Source: Gammaproteobacteria bacterium (lineage in GTDB: Bacteria; Pseudomonadota; Gammaproteobacteria; Eutrophobiales; Eutrophobiaceae). Taken from it: DNA of 64,000 nt. Positions within the stretch are counted from its first letter, which is position 1. The number at the start of each line of letters is the position of its first letter. The translations under genes and the position numbers were made by a program. Below are positions 1-64,000 of the stretch, piece by piece. Below the pieces are notes generated by a model that saw nothing but the letters and a program-made list of their open reading frames with translations, searched no databases and was not told the DNA's origin. The stretch lies in contig CBDEUK010000002.1 of NCBI GenBank assembly GCA_965243205.1, positions 928,001 through 992,000 on the forward strand. The letters run 5' to 3'.

Positions 1-2
1 CG

Positions 3-500
3 AATCAAACAGAATTTACTAAGGGATATCTTTCAAAAATTGAAAATGCAAAAAAATTACCGCCGATAGAAACATTATCAAAAATATCAGCAGCATTAAA
101 CACTGATATATCCTACTTTTTTAATAAAAATGAAGAGCTTACAAGCGACAACGATCACTACTCCATTGTCCGCGCGCAGGAACGAAAAATGGTGGTGCGT
201 GGCGGCTCATCGTTTGGTTATGACTATGAAAGTCTTGCTTATAAGAAAAAAAATAAATCCCTAGAGCCTTTTGTTTTTACATTTCCCAAGGATCATGAAA
301 ACGATGAATATTTCTCTCATGAAGGCGAAGAAATGCTATTTATTTTAAGTGGCACTGTTGAATTTGAGGTCGATAAGGAATCGTTTGTACTTTATGCAGG
401 TGATTGTATTTATATAGACTCGATAGTTAGACACAGAGGTAAAGCATTAGGTGAAGAAGCTAAGGCATTAGTCGTTATCTACCAACCTAACGAAAAATAA
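3..500 (+). CDS. XRE-family HTH + cupin transcriptional regulator (5'-truncated by window edge)
   Basis: Frame is open from base 3 (NQTEFTKGYLSKIENAKKLPPIETLSKISAALN, an XRE HTH) into the cupin motif HEGEEMLFILSG...GDCIYIDSIVRH. Confidence 0.9.
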   Translation, partial: NQTEFTKGYLSKIENAKKLPPIETLSKISAALNTDISYFFNKNEELTSDNDHYSIVRAQERKMVVRGGSSFGYDYESLAYKKKNKSLEPFVFTFPKDHENDEYFSHEGEEMLFILSGTVEFEVDKESFVLYAGDCIYIDSIVRHRGKALGEEAKALVVIYQPNEK

Positions 501-596
501 TAATAAAATTCAATACTTTAAATTTATCATTATTTCGATATAACAAAATATTCACGTTTGAACGGTTGACAACTCCAAGTACTGAGGATATTTTTC

Positions 597-619
597 ATTA
601 GGAAACAATGTTTCCTAAT
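597..619. promoter_or_regulatory. Perfect palindrome, likely operator of the cupin-SDR operon
   Basis: ATTAGGAAACA-A-TGTTTCCTAAT lies downstream of TTGACA (566-571)-N17-TATTTT and just before the RBS of 640. Confidence 0.65.
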
Positions 620-639
620 ATTCAACTCGGGAGAGAGCC

Positions 640-1056
640 ATGACAGTTAAAATCAGCGATAAATTTAAACCTACAATAGGCGGTTCCGTCTATGTCACTC
701 CACAAGAAATGGAATGGCAACCAAGTCAGTTTGAAGGTATTCAAATCAAAGTGCTTTATCAAGATAAGGAAAAAGGTGAAATGACCTGCCTATTAAAATG
801 GGAACCTGGAGCAACATTACCATTCCACAAACATCCTGAAATCGAACAGTCCTACGTTATCGAAGGTTCGTTTTATGATCACGATGGTATTTGTCGTGCT
901 GGTGAATTTGTATGGCGACATGCAGGATCGTTTCATCAAACCCATACAGATGAAGGTTGTGTTATTCTGGCTGTGTATCGAAAACCTAATGTATTTAAAA
1001 ATACTGCTGGTTTTTATAAAGACAATGCTAAAAAAGGTTTTGAAGACGAATCATGA
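640..1056 (+). CDS. ChrR-like (cupin_7) single cupin protein
   Basis: LLKWEPGATLPFHKHPEIEQSYVIEGS...GEFVWRHAGSFHQ motif; GGGAGAG RBS. Confidence 0.8.
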   Translation: MTVKISDKFKPTIGGSVYVTPQEMEWQPSQFEGIQIKVLYQDKEKGEMTCLLKWEPGATLPFHKHPEIEQSYVIEGSFYDHDGICRAGEFVWRHAGSFHQTHTDEGCVILAVYRKPNVFKNTAGFYKDNAKKGFEDES

Positions 1057-1715
1057 GTACAGTATTTATCACAGGTGCTAACAAAGGTATTGGATTAGAG
1101 TTTTGTCGCCAATATAAAAGCAAGGGGTATGATGTTATTGCTACGTGCCGTACCCTTTCTCCAGAATTAAAGTCACTTGATGTTAAGATTATTACTGATA
1201 TTGATGTAGCAGATGAGTCATCAATGCAAACCATTGTTAATGAGCTTAATAATAGTCGTATTGATATCGCCATTAATAATGCTGGTATTATGTTGGAAGA
1301 TAAATTGGAAGCATTCGATCTAGAAGGAATACGTAAACAATTCGAAATTAATGCACTTGCCCCTTTATTGATTACTCACACAATCCTACCGCGACTTGCT
1401 AATCCCTCGAAGCTCATCTTGATAACAAGTCGTATGGGTTCTATTCAAGATAATACCTCTGGTTCTTATTATGGTTACCGAATGTCTAAAACAGCGTTGA
1501 ATATGGCTGGGACTTCTTTATCTCACGATTTAAAAGATAAAGGTGTAGCTGTTGGAATATTACACCCTGGATTTGTAAAAACAGATCTAACTGGTAATAC
1601 AGGACATATTACTGCTGAAGAATCCGTTGCAATGATGATCGATCGTATTAATGAATTGAACATAGAAAACTCTGGAACCTTTTGGCATGCGGATGGGCAG
1701 GTATTGCCTTGGTAG
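1053..1715 (+). CDS. Short-chain dehydrogenase (CsgA/C-factor-like)
   Basis: TGANKGIG, NNAG and YRMSK motifs, HPGFVKTD; ATGA overlap with the upstream gene. Confidence 0.9.
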   Translation: MSTVFITGANKGIGLEFCRQYKSKGYDVIATCRTLSPELKSLDVKIITDIDVADESSMQTIVNELNNSRIDIAINNAGIMLEDKLEAFDLEGIRKQFEINALAPLLITHTILPRLANPSKLILITSRMGSIQDNTSGSYYGYRMSKTALNMAGTSLSHDLKDKGVAVGILHPGFVKTDLTGNTGHITAEESVAMMIDRINELNIENSGTFWHADGQVLPW

Positions 1716-1720
1716 AACAT

Positions 1721-2617
1721 TTATTGTTTAAAATGCTCTACCGTAAAATCAATAAACGCCCTCACCTTTGGTGGTAAATGTTTTTGTCGTTGATAAAGCG
1801 CATAAACAGGTGTTTCTTTTGGAATAGAATGATAATTGGTTAGTACTTCAACTAATTGTCCGCGATTTAATTCTTCATTCACTAACCATTCAGGAACTAA
1901 AATAATACCACTACCGGCTAATGCTGCTGCCACCAATGCTTCTCCATTATTACTATAAAACTTCCCTGCAGTTCGTATTTCAGAAATTGAGTTTTGCTTA
2001 TTTTTAAATTTCCATACATTACTACCAGCATTAGAACGAAACGTTAAGCAATTATGTTCTATCAAATCTTCTGGGGTTTTAGGATGAGCATTTTTTTTAA
2101 AATATTTAGGGCTTGCGCATAATACTCTACGACCCGAAATAATTTTTCGCGCCATTAAACTCGAATCATTTAATGCACCTAATCGAATGGTTAAATCAAT
2201 CCGTTGTTCTATCATGTCCATCACTTGATCAGACGAAATTAAAACCACTTCGACGTTCGGATATTGTTCTTGGAACTTAACAATAATTGGCACGATGTAA
2301 CGTCGAGATAATACGTTTGGAATGTTTAGACGTAACACGCCCGATGGAGAACCATCTAAGTCTGAAATAGCTAGCTTGGCTTCCTCCACATCAGAAATGA
2401 TCCGAACCGCATGTGGGTAATACAATTCACCCGCTTCTGTTAAGCTCAGTTTACGCGTTGTCCTCTGAAATAAAACAACACCTAAGGCATCCTCTAGATC
2501 ATTTATTTGTCTTGAAATCGATGAAGGTGCCACACTTAACTTTCTACCCGCCTCGGAAAAACTGCCGGTTTCAACGACACGAACAAATATTTTCATCGCA
2601 TTCAATGTTTCAGTCAT
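1721..2617 (-). CDS. LysR-family regulator (CrgA-like)
   Basis: FVRVVETGSFSEAGRKL...LEDALGVVLFQRTTRKLSLTEAG HTH; PPKVRAFIDF tail. Confidence 0.95.
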   Translation of the reverse strand: MTETLNAMKIFVRVVETGSFSEAGRKLSVAPSSISRQINDLEDALGVVLFQRTTRKLSLTEAGELYYPHAVRIISDVEEAKLAISDLDGSPSGVLRLNIPNVLSRRYIVPIIVKFQEQYPNVEVVLISSDQVMDMIEQRIDLTIRLGALNDSSLMARKIISGRRVLCASPKYFKKNAHPKTPEDLIEHNCLTFRSNAGSNVWKFKNKQNSISEIRTAGKFYSNNGEALVAAALAGSGIILVPEWLVNEELNRGQLVEVLTNYHSIPKETPVYALYQRQKHLPPKVRAFIDFTVEHFKQ

Positions 2618-2627
2618 TTTTCACCTT

Positions 2628-2640
2628 TGCGTTTTATGCA
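2628..2640. promoter_or_regulatory. Putative LysR T-N11-A box
   Basis: TGC-GTTTTAT-GCA in the divergent LysR/GST intergenic region. Confidence 0.45.
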
Positions 2641-2722
2641 TAAGTATTTATATGATTTTATTATTTTTCAGAAAGAAAAAAAAGTCTAAGCTTCTTACTA
2701 TCAAGAAACGTGAGAAAAAACC

Positions 2723-3379
2723 ATGATCGATTTGTATTTTTGGAAAACGCCGAATGGCTACAAGATATTAATGTATTTAGAAGAAGCTCAAATGCCTTAC
2801 CGCATTATCCCTATTGATATCAATAAGGGTGAACAATTTGAACCGAGCTTTTTAGCGATCTCGCCTAATAATAAGATTCCTGCAATCGTGGATCATGAAT
2901 CAAGTGCAATAGATAAACCTATGGCGGTTTTTGAATCCGGCGCCATATTGTTGTACTTAGCCGAAAAATATCAACAGTTTTTGCCCAACAGTGAACCTCA
3001 ACGCAGCCAAGTATTGCAATGGTTATTTTGGCAAATGAGTGCACTAGGTCCTATGGCAGGTCAGAATTTACATTTTATTCACTCTGCACCTAACAACGAA
3101 CCTTACTCTAAAGAGCGATTTAACGGTGAAACAAAACGTTTATTTAGCGTAATAGATAAACAACTAGCTTCAAATGAATATCTTGCTGGGCAATATTCAA
3201 TAGCGGATATAGCGACCTACCCTTGGATAAAAATCCATGAGGCTTTAGAAATTAATTTACATGAATTTCCAAATGTACATCGTTGGTGGAAACAAATTCA
3301 TTCAAGACCAGCTGTTATCAATGCATACAAAATTGGCAATGCAATTAACCAAACAACAACTGAGAAAATAGCTGTTTAA
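2723..3379 (+). CDS. Glutathione S-transferase, YfcG/Ure2p-like
   Basis: MIDLYFWKTPNGYK, ISPNNKIPAIVD, FESGAILLYLAEK, SIADIATYPW. Confidence 0.92.
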   Translation: MIDLYFWKTPNGYKILMYLEEAQMPYRIIPIDINKGEQFEPSFLAISPNNKIPAIVDHESSAIDKPMAVFESGAILLYLAEKYQQFLPNSEPQRSQVLQWLFWQMSALGPMAGQNLHFIHSAPNNEPYSKERFNGETKRLFSVIDKQLASNEYLAGQYSIADIATYPWIKIHEALEINLHEFPNVHRWWKQIHSRPAVINAYKIGNAINQTTTEKIAV

Positions 3380-3555
3380 AGGAAAGATTATGAATATCAA
3401 TAATGTTAACAATCATATATTTGAGTCAATTGATAAAAAAAATGATTGTTCAAATATTAAAGAGTTTGAATTGTTTTTGGGTAACCCTAGTTTTCCATTA
3501 GTTGATTCACACTTAACAGAAATATTAATTACTACGTCAATGAAAAGGTGTAAAC

Positions 3556-4167
3556 ATGAAATTATATGAATACGAAGCATTCCCTAATCCACGTCGAGTT
3601 AGAATGTTCTTAGCTGAAAAAGGCATTGATATAGAAAGGGTTCAAGTTGATGTACCGGCAGGTCAACATCGTACATCTGAATTTTTAGAAAAAAATCCAG
3701 ATGCAGCAGTACCGTTTTTAGAACTCGATAACGGTGAATACATCAGTGAAACCGTTGCAATATCTCGTTACTTCGAAGAGTTACATCCTGAACCAGCTTT
3801 GATGGGAAAAACCCCAGAAGAATCTGCCAAGATTGAAATGTGGCAACGTAAAGCTGAAAACTCTTTAATGCAATGTGCAGCAACGTATTTTCATCATGGA
3901 ACAGATGGACTTGGAGAAAGTGATCGTTATCGCAATAAAGAATGGGGAGAAAAAAATCGAGACGACATTGTAACTGCTATGAATAAACTGGATAAACAAT
4001 TAGCAACGAATTCTTTTGTGGCTGGTAACGCTTTTTCTATAGCAGACATTACAGCTTTATGTTCTATTGATTTTGCTAAGGCAATAGGTATCTCTATTCC
4101 AGATGAATGCACACATCTACAACGTTGGTATAAAGAAATTAGTCAACGAGATAGTGCATCGGCATAA
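3556..4167 (+). CDS. Glutathione S-transferase (Gtt2-like)
   Basis: FPNPRRVRMFLAEKG, VPFLELDNGEYISETVAISRY, FSIADITA. Confidence 0.92.
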   Translation: MKLYEYEAFPNPRRVRMFLAEKGIDIERVQVDVPAGQHRTSEFLEKNPDAAVPFLELDNGEYISETVAISRYFEELHPEPALMGKTPEESAKIEMWQRKAENSLMQCAATYFHHGTDGLGESDRYRNKEWGEKNRDDIVTAMNKLDKQLATNSFVAGNAFSIADITALCSIDFAKAIGISIPDECTHLQRWYKEISQRDSASA

Positions 4168-4192
4168 GCTATAGTTCTATAGGAGAATTCAA

Positions 4193-4846
4193 ATGCAAAT
4201 ACATGCTGACTTATCAAAACGCGCTGTTGTAAACAGTAATGAATTATCATGGATCGACTCTCCTCTTCCTGGTGTCCAACGACGTATGTTAGAACGCGAT
4301 GGTGAAGAAGTTGCACGTGCTACATCAATTGTACGTTATGCAGAGAATTCTCATTTTAGTCCGCATATGCATGGCGGTGGTGAAGAATTTTTTGTATTAG
4401 ATGGAGTTTTCTCAGATGAAATGGGAGATTTCCCAAAAGGTATGTATGTACGTAATCCTGTAGGTTCTAAGCACCAACCATTTAGTGAAAACGGAGCAAT
4501 TATTTTAGTAAAGCTGCATCAATTCGATCCCGACGATCAAAAGTACGTTCGAATAGATACAAACACAGCAGATTGGTATCCAGGCCAAGTAGAAGGGTTA
4601 GAAGTAATGCCATTACATTCTTATAAATCAGAAGAAGTGGCTCTTGTAAAATGGGCTGCCGGAACTCGATTTAATCCTCATCAACATAGTAGAGGCGAAG
4701 AGATCTTTGTGCTTGAAGGAACATTTGCTGATGAAAACGGTGTTTATCCTAAAGGAACCTGGATACGTAATCCTCCAGGTTCAACTCATACTCCATATTC
4801 TGATGAAGGTTGTCTTATCTATGTAAAAACTGGACATCTATCATAA
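4193..4846 (+). CDS. Tandem ChrR-like cupin protein
   Basis: Two cupin halves: HMHGGGEEFFVLDG and HQHSRGEEIFVLEG; YVKTGHL end. Confidence 0.9.
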   Translation: MQIHADLSKRAVVNSNELSWIDSPLPGVQRRMLERDGEEVARATSIVRYAENSHFSPHMHGGGEEFFVLDGVFSDEMGDFPKGMYVRNPVGSKHQPFSENGAIILVKLHQFDPDDQKYVRIDTNTADWYPGQVEGLEVMPLHSYKSEEVALVKWAAGTRFNPHQHSRGEEIFVLEGTFADENGVYPKGTWIRNPPGSTHTPYSDEGCLIYVKTGHLS

Positions 4847-4864
4847 CAAAATAGGTATCTAACT

Positions 4865-5182
4865 ATGAATAAGAAACTATTAATATCTACTATTGTAATC
4901 GTACTATTTAGTTTTGGATGCAGTGATTATCAATCAGGTTACCAAGATGGTTACGAAGGCATGGAACAACGATGGACTTTATTTGGCTACGATGAATATT
5001 CCAATGGTTATCAAATAGGAAAAGCCGATAAGTTTCAAGAAGATTGGGAATCAGAGAATGCTATTGATATTGATGATGAATTATTACAATGTCGTGATAT
5101 ATTTTTTGAAGTAAATCATACAAATTTTTCATTACAAAATTATACAAAATCTTCTGGTAATGTTTATTCGTTGAAAAAATAG
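4865..5182 (+). CDS. Hypothetical lipoprotein
   Basis: Signal peptide ending FSFGC; GYQDGY repeat-like segment. Confidence 0.6.
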   Translation: MNKKLLISTIVIVLFSFGCSDYQSGYQDGYEGMEQRWTLFGYDEYSNGYQIGKADKFQEDWESENAIDIDDELLQCRDIFFEVNHTNFSLQNYTKSSGNVYSLKK

Positions 5183-5229
5183 TCTCGCTATTAATCTCCA
5201 ATTTTTTTTATGCATTGCATAATTGCTTA

Positions 5230-6135
5230 TTATTGATATTTTTTTTCTGCGATATAGATATCCAAACCTCCTTCGCCTCCAATACGATCAGATGGGAAAT
5301 AGATAATTCGTCCGTTATCAAATGGTGCCGGTAATTGTTCATCATATGATGTATTGATTGATGCACCTAGGTTAACTGGTGTTTGCCAATTGCCATCAGT
5401 ATCTCTTTCAGAATGCCATATATCACTTCCACCATAACCTCCTTTTCTAGAAGTCCAGACATAACCTGATTTCGGATCCAAATGTCCATCAAACTTAGGA
5501 CTGTTTATAGATGATAATATTTCAGCCTCAGAATATTTATTCGTTTTAGGATCAAATCTTATACGCCAGGCATCTAAATGACCAATACTGCCTTTACGAT
5601 TACTTACAAAATAAAGATGAACTAAATTCGAAGTTTCTTCGGTATGATATATAACACAAACATCATGATCGCTTGTATTGACATCGCAACCTAGATTTTG
5701 AGGTTTTCCCCAAGCCAGTTCATCATTTAAATCTTCACGATAAGACTTAAAAATATCCAAACCACCACAAGTATCTAATTGATTGCTTGAAAAATACAAC
5801 CATTTACCATCATCGGAAAAACTGACACTATGCTCTGTTCCACTCGTATTAATATGGCTAGGCAATAAACGTGGCTCGCCCCATTCATCAGTAAGGTTTT
5901 GTCGCGTTGATACATAAATATTCCAATCATCATCATCGCCATCTATTCTCCTACGTGAGAAATATAAATTTAATCCATCATCTGTGATCGCTGGAAAAGC
6001 CTCATCATGTATTGTATTGATCGATTTTCCTAGATTTGTAACTATCCATGAATGCTGATCCTCAGCAGAAATATTGCTTGAGAAAAAATATGAACTGCAA
6101 ATAATAAATAGTTTAAATCGCATAATATTGTTCAT
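5230..6135 (-). CDS. Secreted PD40/WD40-like beta-propeller protein
   Basis: Repeats NLGxxINT...P.I..DG..LYFSS.R.GG.G..DIY; signal peptide; no OmpA domain. Confidence 0.8.
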   Translation of the reverse strand: MNNIMRFKLFIICSSYFFSSNISAEDQHSWIVTNLGKSINTIHDEAFPAITDDGLNLYFSRRRIDGDDDDWNIYVSTRQNLTDEWGEPRLLPSHINTSGTEHSVSFSDDGKWLYFSSNQLDTCGGLDIFKSYREDLNDELAWGKPQNLGCDVNTSDHDVCVIYHTEETSNLVHLYFVSNRKGSIGHLDAWRIRFDPKTNKYSEAEILSSINSPKFDGHLDPKSGYVWTSRKGGYGGSDIWHSERDTDGNWQTPVNLGASINTSYDEQLPAPFDNGRIIYFPSDRIGGEGGLDIYIAEKKYQ

Positions 6136-6162
6136 TATTAATTAAACACGCTTATTCTACTT

Positions 6163-7014
6163 TTAATCTTTCAACACATACTGTTTAGCGATAGTAACAA
6201 TGAAAATTCCACCTAAAACAAGAAATGATGAAATTATTAATTTTATAGTAATAATTTCATTTGAAAAAAGTACGCCACCAAATGCAGCTATAATAGGAAC
6301 TGTTAATTGGACAATCGCTGCTTGAGTGATTGTTAAATCTTCAAGTACGGAATACCAAATGGCATATCCTAAACCTGATGTTATTGCACCCGATATAATC
6401 GCCAAAATGATTCCTTGAAAAGATATCTGCACATTATCTAACGTTAAAAGCGTCATTAAGACAATAAAAGGAAGTGTCTTCAAAAAATTATTTGTTGTAT
6501 CAATAATTGGTTCTTTTGACGCTTTTCCCACTAATGTATAACAACCCCATGCTATTCCTGAAATAGTCATATACATAAAAGCAATTAAAGGTGGTGCTGA
6601 AGCTTCAGGTAACAAAAGAATACATAAACCAAAAAATGCTATGAATAACCCTAGCCATTCTATTAGAAGTAATTTTTTTCCTTTCAAAAAGTCAGACGTA
6701 ATCAATGTTACTTGAACTGAACCAAACAATATTAACGCACCTGTTCCCGTATCTAATGAGATATATGAATATGAAAATGCGATGGCATATATAAATAAAA
6801 AAAATGCAGGTAACCAATCATTGTTTTTAAACAGAATATTTTCTTTATTTTGTATTATAACTAACAATAATAAAAAAATAATACCTGAAAATAATCTGAT
6901 TGAAGTAAAACTGAAGGCATCAATCACATCTTTATTTAGAGCTAAACGACATAGAATAGAATTACCAGCAAATGCCAATAATGCTAGAGCCGTTAATGAT
7001 ATTGTTTTAATCAC
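6163..7014 (-). CDS. DMT/EamA family transporter
   Basis: About 10 hydrophobic helices; AFAGNSILCRLAL, SGLGYAIWY, QLTVPIIAAFGG. Confidence 0.9.
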   Translation of the reverse strand: MIKTISLTALALLAFAGNSILCRLALNKDVIDAFSFTSIRLFSGIIFLLLLVIIQNKENILFKNNDWLPAFFLFIYAIAFSYSYISLDTGTGALILFGSVQVTLITSDFLKGKKLLLIEWLGLFIAFFGLCILLLPEASAPPLIAFMYMTISGIAWGCYTLVGKASKEPIIDTTNNFLKTLPFIVLMTLLTLDNVQISFQGIILAIISGAITSGLGYAIWYSVLEDLTITQAAIVQLTVPIIAAFGGVLFSNEIITIKLIISSFLVLGGIFIVTIAKQYVLKD

Positions 7015-7591
7015 TCTTTGTATTTAAATAATGATTCGCTGCTTTAGCACGATTACCGCAGATTTCCATACTACACCAACGTCGTTTTCTTGAACGCGAT
7101 GTATCTAAAAACATTAGGATACATTTAGGATTTGAGCATTTTTTTATTTGCTCCGTTTGCTTTGATGAAAGTAAAAGTGCCGCATCATGTGCAATGCGAC
7201 CAAGCAATATTTCCAGTGATAAATTTTCTTTTGCGGGATTTAAGACTAATTTGCCTTTTACATTTTTCAATTGTTGTTCATCTTTAAACAATAACAATAT
7301 CTCATTAATTTTTGCCAAGGCATTTCGAGGTATAGACTTGTTGTCAATTCCTGCAACAAATAATTCTTTGAGCGCTTTTCGAAAACTCAGGACGTTTTCC
7401 AGATCCAAATTTTCGATCTTATTATCTTCCATTGATATTCCGGCTCCGTGAGCCCATTGAATGAGGTCTTTAGTAGTTTTTAGTAAATCAATGACCTCGC
7501 CACGATCTACGATTTCAGTATTGATGAAGTCAATGGCGAGGTTATTTCCTACGTATTGAAAGCTATATTCTTGCGATTTCATTCTAACCAT
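7007..7591 (-). CDS. ABATE/CGNR zinc-finger putative regulator (start probably 7591 or 7582, not 7627)
   Basis: LAIDFINT N-terminus; CSNPKC...FLDTSRSRKRRWCSMEICGNRAK. Confidence 0.9.
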   Translation of the reverse strand: MVRMKSQEYSFQYVGNNLAIDFINTEIVDRGEVIDLLKTTKDLIQWAHGAGISMEDNKIENLDLENVLSFRKALKELFVAGIDNKSIPRNALAKINEILLLFKDEQQLKNVKGKLVLNPAKENLSLEILLGRIAHDAALLLSSKQTEQIKKCSNPKCILMFLDTSRSRKRRWCSMEICGNRAKAANHYLNTKSD

Positions 7592-7659
7592 TATAAATAC
7601 ACTTGACAGGTTATACAAGATCTGCAAATATAACCGTTATATTAAACTTTTAACGGTTA
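7585..7659. promoter_or_regulatory. Two TAACC-N19-GGTTA inverted repeats
   Basis: 7585-7613 and 7631-7659 (the second extends to TAACCGTTA-N11-TAACGGTTA), between the divergent CGNR gene and the hydrolases. Confidence 0.65.
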
Positions 7660-7677
7660 GTTAATGGAGGCATTAAA

Positions 7678-8631
7678 ATGCATACAATTTCAAAATATTT
7701 AACAATCCTGCTAGCAGGATTCATATTAATCAGTAATCAAGTTTCAGCATACGCAAAAACAAACGACGTTCGATATGGTTATGAAACGATTGATAATCAA
7801 GAAATATTTTTCAGGGAAGCAGGCGATCCAACAAAACCAGTTGTTATTTTGCTGCATGGTTTCCCCACATCATCACATATGTATAGAGAAGTGTTACAAG
7901 CACTCTCAGATGACTATTATTTAATTGCCCCAGATTATCCTGGCTTTGGTCATAGCAGCTTCCCAAGTGTTAATGAATACACCTATACCTTTGATAACAT
8001 CGCCGAAACGATTGATAAATTTCTAATTAAACGTGGCTTGGATAAATACGTATTAATGATTCAAGATTACGGTGCGCCTATCGGCTTTCGTATTGCCACC
8101 AAACATCCTGAAAAAGTAGCCGGCTTTGTTGTAATGAATGGTAATGCGTATGAAGAAGGTCTTTCACCTGAAGGTTGGGCACCAATCATGAAATATTGGG
8201 AAAATAAAAATAACCCTGAATTAGAACAAACAATTGCTGCAAATGTATTCAGTGATGAAGGGCTAAAATGGCAATATACACATGGTACCCGCAACCCAGA
8301 ACGTATTAATCCTGACAATTGGAATTTGGATATCGCTAAATTTGCACGAGATGGTCAACATCGCATGCAGCTTGATATGTTTTACGATTATCAAAATAAC
8401 GTAAAGTTGTATCCACAATGGCAACAATACTTACGTGAAAACCAACCACCGATGTTAATTGTTTGGGGTAAAAACGATGCTTTCTTTCCGGTACCGGGAG
8501 CAGAAGCTTATAAACGAGATGTAAAAGATATTGATTACAATATTCTAGATACAGGTCACTTTGCTTTGGAAGAAGAAAGTGAATTTATCATCGCTAAAAT
8601 GCGACATTTTTTAAAAACTAAAGTGAAATAA
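7678..8631 (+). CDS. Secreted alpha/beta hydrolase (epoxide hydrolase/dehalogenase-like)
   Basis: LLHGFPTSSHMYR, QDYGAPIG (Asp nucleophile), DTGHFALE; signal peptide. Confidence 0.9.
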   Translation: MHTISKYLTILLAGFILISNQVSAYAKTNDVRYGYETIDNQEIFFREAGDPTKPVVILLHGFPTSSHMYREVLQALSDDYYLIAPDYPGFGHSSFPSVNEYTYTFDNIAETIDKFLIKRGLDKYVLMIQDYGAPIGFRIATKHPEKVAGFVVMNGNAYEEGLSPEGWAPIMKYWENKNNPELEQTIAANVFSDEGLKWQYTHGTRNPERINPDNWNLDIAKFARDGQHRMQLDMFYDYQNNVKLYPQWQQYLRENQPPMLIVWGKNDAFFPVPGAEAYKRDVKDIDYNILDTGHFALEEESEFIIAKMRHFLKTKVK

Positions 8632-8635
8632 AATT

Positions 8636-9607
8636 ATGCGTATTTCTCTATTGTTTATAATTATATTTGTGTCATTCTCTGGATTGGCACAAACATTATC
8701 TTCCATCGAAGCGACATGGCCTGCAAAAACCTACTACCGTAATATTGATGTTAATGGTCATAACATTTTCTATCGCGAAGCAGGTGATCCAAAAAATCCT
8801 ACCATTTTATTTTTACATGGTTACCCTTCTTCATCACATATGTATCGGAAACTGATTCCTCTGTTATCAGGTCGTTTTCATATTATCGTACCTGATAACC
8901 TTGGTTCAGGTCATAGTGATAAACCCGATCCAGATAAGCTCACTTACACCTTTGATCGATTAGCAGATGTGATCGAAGAGTTTGTTAAAGTAAAAAAGCT
9001 TGAAAAGTATTCAATCTACATGCAAGACTTTGGCGCACCTGTTGGCTTTCGTTTAATGTTACGTCAACCACAACGATTAGAAGCATTAATAACACAAAAT
9101 GGTAATGCCTATCTTGATGGACTAACCCCACCACGCCAAGCATTTTTTAAAAACGCACATATAGATAGATCAGATAAAATGATACAAATGCTTTATGCTT
9201 TTACTAGTACTGACGGTATCAAACAAAAACAATATTTACGTGATGTAAAAGACCGAGAAGACATTATGAGTCCAGATAGTTGGACCTATGATTTACATTT
9301 CCTACAAACAGAAAAACAACGTAAGATACAAGTACAACTCTTACAAGACTATTACACTAACCTACTTGCATACCCCAAATGGCAAGCATTTTTAAGACAA
9401 CATCAACCACCAACATTATTAGTTTGGGGTAAAAACGATCCCGCTTTTATCGCTGCAGGCGCAGAAGCCTATTTACGAGATGTACCCAATGCAGAACTGC
9501 ACCTGCTTGATGCTGGGCATTTTGCTATGGAAGAAAAACCCGTTGAGATCGCAAAGCACATCACCAGATTTATGATATTGAATTTTGAAGAGTATTCAAA
9601 TGACTAA
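8636..9607 (+). CDS. Secreted alpha/beta hydrolase, paralog of the preceding gene
   Basis: LHGYPSSSHMYR, QDFGAPVG, DAGHFAME. Confidence 0.9.
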   Translation: MRISLLFIIIFVSFSGLAQTLSSIEATWPAKTYYRNIDVNGHNIFYREAGDPKNPTILFLHGYPSSSHMYRKLIPLLSGRFHIIVPDNLGSGHSDKPDPDKLTYTFDRLADVIEEFVKVKKLEKYSIYMQDFGAPVGFRLMLRQPQRLEALITQNGNAYLDGLTPPRQAFFKNAHIDRSDKMIQMLYAFTSTDGIKQKQYLRDVKDREDIMSPDSWTYDLHFLQTEKQRKIQVQLLQDYYTNLLAYPKWQAFLRQHQPPTLLVWGKNDPAFIAAGAEAYLRDVPNAELHLLDAGHFAMEEKPVEIAKHITRFMILNFEEYSND

Positions 9608-10118
9608 AAAGAGGCAGTTCGCTTTCTAAATCAAGAAGTTTCTCTTTTGTATTGATTCCTCCTGCATACCCAACCATTTTACCGTCTTTACCTATTACCC
9701 TATGACATGGAATTAATATACTGATTGAGTTTGCACCATTTGCATTCGCAACTGCCCTAACCAGTTTTTTATCTCCTAAATTCTCAGCTAATATAGAATA
9801 TGTAGAGGTAGAACCATATGAAATTTTCAGTAATTCATTCCATACTTTTTTTTGAAAAATACTTCCAACCATTAATAATGGAATATCAAATTGTTTTCTA
9901 TTTTGTTCAAAATATTCTTCGAGTTGTTCAACGACTGAATCAAACAAATCAAATTTGTGTAATACATATTCACTATTCAAAATAGAATTGATCCGATTAT
10001 CGATAGTGTTTCTATTTTTTCGATAACGCCAATCACATAAACATAATTTTCTATTGTATGAACCCAATATGAGTTCACCCACTCTAGATTTATAAAATTG
10101 TATCAATATTTTATTCAT
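9570..10118 (-). CDS. ogt: Methylated-DNA--protein-cysteine methyltransferase
   Basis: IPCHRVIG active-site motif; FQKKVW...RAVANANGAN. Confidence 0.92.
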   Translation of the reverse strand: MNKILIQFYKSRVGELILGSYNRKLCLCDWRYRKNRNTIDNRINSILNSEYVLHKFDLFDSVVEQLEEYFEQNRKQFDIPLLMVGSIFQKKVWNELLKISYGSTSTYSILAENLGDKKLVRAVANANGANSISILIPCHRVIGKDGKMVGYAGGINTKEKLLDLESELPLFSHLNTLQNSIS

Positions 10119-10234
10119 TAAAATAATCAGGATGAATTAGAGATAAAAAATATTATTTTTTATTTAATAACTTAATGAATTATAACGATTAATTAATGAA
10201 AATTTCTAAAGATTATTAAAAAATAATCGATATA

Positions 10235-12385
10235 TTGAAGATTATATGTAACTTCCAAAAAAATATGGCCGATAAAATAACAATTACCGTTGACCATGAG
10301 GAATGGCTAAACAGCATCGGTTCAGCAACATTCGTCATTGATAATAATAGCAACGTGGTCTTCTGGAATCCTGCCTGTGAAATCATGACGGGGGTTGAAA
10401 AAACGGAAGTTTTGAATACAAACAAGCATTGGATGGGGTTTTATTCCTCAGAGCGCCCTTGTCTAGCCGATATGGTGATGGATGATGATTGGGAACAGAA
10501 AATTCATTTGTATGACAATATTGAACGGGCTACCAGTTCATCAAGAGGCTTATTAGCAAGTAACTGGTGTCAAACTCCTGCTGGGAATAAATTCTTAATT
10601 TTTGAAGCAAATGCCCTATTCGATCATGATGGTAAAATAGTCGGTGTCATTGAAACCTTGAGTGATGCAACTAAACTGAAACAAGTTGAAGAAAAACTAC
10701 AAGTGTATTCACGTGCCATAGAAGATTGTTCGTCATCTGTCGTAATAACTGATCCGCAAGGTAACATTGAATATGTAAATCCAAAATTTCTTAATGTTAC
10801 AGGATATACGCTATCAGAAATCACCGGCAATCATATTGATATGGTAAGGTCAGAAAAATTAATCTCCACCCCTGATTTTTGGGACTCCATCAAAAATAAT
10901 GGTGAATGGAGTAGTGAAATTCTCAGCAGAAAAAAAGATGGTAGTACTTATTGGAATCGTTGCTCATTATCAGCGGTATATAACGAAGAAGGAAAAATTA
11001 TTCATTTAGTTGGGCTAGAAGAAGATGTTACTAAAGAATATGAACTAACCCAAAAGCTTAACTTTGAAGCAAGTCATGACCTACTCACGGGTTTAAAGAA
11101 TAGACGCGAATTCGAACAACAAACTGAATCATTATTAAATAAAGATGAAAACAACGACACCATCCACTCTTTATGTTTTATCGATCTTGATAAATTTAAA
11201 GTCGTCAATGATACCTGTGGACATAATGCTGGTGACGAATTGTTACGTCAAGTTTCAAAATTGTTCAAAGAGAACGTCAGAAAAACTGATACCTTAGCTC
11301 GCTTGGGTGGTGATGAATTTGGGATCTTAATGGAAGATTGTGAATTAAAACATTCTATGCGAGTTGCCACTGACCTATTAAATGTTATCCAGGATTATCA
11401 ATTTTGTTGGGATGGCAAAACATTCAAAATAGGTGCAAGCATCGGTATTGTAGTATTTACAAATAATGCGATCCCAAATTTAATTGAGCTTTTAAAGCAA
11501 GCTGATTCTGCATGTTATATGGCAAAAGATTTAGGTCGTAATCGTATACATGTTTATAAGCCCGATGATTCTGAGCTAGCTAAACGGCATGGCGAGACTC
11601 AATGGGTCACGTTAATACAAAATGCTCTGGATGAGGATTTATTTTATTTAGATGCACAAGAGATTGTAAGTTTTGACCAATCTAAAACAAAACATTACGA
11701 ACTTCTTATTAGAATGCGTAATAAAGAAGGTATTAGTATACCGCCAGGTTCCTTTTTATCTTCCGCTGAAAGATATAGTCTTATCACAAAAATTGATCGA
11801 TGGGTCATAAAAACAGCTTGTAAACTCTTAAGTCAATATAAAAGTTTTCAAGAACAGATAAATTTTGTATCTATTAATTTATCAGGCCAATCATTAGCAA
11901 ATGATGAATTACTTGATTTTATTAATAACCAGTTAGATGAAACAGGTGTTAATGGTCATAAGATATGTTTTGAAATTACAGAAACATCCACAATCACTCA
12001 TTTAGAAAAAGCGCAAAATCTTATTAAAAACCTTAAAGAACGAGGTTGTTCATTTGCAATTGATGATTTTGGCTCAGGTTTTTCATCCTATGGTTATTTG
12101 AAATCATTACCTGTTGATTATCTAAAAATTGACGGCATTTTTGTAAAAGATATTATTCAAGATCCAATAGATTTAGCATTAGTTAAATCTATTAATGAAG
12201 TAGGTCATATTCTAAATATGAAAACTATTGCAGAATTTGTTGAGAATGACGATATTAGAAATATATTAGTTGATATTGGTGTTGATTATGGTCAAGGATA
12301 TGGCATCGGTAGACCAGAGAATTTTGAGGAATTGTTAAAACATACTAATGATATTTCATTAGAAAAAATTAGTCATGTGTCTTAA
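10235..12385 (+). CDS. PAS-PAS-GGDEF-EAL protein (start possibly ATG 10265)
   Basis: Two PAS domains, RLGGDEF, ELLIRM, DDFGSGFSS, QGY. Confidence 0.92.
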   Translation: MKIICNFQKNMADKITITVDHEEWLNSIGSATFVIDNNSNVVFWNPACEIMTGVEKTEVLNTNKHWMGFYSSERPCLADMVMDDDWEQKIHLYDNIERATSSSRGLLASNWCQTPAGNKFLIFEANALFDHDGKIVGVIETLSDATKLKQVEEKLQVYSRAIEDCSSSVVITDPQGNIEYVNPKFLNVTGYTLSEITGNHIDMVRSEKLISTPDFWDSIKNNGEWSSEILSRKKDGSTYWNRCSLSAVYNEEGKIIHLVGLEEDVTKEYELTQKLNFEASHDLLTGLKNRREFEQQTESLLNKDENNDTIHSLCFIDLDKFKVVNDTCGHNAGDELLRQVSKLFKENVRKTDTLARLGGDEFGILMEDCELKHSMRVATDLLNVIQDYQFCWDGKTFKIGASIGIVVFTNNAIPNLIELLKQADSACYMAKDLGRNRIHVYKPDDSELAKRHGETQWVTLIQNALDEDLFYLDAQEIVSFDQSKTKHYELLIRMRNKEGISIPPGSFLSSAERYSLITKIDRWVIKTACKLLSQYKSFQEQINFVSINLSGQSLANDELLDFINNQLDETGVNGHKICFEITETSTITHLEKAQNLIKNLKERGCSFAIDDFGSGFSSYGYLKSLPVDYLKIDGIFVKDIIQDPIDLALVKSINEVGHILNMKTIAEFVENDDIRNILVDIGVDYGQGYGIGRPENFEELLKHTNDISLEKISHVS

Positions 12386-12516
12386 AATTCAATCTTCATT
12401 AATTACAATTTTTTATTGTGGAAAGTTACGATAGAAAATTAATACATTTTTCAGGAGATAATCATTGAATTATTTTCCTGATTTTCCTTTTGCATGTATA
12501 GGATTGGAAAATACTA

Positions 12517-13791
12517 ATGAAACATAAAGCATTGATTGTTGAGCCGACCCGACTTTTTCAGAGAATTCTGATCAAGATCATGGATGATTATGGAATTGAA
12601 TGCCATTCATATACATCTTCAAAAGATGCTTTAGAAGATTCTCATGAAGAATACACCTTTATTATTGTCGCAAGAACATTAGAAGGAATATCGGGGGAAA
12701 TATTTCTCACTCATTTTAATGTAAAACATAATATAGGTAATGCTAAAACTGTATTAATGATTGCAGATGATGAAGACTCTTCATCGTTAGATAGAAACAA
12801 TACAAATTTCAACCAAATTTTATCCAAAAAAAATCTCAAGAACCTCCAAGACTTTATCATAAATCAAATCGATGAAACGTCATCTGATTTAAATGCAAAT
12901 ATACTTTTGATAGAAGATTCTAATTCTAGTGCCGTTTTGATTACGGCACTATTAGATGATTCTGGTAATAAAGTTACACATTTAACTACACTTGAAAAAT
13001 TTGATGAACTGTTTGAAAAAAACGACTTTGATATGATCTTAACGGATTATCATTTAACAGGAAATGAAAGCGGTGAAGATGTAATTTCATATGTTAGAAA
13101 TCATGAATCAGATATAAAATCTCATACTCCAATTTTAGTGATTTCTGCAAAAACAAATCTAAAGATGCGAACTTCATTACTAAAAAAGGGAGCTAATGAT
13201 GTAATAACTAAACCCTATGATAATGAAGAGTTGATTGCCAGAGCATATAACTTAATAAACAATGGCAGACTATACAAAAAAACTAAACTGCAAGAACAAA
13301 AACTAACCAAATTAGCTCATACAGATCAATTAACCGGCGTTTATAATCGTCATAGTTTGTATGATCTAGTACCAAAATATATTAGTAACGCCAAACGACA
13401 TAATATCCCATTATCACTACTTGTTCTTGATCTGGATCATTTTAAAAAAATAAATGATACGAAAGGCCATATAGTAGGGGATATTGTTTTAAAATCTGTT
13501 TCATCATTTCTACAAGAATATGTTCGCTCTGAAGATATGGTTGCCAGGTTTGGTGGTGAGGAATTTGTAATAATACTCGTAGATTGTAATCTCAATAGTG
13601 CCCTAGAAACGGCTGAAAGATTAAGAGAGTCTATAGAAGAAATAAAACCTGAAGCATTAATTGTTACATCAAGTATTGGAGTTTCCGAACTGCTACCTCA
13701 AGATGATGACTTTGATAACCTATTTGAACGTGCTGATAAAGCAGTTTATGAAGCAAAAGATAAAGGTAGAAACAAAGTCGTTGCTTTATAA
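12517..13791 (+). CDS. Dual-receiver diguanylate cyclase (PleD-like)
   Basis: Degenerate REC plus REC (LTDYHL, KPY), then RSED I-site and GGEEF. Confidence 0.9.
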   Translation: MKHKALIVEPTRLFQRILIKIMDDYGIECHSYTSSKDALEDSHEEYTFIIVARTLEGISGEIFLTHFNVKHNIGNAKTVLMIADDEDSSSLDRNNTNFNQILSKKNLKNLQDFIINQIDETSSDLNANILLIEDSNSSAVLITALLDDSGNKVTHLTTLEKFDELFEKNDFDMILTDYHLTGNESGEDVISYVRNHESDIKSHTPILVISAKTNLKMRTSLLKKGANDVITKPYDNEELIARAYNLINNGRLYKKTKLQEQKLTKLAHTDQLTGVYNRHSLYDLVPKYISNAKRHNIPLSLLVLDLDHFKKINDTKGHIVGDIVLKSVSSFLQEYVRSEDMVARFGGEEFVIILVDCNLNSALETAERLRESIEEIKPEALIVTSSIGVSELLPQDDDFDNLFERADKAVYEAKDKGRNKVVAL

Positions 13792-14035
13792 ATTATTATA
13801 TTTTAATGAGCAACTTTCCAAATAACTGAATATTTTAATCCATTCCAATTACAAACTTTAGATACTAGATATTACAGTAATATTTACATAAAACTATAAA
13901 TTTCAATCACTTAATTTCTAATTGATATTATTCATTCAATTTAAAATGAGAATGAAAATATCACTATTTCTATCAAGTATTCTAAAAATCCGCCGCTATC
14001 TCTACAAATGTGCCAAGAATAATTAGCTTAACAAC

Positions 14036-15361
14036 TTGAAGAGTGTGAGTGATATGTTCAATTTTAGTAAGAAAAAACAGGAAGAGCCTGAAATCAATTT
14101 TCAGCTAGAGGAACAAAAATGCATTATCGATGGTATTAAACGGTCGATGGCATTTATCGAATTTTCACTCGACGGTAAAATTATTGATGCCAATGATAAT
14201 TTTCTAAATACGGTCGGCTACAACAAAGATGAAATTATCGGTAATCATCATAAAATATTTTGTGAACCAGAATATGCTGAAAGTAATGATTATAAAGATT
14301 TCTGGTCTAAGTTAAATAATGGAGAATTTATAAAGGGCCGCTTCAAACGATTAAGTAAATCAGGTGATGTAATTTGGTTACAAGCCACTTACACTCCTAT
14401 TTATGACCATCAAAACAAACTTAGTAAAGTCGTTAAGTTCGCTTCCAACGTTACCGAAAATGTTGAAAAGGCATTAAAGGAACGCGCCAAACTAGAGTCT
14501 CTTAATCGTTCTACTGCGATTATTGAATTCAATCCTGATGGTACAATCATCGATTGTAATGAAAATTTTTTAGCCACTGTTAAATACAAAAAAGAAGATG
14601 TTATTGGTAAACATCATAGAATTTTTTGTGATACTGAATATACAGAGTCATCTGAATATAACGATTTCTGGCGTCGTCTTAATAAAGGAGAGTTTTTTAG
14701 TGGTCAGTTCAAACGAGTAAATAGTTATGGCGATACCATTTGGCTAGAAGCTTCTTACAATCCTGTTTATGATGAAGAAGGGAATCTTAGTCGTATTGTT
14801 AAATTCGCTTCAGACATCACGGAACAAACTGAAAGATCTCATAAAGAACGAGAAAGTGTAAAATCAGCTTATAGTATTTCTAATGATACTTCGAAAACGG
14901 CTGAAGAAGGTGCAAGAATTATCAATAATGCTATAGAAGAAATGAATAAAATTGCAGGCTCAGTTCGTTCTTCCTCTGAACATATAGAAAACCTAAATCA
15001 ACAATCCAGTGATATTAATTCAATTGTTAAAACCATTCAGGACATCGCAGACCAAACTAATTTACTCGCATTAAATGCTGCAATTGAAGCAGCTAGAGCG
15101 GGCGAACAAGGTAGAGGATTCGCTGTTGTAGCAGATGAAGTTCGTACACTTGCTGCAAGAACATCTGAATCTACATCAGAAATATCCGGTATGGTAACTA
15201 ATATTCAAACAAATACTAAAAATGCGTCAACTAGTATGGAAACCTGTTTAAACCAAGTAAATCTTGGTGTTGATTTAGCGCATGAAACAGGTGAAGCAAT
15301 CACACGTATTCAAAAAAGTGCGACTGAAGTAGTAAGTGCAGTCGATAATTTAGCAAAATAA
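14036..15361 (+). CDS. Cytoplasmic PAS-PAS methyl-accepting chemotaxis protein (BdlA-like)
   Basis: Two PAS repeats (IGxHHxIFC...WLxAxYxP); [34 protein letters not shown]; no TM segment. Confidence 0.93.
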
Positions 15362-15567
15362 ATATTACAAAGAATAAAACCATTATTCATATTAGAAACG
15401 CTATCATTGAAAATCAATTAAAACGCACATTTCAAAATCAACCTCTAAATTACTTTCTTGAACCACATTATTTAAACTTATCAATAGAACTCCATTTTTT
15501 TTATTAACTGTCTTTGTCAAATTCGTATTCTAATTCAAATCCATTAACATTGATTTAGAATGCCTTT

Positions 15568-15843
15568 ATGGATAAATATTTACTTAATGATTTGGAATTA
15601 TATCAAGTTGATCTAAATCGGATCATAGAAATGGCTTGGGAAGATCGAACTCCATTTGAAGCCATAAGACATGAGTATAATTTGGACGAAAAAAACGTCG
15701 TGAAACTTATGCGGCGTAATCTAACAAACCGCAGCTTTAAGTCATGGCGAAAACGTGTTTCTGGCCGCAACACCAAGCATGTACGACTACGTGGATTTAT
15801 TATTTCCCGCGCTTTTTGTCCAACTCAATACAAATATAGCTAA
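15568..15843 (+). CDS. DUF2805/TIGR03643 family protein
   Basis: RIIEMAWEDRTPFEAI...SFKSWRKRVSGRNTKH; this family is typically found next to photolyases. Confidence 0.85.
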   Translation: MDKYLLNDLELYQVDLNRIIEMAWEDRTPFEAIRHEYNLDEKNVVKLMRRNLTNRSFKSWRKRVSGRNTKHVRLRGFIISRAFCPTQYKYS

Positions 15844-15855
15844 ACAAACATTCAA

Positions 15856-17172
15856 ATGAAAAGCCTTGTTTGGTTTACACAAGATCTTAGAATTCACGAT
15901 AATCCGCTGCTTGCAAAAGCACATCAAACTTCTTCAGAAATCTTACATGTGTTTTTTATTCATGACCGATTAAGACTCGACTATATGCCCGGGATACATC
16001 AGCCTAGTCAAAACCGACAAATTTTCTTATTTCAAGCTTTAGCTGACCTCCGTAATCAGCTCCGAGAGAAAGGACATGATTTATTTGTATTGAATTCAAG
16101 TAGTCGTCAACTATTACCTGCTATTATCGAGAAATATAATATTGATACTGTTTATCGTTCAATAATACACGGCTATGACGAAAAAATGGATTTAGAGCTT
16201 TGTAAAAAAGCATCTCCACAAACAAATTTTAAAACGATTTCATCATTCACGTTATATACTCAACAACAGTTGCCTTTCCCTTTGGATGAATTGCCAAATC
16301 ATTTTACGCCATTTCGTAAACTTATAGAAAAAAATTCTATTACAAACCGAAAACGTTCAAACACTATTAATTGGTCAAAACCAATTTACTTTGAACAAGA
16401 AAATATATTTTATTCAACAGAACGTTTAGAAAAAAAATCAGAAGAAGTTTTTATTGGTGGAGAAACATCAGCACTTAAACAATTAAACGATTATTTTTCA
16501 TCTAAAGCACCTTCCACATATAAACAAACACGTAATTCATTGATGGGTTTTAAAAACACTACCAAACTTTCTCCTTGGTTAGCTCAAGGCAGTTTATCGG
16601 TTGTGGAATTAATACATCAACTAAAAAAATATGAAAAAAAACATGGCGCTAATGAATCTACTTATTGGATTTATTTTGAAATTTTATGGAGAGAATATTT
16701 TTATTGGAATGCAGTTTTATACGAAAAGACTTTATTTGATAAAAAAGGTAGACGTGATATATCTCCATTAACAACGTTCTATCCTGAACGTTTTAATGCA
16801 TGGATAAATGGGACAACGGAATGGCCAATTGTAAATGCATGTATGAAAGAACTTGCTGCCACAGGTTTTATGAGTAATCGTGGAAGACAATTAGTAGCCA
16901 GTTGTTTTGTACATGAATTAGCAATGGATTGGCGCTACGGTGCTGCTTACTTTGAACAAGAACTAATTGATTATGACGTAGGTTCTAACTGGGGTAATTG
17001 GCAATATCTCGCAGGAGTCGGAGCTGACCCGAGAGGTTATCGCAAATTTGATTTAAAAAAACAAACACAAATATACGATCCAGATGAAAAGTTTATTACA
17101 TATTGGCAAGGCAATAAAAACCAATTTTCCATAAACCAAAGAGATGCTGCGGACTGGCCTATAGAGATTTAA
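15856..17172 (+). CDS. DASH-family cryptochrome/photolyase
   Basis: WFTQDLRIHDN, TKLSPWLAQG, FEILWREYF, GFMSNRGRQ, SNWGNWQYLAGVGADPR. Confidence 0.93.
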   Translation: MKSLVWFTQDLRIHDNPLLAKAHQTSSEILHVFFIHDRLRLDYMPGIHQPSQNRQIFLFQALADLRNQLREKGHDLFVLNSSSRQLLPAIIEKYNIDTVYRSIIHGYDEKMDLELCKKASPQTNFKTISSFTLYTQQQLPFPLDELPNHFTPFRKLIEKNSITNRKRSNTINWSKPIYFEQENIFYSTERLEKKSEEVFIGGETSALKQLNDYFSSKAPSTYKQTRNSLMGFKNTTKLSPWLAQGSLSVVELIHQLKKYEKKHGANESTYWIYFEILWREYFYWNAVLYEKTLFDKKGRRDISPLTTFYPERFNAWINGTTEWPIVNACMKELAATGFMSNRGRQLVASCFVHELAMDWRYGAAYFEQELIDYDVGSNWGNWQYLAGVGADPRGYRKFDLKKQTQIYDPDEKFITYWQGNKNQFSINQRDAADWPIEI

Positions 17173-17193
17173 AAAAATCGATCTCTGTTTATT

Positions 17194-17733
17194 TTATCCT
17201 AACGAACGTCTATTTTTTAATGGTTGATTATTGATTGCAGTATTTTGAAATTCTTTAATCATATAAATTTTTTTCTTAAATTCTAGATGATGTTTTTTAT
17301 TTTCTAAATAATCCATCAATTTAAATAAATTGATAGGTTGCTGTTCTATTAGCTGACAGATATTTTCAACAGCTTTTTCGTGTTCATAATGATCAATAAA
17401 CTGACAGGCAGTTTGAGTTGGTGTCAGTATATAAAAATCTTGCTGACGCTTTGGAGTATATCGAATGATATCAAAAGGTGATGAACCTAATGCATGAAAT
17501 TTAGGAATAATACATTGCACATCTTCAACGTTATTTACTACTACATTACCACTCAATTGTTTAAATCCCTGAGTTTCTAGCATTTCAATAACATACTGAC
17601 GCATCGCAGGAGAGACCATATCGATATCAGAACGGTCATAATGTAGTTCATCAAAAATAGAAATAATATTGTCAGGTTGATTTAACAAATAAAGATAACG
17701 CCATTTTTTAATGATCGTTGTTTTATCTAACAT
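17194..17733 (-). CDS. Hypothetical protein
   Basis: 179-aa ORF 3 bp downstream of the ABM gene; no recognised motif. Confidence 0.7.
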   Translation of the reverse strand: MLDKTTIIKKWRYLYLLNQPDNIISIFDELHYDRSDIDMVSPAMRQYVIEMLETQGFKQLSGNVVVNNVEDVQCIIPKFHALGSSPFDIIRYTPKRQQDFYILTPTQTACQFIDHYEHEKAVENICQLIEQQPINLFKLMDYLENKKHHLEFKKKIYMIKEFQNTAINNQPLKNRRSLG

Positions 17734-17736
17734 TCA

Positions 17737-18309
17737 CTATTTCTTCTGACAATGTAACCATCGATGAAATAAACGTGACATCAATGGCATTAATACATAA
17801 GTCATCATTAATACCATAATCACAGAGAGTATTGCTATTTGAATAACGATATGAAAATTAGAAATTAACGATGATAATATATAATGCAATACAATAGATA
17901 ATGGAAAGATAGATAGCCAAACAATAATCGCCATTTTATGTTTTGGTGGTGGTACTAATGCTTCTCCACCTGGTAGAGTAAACCATGTTTCTAGACCACT
18001 GAGAATTTCGATCTCTTGCTCTTCTTGTTCAACTTTAGCGTATTCTTGCATCCAATGTTGGCGTACATCTGAACTTTCCCAAGCAAGATAATGACGCATG
18101 GAATCAAATTTAAACACAATACGGTAGTAATCCCCAACTGCTGTCGGCCGAATAATGTTAGCTCCTAGATGACCATCAAACATCATCGCATCTCTAGTCG
18201 TACCTGACATGATTTTTTCAAACTCATCAATGCGTTCAGGTTTCGGTTTTCTTTTTACAATAATCGTAACAGGACTATCACAATCGATACCAGAATCTTG
18301 CTTAGTCAT
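17737..18309 (-). CDS. Antibiotic biosynthesis monooxygenase-like protein with two C-terminal TM helices
   Basis: FDGHLGANIIRP...SGLETWFTLP...PPKHKMAIIVWLSIFP...MTYVLMP. Confidence 0.85.
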   Translation of the reverse strand: MTKQDSGIDCDSPVTIIVKRKPKPERIDEFEKIMSGTTRDAMMFDGHLGANIIRPTAVGDYYRIVFKFDSMRHYLAWESSDVRQHWMQEYAKVEQEEQEIEILSGLETWFTLPGGEALVPPPKHKMAIIVWLSIFPLSIVLHYILSSLISNFHIVIQIAILSVIMVLMMTYVLMPLMSRLFHRWLHCQKK

Positions 18310-18482
18310 TAGTGAAGTAACCTCATGAATTCATATTAAAGTAAATTTAATTTATCTACGTAAAAACTAATAGCAAAATCATTAAAATATATAACCCACC
18401 ATATTCCGAACAGCGCAAATAAATACTGCTAACCTATATTAAAGAAATAGTTTAAAGACTAACTATTCTTCATTCTCATTCA

Positions 18483-20750
<2,268 letters not shown>

Positions 20751-20950
20751 TTTGCTAGAGTTAAGCTCGACCACGAAACGACGCAAGGAAGCGCCGTTGA
20801 TTAAATTGAAAGAATATTTCTTTTAAATTGTAAAAACTTGCTATGTTTTTAGTAAACTCTACTTATTGTCATATTATTAGTTTAATATGACTTCTAATTA
20901 TCCTCTGATTAAAAACTAAAACATAAGTTAATAATAAATAAGGAAGCATC

Positions 20951-21928
20951 ATGCTCCAACTAATTCGTAAATTTTTTATTAGTGTATTTTTTTATTTCTA
21001 TGTAGTGACTGTTCAAGCTACAACCTACAGCAATGTTTTTTTCTTTGGTGACAGTCTTACTGATACAGGTAGCCCAGTAGTCATTGGGTTTGTAACCAAC
21101 CCACCTTTTTCAGGCAACACCTATTCCGATGGTCCAGCATGGTCAACCACCTTTGCAAATAATCTTGGTTTTTCAGATGTGTATGGCGTGAATAATTTTG
21201 CCGTGGGTGGTGCCAGGAGTTTTGATCTTAATAATGATGCGACTGCTTATGGAGGAGTGTCTCAAGTAAATCAATATTTAACAGTATCTGCAGGCATTGC
21301 TGATGCCAATGCTTTATACGTTATCAATATTGGGGTGAATGATTTCTTTGATTCCTCAAATACAGGCTTGCCCCCAAGTCAAGTTATTACCAGTGTCTTA
21401 TCAAATATATCGACAGCAATATCGACATTGCAAAATGCTGGCGCACAACATTTTCTGTTAATGGATGCAACTGATTTAGTTAGCGTCTCTCCCAATACTG
21501 CTGATGAAATTAAAGCGCTTGTTAGAAGTGTAGGTCTTGATTTGCAGGCGCAATTTGCCACTGAATTTTCTAATCATCTGGTTTTCAGTCAACTCGATTT
21601 TTTTGATGCAATGAAAGCAATACATTTAGATAGCAATGGTAATGTTGGAATTACACCTGGTGAAACTGCAGCATATTGCCTTAATAACGTAACTTGTAAT
21701 GCTAATGCACCAGCAGGTGACAGCAGTAGTTTTCTATTGTTTGATACTATTCATCCAACCAAAAGTGTTAATGAAGCATTAGGTAATGCAGTCACCGCTG
21801 CAGTGGTTATGACTACTCCAACAACAGTACCCTTCCCTGTAATGTCTTTATTACTTTTAGCAGTAATACTGGGTAATTTTGGATTTATATTTACTAGTAA
21901 ATCATCACGTTCAAAACTAGAGTTCTAA
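20951..21928 (+). CDS. SGNH/GDSL esterase with C-terminal membrane-anchor/sorting tail
   Basis: FGDSLTDTG, NFAVGGA, IGVND, FDTIHPT; tail VPFPVMSLLLLAVILG...KSSRSK. Confidence 0.88.
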   Translation: MLQLIRKFFISVFFYFYVVTVQATTYSNVFFFGDSLTDTGSPVVIGFVTNPPFSGNTYSDGPAWSTTFANNLGFSDVYGVNNFAVGGARSFDLNNDATAYGGVSQVNQYLTVSAGIADANALYVINIGVNDFFDSSNTGLPPSQVITSVLSNISTAISTLQNAGAQHFLLMDATDLVSVSPNTADEIKALVRSVGLDLQAQFATEFSNHLVFSQLDFFDAMKAIHLDSNGNVGITPGETAAYCLNNVTCNANAPAGDSSSFLLFDTIHPTKSVNEALGNAVTAAVVMTTPTTVPFPVMSLLLLAVILGNFGFIFTSKSSRSKLEF

Positions 21929-21946
21929 TAAAATAGCTTCTCTATT

Positions 21947-22507
21947 TTACTTTTTACACAACGTGTTAATATCTTCTGTAATTTTTTTAATAGAATCAGA
22001 GAGTGCATTTTGAAAAGATTTTTTCACTTCATCACCATCACCAGACCAATTAACACTCGAATCTCTTCCTCTATAATATTTTAATTTATCTAATTTATAA
22101 TTTTTTACAGCCAATACTAGATTGCTTGCTTTTGAAGTTTCAGATGACCTTATATGAGCTAATTTTAAAGAGATGTCTATTTTATAATTTATATTTGTAT
22201 CAGAATATCCATTGTTAACTATAAATCCGTTTCTATTAAAAGTATCTTTTATCCATACAATTAAATCTTCACTTAAAATTTCACGGAAGCCAAGATTACC
22301 TAAACTATTTTTATCATTGCGAATATCATCAACTTTTTGTATATAAACATCACAAAGTAAATTACTCGAATCAATTTTTTGTTTTGATTGTTTTTTTTGA
22401 ACAGTGGCAGATTCATTAAAGGAAACTACCATCGGTTCAGTACTACAAGCTGACGTTATTAGAAAAAGAATAGGTATAAGATATCGATATACTCTTATTC
22501 TCTGCAT
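21947..22507 (-). CDS. Hypothetical lipoprotein
   Basis: Lipobox ITSAC; VDDIRND strand resembling YajG-type lipoproteins. Confidence 0.7.
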   Translation of the reverse strand: MQRIRVYRYLIPILFLITSACSTEPMVVSFNESATVQKKQSKQKIDSSNLLCDVYIQKVDDIRNDKNSLGNLGFREILSEDLIVWIKDTFNRNGFIVNNGYSDTNINYKIDISLKLAHIRSSETSKASNLVLAVKNYKLDKLKYYRGRDSSVNWSGDGDEVKKSFQNALSDSIKKITEDINTLCKK

Positions 22508-22517
22508 AAAAAATATC

Positions 22518-23252
22518 TTAATTTGAAATATTATTAGTTAGTAAATCATGTTTTATATTCAGAGCTATTTCTCTAGCATTTTTATTTAAAGCTTCTTTAA
22601 TTTCTTCTGCATCATGTTTTTCTCCACCGTACTTCAAAGGAGTAACAGAAGTTATAGTGTTATGATAAATATTATCTTCCTGATCCACTAGGCTTTCATT
22701 TTTATCATCAATCTCTCTGTATTCTAATAGAGACTCTTTTACAGGGAACATGAATAATTCGACACGAGTTTCTACAGATTGAAAATCAGGACTCATAAAA
22801 TATTTTGCTGTTAAGAATAATGTAGCTGAAGCCTTTGATAAATTATGTTTATTTTTAAATAAATCTTTTTGTGCAGCTCTTTCTAAAACTAAATCATTGA
22901 CTTTAAATTTTTCAATTAACTTAAACTCTTCTCCAAGTTGTTTCCATAACACATCAGCATAATCATAATCAATCAATTCATCACGAATAGGAGATACAGA
23001 TTCTTCAGCTTCATCTGTTTGAGAGCTTTCAATCGCCACATCAATTAAAGCAAAAAGTAAACCACCACCCGTTGCTGCAGTAATGTTAGAACCTTCTATA
23101 TCACCATAGATTTCATCTTGATCAACTATTAGAAAAGCATCTACATCATTTATTTTTTGACGTGCAGTTGGCTCTAAATGATGAGTAGGCTTTATCGAAT
23201 TACATCCAGATAAGATAAATAAAGATAACAAAACTAATATTAGCTTTTTCAT
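22518..23252 (-). CDS. Hypothetical lipoprotein
   Basis: Lipobox LSGC; GGGLLFALIDVAIE glycine-rich hydrophobic segment. Confidence 0.75.
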   Translation of the reverse strand: MKKLILVLLSLFILSGCNSIKPTHHLEPTARQKINDVDAFLIVDQDEIYGDIEGSNITAATGGGLLFALIDVAIESSQTDEAEESVSPIRDELIDYDYADVLWKQLGEEFKLIEKFKVNDLVLERAAQKDLFKNKHNLSKASATLFLTAKYFMSPDFQSVETRVELFMFPVKESLLEYREIDDKNESLVDQEDNIYHNTITSVTPLKYGGEKHDAEEIKEALNKNAREIALNIKHDLLTNNISN

Positions 23253-23292
23253 AGTAAATAATTTTTCCTATTTAAGTTTATTATGATTTAAA

Positions 23293-23832
23293 TTAATTTA
23301 GTAACGATTCGAATTCTTGATGATTAATAATTTTTCCAATTAAGTTTTGTACAGCAGGAATTAATGCCTTAGCAGTATTACTACATGCAACTTCTCCAAA
23401 AAAACTTGTATCATAATTGTAGTTTTCATTAATCATAATAGATTTACCATTTGAAGATTTTATGCTCAAAGATAAATACCAAACACCCGAATTTGATGAA
23501 AAATCAATATGATCTAAATTACCAGTTAATATGATAGGAGCATTATTAGAAAAGATATTGGCAGTTTCTAATTCTTCTTTAAAAGATTGCTTTATAAATT
23601 CTTCAAAGGTTTTTCTTCCTGGAGTTTCTATAGGGCCAATTCCTCTGCACATAATTGTGGTTCTTTCTGGGGTAGAAGATGTAAATTCACCGAGATTAAT
23701 TTTTTTATCGGTTAATTCTTCTAATCTATTCACATTATCTATAGATAATGAATAGCGATTAGCAGAATAGCTAGAGCAGCCACTAAAAAAAATGGTTATT
23801 ACAAATATGATAACAATTTTTAGGTAGGACAT
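23293..23832 (-). CDS. Hypothetical lipoprotein
   Basis: Lipobox FSGC; internal CRG and AC Cys pair. Confidence 0.75.
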   Translation of the reverse strand: MSYLKIVIIFVITIFFSGCSSYSANRYSLSIDNVNRLEELTDKKINLGEFTSSTPERTTIMCRGIGPIETPGRKTFEEFIKQSFKEELETANIFSNNAPIILTGNLDHIDFSSNSGVWYLSLSIKSSNGKSIMINENYNYDTSFFGEVACSNTAKALIPAVQNLIGKIINHQEFESLLN

Positions 23833-24017
23833 TTTCCTTCCTTAGAAATTATACTTATTATTCAGAATATATATTTTTTAACAGCTTTTAAAAAAAACAT
23901 CAAGCCTCTAATATAATTTATTTATATTGATAGAGTTTCGAAACTATTAATAATTACTCAATAATTATTAATTTTTTATCTGAATATATACATAATTATA
24001 ATATTTATTTTGGTTTT

Positions 24018-25946
24018 TCACCGAAAAACCAATTCTTCTAAATCATCGCGTTCAAAATTAAATACATATGCATAAAACGCTAGCTCAGACTTTAGTGTCT
24101 TTTGAATATTCTTAGCTTGTCTAAACCCATGCTGTTCACCTTCATAGGCTAAATAAACAACTGGAATATTTTTTTCTTTTAAACTATCAACCATCATCTC
24201 AGCTTGATTCGGCAAAACAATTTTATCTTCTAAACCTTGAAAGAAAATGACTGGACACGATAATTTATCTGTAGCATTGATCGGTGAACGTTGTTCATAA
24301 AGCTTTTTTGTTTCTGGATAAGGGCCAATCAAATTATCTAAATAACGTGATTCAAATTTGTGCGTCTCTTTAGCCAATGCGGTTAAATCACTAACACCAT
24401 AGTGACTCGCACCAACTTTAAACACATCTGTAAACGTTAACGACGCTAATGTTGTAAACCCCCCTGCACTACCACCACGTATCGCAAGTCGCTCCCTATC
24501 CACTTTCCCTATTTGTGCTAAATATAAAGCAGCTGCAGAGCAATCTTGTACATCCACAATCCCCCAGTTGCTATTTAGACATTGGCGATAAGCACGTCCA
24601 TAACCCGAGCTTCCACCATAATTCACATCAACAACCGCAAATCCTCGTGTGGTAAAATACTGTATTACCATTTTAATACCATTATGCGCCTGCCCTGTTG
24701 GTCCACCATGACTCATTACAATCAGAGGCGGTAGTTCATTATCTAAACCAGTATATTCGGAATGAGTTGGGGCATAATAAAATGCATGCGAACTATGACC
24801 TGATTCGGATTCATATTGAATGGCTTCACCAACTGAAATATCAGCATCATTAAAACTCAATTCGTTCGATCTTTTTAAGATGGTTTGTTTTTCTTCTTTA
24901 AAATCATAAGAACAAATACTTGGAGGGCGATTAGGATTCGCTGAAAGATAATATAAAGTATCATTATCAAATGTTAGCGATTCAATATCAGTTGCATCAA
25001 TATTGATAGATGCGAATTTATTATCGATCAAATTCAATCGAGCTAAATGATTAACACCTAAACTCGAATAATTTACAACAATAGTTTGTTCATCAACAAA
25101 CACATAATTCGATTCACCAAATGACCATTGCGGTACACCACATTCTGCTTCTATTTCATACAGGCAGACTTGTTGTCCATCTTCATGACGATAAATATTC
25201 CACCAACCATTTCGATCCGAAACAAAGTACAATTGATTATCAGGCGACCATATAGGTTGAATCACAGATTCATTTTTACCTGTAGTTAAAGCTTGTATGT
25301 TTTCTAGTAACCCTTTTTCATTAATATCTGCAATGCACAATTGTGTATCATCCCAAGGCATGTTGGGATGATTCCATTGGATCCAACTCAAACGAGAGTC
25401 AGTATTATCCAAACGTGGACTTGAATAAAAATAAGCCCCAGAAACAAGCGTAGTCAACTCACCTGAAACTAAATCGATAGCAGCAATACTATTTGCTGCC
25501 TCTTGCCCTTCTGTATGAGTTTCACAAACCGCAATTAATCGTTTATGACTTACGTCATACACTAAGTCAGCAAAGCGAGAATGTTCTTCATGGGTTAACG
25601 GTTTGATATCACCTGAAGATATTAAATAGATTTGTTGATCTTTGAAATTAACGAAAAAAATTCCTGCTTCACAAACAAGATAAGAACCACCACCATATTC
25701 ATGCACCCGTGTTCTAGCATTGTATGGTGCAGGATTCATATCACGCTGTTCTTTGCCATCATCAGCAACGATAACATATCGACCATTTTCCTCAGGTCGC
25801 ATTTCTATCCAATACACAATTCCATCGAATGCTTGAATCTCCCCCAAGCCGACAGAATGTTTCGTCATATCATCCACAGAAATTGGCGATGGCCAACTAC
25901 CATAAGCACGTTTTTGTTTTTCTTTCATAACCAGCATTCTAACCAA
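24018..25946 (-). CDS. S9 family peptidase (acylaminoacyl/dipeptidyl peptidase); start probably slightly downstream
   Basis: YGSWPSPI, HGGPT, GGSAGG nucleophile, FQGLEDKIV, GEQHGFR. Confidence 0.93.
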   Translation of the reverse strand: MVRMLVMKEKQKRAYGSWPSPISVDDMTKHSVGLGEIQAFDGIVYWIEMRPEENGRYVIVADDGKEQRDMNPAPYNARTRVHEYGGGSYLVCEAGIFFVNFKDQQIYLISSGDIKPLTHEEHSRFADLVYDVSHKRLIAVCETHTEGQEAANSIAAIDLVSGELTTLVSGAYFYSSPRLDNTDSRLSWIQWNHPNMPWDDTQLCIADINEKGLLENIQALTTGKNESVIQPIWSPDNQLYFVSDRNGWWNIYRHEDGQQVCLYEIEAECGVPQWSFGESNYVFVDEQTIVVNYSSLGVNHLARLNLIDNKFASINIDATDIESLTFDNDTLYYLSANPNRPPSICSYDFKEEKQTILKRSNELSFNDADISVGEAIQYESESGHSSHAFYYAPTHSEYTGLDNELPPLIVMSHGGPTGQAHNGIKMVIQYFTTRGFAVVDVNYGGSSGYGRAYRQCLNSNWGIVDVQDCSAAALYLAQIGKVDRERLAIRGGSAGGFTTLASLTFTDVFKVGASHYGVSDLTALAKETHKFESRYLDNLIGPYPETKKLYEQRSPINATDKLSCPVIFFQGLEDKIVLPNQAEMMVDSLKEKNIPVVYLAYEGEQHGFRQAKNIQKTLKSELAFYAYVFNFERDDLEELVFR

Positions 25947-26230
25947 GTTATTTATATAAAACAGTATCCATAAAAATGAGATTATTCGTGACCTCTACAT
26001 AATGATGCATCACACAATAAATTATCGTAAGACAATTGAATACATATGTTTCGAATTTTTAAAATATTTTTAAGTTTTTTTTATTACATTAATTATGTGC
26101 AAAGCAACAATTTAATTAATGTTTTTTTTCGAATTTGTTACACAGAATTAACTAACATTACTTACGTAATTTAATTTATAATTCATCTGTAAATTTAGAA
26201 TATTTCAATGCAACATTATACGAGGTGACA

Positions 26231-26470
26231 ATGATGAAACTATTAAACAAAGCATTTTTAGTTGCAGTTGTATCAGGCTTATCATTATCTGCATACGCCT
26301 TTGATGATCCGCAAACCGACTATGATTCATTATATGGTATTGGATCAGATTCAACAGTCGACGATCAAAAAGCGATAGATATTGCTGCTTTTGAAACTGT
26401 AACTATCAATGAAGATGAATACGAAAATACTGTTGATCCACAAACAGATTATAATTCGTTATATGAATAA
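26231..26470 (+). CDS. Small secreted acidic protein with duplicated DPQTDYxSLY motif
   Basis: GAGGTG RBS, signal peptide ending AYA, own terminator. Confidence 0.75.
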   Translation: MMKLLNKAFLVAVVSGLSLSAYAFDDPQTDYDSLYGIGSDSTVDDQKAIDIAAFETVTINEDEYENTVDPQTDYNSLYE

Positions 26471-26496
26471 AATTTAAATTACTACTTAATAATTTT

Positions 26497-26524
26497 AAAA
26501 AGCCTCAGCAATGAGGTTTTTTTT
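26497..26524 (+). terminator. Intrinsic terminator (likely bidirectional)
   Basis: AAAAAGCCTCA-GCAA-TGAGGTTTTTTTT between convergent genes. Confidence 0.75.
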
Positions 26525-26540
26525 AAATAAAATATTTTAA

Positions 26541-27734
26541 CTAATTTCTCGGAGCAAGTATAAGTGCATGTTGTTGTTGATTGATTTTGAAATCGAAATT
26601 ACTCAAAAAATTCATGCCTAACAAACCCTCTCCCACACTGCCTGTATTCAAATCCATCACAGCCAATTCAATATTTGATAACTCAAAATCATCAACCCGA
26701 AATGAATTTACTCTATAAATAGGTGCCGTAACTATTCCGCCAGCGGTATTGAATTCTTGTTCTCTGATAAAAATAGCTGAAGAACTTTGTTGTAAAGCAT
26801 TAAAAGTTGATTCAGATATAGTTGTTATAGACGCACCAGTATCAATCATTAAATTAACAGGCAAGTAATTATCAATTAGAACTCTCACAACGTGATGAGA
26901 ACCCGTTGTTTTTAATGAAATAGCTTTACGTTCTAGCTTTTCATTCAGAATAGCTTGATCAATTTTATTGATAAGTTCTGTTGCTTTTGTACCAAATTTG
27001 TTGTCATCTGTTATCAAGTACAAATTACTTTTAGCTTCGCTATAACGTTCTAACTTAGCCAAAGCTTGGCCGTGCATCAATATAAGTGATGCATTATTCG
27101 AATCATGCCATAATAAACGTTGAGTTAATTCAATCAGCGCTTGCCAGTCTTGTAATTTTTTCAAACGTTTAATACGTTTATTAGAAATTTCTTTAATACG
27201 AGAATAAAAAACACTCTGTTGCGATTTTGTATTAGATTCTTTATACAAAACATATAATTGATCAATTGCAGCGATATATTTTTCTCTGACCAGTAACCGT
27301 TCTGCATCTAATTGACGCAACTCAATATCATTTGGATAAACTTTTAAACCTGCATCAATAAAACCATCAATACGAGAAGCATTAGGATCTTTAACTAACC
27401 AATTCTCACAAATCTTTAACCAATTATTTTTTAATAGATTTACATCATCTATATCACGACGACTTAGCAACAACCATGCTTCATAATAACTTTCATTTTC
27501 AAAAAGAAACTGCAACTCCTTAAGCCATTCTGTTTTATCTTTATTTATAGTTTCTTGTTCCTGAATTGGATTAATTAAAGAAATATTATCATCTGGAGTT
27601 ATCGTATAATCGGGCTCATATCCGATTATGTTGTCTATAGTACTTATTTCATTTTTCTGAATCAGATACCAGTTAAGGCCAAGGGACGCTACTAAGAAAA
27701 GAATAAGAAAAATACTGAGATTCGAAAAACGCAT
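26541..27734 (-). CDS. Membrane-anchored TPR + clan AA aspartic protease
   Basis: LMIDTGASITTI, TAGG, GLLGMNFL; N-terminal TM and helical repeats. Confidence 0.88.
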   Translation of the reverse strand: MRFSNLSIFLILFLVASLGLNWYLIQKNEISTIDNIIGYEPDYTITPDDNISLINPIQEQETINKDKTEWLKELQFLFENESYYEAWLLLSRRDIDDVNLLKNNWLKICENWLVKDPNASRIDGFIDAGLKVYPNDIELRQLDAERLLVREKYIAAIDQLYVLYKESNTKSQQSVFYSRIKEISNKRIKRLKKLQDWQALIELTQRLLWHDSNNASLILMHGQALAKLERYSEAKSNLYLITDDNKFGTKATELINKIDQAILNEKLERKAISLKTTGSHHVVRVLIDNYLPVNLMIDTGASITTISESTFNALQQSSSAIFIREQEFNTAGGIVTAPIYRVNSFRVDDFELSNIELAVMDLNTGSVGEGLLGMNFLSNFDFKINQQQHALILAPRN

Positions 27735-27917
27735 TAACTTTTGTCTATAAAAAATGAAAAGGATTATTTACTCTTAATTCAGTTAGATTTTACTGTCTTA
27801 TAAAATAGACAAGACGGGAATCAATAGATTCAATGTATAGCAAAAATCTATATTTTTCCAATATGATTTTATATTTGTATATCTATAATAAGCAGTTCGT
27901 AAATTAGGAATGAGACC

Positions 27918-28544
27918 ATGAGTTACTCAACTAAGTTTTGGAACCGCACAGCAAAAAAATACGCAGCAACACCCGTACCCAATGAAGAAATTTATCAAAA
28001 AAAATTACAAGAAACACAGAAATATCTAGAACAAGATATGAATGTATTAGAGTTTGGTTGTGGCACAGGTTCAACGGCATTAGTACATTCACCATTGGTA
28101 AAATCTTACACTGCAATTGACTCATCAGAAAAGATGCTCGAAATCGCTCGCTCAAAATTACATGCAACGGATATCGATAATCTACAGTTTGAAGTTTTAT
28201 CCATCGAAGATCTAGATATTAACAAAAATCAATTTGATATGGTTTTAGGATTAAGTATTTTGCATTTGTTAGAAGATCCAAATGCGGCGATACAAAAAAC
28301 AAATAAACTATTACGATCTGGCGGTTATTTTGTCAGCAGCTCAGCATGCATTATGGACTTCATGCCCTGGTTTCGATTTATTACACCATTGTTAAGTTTC
28401 TTATCTATTATTCCCAAAGTTACGTTTTTTAGTCATTCGGAATTAATCGAAATGTTAGAAAGTAATGGTTTTGAAATACTTTTTGAACTTGAAAGAGAAT
28501 CGCAAAAGGAAGCCTGCTTTATTATTGCGAAAAAAATTCAATAA
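27918..28544 (+). CDS. Class I SAM-dependent methyltransferase
   Basis: VLEFGCGTG motif; FWNRTAKKYA N-terminus. Confidence 0.92.
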   Translation: MSYSTKFWNRTAKKYAATPVPNEEIYQKKLQETQKYLEQDMNVLEFGCGTGSTALVHSPLVKSYTAIDSSEKMLEIARSKLHATDIDNLQFEVLSIEDLDINKNQFDMVLGLSILHLLEDPNAAIQKTNKLLRSGGYFVSSSACIMDFMPWFRFITPLLSFLSIIPKVTFFSHSELIEMLESNGFEILFELERESQKEACFIIAKKIQ

Positions 28545-28577
28545 TACGTACTCTGCTTCAATTAAGTGGATAAAAGA

Positions 28578-28868
28578 TTAACCACCACCCGCCTTTAGTA
28601 TGTGATTTCTAAAACTGGTATGAAATTCTTTTGCTTCATTTTCATTGTAATCAGGCATCTCTACCTCAATTTTTTCCATTGGCAAATTTAGTGAGCCCAA
28701 ATGTCGAATCGGCTCATCATGAATAACAATCTCTATGGTTCGATCACCATCGAAAACGGTAACAACATTATCCACTATTTCATACGGACGATGATCAATA
28801 GCCATTGGTAATAAACGCAGAAACTCAGAATGCGTACACTGCATTTCTGTTGTAAACGAAGTAGACAT
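28578..28868 (-). CDS. Hypothetical protein, putatively FNR-controlled
   Basis: 96 aa with AGGAGA RBS; ends KAGGG. Confidence 0.75.
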   Translation of the reverse strand: MSTSFTTEMQCTHSEFLRLLPMAIDHRPYEIVDNVVTVFDGDRTIEIVIHDEPIRHLGSLNLPMEKIEVEMPDYNENEAKEFHTSFRNHILKAGGG

Positions 28869-28931
28869 ATTAGTCTCCTGTTTAGTGGTTAAACTCTGGA
28901 GATAATATATTCAACCACGAAATTTCTAACA

Positions 28932-28945
28932 TTGATCTAAATCAA
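28932..28945. promoter_or_regulatory. FNR/ANR consensus site
   Basis: TTGAT-CTAA-ATCAA, a perfect consensus 64 bp upstream of the start at 28868. Confidence 0.7.
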
Positions 28946-28961
28946 GTGAACTGAATAATAA

Positions 28962-29126
28962 CTAACTCAAAAGGCGATTCATTTCCTTAGCCAATTCCTC
29001 AATTTCATCGGCATACATTTGCAAAATAAGTGCACCGACTAATCCAGGGAAATTTTCTTTCATTTCCCATGAAATAACGTCTAATCGTTCCGAGATTTCA
29101 AACAACCTGAGTTTTCTCTCATTCAT
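28962..29126 (-). CDS. Unannotated 54-aa protein, copy 1 (MNERKLRLFEISERLDVISWEMKENFPGLVGALILQMYADEIEELAKEMNRLLS)
   Basis: AAGGA RBS; 50/54 aa identical to 43442-43606, with mostly synonymous differences. Confidence 0.85.
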   Translation of the reverse strand: MNERKLRLFEISERLDVISWEMKENFPGLVGALILQMYADEIEELAKEMNRLLS

Positions 29127-29148
29127 TCAAGTAATTCCTTTTAATGCC

Positions 29149-29193
29149 GCCATATATTGCGTGGTGTTGCTAGGGATACTGCCATAAATTGCG
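29149..29193. promoter_or_regulatory. Pair of operator-like sites GCCATAWATTGCG
   Basis: 29149-29161 and 29181-29193, 32 bp apart, quasi-palindromic, between the divergent 54-aa ORF and XRE gene. Confidence 0.6.
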
Positions 29194-29218
29194 GGTTATC
29201 TCAAATCAATTATGTTCA

Positions 29219-29461
29219 ATGCCAAAATCTAAAAAATACAATCCAGATTTTGAAAAGCTTTCTTTAAAAGTCCAAAAGAGAATTAAAGAGCTGAGATTAG
29301 AGTGTGGCCTATCACAAGAAGACTTAATGGATTACGAAATTTCATTAAGAACAATTCAAAGAATTGAACAATGTAAAGAGCCCGTGAATATTACATTATT
29401 AACGTTACACAGACTTGCCAATGCCTTTGGTGTGAAAACAAAAGAGCTGCTTGATATTTAA
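29219..29461 (+). CDS. XRE-family HTH regulator (controller-protein-like)
   Basis: RIKELRLECGLSQEDL...RTIQRIEQ...NITLLTLHRLANAFGV; ATG 29219 preferred over TTG 29189. Confidence 0.88.
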   Translation: MPKSKKYNPDFEKLSLKVQKRIKELRLECGLSQEDLMDYEISLRTIQRIEQCKEPVNITLLTLHRLANAFGVKTKELLDI

Positions 29462-29473
29462 TAAGCTTAACGC

Positions 29474-29503
29474 AAAAAAATAGCGACTATAGCCGCTATT
29501 TTT
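29474..29503. terminator. Bidirectional intrinsic terminator
   Basis: AAAAATAGCG-N8-CGCTATTTTT between convergent genes. Confidence 0.7.
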
Positions 29504-29567
29504 ATATATCTATTTTAACCTACAATACTATTAACTATTTTGACTGTATCCGATCCCTCAGTGGTAT

Positions 29568-30932
29568 TTAATCTTTAACATCTGTCCAGACTTCTGCATA
29601 TTCTCCAATTTCAAAACCCGAACCGGCACCGAACGATCCTGTAACGCCAACAAAGTGCGGTTGGTTTAATCCATCGGCTCTTTTGGGAGTGTAGTAATCA
29701 GACCAGACACCTAGACCACCATCAATCGTGCCGGAATAACCAAAACTTGCGACTGGAATACCCAGTGTATAGCCCTGAGCATAGCTATCGACAAATTCTC
29801 CTTTCCAGATTCCGACAGTGATTGCTCCATCAATAGCAACTGAAACACCTTTTGTCAGGCCATAGGATTTATATTTTTTGAAACTACCACTGCTGACATC
29901 ATAGGCAATACCAAATTCATAATTACCTCCAGCAATAATTGAACCGTCGGTAACAAAGCCAATTGTGATAGCGAATTTTTTTCTAGCTTCGCCTGATTCT
30001 TCAAAGGCTTCGTTTGAATCCTTGATGCCTTCTTTCAATGCTTCGAATTCTTCAAATTCGGTTAATAAGTCATAAGCTTCCTGCAGTTTTTTTCGTTTGA
30101 TGGCTTTTCGTATATTTTCGACTTTCGTTTTGGCTGCACCTGTTGCATTCGCTAGACCATTCCCTAAACTTACGATGCCTCTAAGCACTAGCGTATTTGC
30201 ATCTGACTCAATAATCTCTTCAAAGTAGGCTTTTAGATCGAAAGGTAAACCACAATATTTTTTATGTTTTAACCCAAGCCAGTTGCCACCGCGTTCCCAG
30301 ATATTTTTGGGAGCTGATTTATGCAGTGATAATCCAGCATTGCAACGGTATTGTTTTTCAACCCTACATTTTCCACTGTCCATGCCAGCGATATGTTTTC
30401 GTTTGGTTTTTGCAGGGCAAGATTTACAGAATCCTTTATGTCGGAATTCACCTTCACCACAACCATCGACATTCCTCACTCTGCCTTCAGCTGGCGCGTA
30501 ATCATTTTTACCTTTTTGATGTTTTTCACATGCTTTGGGGTGATTCATTTTACGAGTTACGCTGGCACGCTTATAACCATCAGGACAGGTGTAACAGTAT
30601 TTTGTACCATTGATTTTAGAGTAATAAACACCTTTACCTTTACAGCTATATCGACTTTCTTTTTTAGGAGTAACATTTTTACATTGATATTTGCCAACAT
30701 GGCCTCGGTATTTACATAGTCCCGGAAATTCTGCTGTACCGAGTGGGATAATTTCAACCTCTTCATTCGACGATGCGTTTCTTGCCCCTGAGTATGTTCT
30801 GGGTAAATCCAGGCTATCTTTTTTGATCTTGAAACTATCTGCGGCGATTGCCGAATGTACAAAAAGTAGCGTATATATTAAAAATATTGCAGTGAAAAAA
30901 TATTGAGTAGGAAATGTTTTTAATTGTGGCAT
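29568..30932 (-). CDS. Secreted protein: Cys-rich domain, helical linker and Gly-rich beta-type C-terminus
   Basis: Signal peptide (AIA); RYSCKGKGVYYSK...CYTCPDGYKRASVTRKMNHPKAC; AGGAGA RBS. Confidence 0.85.
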   Translation of the reverse strand: MPQLKTFPTQYFFTAIFLIYTLLFVHSAIAADSFKIKKDSLDLPRTYSGARNASSNEEVEIIPLGTAEFPGLCKYRGHVGKYQCKNVTPKKESRYSCKGKGVYYSKINGTKYCYTCPDGYKRASVTRKMNHPKACEKHQKGKNDYAPAEGRVRNVDGCGEGEFRHKGFCKSCPAKTKRKHIAGMDSGKCRVEKQYRCNAGLSLHKSAPKNIWERGGNWLGLKHKKYCGLPFDLKAYFEEIIESDANTLVLRGIVSLGNGLANATGAAKTKVENIRKAIKRKKLQEAYDLLTEFEEFEALKEGIKDSNEAFEESGEARKKFAITIGFVTDGSIIAGGNYEFGIAYDVSSGSFKKYKSYGLTKGVSVAIDGAITVGIWKGEFVDSYAQGYTLGIPVASFGYSGTIDGGLGVWSDYYTPKRADGLNQPHFVGVTGSFGAGSGFEIGEYAEVWTDVKD

Positions 30933-30960
30933 TATTTATCTCCTGGATAGACTGCTGGTG

Positions 30961-31953
30961 TTATGACTTTGGAATGCAATAACCCGTTTTGTATCTGGCA
31001 TTGTACATATCGGTTCGATAATACCGTTCGTAACCACTTGGACACGATTTACAAAAGCCTTTGTGTTTAAATTCACCTCTACCACAACCGTCGACATTAT
31101 CCACTTTAGTTGCAGCGGGCTTGTAATCGTTTTTACCTTTCTGGTGTAATTCGCATGCCTTTGGGTGATTCATTTTTCGTGTCACACTGGCGCGTTTATA
31201 ACCCTTTGGACAGGTGTAGCAGTATTTTTTTCCGTTGACTTTAGAATAATAAACACCTTTACCTTTACAACTGTATCGGTTTTTTTTCGTGGCTTCGATT
31301 TTCTGGCTTTCGAGTGATTCTGCTTCAGCGTCATCTTCATACTCATCGTCGCCATAATCGTCATCATCGCCGTCGTCCTCATACTCATCATCGAAATCAT
31401 CTTCATACCCGTCATCGTCTCCGCCTTCATCCTCTTCGGTATCTTCATCTTCTTCAGGATAAGAATCTTCACCCGCTTTTTCACTTTCAAAACTATCCTG
31501 GTCATCCAGTCGAACAGGAGAGAATGTTAAATTAACTGGGCCAAGCAAACCTTGAATGTTCACATTCATCGTACCGCTCGGTGTTAACTTCGCAGTAAAA
31601 GGTCCTACCAGTGGTAAGTCTTGACCAGCGTATTCACCTGGGCCTGTTCGAACCCAATCTTTTGAAACTACCATCAATGGTCCAATTTTTAGTACAAACA
31701 TATGCAACCAAGAATCAACCGCATAAGCACGCCCACGTTCGATGCGAATTCGTTTACGGATTTCATTGATCATCCACTCACCATCGATAGGCAGTTTGTC
31801 AGTCATTGGCACATCTGCCGCCATCGGTAAAAACGCTGGGATTTCTGGGATTCCGGTTGGGTTTGCGTGTACGTTTGGAACTGAAAAACCAATAATCATG
31901 GCAACCATAGCCAACATCATTTTTATGTTCAGTTTAAGAGCGGTCTTATTCAT
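30961..31953 (-). CDS. Secreted protein: beta-rich N-domain, D/E tract and Cys-rich domain
   Basis: Signal peptide (VHA); N-half near-identical to 33046-34059; Cys domain closest to 29568-30932. Confidence 0.85.
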   Translation of the reverse strand: MNKTALKLNIKMMLAMVAMIIGFSVPNVHANPTGIPEIPAFLPMAADVPMTDKLPIDGEWMINEIRKRIRIERGRAYAVDSWLHMFVLKIGPLMVVSKDWVRTGPGEYAGQDLPLVGPFTAKLTPSGTMNVNIQGLLGPVNLTFSPVRLDDQDSFESEKAGEDSYPEEDEDTEEDEGGDDDGYEDDFDDEYEDDGDDDDYGDDEYEDDAEAESLESQKIEATKKNRYSCKGKGVYYSKVNGKKYCYTCPKGYKRASVTRKMNHPKACELHQKGKNDYKPAATKVDNVDGCGRGEFKHKGFCKSCPSGYERYYRTDMYNARYKTGYCIPKS

Positions 31954-31996
31954 TTTATTCTCCGACTTTTTTTCTGTTTATGTACAAATTGAATGT
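31395..31996. repeat. ~600-bp direct repeat, copy 1
   Basis: Aligns to 33501-34102 at offset 2106 with roughly 15-20 mismatches by hand count; includes about 40 bp of leader/RBS. Confidence 0.9.
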
Positions 31997-32040
31997 AAAC
32001 GCTGTTAGGAATAATTTATTCGTATTCATTTCGGTGTTCA

Positions 32041-33036
32041 CTATTTCGATTGCACTCGTTCTGTTAAACGTCCACCTGCACCTATTTCATAAACATTAAC
32101 GTCACCACTGTGCTTATCATAAAAAAGAACACTATAGTCCCCAGAATAACGTCCATCATTATAAGCCGTTACAATATCCCAAGACTTACGCCAGCCTGTA
32201 TATCCTTTAACTAAACCGTCGACTTTGCCATCATCACTAAGCTTAAACACTTTACCGTGTCCATTGGTTTTATCGTAAAACAGTGCATACATTCTACCGC
32301 TATAGTAGTAAATATTGACGCTGTGCCAAGTATGTCGCCAGTTATCAGATTCATAAGTGACTTTTTCGACACCCTTAAGATTGTTTTTAAGCTTTACTAT
32401 TTTTACCTTCCCTTGTTCTCTGCTATACATAAGAAGATATTTTTTATAGCCACCATCATCATTGGAAAAATCCGTATACCACTGTTTCATTACATCCCAG
32501 CCCGTTCCCCACTCTTTAGAGGAATATATTGGCGCTCCAAAGTTATGATCTCCAGAGTTGTATTTGTATATTTTTGCTCGGCCATTGTCTTTATCGTAAA
32601 AAAGAAAGGTCTGATGCGGACGGCCAATATTCTCAACGATATCAAAACCTTTATAAAATTTTGAATACGTCTTTTTCTTCTTGGTTTTTTTATCTTTACC
32701 GAGTCCACCCATCTTATAAAGTTGCACATCACCCGTGGTTCCACTGTGGTACACACGTAAATTGGAACCAGCGGGGAAATTCATATGAGTCCAGGATTTA
32801 CGCCACTTAAATTCTTTATCCGACTGACGTTTTCGAATTCCAGATGAGGTTGATAAAAGATATTTATGAGCTCTTCCTGTATCACGATCGTAAGCAAATA
32901 AGACTGTTGCTTTGCCGACTTTGCCGATCTCTAATATATCGTAACCTTCTACCCAAGCTTGCGCGCTACTTGTAATGAAACTAAGTATGAATGCAACCAT
33001 TGTTATCAGTAATTTATTCATTTTCATTGTCTTCAC
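32041..33036 (-). CDS. Secreted basic beta-propeller protein (about six W-x-x-x-W...LFYD..xG repeats)
   Basis: WRKSWTH, WGTGWDV, WRHTWHS, WRKSWDI with LFAYDRDTG, FLFYDKDNG, ALFYDKTNG, VLFYDKHSG. Confidence 0.8.
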   Translation of the reverse strand: MKTMKMNKLLITMVAFILSFITSSAQAWVEGYDILEIGKVGKATVLFAYDRDTGRAHKYLLSTSSGIRKRQSDKEFKWRKSWTHMNFPAGSNLRVYHSGTTGDVQLYKMGGLGKDKKTKKKKTYSKFYKGFDIVENIGRPHQTFLFYDKDNGRAKIYKYNSGDHNFGAPIYSSKEWGTGWDVMKQWYTDFSNDDGGYKKYLLMYSREQGKVKIVKLKNNLKGVEKVTYESDNWRHTWHSVNIYYYSGRMYALFYDKTNGHGKVFKLSDDGKVDGLVKGYTGWRKSWDIVTAYNDGRYSGDYSVLFYDKHSGDVNVYEIGAGGRLTERVQSK

Positions 33037-33045
33037 TCCTAAGCT

Positions 33046-34059
33046 TTAGTCTAAAATTTTACAATAGCCACTGTCTAAACCAGCAATGTGCAAACGCTTG
33101 GTGCCTTCAGGACACGCTTTGCAATAACCTTTGTGTTTAAACTGACCTTTCTTACATTTCTTAAGATTGGCGAGCTTTCTGCCTTTTGCATACGTGTTTT
33201 TACCTTTGCGATTCACACAGGCTTTAGGATGATTCATTTTACGAGTAGCACTGGTTCTTTTCATGCCATCAGGACATGTATAGCAACCTTTAGATCCATT
33301 CACTTTTGAGTAATACAAACCTTTGCCTTTACATGAATAACGACTGAATGAAAGTGCTTCTACTTTTCTAGGTTCTTCTTCCTCTTCTTCATCGTAGAAT
33401 TCTTCATCTTCTTCCTCATCAAAATCTCCTTCTTCAAAGCCGCCATCTTCAAAATCATCCTCTTCGTCGTCCTCATACTCATCCTCGTATTCATCATCGT
33501 AATCATCTTCATACCCGTCATCGTCTCCGCCTTCATCCTCTTCGATATCTTCATCTTCTTCAGGATAAGAATCTTCACCCGCTTTTTCACTTTCAAAACT
33601 ATCCTGGTCATCCAGTCGAACAGGAGAGAATGTTAAATTAACTGGGCCAAGCAAACCTTGAATATTCACATTCATTGAACCGCTCGGTGTTAACTTCGCA
33701 GTAAAAGGTCCTACCAGTGGTAAGTCTTGACCAGCGTATTCACCTGGACCAGTTCGAACCCAATCTTTTGAAACCACCATCAATGGTCCAATTTTTAGTA
33801 CAAACATATGCAACCAAGAATCAACCGCATAAGCACGTCCTCTTTCGATGCGAATTCGTTTACGGATTTCATTGATCATCCACTCACCATCGATAGGCAA
33901 TTTGTCAGTCATTGGCACATCTGCCGCCATCGGTAAAAACGCTGGGATTTCTGGGATTCCGGTTGGGTTCGCTTGTACGTTTGGAACTGAAAAACCAATA
34001 ATCATGGCAATCATAGCCAACATCATTTTTATGTTCAGTTTAAGAGCGGTCTTATTCAT
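33046..34059 (-). CDS. Secreted protein: beta-rich N-domain, long D/E tract and Cys-rich domain
   Basis: Paralog of 30961-31953; first gene of the cluster. Confidence 0.85.
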   Translation of the reverse strand: MNKTALKLNIKMMLAMIAMIIGFSVPNVQANPTGIPEIPAFLPMAADVPMTDKLPIDGEWMINEIRKRIRIERGRAYAVDSWLHMFVLKIGPLMVVSKDWVRTGPGEYAGQDLPLVGPFTAKLTPSGSMNVNIQGLLGPVNLTFSPVRLDDQDSFESEKAGEDSYPEEDEDIEEDEGGDDDGYEDDYDDEYEDEYEDDEEDDFEDGGFEEGDFDEEEDEEFYDEEEEEEPRKVEALSFSRYSCKGKGLYYSKVNGSKGCYTCPDGMKRTSATRKMNHPKACVNRKGKNTYAKGRKLANLKKCKKGQFKHKGYCKACPEGTKRLHIAGLDSGYCKILD

Positions 34060-34102
34060 TTTATTCTCCGACTTTTTTTCTGTTTATATGCAAATTGAAT
34101 GT
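33501..34102. repeat. ~600-bp direct repeat, copy 2
   Basis: See 31395-31996. Confidence 0.9.
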
Positions 34103-34155
34103 TTTGGTTATTCAATTAATGTTAGCTATGTTAGAACTGACTGCATTTTATTGAT

Positions 34156-34173
34156 ATGGGGTAAGCACCCCAT
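34156..34173. promoter_or_regulatory. Palindrome ATGGGGT-N4-ACCCCAT upstream of the secreted-protein cluster
   Basis: ATGGGGTAAGCACCCCAT; a second copy lies at 35818-35835. Confidence 0.6.
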
Positions 34174-34238
34174 TTTTATAAAATTATAGTTATTACTTAA
34201 CCTTATATGAGACTGAGTCCAGTGAATACCCTATTCAT

Positions 34239-35744
34239 TTATGTTTCTTGTTTTAGCATCGAAACATAAATGGAAGTACCAACACCCTGTTTTGAACGTA
34301 GCTCAAATGGCAACTCTTGTGCCTCACACAGTGCTTGCACGATGCCTAAACCAAGACCTTCACCATCTGATCCCAGACCTTTTTCACCTTTAAGCAACAA
34401 TGTTGGTTGCACTGCATCAGCAATACCCAAACCATTGTCATGCACTTGAAAAATTACTCGATGACCCTTGCTACGAAAACCCACTAAGATTCGGCTGGCT
34501 TTCGCATGTTTAAGCGCATTACTAATGAGGTTGGTCATAATCCGCATGGTTGATAATGGTTCAACTAGAACCGTGTGTTTACCTGAAAAGAATCGTATTT
34601 GAATATTGTTTTGCTCTGCGTCGCTTTCAAACATTTTACGCAGAGCATTGATCAACATCGAGGTTGAAATAGTTTCAACGCCATCAGCAGAAGTTGGTGT
34701 TTCCGTATCAACTTCATCCGTCAAATATGACCTGGACAAACTATCGATATAATCCACTGCCAAGCTGAGTTTTTCAGCATCGTGTTTTTTATCATGCATT
34801 AATTTTTCAACCGCAAGACGTAATGCTGAGATAGGTTGTTTTAAATCATGAGAAACACTGGCCAGTTGATCTTGATGTCTAGCTGCAACATCAAGTGCTT
34901 TGTTGTAAGCTTGTTCAGATTCAAGCAACGCGAGTTTCATCTCTGCCTCGTTTTTTGCAGACTCAGCCGCTTGTAACTCAGCCATGTCTTTTTGTTGTTT
35001 ATTATTAAACGCTTGCCAAATAACGATCGTTAAAGAAAAGAAAGCAACTAGTAACAATATCACTCGATATAAATCATTAAAGTCATGCTGAGTCGTGTTT
35101 GTTAAAGAGGATAAATACCAATAACCAATCACAGTCACCAAAGCAACAACAATAGGGTACGTTCTGATAAACCATCGTAATTTCTGACTATAACTGTTCC
35201 ATGTTAACGGAGGTAGAAACTGACAAATCACCATGCCAATAAAAAGAATATTCGCTGGCATCCACATCTTAGCTAAAGAGATATTTCCTAACCAAAATAC
35301 AGTACTCATTGCAAACAACAGACTGATAACGGAAAGGATGAAAAACAGTTGTTTAAAGCGGGCTAAAAAATGCGGTAGTTTTATTTGTAAACCAATCACT
35401 AAATAACCATAACTAGAAATCAATGTTGTCAGTAAAAAAGGTAATACCCATAGAATAAAATCATTACTAACAATATTAGTTTTATTGGATGCAAAGTATG
35501 CGAGCGAACCATCGATGGATGATGCATGAATCACTAGTAATAGCGATAACAATACATAAAATAACCATTGAGTTTCTTTGTAGGCGAAAATAATAAGTGC
35601 CGCGAAAGCAATGCCACATAAAGCGAAGGTGTAAAAAATGTAGTCGACTGATTGTGGTACAAAGCTAGCCGTTAACGCAAAAGCATTACTGAAAAACAGC
35701 GGCAAACAAACAGTAATCAATTTACTATAGACATTAGCCCACAA
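34239..35744 (-). CDS. Multi-TM (about 7-8) sensor histidine kinase
   Basis: SVSHDLKQPISAL H-box, NLISNALKH, DNGLGI, GLGLGIV. Confidence 0.92.
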   Translation of the reverse strand: MWANVYSKLITVCLPLFFSNAFALTASFVPQSVDYIFYTFALCGIAFAALIIFAYKETQWLFYVLLSLLLVIHASSIDGSLAYFASNKTNIVSNDFILWVLPFLLTTLISSYGYLVIGLQIKLPHFLARFKQLFFILSVISLLFAMSTVFWLGNISLAKMWMPANILFIGMVICQFLPPLTWNSYSQKLRWFIRTYPIVVALVTVIGYWYLSSLTNTTQHDFNDLYRVILLLVAFFSLTIVIWQAFNNKQQKDMAELQAAESAKNEAEMKLALLESEQAYNKALDVAARHQDQLASVSHDLKQPISALRLAVEKLMHDKKHDAEKLSLAVDYIDSLSRSYLTDEVDTETPTSADGVETISTSMLINALRKMFESDAEQNNIQIRFFSGKHTVLVEPLSTMRIMTNLISNALKHAKASRILVGFRSKGHRVIFQVHDNGLGIADAVQPTLLLKGEKGLGSDGEGLGLGIVQALCEAQELPFELRSKQGVGTSIYVSMLKQET

Positions 35745-35815
35745 AACTCTCGAACCCCTTACTATTTATGATCTAACAAGCTTATGGGAAGTATTCTAAA
35801 AAAACACTTAGGTTT

Positions 35816-35837
35816 AAATGGGGTGAACACCCCATTT
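35816..35837. promoter_or_regulatory. Palindrome AAATGGGGTG-AA-CACCCCATTT upstream of the kinase
   Basis: Same arms as 34156-34173; lies just after the RR stop codon, so a hairpin role is not excluded. Confidence 0.55.
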
Positions 35838-35838
35838 A

Positions 35839-36486
35839 TTAAACACTTTCTAATAAGCCGTCTTTTAATGCTCTAGCCATTAATTCTGAAAATGAATGAA
35901 CCTCTAGTTTAGCCATCAAACTGGTTCGATGTTTATCAACTGTTTTAGGACTGATGCTAAGCATAGTCGCAATGTCTTTATTCGTCTTACCTGACATTAA
36001 CATATTTAAGATCTGTCGTTCACGATTGGTTAAACTCACTGCCTTTCGACCTTGTTCAATCATCTCAACAAACTCAGGTGCAATATAACGAGCCCCACGC
36101 ATTATCTTTGGTATTTGCTCAAACATCTCGTTAAGAGAAGCACTTTTACTAAACAAGCCATCAATGCCAGTTTCAACAATGCTTGCAACTAAACCTGGTG
36201 CGGTAATGCCCGTGAAGATAAGAATTTTCGTATCCGGACTCCAACGTCGAATATCATGAATAATTTCTGAGCCATTGGCTAATGGCATGGAGATATCAAG
36301 AAATAAAATGTTTGGCTTTTGCGACTTAACAAGCGCAATGGCGTCAATACCATTTTCAGCAATACCAACTAATTCAAATTGAATCGTATTAGCTTGCTCA
36401 AGATAATCACTAATAGCTCCACGAATCACTTCATGATCATCAGCAATCACCACGGTATAGATTGAGTCGGCACTTAACATCGTCAT
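35839..36486 (-). CDS. NarL/LuxR-family response regulator
   Basis: IADDH, LDISMP, LTNRERQIL...SISPKTVDKHR. Confidence 0.95.
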   Translation of the reverse strand: MTMLSADSIYTVVIADDHEVIRGAISDYLEQANTIQFELVGIAENGIDAIALVKSQKPNILFLDISMPLANGSEIIHDIRRWSPDTKILIFTGITAPGLVASIVETGIDGLFSKSASLNEMFEQIPKIMRGARYIAPEFVEMIEQGRKAVSLTNRERQILNMLMSGKTNKDIATMLSISPKTVDKHRTSLMAKLEVHSFSELMARALKDGLLESV

Positions 36487-36613
36487 ATATTGTTTAATTT
36501 TATAAACAGATTATCACGTTAAGTTTGGCAATTTACAAACTGTTACTATTTTGAAAAGGCTAGACGAGTTAATATACAGTCAATTGATGGGTTTCAAATA
36601 AAGGTAACTTCAA

Positions 36614-37747
36614 TTGACAGAATCAAACAGCGGTTTACACAAATCAGCGCAACGATTATTTGATCATGCAGGAGTAGTTTTCAATGGAGACAAGCCTTGG
36701 GATATACAGGTTCATAACCCTAAATTATACCGACGAATTCTAACGGGCGGTTCAATTGGTTTAGGTGAATCTTATATGGACGGCTGGTGGGATTGTGAAC
36801 AAATGGATGTCTTATTCGACAAAGTCATTGGTGCTCAACTCGCACAAAAAATAAAAGGCACTGCGCAGTTGGAAATCGTAGGTCGTTTAATTTTAGACTT
36901 TCTTTTTAACCGTCAATCAAAAGCAAGAGCGGTTCAGGTAGCCGATGCTCATTACAACCTCGGTAATGATCTATTCGAAAGAATGCTCGATAGCAGTATG
37001 AATTATAGTTGTGCTTATTGGAAAAATGCCGATTCCCTCGAGCAAGCACAAATCAATAAAATGGAATTAATCTGCCAAAAACTTAAATTAAGCGCTGGCA
37101 TGAAAGTGTTGGACATTGGTTGTGGTTGGGGTGGGCTAGCAAACTATATGGCTAAACACTATCAAGTAGAAGTCGATGGTTTAACCATATCCAAAGAACA
37201 ACAAGCGCTTGCAACGGAACGTAACCAAGGGCAACCTGTTAACATTCGTTTGCAAGACTATCGAGATATGAATGGTCAATATGATCGTATTGTTTCGGTA
37301 GGCATGTTTGAACACGTCGGCCAAAAAAATTACTCAACCTATTTTAATAAAGCCAGCGAACTACTCAGCAAAGAAGGTTTATTTTTACTGCATACCATTG
37401 GCTCTGAAGTCACATCAACCACAACTGATGGTTTCATTCAAAAATATATTTTCCCTAATGGCATCATCCCTACTCGTGGTGAAATCACCAAAACCAGTGA
37501 AGATATTCTTAGACTGGAAGACTGGCATAACTTCGGCCCCTATTATGATCTTACCTTAATGGCATGGTTAGAAAATTTTGAAGCCGCATGGTCAGAACTT
37601 AAGAAAGATTACAGTGAACGTTTCTACCGTATGTGGCGCTATTACTTATGTTGCTCTGCTGGTTATTTCCGCTGTCGCGAAGGACAACTCTGGCAACTCG
37701 TTTTTGCACATCCAGAAAACCGTTCACACTACGATAGTGTAAGATAG
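36614..37747 (+). CDS. cfa: Cyclopropane-fatty-acyl-phospholipid synthase
   Basis: GLGESYMDGWW, HYNLGNDLF, VLDIGCGWG, SVGMFEHVG, RMWRYYL. Confidence 0.95.
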   Translation: MTESNSGLHKSAQRLFDHAGVVFNGDKPWDIQVHNPKLYRRILTGGSIGLGESYMDGWWDCEQMDVLFDKVIGAQLAQKIKGTAQLEIVGRLILDFLFNRQSKARAVQVADAHYNLGNDLFERMLDSSMNYSCAYWKNADSLEQAQINKMELICQKLKLSAGMKVLDIGCGWGGLANYMAKHYQVEVDGLTISKEQQALATERNQGQPVNIRLQDYRDMNGQYDRIVSVGMFEHVGQKNYSTYFNKASELLSKEGLFLLHTIGSEVTSTTTDGFIQKYIFPNGIIPTRGEITKTSEDILRLEDWHNFGPYYDLTLMAWLENFEAAWSELKKDYSERFYRMWRYYLCCSAGYFRCREGQLWQLVFAHPENRSHYDSVR

Positions 37748-37830
37748 AATAACTATAAGAATGGGTTTACAAAGCTTTACCAAATATCACTAACTTTTTT
37801 AAGCTTACTTTAAATTTTTAATTTATTCTT

Positions 37831-39342
37831 TTAGTTAATATTTAATTTTTGCAATACATCTTTTATAGGTATTAGATTATTTATATTCGTAGAGCCACCG
37901 CCTCTAGTAACGTATCCAGAAACTGTAATACCGATAACATTTCCATATTCATTAAACACTGGCCCACCTGAATTCCCGGGATTCACTGCTGCATCCGTTT
38001 GTAGATAATCAAGGCTTTCTAATTCTCTTTTTGCAGAGATAATTCCTTTGCTAATAGAAAAATCAAGTTGCTCATCAAGTGGGGTTCCAACAACATAGAT
38101 AGTTTCGCCAAGTTCAACTGGATTTTTTTCAATATCAACAATAGACATGTCATAGTTATCTTTAATTTTAAGTAGTGCAACATCACGCATTTTATCTTTA
38201 TATAAAATTTCAGCTTTAAACTTCTTACTGTTGATAATCAATATCGCTTCAGAACTACCAGAGACAACATGTTCATTGGTAACGACATATCCATTTTTAT
38301 CAATTACCAAACCACTGCCATGGCCATTTTTTGTCCTAACAGTTGCGGTTGCATTACGAATATTTTTAATTTTCTCATTAAATTTTTTCTCTGAGCTACC
38401 ATATTGAATATTAACAATATAATTTGTTATAGATTTTTTATCTTTTTCATTTTTAACCGTATTAGAATTAAATAACTCTACAAACTTTTTATTTGATAAA
38501 AGCTCCTCTATTGCATGATGAAAAGCCAGGCTTACGCTAAGAATAGTACCTTGAGATCTGGGCGGCTTTTTAAAGCCTAAATCTGTACCTTTTGATTCAC
38601 CTTTAAAAACTATTTCTCTTGATAAATTATCGAAAACTTCCCATTTCACATTTATAAAAGTTGAGTTTTGAGTATAGCTCTTTAGACTAATAGCATTTGC
38701 TTTACCACAATATTCTAAACGAATCTCTGTTATCTCAGCGGCTAAACTTAAGTCACTATTGCTAGTATCTTGCATAGCAAACTTCTTATTCTCTGCGCCT
38801 ATCGTCTGATATCCATTTTTATTAAATGATTTTTGAAAAGGTTCTTGGAAATCTGTCGATTTAATAATCGTTTTAGCATTTGATAAATTTAATTCACCAT
38901 CGGGCAAACAAGCAAAGGGGCTGGTAAGAACTTTCTCATTTTTATATAAGTTTCTAATCTTTTTTTCATCATTTTTTGAATATTTAAATGCTTTGCCAAC
39001 TATAGGATTTTCACCAAGTCCTAACCCACCAATTTCTAAAGAAACATGCTCAAGACTTATTGATTTAGAAGAATCGGAAACATTTTTAATTGGTTTTGGT
39101 TTGGGAAGCAACGGAATTGATTTTGCATTTGAAGAACGATTATTATTTTTAATATCGACTTTATTAGTTTGTTTCTTTTTTGAAGAAGGCGGCTTATCAG
39201 AAAAATGAACTTTGCCATTCTCATCAACCCATTTATAAACTTCAGCTTTTGTAGTGAATGAGAAAAAAATGAAGCACAATACGGGAGTCGTTACGAAATA
39301 ATAAAGATACTTATTATCCATAATAGAAAAAAACCTTATCAT
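37831..39342 (-). CDS. DUF4124 + trypsin-like (S1C) serine protease
   Basis: VYKWVDENGKVHFSDKPP; TNEHVV, DVALLK, NPGNSGGP. Confidence 0.9.
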   Translation of the reverse strand: MIRFFSIMDNKYLYYFVTTPVLCFIFFSFTTKAEVYKWVDENGKVHFSDKPPSSKKKQTNKVDIKNNNRSSNAKSIPLLPKPKPIKNVSDSSKSISLEHVSLEIGGLGLGENPIVGKAFKYSKNDEKKIRNLYKNEKVLTSPFACLPDGELNLSNAKTIIKSTDFQEPFQKSFNKNGYQTIGAENKKFAMQDTSNSDLSLAAEITEIRLEYCGKANAISLKSYTQNSTFINVKWEVFDNLSREIVFKGESKGTDLGFKKPPRSQGTILSVSLAFHHAIEELLSNKKFVELFNSNTVKNEKDKKSITNYIVNIQYGSSEKKFNEKIKNIRNATATVRTKNGHGSGLVIDKNGYVVTNEHVVSGSSEAILIINSKKFKAEILYKDKMRDVALLKIKDNYDMSIVDIEKNPVELGETIYVVGTPLDEQLDFSISKGIISAKRELESLDYLQTDAAVNPGNSGGPVFNEYGNVIGITVSGYVTRGGGSTNINNLIPIKDVLQKLNIN

Positions 39343-39397
39343 GATTAAAAAGAATAATTATAGGCTGATTTCATGCCAATATGCACTATTTCTATAA

Positions 39398-39426
39398 AAA
39401 TTAAAGCGCTATGTCCTCTTTAATTT
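39398..39426. repeat. REP-like site A
   Basis: AAATTAAAG-CGCTATGTCCT-CTTTAATTT. Confidence 0.6.
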
Positions 39427-39570
39427 CTGATTTTTTTAACTACTTAGTTCTTGAGATAATATATTTTTTTAAGCGGTATATGATTTGGGTAAGGAGTAAA
39501 GAATTTTCATATGAAACTTGGATTCAAACTATCAAGAAAAGATTTTAAGAAAGCGAAAAAATAATATTGA

Positions 39571-39593
39571 AAAGAGCTCAGCCCCCTTTAATT
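39571..39593. repeat. REP-like site B (contains the stop codon of 39588-40406)
   Basis: AAAG-AGCTCAGCCCC-CTTTAATT. Confidence 0.65.
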
Positions 39594-40406
39594 ATTATTA
39601 CTAACTACTGATTTTCTAATAAACACTAGCAACATTGCCAACACCACTAAATATATGGCTGGAATAGGGATCTGTTCTACTTCTGGTTCTGGTTCTGGTT
39701 CTGGAATTTCAATTGAGAACTGGCTGCTGAGTGTTGTATTAATCTGATTTTGAGTCAGACGTTCACCTGGGTTAGCTGTGCCAGACGCGGACATCAGGTT
39801 CTGCAGTTCACTCGGTGGATGCGGTAAACCAAGGTTATGCCCAATCTCATGAGCAACCACACTGGCAATGACTTCCCGACCACCTACAAAGCCCAGTAAA
39901 TTCGCACCTACGTATTGTGTAATGCCATTGCCACCTATAGAAGCGAGACCCGCTGCGGAATTGGCGGACAATAAAGGAAACCCTGCAGCAATTCGTACGA
40001 AGAACATATTAATGACTGTAGGATCCGAATGGGTAATGCCTGCCGCTTGAGCATCAAGCCGAATGATTGATAGCTCACTGGTTGAACGAGAATTGCCGTT
40101 ATTGTTCGGTGGTCCACCTGCCCCCCAGTTCGCAAACGTATTATTCCAACTGACTGGCGTAAGAAACTCCACATCAATACCCGCCTGTGCCCAAACAATA
40201 TCAACAAACTGTTCTATCTCTTCCTGTTGTGCAGAATTGCCAAAATAAGTTGCCGTGTTAGCGCCATTGTCATCGGAAAGAATGATCGGCTGAACTCTAA
40301 CAGTGTGAGTAATTGGCTGTGGCGGATTCGTGATTAATGCCGCGTAAACAATTAGCGGCACTACTAATAGAACAGGTAAGAAAGGCAATAAACGATGAAA
40401 CGACAT
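39588..40406 (-). CDS. Secreted metzincin-type zinc metalloprotease with C-terminal sorting tail
   Basis: HEIGHNLGLPH plus NLM Met-turn; PEPEPEPE linker, then IPIPAIYLVVLAMLLVFIRK. Confidence 0.88.
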   Translation of the reverse strand: MSFHRLLPFLPVLLVVPLIVYAALITNPPQPITHTVRVQPIILSDDNGANTATYFGNSAQQEEIEQFVDIVWAQAGIDVEFLTPVSWNNTFANWGAGGPPNNNGNSRSTSELSIIRLDAQAAGITHSDPTVINMFFVRIAAGFPLLSANSAAGLASIGGNGITQYVGANLLGFVGGREVIASVVAHEIGHNLGLPHPPSELQNLMSASGTANPGERLTQNQINTTLSSQFSIEIPEPEPEPEVEQIPIPAIYLVVLAMLLVFIRKSVVSNNN

Positions 40407-40422
40407 ATCGGTTACCCGCTTG

Positions 40423-40800
40423 TTATGGGCAGACCATGTCAGTCACTTTCATGACAATGACATTCGATTCTGAGTTATAGCTATTCTGATCGAGTGTGAG
40501 TTCACCCATATAGATATCATCACATTCAGGCTCTGTTTGACTTTGCTTTGAGGCAGTAGCTTGAATCGTCACCGTCTCAGATACAGGTTCACTGATTTGC
40601 CATTCACTGCAATCATCGTTCATGCAGCTTAGATAATGCTTCTTTTGAGGTGCTGCCGTCTGAAAACAACGAAGCATTTCAATATCAATAGCCTCACCTT
40701 GTTCATCGACTGCTTTGGCAGTCAAACTGTAAGTCGGTTCAGCAGAAGCTTGTGCGCTAAAGATAAGACATAAAATAGAGGCAATAATGAGATGTCGCAT
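40423..40800 (-). CDS. Secreted hypothetical protein with several Cys (start probably 40800)
   Basis: MRHLIIASILCLIFSAQASA signal peptide; GGAG RBS before 40800. Confidence 0.7.
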   Translation of the reverse strand: MRHLIIASILCLIFSAQASAEPTYSLTAKAVDEQGEAIDIEMLRCFQTAAPQKKHYLSCMNDDCSEWQISEPVSETVTIQATASKQSQTEPECDDIYMGELTLDQNSYNSESNVIVMKVTDMVCP

Positions 40801-40951
40801 CAAGATGCTCCGTCGAGTGTTTATTTGGCAAAAAATTATCGTAACCATCAATAAAAAACAAGCAGATAACTTTTAGAATGTGATGAGGTTCAGTGTTATG
40901 TTCTAGACGATGAAATCAGGCAATTTATGATATTCCTTTATTGATTTAACT

Positions 40952-41932
40952 TTATTTATCTCTAGATTGTTCAGCCATTATCCTGTCAATATTAGATATT
41001 TGAGCTTCATTTTTTAGCTCGACAAAGAGTTTTCTTGCAGTCTCTAATGTATTATTCGATTCGCTAATCAATCCTTTCTCTCTTAGTATCAAACCTATCG
41101 TTAAATATTCTGTGGCGATTGCTGGTTTATCTTTATAGTCAAAATAAATATCCAGAGCCAGTTTGGAAAATTTTTCAGCTTGATCAAATTTTTTCTGTTT
41201 TAAATATAATTTCCCTAAGCCCGTATAATTAAGTGCTAATCGATGACTGTAGTTAGTTTTTATATTGAGTTCGGCACTATCAAGATAATTTTTTTCAGCT
41301 GAATCCTCATCACCTTCTTTTGCATCTATCATTGCAAAATTGTGATACAAGGATGCTATACCACTTTCATCGTTAATTTCTTTATAATATTTCATTCCAT
41401 TTTCATAGCTTTCTCTCGCTTTATTGAGTTTAACCAAACTATGATAAAGATTTCCAAGGTCATGATAATCCGAAGCAAGTTCTAACGCTGAGTGATTGTT
41501 TTTATCATTACTTATATTTTTTAAAAATAGTGCTTCAGATTTATCTATCTGATGAAGTTCTCTATAGATATTGGCTAGTTTGCGATATCGACTTCTTTGA
41601 TGCTTATGTAATCCAGCCTTATCACTAACATCAATTGCTTTTGTGTAATATTTTCTCGCTTCTTCAAACTGACTTAAATGGTAGTAAATGTCACCAATAT
41701 TATCCAAAGCATGAATTTTGTAGTCAGGAAATTGATCTGACATTTCAAGTAATTTAAATCTGGCTTTTAATCCTTCATTTAATTTATTTTGATTAAGCAA
41801 ATCTGTCCCAAAAATATCCATTTCTTCTAATTTAGATAATCCTGAATTATTGCTTTCAATCTCTGAATTTGCAGATGCACCAAAGCATCCTAAAATTGAG
41901 ATAATAATAAATACAAAAAGGATATCTCTCAT
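40952..41932 (-). CDS. Exported tetratricopeptide repeat protein
   Basis: Repeated NIGDIY/DLGNLY/GLGKLY...A.....AL TPRs; N-terminal hydrophobic signal. Confidence 0.88.
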   Translation of the reverse strand: MRDILFVFIIISILGCFGASANSEIESNNSGLSKLEEMDIFGTDLLNQNKLNEGLKARFKLLEMSDQFPDYKIHALDNIGDIYYHLSQFEEARKYYTKAIDVSDKAGLHKHQRSRYRKLANIYRELHQIDKSEALFLKNISNDKNNHSALELASDYHDLGNLYHSLVKLNKARESYENGMKYYKEINDESGIASLYHNFAMIDAKEGDEDSAEKNYLDSAELNIKTNYSHRLALNYTGLGKLYLKQKKFDQAEKFSKLALDIYFDYKDKPAIATEYLTIGLILREKGLISESNNTLETARKLFVELKNEAQISNIDRIMAEQSRDK

Positions 41933-41991
41933 TTCATTTTCTGAATTTTATTTATCGTTTTCAAAATGAAAAAAATAGTTACACTAAATAA

Positions 41992-42600
41992 TTAACCAGA
42001 AGTAGCTACCCTTAGGATGTAACTAATGCCTTCATCAAATAATTTTTTGATTCTAGTTGTATATTCTTTATTTTCAGATGGAAAATTTAAGAATTTCAAA
42101 TCTGAATAAACAAATTCACCCGTATAATCAAAAGCTTTACCATTGACTGTGCCTGTTAATTTTAAGCGAAAAAAATCTCCTGCTGCTAAACCAGGAATTC
42201 GATAGGTAACTGGGCCACTTGAAACAGATGCAACTGCCGCAGCAGTCGCGATAGCAGCAGCTTGTTTTGCACTATCATCACAATACTCAACGGTTTCGTA
42301 TGTATTTATTTTAATTTCGAATGTCTGATTGGATTCAGAATCACTCGCTATTCTATTTTTTAAATAACTTAATTTTGTTGGCGCAATAAAATCATCTCCA
42401 TACCATCTAGAGCAGGTCGGAAATTCGCCAAAATAAGTGGTTTTCGATTCTTCAGCCCTATTATCAATAATACTAATATTATTTATATCAGCTCCTAACT
42501 CCCCTTTATCCATAAGTGTTACTTTTTGTGAATAAGCACAAGCACTGATAAAAGAAATTAATACTATTAAGGTAAAAATATTCTTCATTTGGCCCTCCAA
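41992..42600 (-). CDS. Hypothetical lipoprotein (start probably MKNIF at 42588)
   Basis: Lipobox ISAC; IIDNR strand; Ala-rich segment. Confidence 0.72.
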   Translation of the reverse strand: MEGQMKNIFTLIVLISFISACAYSQKVTLMDKGELGADINNISIIDNRAEESKTTYFGEFPTCSRWYGDDFIAPTKLSYLKNRIASDSESNQTFEIKINTYETVEYCDDSAKQAAAIATAAAVASVSSGPVTYRIPGLAAGDFFRLKLTGTVNGKAFDYTGEFVYSDLKFLNFPSENKEYTTRIKKLFDEGISYILRVATSG

Positions 42601-42633
42601 TTTAATTTTTTAAATTGTAATTATTTTATCCTT

Positions 42634-42660
42634 TTAAAAAGGCTTTGACTCCTTTAATTT
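42634..42660. repeat. REP-like site C
   Basis: TTAAAAA-GGCTTTGACTC-CTTTAATTT. Confidence 0.6.
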
Positions 42661-42760
42661 TAGTTCTAACAGGTTGATCTAAATATTAATATATGGAAAC
42701 ATATTAATGTTGATAAGTTGTATTTATAAATAATTAACTCTCAAAAGAAGGGATTTTCTC

Positions 42761-43324
42761 ATGCTAATTAAATCTTTAATTATATCCTCAGCTATTTTTG
42801 TTTCATTATCCGTCTCTGCCGAATCAGTTTACTTAGACATAGATACACCTACCTCTGGTAGTGAATTAGATACATCTCCGCTTATAACAAGTTTGGGTAC
42901 TATAAGCTTTATTGGAGTCATTAGTGATTTTACTGATCCTGATTTAACTGCTGTCGGAGCGGCAGGTAATCTTTTAAACATTAATGGGAGTACAGATGAC
43001 TCAGCAACCTTAAGTTTTAGTTTCGATGTTGATTCAGTATCCTTCATTTTCGGTGGGAACGGTGGAGCATTTGATATTGTTGCACGTGATGCACTCGGGA
43101 ACACTATCGATTCTTACTTTGGCTCAACTGATAATGGTGATTTTGCCGGACCTCTGACACTTTCAGGTGGAGGTATAAGAAGCTTGTTTTGGCAAGATCC
43201 AGGCTGGAATTTTGCTGGGATAGATAACATTACTATTTCCACCTCTCCAGTACCAGTGCCTGCAGCAGTATGGTTATTGGGCTCTGCTCTTTTAGGTTTA
43301 TCAGGTTTAAAACGGAAGAAATAA
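42761..43324 (+). CDS. VPLPA-CTERM (exosortase substrate) surface protein
   Basis: Signal peptide; C-terminal VPVPAAVWLLGSALLGLSGLKRKK. Confidence 0.9.
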   Translation: MLIKSLIISSAIFVSLSVSAESVYLDIDTPTSGSELDTSPLITSLGTISFIGVISDFTDPDLTAVGAAGNLLNINGSTDDSATLSFSFDVDSVSFIFGGNGGAFDIVARDALGNTIDSYFGSTDNGDFAGPLTLSGGGIRSLFWQDPGWNFAGIDNITISTSPVPVPAAVWLLGSALLGLSGLKRKK

Positions 43325-43349
43325 AACAATATCTCATCAAATTTATCAT

Positions 43350-43370
43350 GGCTCCTGCAAAGGAGCCTTT
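43350..43370 (+). terminator. Intrinsic terminator
   Basis: GGCTCCT-GCAA-AGGAGCC followed by a T run. Confidence 0.7.
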
Positions 43371-43409
43371 ATTAATTTAATCAAATACCTACTAGTAATA
43401 GCGAAACAT

Positions 43410-43435
43410 ATAAAAATGTTCTGACCTCTATAATT
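43410..43435. repeat. REP-like site D
   Basis: ATAAAAA-TGTTCTGACCT-CTATAATT. Confidence 0.55.
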
Positions 43436-43441
43436 ATTTTT

Positions 43442-43606
43442 CTAACTCAATAAACGATTCATTTCCTTAGCCAACTCTTCGAGTTCAGCCGCATACATTT
43501 GCAAAATAAGTGCGCCCACCAATCCAGGGAAGTTCTCCTTCATTTCCCATGAAATAACATCCAACCGTTCTGAAATTTCAAAAAGCATGAGTTTTTTCTC
43601 GTTCAT
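43442..43606 (-). CDS. Unannotated 54-aa protein, copy 2 (MNEKKLMLFEISERLDVISWEMKENFPGLVGALILQMYAAELEELAKEMNRLLS)
   Basis: AAGGA RBS; same length and frame as copy 1. Confidence 0.85.
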   Translation of the reverse strand: MNEKKLMLFEISERLDVISWEMKENFPGLVGALILQMYAAELEELAKEMNRLLS

Positions 43607-43642
43607 TTAGGTAAATCCTTTTTCCACAATGCAAAAAACTAT

Positions 43643-43696
43643 TTATGTTCACATGTGAACATAAGAATAACACATGATTGTTCACTTATGAACAAT
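43643..43696. promoter_or_regulatory. Pair of operators TGTTCA-N4-TGAACA
   Basis: Perfect 22-bp palindrome TTATGTTCACATGTGAACATAA (43643-43664) and ATTGTTCACTTATGAACAAT (43677-43696); cores 33 bp apart. Confidence 0.75.
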
Positions 43697-43713
43697 TAAG
43701 TGGGATTATTTTT

Positions 43714-43911
43714 ATGGATCTATCTACTCGACTTTCGGAGAATCTTAAAAAGAGAAGAGGAAAAATGACGCAAGAGGAATTTGCCAAAAAACTTAAAATT
43801 AGTAGAGCAACTTTAACTAGGTTAGAAAACCGATCGCAAAACGTAACTCTCAGTACATTAGAACAAATAATAAAATCACTAAAGTGTGATATTGCTGATA
43901 TTTTTAATTAA
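43714..43911 (+). CDS. XRE-family HTH regulator
   Basis: LKKRRGKMTQEEFAKKLKISRATLTRLENRSQNVTLSTLEQI; ATG 43714 preferred because TTG 43678 lies in the operator. Confidence 0.9.
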   Translation: MDLSTRLSENLKKRRGKMTQEEFAKKLKISRATLTRLENRSQNVTLSTLEQIIKSLKCDIADIFN

Positions 43912-43919
43912 TTAAATTT

Positions 43920-43968
43920 TTACTCTGACCCCAAATATTCAATATAAAAGACGCCGCTCTCTTTAATT
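43920..43968. repeat. REP-like sites E and F
   Basis: TTACTCTGACCCC (43920-43932) and ATAAAA-GACGCCGCTCT-CTTTAATT (43944-43968). Confidence 0.6.
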
Positions 43969-44328
43969 TTAAAATTTACCATTGATTAAAACTATAGGTA
44001 TTCCAATTATTATTGTTACTAAAAAAGTATAAAAAAAGAAAAAAAATATGTTTCTATAAATATTGCTTATTAGTATGAAATTTTTATTGTGAGTTTCTAT
44101 ATAGTTTTTATGCCATATAAATTTCAATACATGTCCATTATTATCATCTTGAAAAAAAAAGAGTGGCAGTTTGAACACAATATTTTTATGTGGTGAGGAT
44201 GACAATAAATATCTTCCTAATAAAACATAGAGAGTATTCAATATAAAAATATATAGAGACATTACAAACATTGAAGAAAGTACAATAATACTTAATACAA
44301 TAATTATGATATCTGCTATTTCAGACAT
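43969..44328 (-). CDS. Very AT-rich two-TM hypothetical membrane protein
   Basis: Hydrophobic N- and C-terminal helices; bracketed by REP-like sites. Confidence 0.55.
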   Translation of the reverse strand: MSEIADIIIIVLSIIVLSSMFVMSLYIFILNTLYVLLGRYLLSSSPHKNIVFKLPLFFFQDDNNGHVLKFIWHKNYIETHNKNFILISNIYRNIFFFFFYTFLVTIIIGIPIVLINGKF

Positions 44329-44369
44329 TTATTTTTCTAAATTTTCCAAAGAATTTTATTAAAAAAAAC

Positions 44370-44413
44370 ATTAAAGGGGTCTGCCTCCTTTAATTGATTA
44401 TTACTCTGACACC
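44370..44413. repeat. REP-like sites G and H
   Basis: ATTAAAG-GGGTCTGCCTC-CTTTAATT (44370-44395) and TTACTCTGACACC (44401-44413). Confidence 0.65.
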
Positions 44414-44420
44414 AATTAAT

Positions 44421-46718
44421 CTAATTTAAACCAAGCTCTTGTTTCTTTCTATTAAAGTAAAAAATATCAGCTGTTCTGTTTTCTGTTGCAGATAATTCGA
44501 GTGCTTTATCTATATATTGGTTTATAAATTCTTTTGATACCTTTTCGTTATCTGCTTCATATAATTCAATTAATGAAATTACAAGCGGTTTTAAATATGG
44601 AGATGGAAAAGTATAACTAGGCTCAATTTGAATAGTTTTCAAAAAATACCTAGCTCCTTCTAATTTATCGCCGTACTGTGTTTCGAATAAACCCAAATTT
44701 GCCCAATATGTAGAAATCTCAGGACTAATTTCAGCTGCTCTCTTAGCGGAATTTATCATTAAGTCAATATCAGGATCTTGCATATCCCAACAAACTAGAG
44801 AAATTTGATTTTCAATAGCAGAAGAAAATATACCTCGTTCTTTCATATCATAATAATCTTTAATTGCTCTATGATATTCACCAGCATTTCTGTATTGATA
44901 AATTAATCCTCTAGCTACATCAAATGAAAAATCTACATAATTAGATTTTATATATTTTGCATATACAGCTGAATAATTTGAAAAATCTAGGGCCCATTTA
45001 TTATCAATACTGATGTTAAGCCCTTGCTCTTCTGTAAAAAATGATTTGTATGAACCAATTGCTATTTCAGCTTTATTATTCATTGCTGATTTCACATTGT
45101 TTATAATTTCTTTAATCTGTTTGTTAAAAATAAGTATGTTATTTCTTCCTTTTATCAAACAACAGAATTCTGTTTCAGAATTTTTTGCTATATATCCCGT
45201 ATCTGATATTTGTTTTTTCAACTCTTCATACAAAATAGCTAAACATCTATTAATTTCTGAAAGGCCAAGTTTCTGTTTCAAATCAACTTCATTCAAAATG
45301 AAAAAAACATAAGATGCTATTTCTATTTTATTGTTTTCACTTTCCTCTAATATCTTCTGTTTTGATGTAATATCTTCATCATGAAAAAACTGATCATGTT
45401 CAAAAAGATGAGTAATAGATCCTAAAGGAACTGCTTCAATTTCATACCCTTCTTTAAATGTATGTTTTTTTCTGTTTTCTGAAATTTTACAAAAAGAAAT
45501 TTCTGGCTGGACATCAGTGGCAATAATAGTTCCCAAAGGAATCTTTGGGCACATACCTAGAGATCTAATGGTGCGGCCATCATCAATCATATATCTCGAA
45601 TTTCCAGTATATTGGGGATGAAATACTAAGAACTCCTGTCCCTTCAGTACACCTACTTCACCACCAATATCAATAACCACAGTATCAACATCGTAATTAT
45701 GTTCAATAATTTTTCCGTAACTGTGCAGAATTTCATCGAAATCTCTAACAGTATTTCTTCCACCATTTTTAGCACAGTATAATGCTTTATCAGCTTTTTC
45801 TCGTATAGTCCTGACTGGATCTGAGACAGCTATATTTTTTGTACCTGAACCAATTACAAATCCAATACTAACTGTAATTCTTCGCTCAAGTATTGGTGGC
45901 AAAGGTTTAATCTCTACATCACTTTGTTTCTGATTTAACTCGCTTATATCGTTCTCAGATGGAAGCTCCCTACTCCCAATTTCTTCACGTAAAGCTTCTG
46001 CTAATTTTATACAAGAAGTCTTTTCGAAATTACCTAAACCAAAAACAATGAATTCTTCGCCTCCTGGCCTAGAAAAATAAATATCATCAAAATCTTTATA
46101 TTCTTCTTTATAACTATTTATAAACTTTTCAATCCTTCGAGCAAGGCATTTTAAAACAATATCACCATAAACATGTCCATAATTATCATTAACTTGTTTA
46201 AAATGATCTATATCCATCGCTATACAAAAATATTTTTTTGTTCTTACCCCAGCACTTTCAGAACTTTCAGATTGGTCTTTATCATCATCTGAATTTTTCA
46301 ATTCTTCAATAAGTCCTTTAAATATTGAATTTAAAGATTGAACATTTAACAATCCTGTTAAATGATCATGAGTAGCATCAAAACTCTTTTGAGCTCTTTC
46401 AGAACAAAGGTTAATATATTCCTGAAACTTATCTCTGGTTTTTTTAAGAGTATTTTTTTCAAATTTTGCAGCTATAACAGCTTTAAATTCGTTTACTGGA
46501 AAGTATGAAATTGGGTCGTTAGTTGCTCTCCAGTGATTATTGCCTTCTAATATCCTAGATAATCTTTTAGTGGTAAAATTATTATCCAGTTCTTCTTTAT
46601 TTTCTTTATACCACTTATTATCAAAATGCCTATAAACTGATATTGATTCAGACATATCTGATAAATTTTTATCTTTTGCTATTTCTTCTAAAAAAATATT
46701 AAATCTAGTTAATTGCAT
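44421..46718 (-). CDS. Multidomain GGDEF protein with C-terminal TPRs (start probably ATG 46718)
   Basis: DHLTGLLN, MDIDHFKQVNDNYGHVYGD, RPGGEEF, ADKALYCAKNGGRN; TPR-like tail YWANLG. Confidence 0.88.
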   Translation of the reverse strand: MQLTRFNIFLEEIAKDKNLSDMSESISVYRHFDNKWYKENKEELDNNFTTKRLSRILEGNNHWRATNDPISYFPVNEFKAVIAAKFEKNTLKKTRDKFQEYINLCSERAQKSFDATHDHLTGLLNVQSLNSIFKGLIEELKNSDDDKDQSESSESAGVRTKKYFCIAMDIDHFKQVNDNYGHVYGDIVLKCLARRIEKFINSYKEEYKDFDDIYFSRPGGEEFIVFGLGNFEKTSCIKLAEALREEIGSRELPSENDISELNQKQSDVEIKPLPPILERRITVSIGFVIGSGTKNIAVSDPVRTIREKADKALYCAKNGGRNTVRDFDEILHSYGKIIEHNYDVDTVVIDIGGEVGVLKGQEFLVFHPQYTGNSRYMIDDGRTIRSLGMCPKIPLGTIIATDVQPEISFCKISENRKKHTFKEGYEIEAVPLGSITHLFEHDQFFHDEDITSKQKILEESENNKIEIASYVFFILNEVDLKQKLGLSEINRCLAILYEELKKQISDTGYIAKNSETEFCCLIKGRNNILIFNKQIKEIINNVKSAMNNKAEIAIGSYKSFFTEEQGLNISIDNKWALDFSNYSAVYAKYIKSNYVDFSFDVARGLIYQYRNAGEYHRAIKDYYDMKERGIFSSAIENQISLVCWDMQDPDIDLMINSAKRAAEISPEISTYWANLGLFETQYGDKLEGARYFLKTIQIEPSYTFPSPYLKPLVISLIELYEADNEKVSKEFINQYIDKALELSATENRTADIFYFNRKKQELGLN

Positions 46719-46739
46719 TTTTTCTATTAAAATTATATA

Positions 46740-46776
46740 AAAAAACCCCAACACCTTTCGGAGTTGAGGTTTTTTT
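46740..46776 (-). terminator. Intrinsic terminator of the molybdoenzyme gene
   Basis: AAAAAACCCCAAC...TTTC...GTTGAGGTTTTTTT hairpin. Confidence 0.7.
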
Positions 46777-46822
46777 GTTTAAGTGTCTCATCCATGATTT
46801 GTTTGGTTATCCCTTCCCTTTG

Positions 46823-48943
46823 TTAAGCTTGCTCAACTTGAACTAAGTTATCAAAGAACGTGGGAGCATTCCCCATGTCGCAGAATTCACCTGAGCTGGT
46901 GATGTTCACCGTTCCTTTATTTAACTGCCTCCAATAACCTAAAGTAGCAACGACCACACCTTGGTTAACATCGTCCGTTACTTTGGCAACGCCTTCGAAG
47001 GAACCACGGTCGTTAAACACTTTTACGTTATCACCTTCTTTGACACCACGTGAGCTGGCGTCGCTTGCATTGATTAATACAAACTGTTCGCCTTGTGCAT
47101 CTTGTTGGTTTTCCATGTTGGCGTAACACGAGTTTAAGAACGCATGGCTTTTTGGTGTGACGATGTTTAATGGATACTTCGCCGCTAAGTCTGGGTTGGT
47201 TTCTGGACGTTCGTACGGTGGTAAGTAGTCTGGTAGTTCAGGGATATCCTGTCCAGGTTGCATGCCTTCGTACATTTGTCGGAATGGCCCAGCGACAAAG
47301 TTTTTCGCACCTTCAACTTTGAAATGACATTTACCCGTTGGAGTTGGGAAGTTGCCTTCCATATGTGGACGACGGTCATCCTTAGTACCGACGTTTAAAC
47401 GTTCGAAGCCTTTTTCTTTTAAAGAATCGAAACTGATGCCATCACAGGCTGGTGCATCCCAATCCACAAAGTTTTCCAGGCATTCGGTGTCTGACCATTT
47501 TAAGCGGTCTTCATCGTAGCCCATTTTTTCCGCTAAGCGACGGAAGATTTCATTGTTCGGAATCGCTTCTCCTGGTGATTCAATGCACTTCGCGTTGTAG
47601 GTTAAGTACATGTGACCCCAAGAAAGAATGATGTCTTCCATCTCGGCTCCCATTGATGCAGGTAATACGATGTCTGCATAGGATGCGGTATCCGAAATGA
47701 AGTGGTCGGCTGCAACGTGGAATAAATCTTCACGTTCTAGGCCTTGTACTAGTTTATCCGCCTCAGGTGATTGGGTGACTGGGTTAGTGTTCCAAGTCAT
47801 GACTGATTTGATCGGTACGTTTAAGTCCTGCTCGCCTGTTAAGGCACGACCTAATTGCAGAATGTTCACCACTTGCGTGCCTTCTGGGATCCAATCTGGT
47901 CGGCAAATCACATCAAACTTATACGGGTGTTCCCATACTGGGAATTGGGTAATACCACCACCCACATGACGCCATGCGCCTGTTAATGCAGGAATGCTGG
48001 TAACCGCACGAATGGTTTGACCACCGCCGTAGTGACGTTCCAAACCCACGCCCATACGAATCGCCGCTGGTTGTTCAGTCGCTAATTCTTTCGCCAGTTT
48101 GCGGATATCTGCGGCTGGAATGCCCGTGATTTCTTCTGCCCATTCTGGGGTGTGTTTTTGCGAGTGGGCTTTTAAGTCTTCAAAGCCTTCAGTGTAGTTA
48201 TCAACGTAGTCTTGATCGACCAGGCCTTGTTCGATGATGCTGTTAATCACCGCCATTGCCAATGCACCATCGGTTGATGGTTTTGGCGCGATGTGCCAAT
48301 CCGCTTCTTTCGCGGTTTTAGATTTATAAGCATCGATAACCACCACTTTGGCGCCTTTCTTTTGCGCTTCTTTCACAATGTGCCAGTGGTGTAAGTTGGT
48401 GCTGACCGAGTTACACGCCCAAATCACAATGTATTTAGAGTGGATGTAACTTTCAGGATCGACACCTGCGGTTGGGCCGATGGTGAGTAACCATGCAGTA
48501 CAAGAACCTTCACCACAGTAAGTACGTTCGCATACAGTCGCACCCATTTTATTGAAAAAGGCATCACCGCCGTTTAAACCATGCACCAAACCTTGGTGGC
48601 CTAAGTAGCTCACAGGCAGAATGGATTGCGGACCGAATTCATCGATTAAGGCTTTCCATTTATCGGTAATGGTATCGAGTGCTTCGTCCCAAGAAATTTG
48701 TTCGAATTGCTTTGAGCCTTTCGGGCCAACGCGTTTCATTGGGTGCAGGATGCGGTCTGGGTGATAGTGGCGGAGTTCGTAATCTTTCAATTTGACGCAA
48801 AGACCGCCGCGCGTCATAGGGTGATCTTTGTTGCCTTTGACCCCGGTTAATTTACCGTCTTCAACTTCGAATACCATTGAACAGGTATCAGGACAATCGT
48901 GTGGACAACCACCGTGGTGGGTTTCTTTCATTACTGCGGACAT
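46823..48943 (-). CDS. Cytoplasmic molybdopterin (bis-MGD) oxidoreductase, uncharacterised subfamily
   Basis: CPHDCPDTC...GGLCVK Fe-S motif, ISWDEALD, TASYADIVLPA, C-terminal binding domain; no Tat signal. Confidence 0.92.
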   Translation of the reverse strand: MSAVMKETHHGGCPHDCPDTCSMVFEVEDGKLTGVKGNKDHPMTRGGLCVKLKDYELRHYHPDRILHPMKRVGPKGSKQFEQISWDEALDTITDKWKALIDEFGPQSILPVSYLGHQGLVHGLNGGDAFFNKMGATVCERTYCGEGSCTAWLLTIGPTAGVDPESYIHSKYIVIWACNSVSTNLHHWHIVKEAQKKGAKVVVIDAYKSKTAKEADWHIAPKPSTDGALAMAVINSIIEQGLVDQDYVDNYTEGFEDLKAHSQKHTPEWAEEITGIPAADIRKLAKELATEQPAAIRMGVGLERHYGGGQTIRAVTSIPALTGAWRHVGGGITQFPVWEHPYKFDVICRPDWIPEGTQVVNILQLGRALTGEQDLNVPIKSVMTWNTNPVTQSPEADKLVQGLEREDLFHVAADHFISDTASYADIVLPASMGAEMEDIILSWGHMYLTYNAKCIESPGEAIPNNEIFRRLAEKMGYDEDRLKWSDTECLENFVDWDAPACDGISFDSLKEKGFERLNVGTKDDRRPHMEGNFPTPTGKCHFKVEGAKNFVAGPFRQMYEGMQPGQDIPELPDYLPPYERPETNPDLAAKYPLNIVTPKSHAFLNSCYANMENQQDAQGEQFVLINASDASSRGVKEGDNVKVFNDRGSFEGVAKVTDDVNQGVVVATLGYWRQLNKGTVNITSSGEFCDMGNAPTFFDNLVQVEQA

Positions 48944-48962
48944 GGTTCTTCTCCTCTGCCAC

Positions 48963-49089
48963 CTGAGAACTCACTGCATTGGCATTACTTTTCTAAAAAC
49001 CCTGCTCGTGTCGGTCGTTTACTTATATGTAAACTCCCTCCCCTCTCAGACCTTTTATCTCGTACTGCCTGCTTCGTATACGTTCTCAG
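48963..49089. mobile_element. 127-bp palindromic MITE-like element
   Basis: Terminal IRs CTGAGAAC/GTTCTCAG, inner GGCATTAC/GTACTGCC, central GTTTAC-TTATAT-GTAAAC. Confidence 0.6.
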
Positions 49090-49202
49090 TAATTACAATT
49101 CAACGATATTATTTTTGTAGGGACATTTTAGGCTGATCCCACAGACATTGCTATGGGAATCGGTCATTCTAAATTACGATATGTTAAGGGTTAGAAAGGT
49201 AC

Positions 49203-49388
49203 TTAGGAATATAGCCCGCAGCATTTTTTATATTTACGGCCGCTATCACATGGGCAAGGGTCATTGCGACCGACTTTAGGTGTTGCACGTACGATGGGGC
49301 TTGGCGGGGCACAGCAACTTTCATCGTTACAACAAGGTTCTTGGCTTTCAATCGGTTCCTTGCTTGATGATTTATTTTCTTCGATCAT
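49203..49388 (-). CDS. Small SEC-C motif protein
   Basis: [21 protein letters not shown]; ATGA-coupled to tal. Confidence 0.85.
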
Positions 49389-50386
49389 ACTGATTCTTCA
49401 GTTTCGATTTCTAAAACTTGATTATGGTTTTGATTCTCAGCAAGAGAAGAAATGAGTGTCTCAAGTTTATCCTGGTCTTTGGCAAAATTACGGATGCCTT
49501 CAGCCAGTTTTTCTGTCGCCATGGCGTCGCTGTTCATGGCCCAGCGGAAGTCTTTTTCCGTTAATGAAATTTTTTCTTCTTCATCTATGGATACACCTAA
49601 ACTTGGTGGTAATGCACCTTTATCGTTTTCTAGCTCTTCGAGTAAAGCTGGGCTAATCGTTAAACGATCGCAACCCGCTAAGGCTTCGATTTCACCTGTG
49701 TTACGAAAGCTCGCACCCATCACGACTGTGTTATAGCCATGTGTTTTATAGTAATTGTAAATTCGTGTGACTGACATCACGCCTGGATCTTCTAATGGTT
49801 CATATTCGGTTTTGCCTGTAGCGGCTTTGTACCAATCTAAGATGCGACCAACGAATGGCGAAATTAAAAACACACCCGCTTCAGCACAGGCCACAGCTTG
49901 GGCAAAGCTGAAAAGTAACGTGAGATTACAATTGATGTTTTCTTTTTCTAGTACTTCAGCGGCTTTAATGCCTTCCCAAGTTGAAGCGATTTTGATCAGT
50001 ACACGATCTCGTTGAATGCCCTCTGCCTCATACATTGCAATCAGTTCACGCGCTTTTTCGATTGTAGCGTTGGTATCAAAGGAAAGTTTGGCACTGACTT
50101 CAGTAGAAACTCTGCCCGGTATGATGGATAAGATTTCTTTACCGATCATCACAGCAAAACGGTCACCCGCTTTTTCTTGAACCTGCTCTGGTGATGAACT
50201 GTTGTGTTTTGCCCAATCAATCGCTGATTCCAACACTGCTTTGTAATGCGGTAATTCAGCCGCTTTTAATAACAGCGACGGATTGGTGGTGGCATCTAAT
50301 GGGGAATATTTTTTTATCGCTTCGATGTCACCAGTGTCCGCAACTACATCGGTCATTGTTTTGAGTTGTTCCAGCTTGTTTGACAT
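49385..50386 (-). CDS. tal: Transaldolase
   Basis: [44 protein letters not shown]. Confidence 0.97.
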
Positions 50387-50469
50387 GACTGAGCCTACAT
50401 AAATTCAAAGCGCGTTATTATGTAGGATCCAGTTTGCAAATCAATGCTTTTAGAGTGACGGTTTTAACA

Positions 50470-51804
50470 TTAAGCAGCATCGGTAAATTCGCTAAAAGGC
50501 ACTGGCTCGCCTAAAAAATATCCTTGTGCGTAATCTACTCCGAGTTTTTGTAAGGTATTGAACACCTCTTCGGATTCTACCCATTCAGCAATGGTTTTTT
50601 TGTGCGTGACTTTGGCGATATCGTTCAATGATCGGATCATAATTTCACTCACTGGCTCGGTTAAAATATCTTTTACAAAGCTGCCATCAATTTTGATGAT
50701 ATCGACAGGCAGTTCTTTGATGTATTTGAATGATGAGAAACCTGATCCAAAGTCATCCAGCGCAAATAAACATCCGTATTTATTTTTAACTTTATTGATA
50801 AAGTTAATTGCCGATGAAAAGTTTTTAATCGTTTCAGCTTCGGTTATTTCAAAACAGAGCGACTCAGTTGGAAATTCAACACGCTCTAGTCGCTCCATTA
50901 AATAATCCAGAATCATTTCATCGCCTAAGGATTGACCCGATAAATTAATCATAATTTTAGAACAGTGTTTTGATAAGGTTTTTTGTTCTAACAGATTAAT
51001 GACGGTTCGTATCACCCAATAATCAATTCTAGAGGCCATGTTGTGTCGAGCTGCGACGGGTAAAAATTTTCCTGGAAGAATGATGTTGCCATCTTGATCT
51101 TTTAATCGTAATAAAATTTCACAAAGAACTGATTTGTCTTTTTCATTATTTTTTGACAATGGAAAAATTCGTTGTGTGTATAACTCAAACAAATCATTAT
51201 CGAATGCATTGTTGATATTATTAATCCATTTCATATCTTCGTGATACGTTGCAATCAAACGGTCGTTGTGATGATAAATATGAACTTTATCGCCAGGGTA
51301 TTTCGCGACATAACAAGCTACCCCTGCATTCCTTAAAACAGTTGCATAATCAGGTGTTTCTGAACTGATCATTGTCACTCCAATACTTACTGTGACACCG
51401 TATTTATTTTGATTACTAGAAACTCGATAGTGCTTTATCGATTCACGGATTGTATTGCCAATGAGGTGCGCCTTACCGTAACTACAATGTTTTATAATGA
51501 CGCCAAACTCATCATTACCTAATCGACTGATTAGATCCTCGCTCTGTATACATGAACCAATAATGTTCGTAATAGAACATAACAACGCATCACCAGCAGC
51601 GTTTCCATGTACATCATTCACTACTTTGAATGAATCAATATCAATTTGAAACAAGGCATGTTCATATCGTGTACTTCTTGTATCTTCAACAAGCTGTTTG
51701 AGTTTTTGCTCAAACTGAAAACGGTTCATTAGACCAGTCAATTGATCTAAATCACCCGATAAAGACATGTCAGTTTCATATTTTATAATGTCGTTTTCTT
51801 TCAT
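50470..51804 (-). CDS. Degenerate GGDEF + EAL protein, probable phosphodiesterase
   Basis: RLGNDEF; EILLRL, DDFGSGFSS, QGY. Confidence 0.9.
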   Translation of the reverse strand: MKENDIIKYETDMSLSGDLDQLTGLMNRFQFEQKLKQLVEDTRSTRYEHALFQIDIDSFKVVNDVHGNAAGDALLCSITNIIGSCIQSEDLISRLGNDEFGVIIKHCSYGKAHLIGNTIRESIKHYRVSSNQNKYGVTVSIGVTMISSETPDYATVLRNAGVACYVAKYPGDKVHIYHHNDRLIATYHEDMKWINNINNAFDNDLFELYTQRIFPLSKNNEKDKSVLCEILLRLKDQDGNIILPGKFLPVAARHNMASRIDYWVIRTVINLLEQKTLSKHCSKIMINLSGQSLGDEMILDYLMERLERVEFPTESLCFEITEAETIKNFSSAINFINKVKNKYGCLFALDDFGSGFSSFKYIKELPVDIIKIDGSFVKDILTEPVSEIMIRSLNDIAKVTHKKTIAEWVESEEVFNTLQKLGVDYAQGYFLGEPVPFSEFTDAA

Positions 51805-51917
51805 AGAATAAAACCGTATAAAATGTTTTGTTTAATGTGTTGTAAATTTAAGCGTATAGACAACCTTCCACTATCAGCTTAAGGATTAAAGTTATGTCAG
51901 ACTGCTGTGCATTAAAA

Positions 51918-51936
51918 TGTAAGTGAAACACTTACA
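51918..51936. promoter_or_regulatory. Palindrome TGTAAG-N7-CTTACA
   Basis: TGTAAGTG-AAA-CACTTACA upstream of the EAL gene. Confidence 0.6.
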
Positions 51937-51964
51937 AAGAAAGAGATGGCCTGGTATTGAATCA

Positions 51965-52327
51965 CTAAAGTATTTCTTTTAAACGTTCTATTTCTTTCGT
52001 TTTATCTAAAAAATATTTAGCTCCTAATTGAAAACACTTTTTCTTATATTCTTCACTAGAATGATTACTTAATATAATTACACACACACTTTCTAAATAT
52101 TCCTGAATTGATTCCAAAACTGAAATGCCAGACATTTGTGGCATTTTGATATCTAGAATCAAATAATCTGGTTTAATGACATTCACCAAAACGACTGCGT
52201 CAGAACCATTATCCGCTTCAGCAACTACGTCAATATGTTCTATTGACTCAACCACTTCTCTTACCATCTGACGGATATAATCGCTGTCATCGATGATAAT
52301 CACGGTATTTTTTGAATTACTTTCCAA
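51965..52327 (-). CDS. Stand-alone receiver domain protein
   Basis: IIDDS, ILDIKMP, FLDK. Confidence 0.88.
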   Translation of the reverse strand: MESNSKNTVIIIDDSDYIRQMVREVVESIEHIDVVAEADNGSDAVVLVNVIKPDYLILDIKMPQMSGISVLESIQEYLESVCVIILSNHSSEEYKKKCFQLGAKYFLDKTKEIERLKEIL

Positions 52328-52429
52328 ACCAACCTCTTTTTAAAATGCAGCCATTACAGGCTAAAATAATCTAGGGGAAAGAATATAAAAGTTTGTAGAC
52401 GATTAAAGTCGGATGGCTTTGATAGATGT

Positions 52430-52448
52430 TGTAGGTATATGTCCTACA
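52430..52448. promoter_or_regulatory. Palindrome TGTAGG-N7-CCTACA
   Basis: Upstream of the receiver gene; same geometry as 51918-51936. Confidence 0.6.
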
Positions 52449-52460
52449 AATAGAATTGAA

Positions 52461-53093
52461 TTATTCTACTAATTGATTTTGCATTACGTAATGCATTAAC
52501 TCTGCATTGTCTTTTAACTGTAGTTTCTCAAGGACACGACTGCGATACGTACTAACGGTTTTAGGACTCAATGATAGTTGTTCTGCTATAACACTGGTGC
52601 TTTTACCAGAACCTAATAAACATAGGATTTGATATTCACGTTGAGAAAGTGATTCATGTGGAATTTCAGTTTCATCTTTGTCGATATCAAACGCTAATTT
52701 TTCAGCTAAGGATTGGCTAATGTATTTACCACCATTAGAAATACGAACAATCGCATTGACTAATTCTTCTGGAGAGTGATTTTTTGTTAAATAACCTTTG
52801 GCACCAGCTTTAAAAGAACGCTTTGCATATTGTTCTTCAGAGTGTGCGCTCAGTACTAATATTTTTATATCGGGGCAAAGCCTCAATACTCTGCGCAATG
52901 TTTCAAGAAAACCAGGCCCGGGCATAGAGACATCCAATAATAATAATTCTGAATCCGAAGCTTTTAAAGTATTAAGAAGCTCTTCACCGTCTTGAGCTTC
53001 GCCACAAACTTGCATATTAATATTATCTTCAATAATACGCTTGATACCTTCACGCATTATTTGATGATCATCGGCTATAAAGACATTAATCAT
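52461..53093 (-). CDS. NarL/UvrY-like response regulator
   Basis: IADDHQIMREG, LDVSMPG, PHESLSQREYQIL...LSPKTVSTYRSRVLEKL. Confidence 0.95.
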   Translation of the reverse strand: MINVFIADDHQIMREGIKRIIEDNINMQVCGEAQDGEELLNTLKASDSELLLLDVSMPGPGFLETLRRVLRLCPDIKILVLSAHSEEQYAKRSFKAGAKGYLTKNHSPEELVNAIVRISNGGKYISQSLAEKLAFDIDKDETEIPHESLSQREYQILCLLGSGKSTSVIAEQLSLSPKTVSTYRSRVLEKLQLKDNAELMHYVMQNQLVE

Positions 53094-54883
53094 GTTGCAT
53101 CTAAAACCGTTTGAGTTTTAATCGGACTAATAAGATGAACTTCCAATCCACTGGGTTCAATATTATTAAAGTTAATCGTTGCTCCAATATTAGCAGCTCT
53201 TTCTTGCATACCAATAACACCAATAGAATTATCCGAATCGATCTGATCAGACGTGATACCTATACCGTTATCCGCGACTTTTAGTTCTATATGTTTTTGG
53301 TTCAGACTCATATTAACAATAAAATTATCCGCGTTGCTATGACGCGCAATATTCGTTAAAGCTTCTTGATAGATTCGAAATATCGCTGTGTCTCTTTCCA
53401 TATTGATGTCTAACTCATCACAATCAATATTTAAATCATAAGCAATCCCTGTTCGTTCAGAAAAGTCTTTCGTTACCCATTCAATCGCCGCTTCTAATCC
53501 TAAATCATCCAATACAGCAGGCCTTAGTTGAGAAGAAATTCTACGGATAGTATCAACGGTTGTATCGATATTATTCATCATTCTCATAATCCGTTTTATT
53601 ACTTCATCATCGACTGGATTCAATCTGTCCTTCAACCAACTTAAATCAATTTTAAACCCAGTCAAAGATTGTCCTAACTCATCATGTATTTCTCTTGAAA
53701 TCCCTAATCGTTCTTGCTCAATTGCATTCTCTAATTTTCTTGCTAAATTATGCAAACGTGTTTTTGAATGTAATATTTCTTCTTGATAACGTTTACTTTC
53801 TGTAATGTCGTGAACAGTTATCGCTAAAGCCGACTTGCCTTTTAGATCAATAATTTCAACTGAGACAAGGCAATCCCTAAGTTCGCCTGAGGTTTTTCGA
53901 AATTTTGATTCACGTAGTTTAATTGAGCCATTCTTCAGTAATAATTTTTTTAATGTTTCACGATCCTCTTCATCTGCCCAAATATTTAACTCCAAAGCGG
54001 TTTTGCCGATGATGTCATCTGAATGTGTAAAACCATACATAGCGTAAAAGCATTTATTAACATCAATTAAGCAGCCAGTTTCTAAATCACTGATGATGAT
54101 GGCGTCATGACTGGATTGAAATACTTTATAGAACATATCTCGTGAATGAGATAACTCTTCATTGGTTTTCGTTAATTCATTTTTTTGAAAATTAAATGTA
54201 TCGACTAAAACATCTAATTCATCTCGCTTATTTGGTGCAGTACTTTTTCTTTCAAGAACAAATTCCTTTCCCATTCCATTATGAGATATATCCTTCATGA
54301 AATTACTCATATGTTCGAGATGTGAAAATATTTTTTTATCCATAATGTATGAAATAAAAAATAAAAGTGAAAATATAAGTAAGGCATCTAAGAGTAAAAA
54401 TTTTGTTGAGCCAGCAATCGAATGATTGTCGAAATTGGCAGTGTCAACGATGACTAATAAACTGCCTAAGTTTATTAAATTATCCTGTTCCTGATAAATA
54501 AGTTGATAAGTACGAGAAATTATATTGTTATCGTTTGGCATCAAACCACTTGAGGCAAATATTTCATTATCTAATGTCACTTCTACATAACTAATATGAT
54601 TAAGCGATTGAATTCCATCGATTTGAATTTGAGTTAAAGAACGATTTAGTAACCAAACTGAATTGCTTATATTTTTTAACGTCGTATCTTCAATATATTG
54701 AAATTGTTGTTCTAATTCTTTTTCTTGATGATGCTTTATATAAAATAAATCAATAATTAATAAAATTAGAATGATAGAAATACTGAACAATAATATTGAA
54801 CGTAGTAGGTTTTTTCTTAGCGAAACTGTCGTAGATGTTTGATTTTTTTCTAACGACTTAAGAGTATTCATTACTTTTGCCAT
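53090..54883 (-). CDS. Membrane sensor kinase with PAS and HisKA_3
   Basis: Two TMs, PAS, ISREIHDELGQSLT, QEALTNIARHS, DNGIGI. Confidence 0.93.
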   Translation of the reverse strand: MAKVMNTLKSLEKNQTSTTVSLRKNLLRSILLFSISIILILLIIDLFYIKHHQEKELEQQFQYIEDTTLKNISNSVWLLNRSLTQIQIDGIQSLNHISYVEVTLDNEIFASSGLMPNDNNIISRTYQLIYQEQDNLINLGSLLVIVDTANFDNHSIAGSTKFLLLDALLIFSLLFFISYIMDKKIFSHLEHMSNFMKDISHNGMGKEFVLERKSTAPNKRDELDVLVDTFNFQKNELTKTNEELSHSRDMFYKVFQSSHDAIIISDLETGCLIDVNKCFYAMYGFTHSDDIIGKTALELNIWADEEDRETLKKLLLKNGSIKLRESKFRKTSGELRDCLVSVEIIDLKGKSALAITVHDITESKRYQEEILHSKTRLHNLARKLENAIEQERLGISREIHDELGQSLTGFKIDLSWLKDRLNPVDDEVIKRIMRMMNNIDTTVDTIRRISSQLRPAVLDDLGLEAAIEWVTKDFSERTGIAYDLNIDCDELDINMERDTAIFRIYQEALTNIARHSNADNFIVNMSLNQKHIELKVADNGIGITSDQIDSDNSIGVIGMQERAANIGATINFNNIEPSGLEVHLISPIKTQTVLDAT

Positions 54884-55725
54884 GATTCTATCCCTAATGA
54901 TGGCGTCTCTTTAGACAATAAAGGGTTGTCCAGTTTGAATACTTTTCTTTTATGATTTTTTACTATATTGACAGCCCATCGAACGTTTTCATCATCAAAG
55001 AATAAACGATCGAATGAGCCATCATTCATAGCCAACTGTAATCCAGTTTTTAATCTTTCTGCCAAACGATGATTATTTTTACTTACAAAGAAATAAGTCG
55101 CAGCGGGGTAATATAAAGCCAGTGACTCTTCAATCATTAAGTCATCATGCCATTTCACTTCGTCCACTATCTCTATAATACTTCTTGGAAAGTAATCAAA
55201 CCGTTTACCTTTTAACATTCCGAATAGACTTTCATAATCGGGAGATATTTCTACTTTGATTTGATTTGCTTGAAGAATTTTTGTATCCGGCCAAACAGAC
55301 TCTTGCCCTGCTTTTAGTTGCTTAAGTTGTTTTAATGTTGTTATTGATTTGAATTTTTCTTGATCAGATTTATTAATCATCAATAATCGATAACCAATAA
55401 GACCTTTTTCTAGTGGGACGCGTATAGGGAGAGCTTCTTTCTCTCTTTGTTCTGTTGTCATTGTCCATAAAACATCAATCCATTTATTTTTATTGAGACT
55501 ATCGAAACTACGAGACGTTACCATTTTGAGCTTTGATGGCTCTAGTCGATAAGGGCCATGAGTGTTTTTGGTTTTTTCGAGGGCTAATTCTAATATGTTA
55601 ATAAAATGATCTGATCGATTATCATTTAAGGCTTGCTGCATAGGGTATCGAACCAGCAGTTCTTCCGCATTAGTAATGCAGGTCAACATGCAAAATAGCA
55701 GTGTCAAAGAGAGAATTCTTGTCAC
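54871..55725 (-). CDS. Periplasmic substrate-binding protein (family 3-like)
   Basis: Signal peptide; LPIRVPLEKGLIGYRLL, WPDTKIL, RFDYFPRS. Confidence 0.88.
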   Translation of the reverse strand: MTRILSLTLLFCMLTCITNAEELLVRYPMQQALNDNRSDHFINILELALEKTKNTHGPYRLEPSKLKMVTSRSFDSLNKNKWIDVLWTMTTEQREKEALPIRVPLEKGLIGYRLLMINKSDQEKFKSITTLKQLKQLKAGQESVWPDTKILQANQIKVEISPDYESLFGMLKGKRFDYFPRSIIEIVDEVKWHDDLMIEESLALYYPAATYFFVSKNNHRLAERLKTGLQLAMNDGSFDRLFFDDENVRWAVNIVKNHKRKVFKLDNPLLSKETPSLGIESWQK

Positions 55726-55856
55726 CGAGCTTTCCTATATTTCACATCCATAGTTTAATCCCCGTCCTAACCTGGGGCCCAAATGCTTAATGGTGTAAGA
55801 ATAATAATTTTAGGCTTTTAAAATAGAAATAGCTATGAAGTAAGTTTTTTTTGGCT

Positions 55857-55885
55857 AAAAAAATGGCTCCTGATTTAGGAGCCAT
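55857..55885 (-). terminator. Intrinsic terminator
   Basis: ATGGCTCCT-N5-AGGAGCCAT with a T run on the minus strand. Confidence 0.75.
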
Positions 55886-55916
55886 GAAGATTAACAACAA
55901 ATCATGTGAGAGAGAT

Positions 55917-56729
55917 TTATTGTCTTTTGGAAATTCCGAATAAGCCTAGTAAAGATGAGCCAAATAACCAAACGGCTGCAGGTACAGGTATAGGAGCAAC
56001 TTCGTAACGTGTATCGATAGTAATTGAATCACCAGCAGAAAGTATGAATGTCATATCAATACCAATAGTATTCACCGGCCCAACATAGTTCTCAGGACCA
56101 CCAGATACTGGCGCAACACTACCAAAACAATTCGCACCAAAACATGAGAAAGGACTTGCAGCGAATATTTCCATTTCAACTGCACCATTGATGGTGCCAT
56201 CCCAGTTAGTGAACTGAACAGTTGCATCACCACTGCCATTTGCATCATTTAAAGTAAAACCTAAAAAGCCTGTTTCGATACCATCATTAAATGTTGGAGT
56301 TACAGGGATACCAAAAGACAAATTAAATGTTTGATCCATCCCTGTTAGATTAGTGATAGTGAAATTCGCATCGATAAATGGGTCAGCGTTAATTTCCATA
56401 TCCCATGAAAAACTCGCAACAGGATTTGCATCACCTGTACTACCCATTAATCTACCAGCAAAGGTTGTTTGTCCTGTGAATCGTTCATCACCATTCGTCA
56501 GAACTTCTCCATTGCGATCAGTCGTTTCAATTTTTGAAACTTGATCAACATCGAAACCTAAATTAGGAGTAAATTCGTCATCGGCATTGGGAACCAATAT
56601 CATCCAATTATTGATGCCTAACGAACCAGTCATATTTGTTGTGGAACCAGTGCTGGCAGCATATGAAAGACTACTTACACTTAATAACGCACCAGCAATA
56701 ATTAACTTTGAAACTTCACGACTAAACAC
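55917..56729 (-). CDS. VPLPA-CTERM (exosortase substrate) surface protein
   Basis: Signal peptide (SYA); C-terminal IPVPAAVWLFGSSLLGLFGISKRQ. Confidence 0.9.
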   Translation of the reverse strand: MFSREVSKLIIAGALLSVSSLSYAASTGSTTNMTGSLGINNWMILVPNADDEFTPNLGFDVDQVSKIETTDRNGEVLTNGDERFTGQTTFAGRLMGSTGDANPVASFSWDMEINADPFIDANFTITNLTGMDQTFNLSFGIPVTPTFNDGIETGFLGFTLNDANGSGDATVQFTNWDGTINGAVEMEIFAASPFSCFGANCFGSVAPVSGGPENYVGPVNTIGIDMTFILSAGDSITIDTRYEVAPIPVPAAVWLFGSSLLGLFGISKRQ

Positions 56730-56955
56730 TTCTTCTCACCCCAAAAAGTATTTTGAAAAACACAATAAAAACTCTATTAGGGAAGAAATTACCATTAGGC
56801 ATAGAGCACAGCAAATTAAGATTTAATGAAGAATTTGTGACTATGAATTAGAAAAACAAACGAATTTCAATCAACTCAATAACTTAGAAAAAATTCATCA
56901 AATATTATTGTAATCATTTGTATAAAATACAGGAAAAAATCATAGGGTTAATGGC

Positions 56956-58194
56956 CTAAGAATAAACACTAATGAGTTCTTTCACTTCCTGTTGAGCCTT
57001 TTCTAAAACACCAATTCCTGTCTCAGGCGACCATTCATTTAAACCTAGTTTCTTAAATGCAGGTAATTCAAACATGGGAGGAACATCTTTTATTGACTGG
57101 CTTTGAATATTACTATGAAGTTGTGCAAGCATGACTAAGTCGCATAAATCGGCTTGTTGTTCATGATCTCGATGCCAATCTTCCACACCTTCAACGACAC
57201 CAATAAATTCCTCAGGAAAATTCCACTTAGAAAGAATCATTGAACCGATGTCTGCTCGAAGTTTGACAACTACTTCCTCGATTTCTTGGTAACTGAGATC
57301 GTAATTATTTTTATCGATGTAACTTAACACAGCGACTTTACCAATATCGTGAATTAAACCTGCTAATAAGGCCTGGCCTGAATCAAAACGTTTTAACTCT
57401 TTCGATAGTACTGAAGCAATACTGGCAACAGTAACACTGTGATACCAAAGATTTTGCATTAATTTTTTAATAGCTTTAGAACTGGTGATAAATAAAGTCT
57501 CCATCGCAAAACCCATCACCAATTGATTCGTTGTATTAAAACCTATTCTAACGATGGCTTGAGATATTGATGTGATTTGTGTGGTACCACCAAACAAAGC
57601 ACTGTTAGCCGCTTTCAAAAGTTTTGCCGCAATCGCAGGATCCGCCTGAATAATACTTTCTAATTGATCAACATCGGTATCTTCATCTTTCAGCAATTGC
57701 ATAGCTCGGGTAGATACTTCAGGTAAGTTTGGCAGTTCAAATTCTTCAGAAGAAATATCAATAAAGATTTGCGTAAAAATATCACTCTCAACACCAGTCC
57801 GAGATTCAAACTCATCATGCTCTTGAACTTCTACTCGGGTAATAGGTTCTTCTTCGCCATTTAAAATTCGTTCAAACTTATCATTTTCAAAACGTATAAT
57901 CTTGGCATCATTTACTGCGGTCACTGTATATTGGCGAGGTACCAACGATGCGATGGCGCTCGCAGCAGGCTTACTTTCATCGGTTTTAACAAGTCGAACT
58001 CTGCCATCTTTTGCTGTCAGTTCTAACTCACCTTCTAACAGATACACTTTAGAATCATCTTCCGATCCAAATTCGAATAAACACTCGCCTTGACCAAGCT
58101 GCTGAATATCAGCAACCTCAACTAATCGAGTTAATACGCCATGATCAATGTGTTCTAGTGGGGAAAGGTGTTTTAGTTGCTCAGTTGTTAACAT
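56956..58194 (-). CDS. cNMP-binding-like + HDOD protein
   Basis: LFEFGSEDDSKVYLLEGELEL...PRQYT; LPNLPEV, DPAIAAKLLKAANSA, AGLIHDIGK. Confidence 0.9.
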   Translation of the reverse strand: MLTTEQLKHLSPLEHIDHGVLTRLVEVADIQQLGQGECLFEFGSEDDSKVYLLEGELELTAKDGRVRLVKTDESKPAASAIASLVPRQYTVTAVNDAKIIRFENDKFERILNGEEEPITRVEVQEHDEFESRTGVESDIFTQIFIDISSEEFELPNLPEVSTRAMQLLKDEDTDVDQLESIIQADPAIAAKLLKAANSALFGGTTQITSISQAIVRIGFNTTNQLVMGFAMETLFITSSKAIKKLMQNLWYHSVTVASIASVLSKELKRFDSGQALLAGLIHDIGKVAVLSYIDKNNYDLSYQEIEEVVVKLRADIGSMILSKWNFPEEFIGVVEGVEDWHRDHEQQADLCDLVMLAQLHSNIQSQSIKDVPPMFELPAFKKLGLNEWSPETGIGVLEKAQQEVKELISVYS

Positions 58195-58301
58195 TCCAAA
58201 TGACTACCATTAATAAGTTATCTCTGTATAACGGCAGTTTTTCAAAAAAACTTTAAAAAAATATCAGGGAAATCCGCAACTAAGTTTCTGTAATGTAGGA
58301 A

Positions 58302-59546
58302 TTAATCAAGGAATTTGAAAATATCAACAAGCATGGTTTTCGCTTCATTCAACATCTCTAAGCCAGTCTCAGGACCATAACTTCTTAAACCCAATTTTTT
58401 AAACGCGGGTAATTTAAACATGGGAGGCAATGGCTTATCGGTATGGAATTGAAGATAAGCGTGTAATTTTGCGATTAAAACAAGGTCCGTAATATCCACT
58501 TTGGATGAATTATCACGACTCCAATTTTCCACTTCTCTAGCGACAGTATTACAGTTTTGCGGGAATGACCATTTAGTCAAAACCATCGCACCTACTTCGC
58601 CACGTAGATCAGAAACCGCTCGTTCAACACGGTTATTACCGTTTGGTTCTGATGAATCAGCATCTAGATAACGATAAATTGGTAGCACACCTATGTCTTG
58701 AACCAAACCGCATAGAAAGGCTTCAGCTGGCGTAAAGAGTTTCGTTTTCTGCGCTAATATAGCTGAAATAGCAGCGACAAAACTGCTTATTAACCATAAA
58801 TTTCTAGTTTGAATTTGCATATTATCCGTAGAAGCATTGAATACTTGCTTCATACTGATCGCTAATAACCACAGTAAAACCTGACGGTAACTAATGATCG
58901 CTACTGCATCTTTTAAATTAGAAACATCTTCTCCTGTAGGATAAAAATCACTATTAGCAATATCAATAATGGTTTGTACATATTCAGGTTCGTGCTGCAC
59001 AGTCATTTCTAGCTGATAAAAAGACATATCATTTGTGTTGATCAAGTTAAGTATTCTCAACACAATGCCCGGCAATGCTGGCATGTGCATATTACCGTTG
59101 GCAACTCCTCGTACAATGCCACTAAAAATCTCTACTTCAAACTGACTGGTCTCGGATAGATTATCTTCCACATGTAAATTGGATACTTGTCCAGAATGTC
59201 CATCACCATAAAGGGTATAGTTCAGTTTATCGGTATTGAGTTTTAGCACTTTGGACTCAACGACCGCTCTAGCAGTGTATTGTCTTGGAATTAATGTAGA
59301 AATAGGATTTCGCGCGGCATCAGATTCGGCTTCTATCGTTTGAATACGACCATCTTTAGACAGCAATTCCAGCTCGCCTTCAATTAAATAATAGGTATAA
59401 AAATCTATATCATCGATTTCGAATAAAACGGTGCTGGGCGCAAGGGATTCGATTTCAGATATCTTACAGACATTCACTAACGTCACATGGTCCTGATCCA
59501 TGAATGGTTTAAGTCGGGCTAATGTTTCTACAGCTGGGTTTGTCAT
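58302..59546 (-). CDS. cNMP-binding-like + degenerate HDOD protein
   Basis: Paralog of 56956-58194; YYLIEGELEL...PRQYT; CGLVQDIG in place of HDIG. Confidence 0.88.
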   Translation of the reverse strand: MTNPAVETLARLKPFMDQDHVTLVNVCKISEIESLAPSTVLFEIDDIDFYTYYLIEGELELLSKDGRIQTIEAESDAARNPISTLIPRQYTARAVVESKVLKLNTDKLNYTLYGDGHSGQVSNLHVEDNLSETSQFEVEIFSGIVRGVANGNMHMPALPGIVLRILNLINTNDMSFYQLEMTVQHEPEYVQTIIDIANSDFYPTGEDVSNLKDAVAIISYRQVLLWLLAISMKQVFNASTDNMQIQTRNLWLISSFVAAISAILAQKTKLFTPAEAFLCGLVQDIGVLPIYRYLDADSSEPNGNNRVERAVSDLRGEVGAMVLTKWSFPQNCNTVAREVENWSRDNSSKVDITDLVLIAKLHAYLQFHTDKPLPPMFKLPAFKKLGLRSYGPETGLEMLNEAKTMLVDIFKFLD

Positions 59547-59816
59547 GCTTCCTCAGACGACATTTTTATTGGATTTAGCGATTATTTTGTCGTAAACTCA
59601 AAGAGTTTATAAATATTTCTATAAAAATCAATGGATTATTAAAACTTCTTAAAAATTAACTCTAAAAGTGTTAATTCGATAGAAAAAATCATTTATTTAT
59701 TGTGTTATCAAGCATTTATTACCATATCTTGGTGTATAAATTGCAGTGTAATTTACACAATACATGAATGTACACGGTAATTGTAGATAAATTTAGATAA
59801 ATAGAACGCTAGGATC

Positions 59817-62243
59817 ATGAAAAATAAAATTAACCGTTCCATGCTGGCTGTCATGGGATTAATGACTTTAAAGGCACAGGCCGTAGGCTTAGGTGAGCTG
59901 GTCGTCCATTCTAAGTTGGGTGAACCTTTAACCGCGGAAATCCAAATTATCCAATCAAATGGAGAATTTCTTGCCGCTGACGATATGATTGTAAATATCG
60001 CGACAGAAAGTGAGCATGCAAAGCGTTCCTTAGATGGCTATCTAGCAAGACAGAATTTACAGCTACAACTTACTGAAACCTTAAGCGACGATGTGTCTCT
60101 TAAACTAAGTTCAAATCAACCAATTAATGAACCATTCTTAAATTTCTTAATTGAGCTTAAATGGAATGCTGGTCGTATTATTAAAGAGTTTACTATTCTG
60201 TTAGATCCTCCAGGCTTCCAAGCAGAAAAAACATCAACAACAATAGCTCCAATCGCTACAACTGCTATTGTTACTAAAACACCAACGACAACAAAACAAA
60301 CATATCGTTTTGAGCCAGCTAAAAAAGCTGTTTCAAACACCCCATATACCAATGGCCAATATGGTCCAGTGCAATCTGGTGAAACCTTATCTGAAATCGC
60401 AATGCGAGTAAGGCCTGCAGGTTATGGCATTGCTTTGGTAGATATGATTGAAGCGATTTATGTTAGTAATCAAGCTGCTTTTATAAATGGCGATAAAAAT
60501 TTATTACAACGTGGTGTTATTTTATCCATACCCGAAGTTAACACTGTACTTGCTGGATCAGAAACATCAATACAGTCTGTTGAGACAATAACAAATAAAG
60601 CTCAAAACGATATTGAACCTGTTGAAATTCACTTTGCCTCGATGTCACAAAGTATAGACCTTAACACTTCTTATACTTTCTCAGGTTTAAAATTAAGTAC
60701 AGAACTGGATCGATCATTTCTTGAAGTTGCACAAGCAATGGTAATTGAATCAGCAGAACCTGTTAGCGAATTAAACGAATCTCAAGTAATTACTGAAATA
60801 GAAACTGAAGCTTCCGAAATAGAATCTTCTGTCATTACTGAAGTTGAACAAGAGGTAGTTGAATACACTTCTGAAACACCAGTTATTAATTCTGAAGAGA
60901 TAATAAATGAAACATCTACTGAAGTATTGGATAACGATGTTGAACTTGAAAACAATCAAATCATTGTTGAAACTGAAGCAACAGAAGCTGTTATTGAATC
61001 AACTGTTGATCCTATTGAAGCAACTAACAACGCTGAATCCGAAACAGAAACAAAAAGCTCATCTTCAGCAAACCCTATATATTTAGTGATTTCTGTCATT
61101 GGAGCTATATTATTCTTATCAATGAGTGCGTTGTTAATTTATTTTAGAAGAAATAAAGAAGAAGCTGTTCGTCCTAATATTAATTTAAATATTGATAAAG
61201 CTAACACTATACCGCCTCGTGTATTCGTTAATGAAAAATCGAACGATAATGCTGACGAAAACATTCATATCATTAAAGAAACTGCTGCTGAAAATGTTAA
61301 TTCAGAAACTATTGATCTTATGGATATGGAACAAACTATTTCTGAAAAAACTGGGCACATTGCAACCGTTGTTATGTCACCAGAAGAATTTGCTGAAGTA
61401 GGAGTTAATATTAATTTAAAAGAAGATGAAACTAATTCATCAACAGACGACGAAGCGTTAATTAAAGATTTTCTAAATACCGTTGAAATACCTGACAACA
61501 TAGACGAAGAACATACCATAGAAGAACATTCGGATTTTTCTATCGTCGAAAAATCAAATGAACACGACATTCAAACTGAACATGATGAAACGTTTATCGA
61601 TATCAGTGTTCCATTAAATCATAATGATAATGAAGTAAATACAATCATTAATGAAATCCTCGAAGGCGAGCTTGAAAAAGCACCTGAAAATGATTCTTTG
61701 ATTATTGAATCGGAGAATGATTATATTGATGTTCCTGAAACAACAACAGCAACTGATGATTTAGAGCTTAAAACAATCACAGAAAATATAGCTGAAATGA
61801 AAAAGGATTCTGAGCTAATTGATTTAGACAGTGATTTAGGACCTTCGAACGAATTTGAACCATTAGAATTTAGTGATGATGTATACGAAGCACCTGAAGT
61901 ATTGGATTCTCCTAACATTGAAGATTTAGTCGTCAACTTCCAAACATCGCACCCTGAAAAAGAATTTGAAAAACAAGTTTCTGTTTTTATGGCATATGGT
62001 GATTATGTTGGTGCAGAAGATGTAATTGAGAAAGCATTAAAAGAGTCTCCAGAAAATAACACTTATCGTTTAGCACAATTAAGTCTTTATAAAGCTACTG
62101 GAAAATTTGGTGCCGCTTTAGTTCTATCGGAAGAATTGAATTTAATCAAACACGATTTGACTGAAATAGAACAAAAGAAATTAGAGTTACTCAGTGATGA
62201 TTTGAATCCGGCAGATGATGATTCAATCAACTTTGCTTCGTAA
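59817..62243 (+). CDS. fimV: FimV/HubP-like polar landmark protein
   Basis: GLGELVVHSKLGEPLTAEI...EPFLNFLIEL...FTILLDPP, LysM (YGPVQSGETLSEIA), TM, acidic region, TPR. Confidence 0.85.
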   Translation: MKNKINRSMLAVMGLMTLKAQAVGLGELVVHSKLGEPLTAEIQIIQSNGEFLAADDMIVNIATESEHAKRSLDGYLARQNLQLQLTETLSDDVSLKLSSNQPINEPFLNFLIELKWNAGRIIKEFTILLDPPGFQAEKTSTTIAPIATTAIVTKTPTTTKQTYRFEPAKKAVSNTPYTNGQYGPVQSGETLSEIAMRVRPAGYGIALVDMIEAIYVSNQAAFINGDKNLLQRGVILSIPEVNTVLAGSETSIQSVETITNKAQNDIEPVEIHFASMSQSIDLNTSYTFSGLKLSTELDRSFLEVAQAMVIESAEPVSELNESQVITEIETEASEIESSVITEVEQEVVEYTSETPVINSEEIINETSTEVLDNDVELENNQIIVETEATEAVIESTVDPIEATNNAESETETKSSSSANPIYLVISVIGAILFLSMSALLIYFRRNKEEAVRPNINLNIDKANTIPPRVFVNEKSNDNADENIHIIKETAAENVNSETIDLMDMEQTISEKTGHIATVVMSPEEFAEVGVNINLKEDETNSSTDDEALIKDFLNTVEIPDNIDEEHTIEEHSDFSIVEKSNEHDIQTEHDETFIDISVPLNHNDNEVNTIINEILEGELEKAPENDSLIIESENDYIDVPETTTATDDLELKTITENIAEMKKDSELIDLDSDLGPSNEFEPLEFSDDVYEAPEVLDSPNIEDLVVNFQTSHPEKEFEKQVSVFMAYGDYVGAEDVIEKALKESPENNTYRLAQLSLYKATGKFGAALVLSEELNLIKHDLTEIEQKKLELLSDDLNPADDDSINFAS

Positions 62244-62251
62244 GTTTTAAG

Positions 62252-62899
62252 TTATTTCACTTTCCACTGATTCACAATCATACAAAACAAACGTGCAGTT
62301 TGCTCTGCATCGTAACGCGCTGAATGCGCTTCTTTGGCATCCCATTCTAATCCAGCTTCCTTAGCAGCTCTTGCTAACACCGTTTGGCCATAAGCTAAAC
62401 CAGCTAACGACACAGTATCAAAGGTACTGAATGGGTGAAATGGATTACGTTTGATTTTACAACGATCGGCCGCAGCATTTACAAACGACAAATCAAATGA
62501 TGCATTGTGGCCAACTAAAATCGCTTTACGACAATGATGTGATTTAATTTTCTTTCGTATTAATTGAAAAATTTCAGCTAGGCCATCTTGCTCAGACACA
62601 GCAATCTGTTTTCGAAATGGATGTTCAGGATTAATACCCGTAAATTCTAATGCTGCTGGATCTAAGTTAGCTCCTTCAAACGGTTGAATGTGTTTGCTAA
62701 TCGTTTCATCCAATACCCATTGACCGTCGTTATCCACTGTAAGTGTTACCGCAGCGACTTCAAGTAAGGCATCTGTGTTAGGATTAAAACCTGCCGTTTC
62801 AACATCCACCACAATCGGTAAAAAACCACGAAACCGATTAGCCGCAACAGAACCTAAATCAGCATTCACGTTATTATCTAATTCGTGACTGTCTTCCAT
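62252..62899 (-). CDS. rnt: Ribonuclease T (start probably 62899)
   Basis: [44 protein letters not shown]. Confidence 0.96.
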
Positions 62900-63918
62900 C
62901 TCATCTCTTCTCCTGCAGCAAACGGAATCAGATATGTGTTCGCAAGTGGTAATTGTTTTGGAACAGTCCAAGTGGTTTGTTCTATTGTGATTGTGCCCTC
63001 ATTCAAAGGTAAACCATAAAATTCTGCTCCATATTTTGAAGCGAAATTTTCTAGTTTATCCATAGCATCTGCTTGAGAAAAAATCTCAGCATAAAGCTCA
63101 ATCGCATTAAACGCTGAATATATGCCTGCACAACCACAATCCGATTCTTTTTTTGCATGTGAATGCGGCGCACTATCTGTGCCGAGAAAAAAACGCGAAT
63201 CGCCACCAGTTGCTGCGTTAAAAATAGCTTCACGATGTTGTTCAGCTTTTAAGATCGGTAAACAATATCGGTGTGGGCGAATGCCGCCTTCAAATAAAGC
63301 GTTACGATTTAACAAACAATGTTGAGGCGTGATTGTAGCAGCGAATTTTTTCTCAACTGAATAAACATAATCAACGGCATGTTTGGTGGTAATATGTTCA
63401 AACACAATCTTAAGATTAGGAAATCGCTTTCTTAACGGTTCCAATATAGTATCGATAAATTTCGCTTCGCGATCGAAAACGTCAACATCTGCATCCGTAA
63501 CTTCACCGTGTAATAGTAACGGAACATCACACTCTTCCATCACACTTAGAACATCGTAAGTTAATTCAATATTTGTCACGCCGCTGTCTGAGTTTGTCGT
63601 AGCACCTGCAGGATAATATTTCACCGCATGGATATGTTCGGACTGTTGTAATAATTTGATCTCTTGAGGATCGGTATTATCAGTTAAATACAACGTCATT
63701 AATGGTTCAAACGCATTATCATCAGCTAAGGCTTCGATAATTCTTAGACGGTATTGCAACGCTTGTTCACAAGTTGTAATCGGCGGCTTTAAATTAGGCA
63801 TGATAATGGCTCTAGAAAACTGTCGTGCTGTATGGCCTACAACAGCTTTTAATTCTTCGCCATCACGGACATGCAAATGCAAGTCATCGGGTTTTCTGAT
63901 TGTGATTGATGTCATCAA
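62878..63918 (-). CDS. pyrC: Dihydroorotase
   Basis: [39 protein letters not shown]. Confidence 0.97.
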
Positions 63919-64000
63919 ATTACGTGTTCACGATTAATTTTTTCAATGCGCAAAACTATCATACTTGCTGCTTTGTGTCTGATTGATTTTCCATTGTTGG

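Follow-up and report, generated by a model that had tools for sequence, protein, structure and literature searches.

Genes and features of the two loci

The window, a 64,000-nucleotide stretch of gammaproteobacterial DNA, contains two loci at which a 54-codon gene on the minus strand diverges from a gene for a small XRE-type regulator on the plus strand (Table 1). Both 54-codon ORFs were confirmed in position and translation as the preliminary description had given them, and the intergenic distances, which it had put at about 90–110 bp, measure 92 bp at locus A and 107 bp at locus B when the orthologue-supported ATG codons are used. The term "unannotated" that it applied to the 54-aa protein holds only for the ORF track then used, since both proteins are already recorded as called proteins in NCBI and ENA. 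The genome carries exactly two copies of the small gene, copy A and copy B.

Table 1. Coordinates of the genes, ribosome-binding sites (RBS) and predicted operators in the window
Feature	Position	Strand	Remarks
Small gene, copy A	28962..29126	-	54 codons + stop; P0001; predicted two-helix coiled-coil-like hairpin
RBS of copy A, AAAAGGA	29136..29142	-	9 nt before ATG; within short upstream stretch common to copy B
A-type operator 1, predicted	29144..29161	.	Core CGCCATATATTGCG, palindrome with 10-nt arms; repeat finding
A-type operator 2, predicted	29176..29193	.	CTGCCATAAATTGCG; 32 bp from operator 1, start to start
XRE-A, 80-aa Cro/C1-type HTH regulator	29219..29461	+	Pfam HTH_3 E 4e-7; ATG 29219 backed by orthologues
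Small gene, copy B	43442..43606	-	54 codons + stop; P0002; protein 93% identical to copy A
RBS of copy B, AAAAGGA	43616..43622	-	Sequence and alignment of copies A and B
B-type operator 1, predicted	43646..43661	.	TGTTCACATGTGAACA, perfect 16-bp palindrome
B-type operator 2, predicted	43679..43694	.	TGTTCACTTATGAACA; 33 bp from operator 1, start to start
XRE-B, 65-aa HTH-only regulator	43714..43911	+	Pfam HTH_26 E 4e-12, HTH_3 4.8e-12; ATG 43714 backed by orthologues

The two copies differ at 25 nucleotides, with 3, 3 and 19 differences at codon positions 1, 2 and 3, respectively, and recomputation returned the same 18 synonymous and 4 non-synonymous codon differences (R4K, R7M, D40A and I42L) that had been counted earlier. 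The NG86 method gives a dN of 0.047, a dS of 1.31 and a ratio of 0.036, and LWL85 a dS of 0.63 and a ratio of 0.066, the estimate of dS being noisy with only 54 codons. When 25 random substitutions were simulated 200,000 times, a mean of 16.2 and a minimum of 7 amino-acid changes resulted, as against the 4 observed, and none of the 200,000 simulations yielded four changes or fewer. The other five frames of the ORF are all closed. The ORF is a real protein-coding gene, strongly conserved and under purifying selection, as had been proposed. Similarity between the copies runs from the ribosome-binding site to the stop codon: DNA identity is 85% across the ORF and 13/20 in the 20 nt upstream that hold the RBS, and lies at random level farther upstream (26%) and downstream (28%).

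Regulators and operators

The low similarity of the two regulators reported earlier is borne out, with no BLASTP alignment between XRE-A and XRE-B at E ≤ 100 and an identity of 27% when the two are aligned with MAFFT. XRE-A matches the PADLOC model Control_protein (3.9e-8), XRE-B matches HTH_VI (1.9e-9) as well as Control_protein (1.7e-7), and both match PHROG phage repressor families. Neither protein has a C-terminal domain; the HTH of XRE-B spans residues 8–64 of 65, and XRE-A has only an N-terminal extension of 15–20 residues beyond its HTH. Orthologues of XRE-A in two related genomes, G127 and G134, are 71–73% identical to it, and those of XRE-B share 72% (G111) and 70% (G134) identity.

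Each intergenic region holds its own pair of predicted operators, conserved among relatives and unique within the genome. In G127 and G134 the core of A-type operator 1 forms a perfect 14-bp palindrome, and this core is nearly invariant in three genomes (one C/A difference); indeed, the A-type sites are kept almost base for base in the window, G127 and G134, with a variable spacer between them. In G111 and G134 the B-type site is likewise retained, upstream of the XRE-B orthologue. Exact matches in the 2.79-Mb genome occur only at the copy A locus for the A-type operator and only at the copy B locus for the B-type operator. Weak promoter-like hexamers (8–9 of 12 matches) overlap the operators of copy B on both strands, and sigma-70 scans of the A intergenic region gave no convincing promoter. 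Among the sequencing runs listed, none is recorded as RNA.

Predicted structure and family of the 54-aa protein

The AlphaFold2 model of the 54-aa protein comprises two helices, spanning residues 3–25 and 29–53, that pack as a hairpin (pLDDT 89.8), in agreement with the helical hairpin guessed in the preliminary description. With a pI of 4.6 and without a hydrophobic span, the predicted helical hairpin would be acidic, soluble and coiled-coil-like. The protein matches no family in Pfam, NCBIfam, PHROG or PADLOC, and in the PDB its sequence matches nothing but de novo designs of antiparallel coiled coils. The family has about 12 members among the billions of proteins searched and, within one bacterial family, is present in 3 of 126 species genomes, so that all comparative counts rest on very few independent loci; a tblastn search of 50,697 phage records gave no match.

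The small protein changes quickly from genus to genus, the G127 and G134 versions being 52% identical at a ratio of 0.39, compared with 84% identity and a ratio of 0.06 for XRE-A of the same genomes. Divergence between genera, together with 93% identity of the copies within one genome, fits a lineage-specific partner that would be common to both copies.

Exchange of regulator and operators

Homologues without a divergent XRE gene, which had been said to speak against the pairing, were not encountered: the small gene faces one in all four copies with available DNA (copies A and B of the window, G127 and G134). Of the 126 genomes, the three with the 54-aa family also carry XRE-A, and no others do, and we propose that copy A represents the native arrangement of the family. 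Elsewhere, none of eight XRE-B homologue loci carries the 54-aa gene; five face a different helical family of about 72–85 aa, and the remaining three face a remnant of that family, an unrelated 136-aa ORF and no such gene, respectively. Because XRE-A is confined to the three genomes with the family and XRE-B elsewhere faces another small helical protein, copy B is a cassette chimera, in which an RBS and ORF would have taken the place of XRE-B's usual small partner gene.

At the two loci one small gene stands before two regulator–operator sets, and the comparison among genomes supports the earlier suggestion that the effector was kept while the regulator, here together with its operators, was swapped. 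In two metagenomic members of the family, the read-through N-terminus translates across operator sequence, namely across the B-type operator in P0007 (10/12 residues identical) and across the A-type operators in P0010 (15/18 identical). In addition, window positions 29142 and 43644 are joined in a contig from a related organism. The preliminary description had spoken of a mobile repressor-plus-effector module; the two-gene XRE module stands, and mobility receives no support within this window: a Pfam scan of the 23 larger ORFs from 18.6 to 51.8 kb returned ordinary families or nothing, with no integrase, transposase or phage family among them.

Neighbours in relatives and alternative readings

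In G127 and G134, a gene for a 247-aa metallophosphoesterase (Pfam Metallophos_2 2e-12; PADLOC defence candidate PDC-S10 5e-13) follows the small gene on the same strand after 44–46 bp, the XRE-A/small-gene pair of the relatives adjoins a gene for an MqsA-zinc-finger/HTH-Panacea protein and an AbiEi-like gene, and the XRE-B orthologues in G134 and G145 precede SRA-HNH or HNH nuclease genes. Together with the Control_protein and phage repressor matches of both XREs, such neighbours could indicate that both window loci are remnants of immunity regions from mobile or defence elements that have decayed, with the XRE as a leftover cI- or C-protein-like controller and the small gene as the first of an early or cargo operon whose cargo (e.g. 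nuclease or phosphoesterase) has been lost here. We consider this origin unlikely, as relics would be expected to decay, yet both small genes are intact at a ratio of about 0.04, the operators are likewise intact, no mobile-element genes flank either locus among the 23 ORFs scanned, and no homologue of the phosphoesterase was found in the window's own genome. Moreover, the seven close orthologues of the enzyme (55–100% identity) have the small gene only at G127 and G134; the other five, in G133, G143, G106, G148 and G145, have other neighbours and no small gene upstream, so that the small gene is not part of that cargo. The adjacency in both relatives that carry the family (2/2) might instead mean that the small protein is a partner of the metallophosphoesterase (an inhibitor, chaperone or specificity subunit) and that the window copies were orphaned by loss of the enzyme, a scenario that we regard as distinctly improbable given that only two of the seven orthologues have the small gene, and that both window copies are strongly constrained in a genome in which no homologue of the enzyme was found. 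The toxin–antitoxin-like relationship envisaged in the preliminary description, with the 54-aa protein as toxin and the XRE as both antitoxin and repressor, would fit the toxin–antitoxin-type genes around the relatives' loci and the best NCBIfam matches of XRE-B, which are antitoxin models (HipB 6.9e-9, PezA 4.9e-6) that all score far below their curated cut-offs (18–36 bits for HipB, PezA and HigA against 47.7–290). It is not supported and is very improbable: the genes are divergent rather than in an operon, in G127 and G134 as well as here, the 54-aa protein matches no toxin family in Pfam, NCBIfam or PADLOC and is acidic without a membrane span, XRE-B consists of nothing but an HTH domain of 65 aa, and two dissimilar, unrelated XREs would each have to neutralise one 93%-identical toxin.

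A different kind of origin is raised by residues 2–29, the sole part of the 54-aa protein that resembles any known protein. A narrow profile of four sequences matched 43 further genomes of the 126 at E ≤ 0.01 per genome, always over residues ~2–29 only and in ORFs of 179–482 aa (best E 4e-6), and all 25 of the loci read (23 distinct places) encode citrate-synthase-type proteins. With one synthase-type protein BLASTP finds 11/24 identities (32 bits), hhalign, applied to one post-hoc comparison, gives a probability of 70% and a P of 4e-5 across 28 columns, NCBIfam NF009006 is matched at the same profile positions, and tblastn against plasmids returned prpC loci only, albeit at non-significant E values of 0.2–0.6. 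The small protein could thus be a co-opted fragment of a 2-methylcitrate/citrate synthase, comprising the two helices that flank the conserved FPN-L/V-D turn, but we hold this to be extremely improbable. NF009006 (2-methylcitrate synthase) matches copy A at E 0.12 with 10.7 bits, against a cut-off of 550, and does not match copy B; Pfam Citrate_synt (PF00285) has no match at E ≤ 1; and neither phmmer across 1.84 billion proteins nor a 'longer' profile search recovered a synthase. A broader profile of six sequences gave no synthase match at E ≤ 0.001, compared with 27 for the narrow one, W20 and the FPG turn are variable across the wider family, and the match covers one amphipathic helix only. 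Descent from a fragment of a longer known gene, which the preliminary description had named as an outcome that would undo its reading, was examined for 2-methylcitrate synthase and did not reach database-wide significance.

A proposed regulatory cassette and its relation to known systems

We tentatively favour, at slightly less than an even chance, a reading in which each locus is a self-contained regulatory cassette, with an XRE and its operator pair controlling the output of a protein-binding 54-aa product. A dimer of the minimal XRE (Cro/C1-type) would bind the two palindromic putative operators, three helical turns apart, within the common divergent promoter region, and the bound XRE would control, by repression or activation, its own gene as well as the 54-aa gene opposite. 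The product of the latter would most likely bind another protein, as an output of the antirepressor or adaptor type, much like the small proteins of phage TF-smORF modules. With one output wired to two unrelated, dedicated regulator–operator sets, two different inputs could raise a single effector.

Among known systems, the closest kind appears to be the TF-smORF modules of phages, in which a transcription factor (TF) gene faces a small ORF of 156–171 nt that has neither homologues nor predictable domains and whose product inactivates a repressor (Silpe et al. 2023, PMC10432266). These modules lie at the repA-telN or parB loci of linear plasmid-like prophages, where the smORF is switched on by its TF and encodes a protein that inactivates the phage cI repressor; in Aeromonas phages the TF is of the XRE type, and the modules share one logic with little mutual sequence likeness, control being specific to the partner promoter (PMC10432266). 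One small protein under two unrelated TFs, as seen here, is not described for them in the available portions of that paper. The layout agrees, as a small XRE is counter-oriented to a 54-codon ORF (about 52–57 codons in the phage modules) that matches no Pfam, NCBIfam, PADLOC or PHROG family and has only about 12 relatives, whereas the phage or phage-plasmid location differs, with no phage genes near the loci and no tblastn match in phage records. Neither Peptidase_S24 (LexA/cI-type) nor the phage portal PF04860 (the single portal family searched) has a match in the genome, and the target class known for these small proteins was thus not found.

The controller (C) proteins of restriction–modification systems are likewise minimal XRE-fold autoregulators, whose own genes are preceded by paired palindromic operators that they bind, a likeness that extends to the Control_protein matches of both XREs and, in G134 and G145 only, to the HNH-type nuclease genes after the XRE-B orthologues. 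However, neither window locus contains a restriction or methylase gene, and the controlled neighbour here would be the divergent 54-aa gene. The C-box of C proteins is compact, whereas the window operators are 32–33 bp apart from start to start. The RacR/YdaS and DicA/DicC-DicB pairs of E. coli consist of a cryptic-prophage XRE repressor divergent from small genes that act on host proteins, and they are kept in the chromosome without a functional phage. The window loci share the chromosomal location and the divergence of an XRE from a small gene without a functional phage, but have no sequence relationship with these pairs (no Pfam, PHROG or NCBIfam match) and no flanking prophage remnants.

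SinI of Bacillus subtilis is a small antirepressor of the XRE-type repressor SinR, and the two pair through a SinI-related helical domain at the C-terminus of SinR. AimX of arbitrium phages plays the same role towards the XRE-type AimC (bioRxiv 10.1101/2025.11.23.689978). To the extent that the available part of that preprint covers AimX, both are helical proteins of tens of residues, encoded beside an HTH regulator, that act by binding the repressor and not DNA, as the 54-aa protein might. The homologous helical oligomerisation domain of a SinR-type repressor is missing, given that XRE-A and XRE-B have little or nothing beyond the HTH. As the XREs are unrelated and the small proteins 93% identical, a specific fit of the small protein to its neighbouring XRE is argued against.

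The two loci thus present a rare two-helix gene that is duplicated under unrelated regulators, in a layout resembling the small-protein switches of phages.

We note that the small gene precedes the metallophosphoesterase gene in G127 and G134 and may originally have had a function linked to it.

Two copies of a real 54-residue protein

The two loci offer a clean example both of a genuine micro-protein and of shuffled cassettes. Both 54-codon ORFs proposed in the preliminary description (copies A and B) are present at their positions, each translating to 54 residues followed by a stop codon, and the 18 synonymous and four non-synonymous codon differences counted there by hand are reproduced by codon comparison. 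In total, 25 of 165 bases differ between the copies, distributed 3/3/19 over codon positions 1/2/3, and the amino-acid differences are R4K, R7M, D40A and I42L. The dN/dS comparison suggested there yields a ratio of 0.036 by NG86 (dN 0.047, dS 1.31) and 0.066 by LWL85, and all five remaining frames are closed. Placing 25 substitutions randomly into copy A over 200,000 rounds produces a mean of 16.2 amino-acid changes and a minimum of 7, compared with the four observed. Such an internal duplicate provides a clean selection signal for a 54-residue orphan, small proteins being under-annotated and seldom accompanied by evidence of their reality.

The DNA likeness of the copies is limited to the gene: identity is 85% over the ORF and 13/20 in the 20 bases upstream, which contain an AAAAGGA ribosome-binding site, but is at random level in the flanks (26% beyond the upstream 20 nt and 28% downstream). 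The genome (2.79 Mb in two contigs, 100% complete by marker genes) carries exactly two copies. The protein had been called unannotated, which does not hold, since both proteins are recorded in NCBI and ENA; they are thus publicly called genes, missed only by the first-stage ORF track. A scan of 27000-46000 returned no Rfam family at gathering score. We note a terminator-like hairpin that closes the gene of a PEP-CTERM protein and lies 75 nt past the stop codon of copy B; a search around copy A found no site of this kind.

Features of the two small-gene loci and accompanying observations
Feature	Position	Strand	Description	Remark
Small gene, copy A	28962-29126	-	54 codons	
Small gene, copy B	43442-43606	-	54 codons	
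XRE-A	29219-29461		80 aa, Cro/C1-type HTH	Pfam HTH_3 at 4e-7
XRE-B	43714-43911		65 aa, Cro/C1-type HTH	Pfam HTH_26 at 4e-12
A-type palindromes, predicted operators	XRE-A gap		ATGCCGCCATATATTGCG and ATACTGCCATAAATTGCG	32 bp apart
B-type palindromes, predicted operators	XRE-B gap		TGTTCACATGTGAACA and TGTTCACTTATGAACA	33 bp apart
Terminator-like hairpin	43350-43367	+	GGCTCCTGCAAAGGAGCC and T-run	
Secreted protein, first	29568-30932	-		no Pfam match
Secreted protein, second	30961-31953	-		no Pfam match
Third XRE/small-gene module	G000:C2:1055100-1055470 (L044 1135-1683)			own genome

A lineage-restricted, predicted helical hairpin

The 54-residue family is a rare lineage-restricted orphan within a layout that is common in kind. 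A phmmer search of 1.84 billion representatives returns copy B, one 54-residue protein at 69% identity and nothing else, and a six-sequence profile run over 5.8 billion proteins recovers 10 proteins of 54–92 residues, named 'hypothetical protein' at most and none functionally, with no family member among longer proteins. No match was found in Pfam, PADLOC or PHROGs, nor by tblastn in phage records, and NCBIfam gives only a weak match to NF009006. Among 126 species representatives of the same bacterial family, members occur in three, namely the own genome and the relatives G127 and G134; none was found in 400 sampled genomes of the class, where one weak match (E 5.6e-4) lies inside a 736-aa ORF. 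Metagenomic members have no confirmed locus in the scanned genome, viral and metagenome contigs. A literature search by architecture words, the family having no name to search by, returned no paper on it, which weakly suggests that the family is undescribed.

The helix-turn-helix hairpin guessed at from the sequence is also predicted by AlphaFold2 from a four-row alignment (mean pLDDT 89.8), with helices at residues 3-25 and 29-53. Searches with this model return generic helical hairpins only: Foldseek finds nothing in the PDB at E ≤ 0.001, the best Z of VIA-align wide (7.5) is inside the background for helical models and the best ESM Atlas score (0.79) is under the lead level of 0.9. By sequence, the PDB matches are exclusively de novo antiparallel coiled-coil designs. 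The protein is acidic (pI 4.6, net charge about -4.5) and lacks a membrane span.

The stretch of residues 2-29 is similar to a 2-methylcitrate synthase helix running into a conserved FPNL turn, and the small protein could descend from this enzyme. A narrow four-sequence profile finds such matches in 43 of the 126 genomes (per-genome E down to 4e-6), a single BLASTP comparison gives 11/24 identities, hhalign reports a P of 4e-5 over 28 columns, the NF009006 match (E 0.12) covers the same positions and the sole matches of a plasmid tblastn search are prpC loci (E 0.2-0.6). However, database-wide searches return nothing significant for this link, copy B has no NF009006 match, and a broader six-sequence profile gives no synthase match at E ≤ 0.001, compared with 27 for the narrow profile; moreover, W20 and the FPG turn are unconserved across the family. 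We consider such a descent highly improbable. Rather, the resemblance is probably that of one amphipathic helix.

Two unrelated regulators with their own predicted operators

Each copy lies divergent from a small XRE HTH gene, as initially described, across gaps of 92 bp (A) and 107 bp (B), measured from the ATG starts at which the XRE orthologues align. The two regulators are indeed only distantly similar, with no BLASTP alignment at E ≤ 100 and 27% identity in a MAFFT alignment. The A-type palindromes are near-invariant across the window, G127 and G134, with a variable intervening spacer, and a B-type site is also located upstream of the XRE-B orthologues in G111 and G134. In a whole-genome scan, exact matches to either pattern occur at these loci only, and the A pattern with one mismatch is as frequent as a reversed control pattern; the operator patterns being unique to their own loci, each XRE looks like a dedicated local regulator of its divergent gene pair. 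Weak hexamer pairs (8-9/12 sigma-70 matches) overlap the operators on both strands of the B region; a sigma-70 scan of the A region gave no convincing promoter match. Two orthogonal XRE/operator pairs with genome-unique sites and the same output constitute a compact test case.

Copy B as a chimera

Comparison of the two kinds of locus in relatives supports the earlier reading of a conserved effector with a swapped regulator. The family member of G127 and G134, 57 aa long, is likewise divergent from an XRE-A orthologue (71-73% identical) with the same operators. XRE-A orthologues occur in three of the 126 genomes, precisely those with the 54-residue family, which identifies XRE-A and the small gene, as judged by this co-occurrence, as a native pair. 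XRE-B homologues (E ≤ 1e-8) are found in seven of the 126 genomes, at eight places besides the window locus, and at none of these is the 54-residue gene present. Opposite five of the eight lies a member of a second small helical family (about 72-85 aa, three predicted helices, pLDDT 84.5), one of these five aligning at just 24% identity; of the rest, one (G134) retains only the first codons of this other family next to an IS3-type fragment, one faces an unrelated 136-aa ORF and one has no divergent ORF. Kinship between the two small families was considered and rejected (hhalign probability 1.4%). From this absence and the unrelatedness of the families, copy B is best described as a chimera, in which an XRE-B cassette with its operators is combined with an ORF of the 54-residue family and the ribosome-binding site of that ORF.

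Cassette shuffling is also visible beyond the window. The over-called N-terminus of the metagenomic family member P0007 translates a B-type operator, with 10/12 residues matching the upstream frame of window copy B, and that of the member P0010 translates A-type operators, with 15/18 residues identical to G127. In addition, a contig from run X5, of a related organism, follows the window as far as position 29142 and resumes at 43644, with 20 other bases between. The own genome also contains a third XRE/small-gene module, about 63 kb past the window end, where an XRE with 45% identity to XRE-B diverges from a gene of the second small helical family.

Possible mechanism and relation to known systems

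Between G127 and G134, the small proteins are 52% identical (dN/dS ratio 0.39) and the XRE-A proteins 84% identical (ratio 0.06); since dS from 54 codons is noisy, the selection pattern is an argument rather than a measurement. The window proteins share 30-39% identity with their G127 and G134 counterparts, whereas copies A and B are 93% identical as proteins with near-saturated synonymous sites. Fast drift between lineages together with fixity within a genome agrees with an effector whose partner is specific to the lineage. XRE-A is unlikely to be that partner, because it evolves slowly, and so is XRE-B, because it is unrelated to XRE-A. Complex prediction for the small protein (10-row alignment) and XRE-A (three-row alignment) gave scores of 0.04 and 0.02, the mark being 0.32, and speaks neither for binding nor against it.

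In the best-supported reading of the sequences, each locus would be an autonomous cassette, in which a minimal XRE dimer occupies two operators, three helical turns apart, within the divergent promoter region and thereby controls its own gene and the small gene. As for the function of the small protein, we infer from the predicted structure a coiled-coil hairpin that would act by protein binding.

The nearest described kind is the TF-smORF module of linear plasmid-like phages, in which a transcription factor (an XRE in the Aeromonas phages) lies opposite an ORF of 156-171 nt without homologues; the product of this ORF inactivates the cI repressor of the phage, and does so without proteolysis (PMC10432266). 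Another small antirepressor is AimX, from arbitrium phages (bioRxiv 10.1101/2025.11.23.689978). The window loci share the architecture of TF-smORF modules, but no phage context like that of the known modules was found among the scanned window ORFs, and membership is not established. No LexA/cI-type autoprotease was found in the own genome (100% complete by markers), where Peptidase_S24 has no match at E ≤ 0.001; the control search gave matches in 9/14 reference genomes. The toxin/antitoxin reading of the preliminary description fails, as the genes do not form an operon and the small protein matches no toxin family; two unrelated 'antitoxins' would, moreover, have to serve one 'toxin'. A controller-protein-type switch finds no restriction-modification genes at the window loci, and a SinI-type antirepressor was rejected, XRE-A and XRE-B having no C-terminal domain.

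The cassettes are candidates for a chromosomal analogue of phage small-protein switches; on present evidence, they are not a categorically new system. It is possible, if doubtful, that they form a phage-independent chromosomal switch, in which a coiled-coil hairpin peculiar to the lineage has a target that belongs to the host or is itself lineage-specific, and is exchanged at the ribosome-binding site into unrelated dedicated XRE/operator sets. Two inputs would thereby converge, as in an OR gate, on one effector, while the output and its regulator would evolve as interchangeable parts. Fast between-genus divergence and within-genome near-identity would then reflect co-evolution with the target. 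If the module works like TF-smORF, such logic would operate in bacterial chromosomes outside prophages, and two kinds of unit would be shuffled, the regulator with its operators and the small ORF with its ribosome-binding site. Should the loci instead be left over from control regions of defence islands, the finding would be ordinary.

Genomic surroundings

The module had been proposed to be mobile, of which the window neighbours bear no sign: a Pfam scan of 23 window ORFs matched no integrase, transposase or phage family. The neighbours comprise a catalase-peroxidase, a lipase, peptidases, a two-component system, a cyclopropane-fatty-acid synthase, TPR, PEP-CTERM and GGDEF proteins and several ORFs without Pfam match. 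A 96-aa ORF downstream of copy A was rejected as a partner, being a separate widespread gene (63/126 genomes) that lies on other contigs than the small gene in G127 and G134.

In these two relatives, the small-gene locus adjoins a gene for an MqsA-zinc-finger/HTH(-Panacea) protein and an AbiEi-like gene, and the next gene after the small one, on the same strand, encodes a metallophosphoesterase of 247 aa matching the PADLOC defence candidate PDC-S10. In G134 and G145, genes for SRA-HNH or HNH nucleases come after the XRE-B orthologues. The nuclease, AbiEi-like and PDC-S10-type neighbours place the cassettes of relatives in defence-island-like settings. The metallophosphoesterase was rejected as an obligate partner, the small gene being upstream in two of its seven close orthologues (G127 and G134), and no homologue was found in the own genome.

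The order in G134 (L038, G134:C49:1-2036, and L031, G134:C49:7000-17000) is an IS3-type fragment, a truncated small gene, the XRE-B orthologue, an SRA-HNH nuclease, the MqsA-zinc-finger/HTH-Panacea protein, a 133-aa ORF, XRE-A divergent from the small gene, the small gene with the PDC-S10-like metallophosphoesterase and then the AbiEi-like gene; this stretch looks like a defence island. At the L055/L056 loci, the same metallophosphoesterase family closes other toxin-antitoxin-like operons: in G106 it comes after an AbiEi-like gene and one of 281 aa, and in G148 after a 97-aa protein, which we take to have a HepT-like motif. The enzyme may thus recur in such operons as cargo or as an accessory gene.

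Two adjoining secreted proteins are encoded in the window between the small-gene loci, and the contig of a related organism skips 29508-32040 and thus both of their genes. They have in common a cysteine-rich module of 102 residues (83-184 in one, 215-316 in the other) at 71% identity.

Follow-up and report, generated by a model that had tools for sequence, protein, structure and literature searches.

The window analysed here, the whole 64-kb stretch of DNA, contains a block of accessory genes coding for a Zn-protease with a PEP-CTERM-like tail, a 142-aa protein, a TPR protein, a 202-aa protein, a PEP-CTERM protein of 187 aa, a pair made up of a 54-aa and an XRE protein, and a 119-aa protein with two TM segments. 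The GC content of these genes ranges from 0.21 to 0.45, in keeping with an earlier reading of the bare sequence (the initial annotation), which had described them as differing in base composition. Eight short sites bracket these genes. Six follow the pattern AAAR-N11-CTWTAATT (or AAA(G/A)-N11-CT(T/A)TAATT) and two have the form TTACTCTGAC(C/A)CC. All eight had been picked out in the initial annotation, with the starts of the six off by a few bases because flank was counted in. Repetitive extragenic palindromes (REPs) are imperfect palindromes of 20-40 bp that can form a hairpin, and we list the sites below as probable members of such a family, with scores from covariance model R2 (see below).

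39588 to 44328, no strand assigned: bracketed accessory genes (Pfam; GC content)
39403 to 39425, plus strand: probable REP relic s1; pattern match; folds at -4.5 kcal/mol, z -3.4; R2 15.2 bits, E 0.45
39571 to 39593, plus strand: probable REP relic s2; pattern match; R2 18.5 bits, E 0.048, best on the minus strand
42637 to 42659, plus strand: probable REP relic s3; pattern match; R2 17.6 bits, E 0.088; fold not significant
43413 to 43435, plus strand: weakest probable relic s4, of the CTATAATT form; pattern match; five mismatches to the 21-mer canon
43920 to 43945, plus strand: unpaired half site (loop and 3' arm, without the 5' arm), 13 nt before s5; no fold
43946 to 43968, plus strand: probable REP relic s5; pattern match; R2 13.1 bits, E 1.8; fold not significant
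44373 to 44395, plus strand: best-preserved REP copy s6; R2 30.9 bits, E 1.3e-5; folds at -6.1 kcal/mol, z -3.5
44401 to 44413, plus strand: second half site, 5 nt past s6, with the GGDEF stop 7 bp away

Every one of the eight sites lies between genes, apart from an overlap of 6 bp between one of them and a stop codon. Site s1, whose stem AATTAAAG/CTTTAATT extends over 39398-39428, lies 60 bp upstream of the start of a trypsin-like gene and 162 bp past the protease stop, and s3 lies between the divergent genes 41992-42600 (minus strand) and 42761-43324 (plus strand). The other four lie at minus-strand stops, at distances of -6, 6, 0 and 25 bp: s2 overlaps the stop of the Zn-protease gene (39588-40406), s4 follows that of the 54-aa gene (43442-43606), s5 abuts that of the 119-aa two-TM ORF (43969-44328) and s6 follows that of the GGDEF gene (44421-46754). 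The stops at 39588, 43442 and 43969 had been placed correctly by the initial annotation (inside a site, 6 bp away and abutting, respectively). Its view of the sites as dividers of gene-sized blocks holds insofar as they sit at gene boundaries, but at 4 of the 10 junctions from 39.3 to 44.4 kb there is no site, and neighbouring genes are therefore not always separated by one. Likewise, all copies can be read in one orientation, as had been claimed, but since the element is almost a palindrome, orientation is loosely defined, and for the 39571 site the covariance model gives the minus strand the higher score.

A scan of the window with the six-site pattern returned 7 matches (the site at 39403 matches on the minus strand too), against an average of 0.42 and at most 3 in shuffled sequences, none of 100 of which reached 7. 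No other part of the window gave a match, and the motif's excess over background and its confinement within the window both stand. Across the genome (2,793,537 bases) the pattern matches 17 times, and 7 of these matches fall inside the 5-kb block. The 21-mer canon at up to 4 mismatches gave 7 hits in the whole genome, from five window sites (one of which was hit on both strands) and one strand of C2:1054274, versus 3 for the reversed control. About nine copies thus remain in the genome, six to eight of them in the 5-kb block. Searched as a 10-mer with one mismatch, TTACTCTGAC(C/A)CC was found 7 times versus 2.08 expected, and as 1 of 100 shuffles also reaches 7, this element is not by itself above chance.

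The spacer consensus GGCTCTGACCC proposed in the initial annotation forms the core of a hairpin found as inverted pairs on either side of RAYT genes, both in relatives and in distant phyla; the core of a repeat family was thus recoverable by reading sequence without tools. The canonical hairpin, AAAGGG[G/C]TC[T/A]GA[C/G]CCCTTT, often followed by AATT, places a short G+C stem between an A run and a T run. In a search of relatives at up to 3 mismatches it occurs in 9 of 41 genomes (reversed control, 0), and at up to 2 mismatches in 51 of 126 genomes from this family (control, no more than 1 per strand, in about 20 genomes), mostly with 1-12 copies per genome and at most 31. The exact 19-mer is found in at least 126 stretches of a species-representative collection spanning many phyla, where about 17 would be expected at equal base frequencies; among the 126 loci listed, 32 hold two or more copies, 27 of those in both orientations. 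Across genera and phyla the loop is conserved, and so is the imperfect stem, in which C faces C in the GGGC...CCCC form. The exact 19-mer is also present in 22 stretches of viral contigs, with several copies in one contig.

Covariance model R2 was built on 14 copies from relatives, none from this genome, and its scan of the window placed the noted sites at ranks 1 to 5. Site s6, with two mismatches to the 19-mer, belongs to the REP family, and it alone is individually significant; the others have E values of 0.05-1.8 and s4 is unlisted at E up to 10, so that the membership of the other sites rests on shared pattern and clustering. Only s1 and s6 fold better than shuffles, whereas the hairpin is lost at the other four, s4 having no fold and s2 folding no better than shuffles as DNA. 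Most window copies thus differ from the canonical form, which makes a clear hairpin. The G+C cores of the sites have been worn down, chiefly through G/C-to-A/T changes, whereas the A/T flanks are still present. An intact CTTTAATT flank beside an eroded core could also reflect selection for another function, and the search pattern itself favours intact flanks. The half sites have counterparts elsewhere: the first 17 nt of the one at 43920 are identical to a half site that follows the REP hairpin in locus L091, and the hairpin-plus-half-site layout of s6 and 44401 recurs in L091, L018 and L095.

In other genomes the hairpin forms inverted pairs around RAYT genes, which code for Y1/HUH transposases; these pairs identify it as a REP element and bear out the label "REP-like" given to the window sites. 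For example, a 217-aa ORF between one inverted pair (L059) is a Y1_Tnp, and in 9 of the 126 loci listed, which represent 6 distinct places in 5 classes, a RAYT homologue is no more than 1 kb away from the motif. Within the family, a RAYT lies between inverted pairs in L022, L272 and L275 and between a variant pair in L155, and in a same-genus genome (L276) a one-sided motif copy lies beside a RAYT. Of the relatives' 11 best RAYT loci, 7 have neither a motif copy nor a half site, so the link is true of a subset only. The present genome encodes a single RAYT, 795 kb from the site cluster, and we found no motif flanks at this gene or at its closest homologues in relatives. The earlier suggestion of a RAYT/HUH transposase acting in trans was apt, given the RAYT link in other genomes and the one RAYT outside the window. 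That the window itself encodes no candidate enzyme was correct: a tblastn search of it for a Y1 transposase or remnant gave a best E of 0.5, and the integron integrase gene is 980 kb distant. The same search rules out a RAYT pseudogene in the window, as well as an element of the IS200/IS605 type, in which subterminal hairpins bound tnpA (Y1) and/or tnpB. RAYTs in general recognise such hairpins on single-stranded DNA, and the enzymes paired with this hairpin family may do so too.

The genes around the sites have few counterparts. No homologue of the Zn-protease was found in 125 other genomes of the family, DNA comparison with 40 relatives gave no syntenic match to the block, and a protein search in the 5 nearest genomes found the flanking genes absent or distantly matched; the collections searched contain no close relative. 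A metagenome scan with the GGDEF protein returned generic GGDEF matches only, at about 30% identity, and blastn with two site regions against a plasmid collection gave no match. The window contains no tRNA, its block no IS or transposase gene, and Rfam over 36-48 kb at a permissive threshold reported nothing at the sites. Among public runs, the stretch is present in four runs of one sample, with next to nothing of it in three runs of the same species label; one contig spans 34058-49242 without a joint at any site, which is uninformative either way as contigs drop rare variants. We infer that the sites mark a patch of foreign, poorly conserved genes of mixed composition and may have been imported with foreign DNA. 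The single homologous protease pair that turned up (G403) lacks a REP, which tells against such an import.

Taken together, these data suggest, with a probability of roughly 70%, that the sites are decayed, mostly inactive copies of the REP family in an accessory patch, perhaps serving as weak terminators. The family would now be a relic in this genome: its copies would have arrived with, or been seeded during, the acquisition of foreign segments, and probably no enzyme now in the cell acts on them, the cognate one presumably being absent. Their present role would be modest. They may weakly terminate transcription or stabilise 3' ends, because four sites lie 0-25 bp past minus-strand stops with, on that strand, a stem followed by a T-rich run, and a scan for the terminator consensus passes two of the six (s6, and s2 on the minus strand, carry a terminator-like flag). 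Going further, one could regard all sites as ordinary intrinsic terminators that resemble each other by convergence on an A run, a G+C stem and a T run, with neither common descent nor a transposase involved. The two sites that pass the scan, the four just past stops and the symmetric, bidirectional terminator shape of the canonical form would suit this, but convergence does not account for the preservation of a loop and an imperfect stem in different genera and phyla, the hairpins come with unpaired half sites, two sites lie upstream and not downstream of genes, and the same sequence flanks RAYT genes, an association that favours common descent; we thus regard convergence as quite improbable. 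More improbable still are operators for a DNA-binding protein such as the XRE-type regulator encoded at 43678-43911, with half sites AAAG and CTTTAATT spaced 11 bp apart: the flanks are indeed far better conserved than the centre and an HTH gene lies inside the cluster, but four of the six sites are at 3' ends rather than promoters, the centre matches a repeat family of other genomes, and a paralogous 54-aa gene (28962-29126) with its own XRE partner has no site.

The initial annotation had favoured an integron-like hotspot of gene capture, in which the sites are active recombination or insertion sites bounding mobile cassettes, with the enzyme in trans. Six to eight of the roughly nine genomic copies do lie in one 5-kb accessory patch of mixed composition, four abut stop codons as cassette sites do, and the genome encodes both a RAYT and an integron integrase. 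In another genome (G015), moreover, the only two copies bracket a 0.5-kb insert of 26% GC between bamE and rnfH; in 9 other genomes the spacer at this place is 9-99 bp long, and a tenth has 423 bp, owing only to a longer bamE. Direct pairs also enclose a small membrane ORF in L091 and small ORFs in L050. Against this stand the hairpins lost at four of the six sites, the resident RAYT without such flanks, which groups with RAYTs that lack them, the integron attC sites of another kind, whose model finds nothing here, and the four junctions without a site. A homologous gene pair that includes the protease occurs in another family (G403) without a REP site, and no homologue of the G015 cargo was found in the other 125 genomes of the family, so that no second context shows its mobility. 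Gene capture at these sites is therefore unproven, and we consider active capture unlikely; the data do not show a capture route beside integrons, and the eight puzzling sites are now annotated as REP relics. In a related proposal, REP hairpin pairs would bound small cargo modules that are moved or captured as units, either by a RAYT on single-stranded DNA or by insertion into REPs, and the window would be a decayed array of such modules. The G015 insert, which encodes a two-TM protein, would be a recent case, since this 0.5 kb of DNA at 26% GC lies between the only two copies in its genome; BLASTP gave no alignment between its ORF and the 119-aa ORF of the window. We hold this proposal to be unlikely as well; if true, REP pairs delimiting movable cargo would constitute a non-integron capture route whose hairpin core is common across phyla.

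The comparison with integrons could be made within the genome, which has a true integron elsewhere (intI at C2:1953332-1954291) with classical attC sites. An attC site is an imperfect palindrome of 50-150 bp with R'' (RYYYAAC) and R' (GTTRRRY) cores, and clusters of attC sites without an integrase, reportedly described by Cury and colleagues in 2016, are called CALINs. Like these, the window sites share an orientation and lie at the ends of small, unrelated, promoter-poor genes; unlike these, they measure 19-27 bp, have no R''/R' cores and no adjacent intI or attI. A model (R1) built from the 8 attC sites of the genome's integron recovers all 8 at 57-82 bits and finds nothing at the eight window sites, its best score of 15 bits (E 1.7) falling at another place. 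Size, absent cores, the R1 mismatch and the distant intI thus rule out an attC or CALIN reading. IS elements that target REPs are said to have been described by Tobes and Pareja in 2006, and an IS30-family transposase gene between two direct REP copies in L274 indicates that these REPs can be landing sites, whereas the window block contains no such gene.

REPs typically exceed 100 copies per genome and are usually described as species-specific. Literature searches with the site sequences returned unrelated primers only, and the main texts of PMC2817692, PMC3733652, PMC6006769 and PMC5581495 do not contain them, though the supplements may list REP sequences. Passages in Nunvar 2010 (PMC2817692) describe REPs that flank rayt genes as inverted repeats and can cluster locally, including in marine gammaproteobacteria, and parts of PMC6006769 term the REP-RAYT (TnpA-REP) units "REPtrons". 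A conserved terminal tag, GTAG or CGTC, is a mark of REPs, and untagged families exist (Di Nocera 2013, PMC3733652); neither tag occurs among the 14 aligned copies or at the window sites. Bertels and Rainey 2011 (PMC3116915) describe REPINs as REP doublets forming hairpins, and by that description the element resembles them in other genomes, where inverted doublets lie 5-60 bp apart, but not in the window, where copies are single, in one orientation and mostly decayed. According to passages in Bertels 2017 (PMC5581495), Group 1 RAYTs are taxonomically widespread, including Proteobacteria and Clostridia, with few associated repeats and, in some hosts, several copies per genome; the enzymes linked to our hairpin are alike in spread, few repeats and copy number, a likeness by description only. 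A close parallel is with REPtrons, which share the short extragenic imperfect palindrome, the inverted pair around a Y1/HUH gene and the local clustering, and which differ in having hundreds of copies rather than about nine, a GTAG/CGTC tag and a species-specific core; the window cluster, moreover, lies far from a RAYT that has no such flanks. In low-copy genomes, the few copies tend to sit around lineage-specific insertions, and the REP core hardly changes between AT-rich proteobacteria and Acidobacteriota, Myxococcota and Clostridia, against the usual species-specificity of REPs.

The six repeated sites of the form AAAR-N11-CTWTAATT described in the initial annotation are present and clustered: the pattern matches 7 times across six positions (39403, 39571, 42637, 43413, 43946 and 44373), with zero further matches in the rest of the 64-kb window, and shuffled versions of the window gave a mean of 0.42 and never attained 7. 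The window itself (C2:928001-992000) is AT-rich (35% GC) and carries mainly chromosomal signalling and metabolism genes. Genome-wide (2,793,537 bases, 2 contigs, 36.7% GC) we counted 17 matches, 7 of them inside one 5-kb stretch, and one further similar copy was found outside the window at C2:1054272. The two TTACTCTGAC(C/A)CC half sites that had been reported also exist, and their 10-mer by itself shows no excess over chance. The described proximity to stop codons holds as well, with four minus-strand stops at -6, 6, 0 and 25 bp from sites, the remaining two of the six sites being upstream of genes; 4 of the 10 gene junctions in the 39.3-44.4 kb stretch are without any site.

Each site is a small palindrome, (AATT)AAAG...CTTT(AATT), with a core near GGCTCTGACCC. 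Since AAAGGGGTCAGACCCCTTTAATT was detected close to an oxidoreductase orthologue in a relative belonging to another genus, we searched further genomes for the canonical form of the hairpin. Allowing up to 3 mismatches, it was found in 9 of 41 relatives (reversed-pattern control, 0); allowing up to 2, in 51 of 126 family genomes, usually in 1-12 copies with a maximum of 31, the reversed control giving at most 1 per strand, in about 20 genomes. The exact 19-mer AAAGGGSTCWGASCCCTTT occurs in at least 126 stretches of a species-representative collection, where calculation at equal base frequencies predicts about 17, and the record titles of the listed stretches include Halieaceae, Woeseiaceae, Acidobacteriota, Sandaracinaceae, Alphaproteobacteria, Mariprofundaceae, Planctomycetota, Actinomycetota and Clostridia. 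A single copy is present in 94 of the 126 listed loci and several in the other 32, 27 of these in both orientations; among the matches listed, these both-orientation loci are inverted doublets spaced 5-60 bp apart. A predicted viral contig of 37 kb (IMGVR_UViG_2596583602_000001; L285-L290 and others) carries at least 7 exact copies of the 19-mer. A sequence-string search of the literature, covering the main text of papers on RAYT transposases and REP palindromes, did not find the core in print.

Elsewhere the hairpin surrounds some RAYT genes. At locus L059 a 217-aa ORF lying between the two copies of an inverted REP pair is a Y1_Tnp protein (PF01797, E 2e-12). In tblastn with two RAYT queries, 9 of the 126 listed loci had a RAYT homologue no more than 1 kb from the motif, corresponding to six distinct places in five classes. 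Further cases came from relatives:

L022 (G004), within the family: RAYT with inverted REP copies on both sides
L272 (G076), within the family: RAYT with inverted REP copies on both sides
L275 (G024), within the family: RAYT with inverted REP copies on both sides
L155 (G008), within the family: RAYT flanked by the variant pair GGGGTCGGAG / CTCCGACCCC
L276: one REP copy adjoining the RAYT of a same-genus genome

At 7 of the 11 top-ranking RAYT loci from relatives, both the motif and the half site are absent; the link of motif to RAYT is not universal. This RAYT-associated REP family is widespread and of low copy number. In the sister species G001, an assembly of many contigs, there are 17 RAYT protein matches, several with in-frame stops, and one in the present genome; the RAYT of G001 behaves like a multi-copy IS.

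To relate the window copies to this family, we scanned the window without filters using a covariance model of 14 REP copies, all from relatives, and its top matches were the annotated sites:

44365-44399: 30.9 bits, E 1.3e-5
39563-39597, minus strand: 18.5 bits, E 0.048
42629-42663: 17.6 bits, E 0.088
39395-39429: 15.2 bits, E 0.45
43939-43972: 13.1 bits, E 1.8

Site 43413 does not figure among the model's listed matches in the window. Membership of the six sites is secure for one, plausible for three and weak for two, the weaker ones being included because of shared flanks and clustering. Over its first 17 nt, the half site at 43920 exactly matches one that lies 6 nt after a REP hairpin in L091 (a Halioglobus MAG), and this arrangement of hairpin and half site recurs in L018 and L095. 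Folded as single-stranded DNA, 39403 (z -3.4) and 44373 (z -3.5) are better than shuffles, and the remaining four, like the two half sites, are not. On inspection of the aligned sites, departures from the canon are mostly G/C-to-A/T changes in the core with A/T flanks unchanged, a pattern that would fit neutral decay in an AT-rich genome, with the caveat that the search pattern itself selects for intact flanks. Genome-wide 14-mer counts revealed no REPIN-like population; the most frequent 14-mers, with 58-59 copies, belong to a single long G+C-rich repeat unit, probably a tandem coding repeat.

A single Y1 transposase is encoded in the genome: a RAYT-like gene of 233 aa beside xerD (C2:172995-173696), which scores 48-49 bits with Pfam, above the cut-off, and 72.7 bits with NCBIfam REP_Tyr_transpos, under the cut-off of 80. 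Its flanks contain neither a copy of the REP motif nor any 14-mer with more than 4 occurrences in the genome, its closest homologues in relatives (36-38% identity; L151, L152, L153) have no flanking REP copies, and no RAYT remnant was found in the 64-kb window. Two tyrosine recombinase genes lie with primase-like and HerA-like ATPase genes at G000:C1:12000-32000 (L267), probably an integrated mobile element. A complete chromosomal integron is located outside the window at G000:C2:1953332-1963400 (L269):

C2:1953332-1954291: intI (TIGR02249, 503 bits)

The array that follows intI spans about 9 kb with some 17 small same-strand ORFs and eight classical attC sites, its distal half seeming to have lost recognisable ones. 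Because a model built from these 8 attC sites, which recovers 8/8, finds no match at any window site, we rejected an integron or CALIN (integrase-less attC cluster) nature for the latter.

GC content among the bracketed genes varies between 21% and 45%. The Zn-protease has no homologue among 125 other family genomes; a search of 400 genomes of the class gave a single one, in G403, whose pair of 142-aa gene and protease is conserved without REP. The trypsin-like, CMAS and GGDEF genes on the flanks are absent from the five nearest genomes or have distant matches only. A 54-aa gene is present both at 28962-29126 and in the 43442-43911 module. The copies are 92% identical as proteins and 85% identical over 181 bp of DNA, and each is divergently paired with an XRE-type HTH gene (28962-29461; 43442-43911); the two XRE proteins show no mutual alignment, and the copy at 28962-29126 has no REP site. 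Such a pair could represent a small regulator or toxin-antitoxin-like module. Together, the varied GC, the protease distribution, the missing flanking genes and the paralogous 54-aa gene argue that the patch is accessory and mosaic. Searches for related DNA, public sequencing runs and metagenome contigs yielded no material suitable for comparison between strains. PEP-CTERM-like tails end the Zn-protease (39588-40406), the 187-aa protein (42761-43324) and also the G403 protease homologue, and the block may contain exosortase substrates rather than random cargo. The molybdopterin oxidoreductase at 46823-48943 (47% GC) shares 85-86% protein identity with genes in two other genera, its best same-genus match being 34%, and is a candidate for lateral transfer.

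DNA enclosed by REP copies does occur in other genomes. The only two copies in G015 form an inverted pair in the bamE-rnfH spacer:

L016 4886-5431 (G015:C48): 0.5-kb insert, 26% GC, within the inverted REP pair

This insert contains a 103-aa two-TM ORF with a possible 31-aa hydrophobic peptide upstream, and the gap between alignment ends is 558 bp in G015; nine further genomes have 9-99 bp there, and a tenth has 423 bp owing to a longer bamE. The cargo has no homologue among 125 other family genomes, and mobility is therefore unproven. Direct REP pairs occur in L091, around a membrane ORF of 86 aa, and in L050, around small ORFs. At L274 3053-4235 (G024:C177) two direct REP copies sharing about 27 nt of flank bracket an IS30-family transposase gene (HTH_38 + rve), with a REP doublet adjoining, and the IS seems to have inserted into a REP. 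These cases, few and hand-picked, fit equally well with REP as insertion target, REP carried by imported DNA and cassette mobility.

The gene-capture mechanism proposed in the initial annotation thus finds no support, neither in the attC model nor in the motif-free flanks of the resident RAYT, while its REP/RAYT suggestion is supported by the hairpin family around RAYT genes elsewhere. We consider the window sites likely (probability about 0.7) to be REP relics of a RAYT-associated family; they form a cluster in the accessory patch and would act, at most, as weak terminators. Compared with known systems, they differ from integron attC sites, which in this genome are classical and whose model leaves them unmatched. 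Inverted copies around their own RAYT are the defining layout of REPs in a published account of REP/RAYT systems (PMC2817692), and this hairpin has the same layout in L059 and in the family loci L022, L272 and L275.
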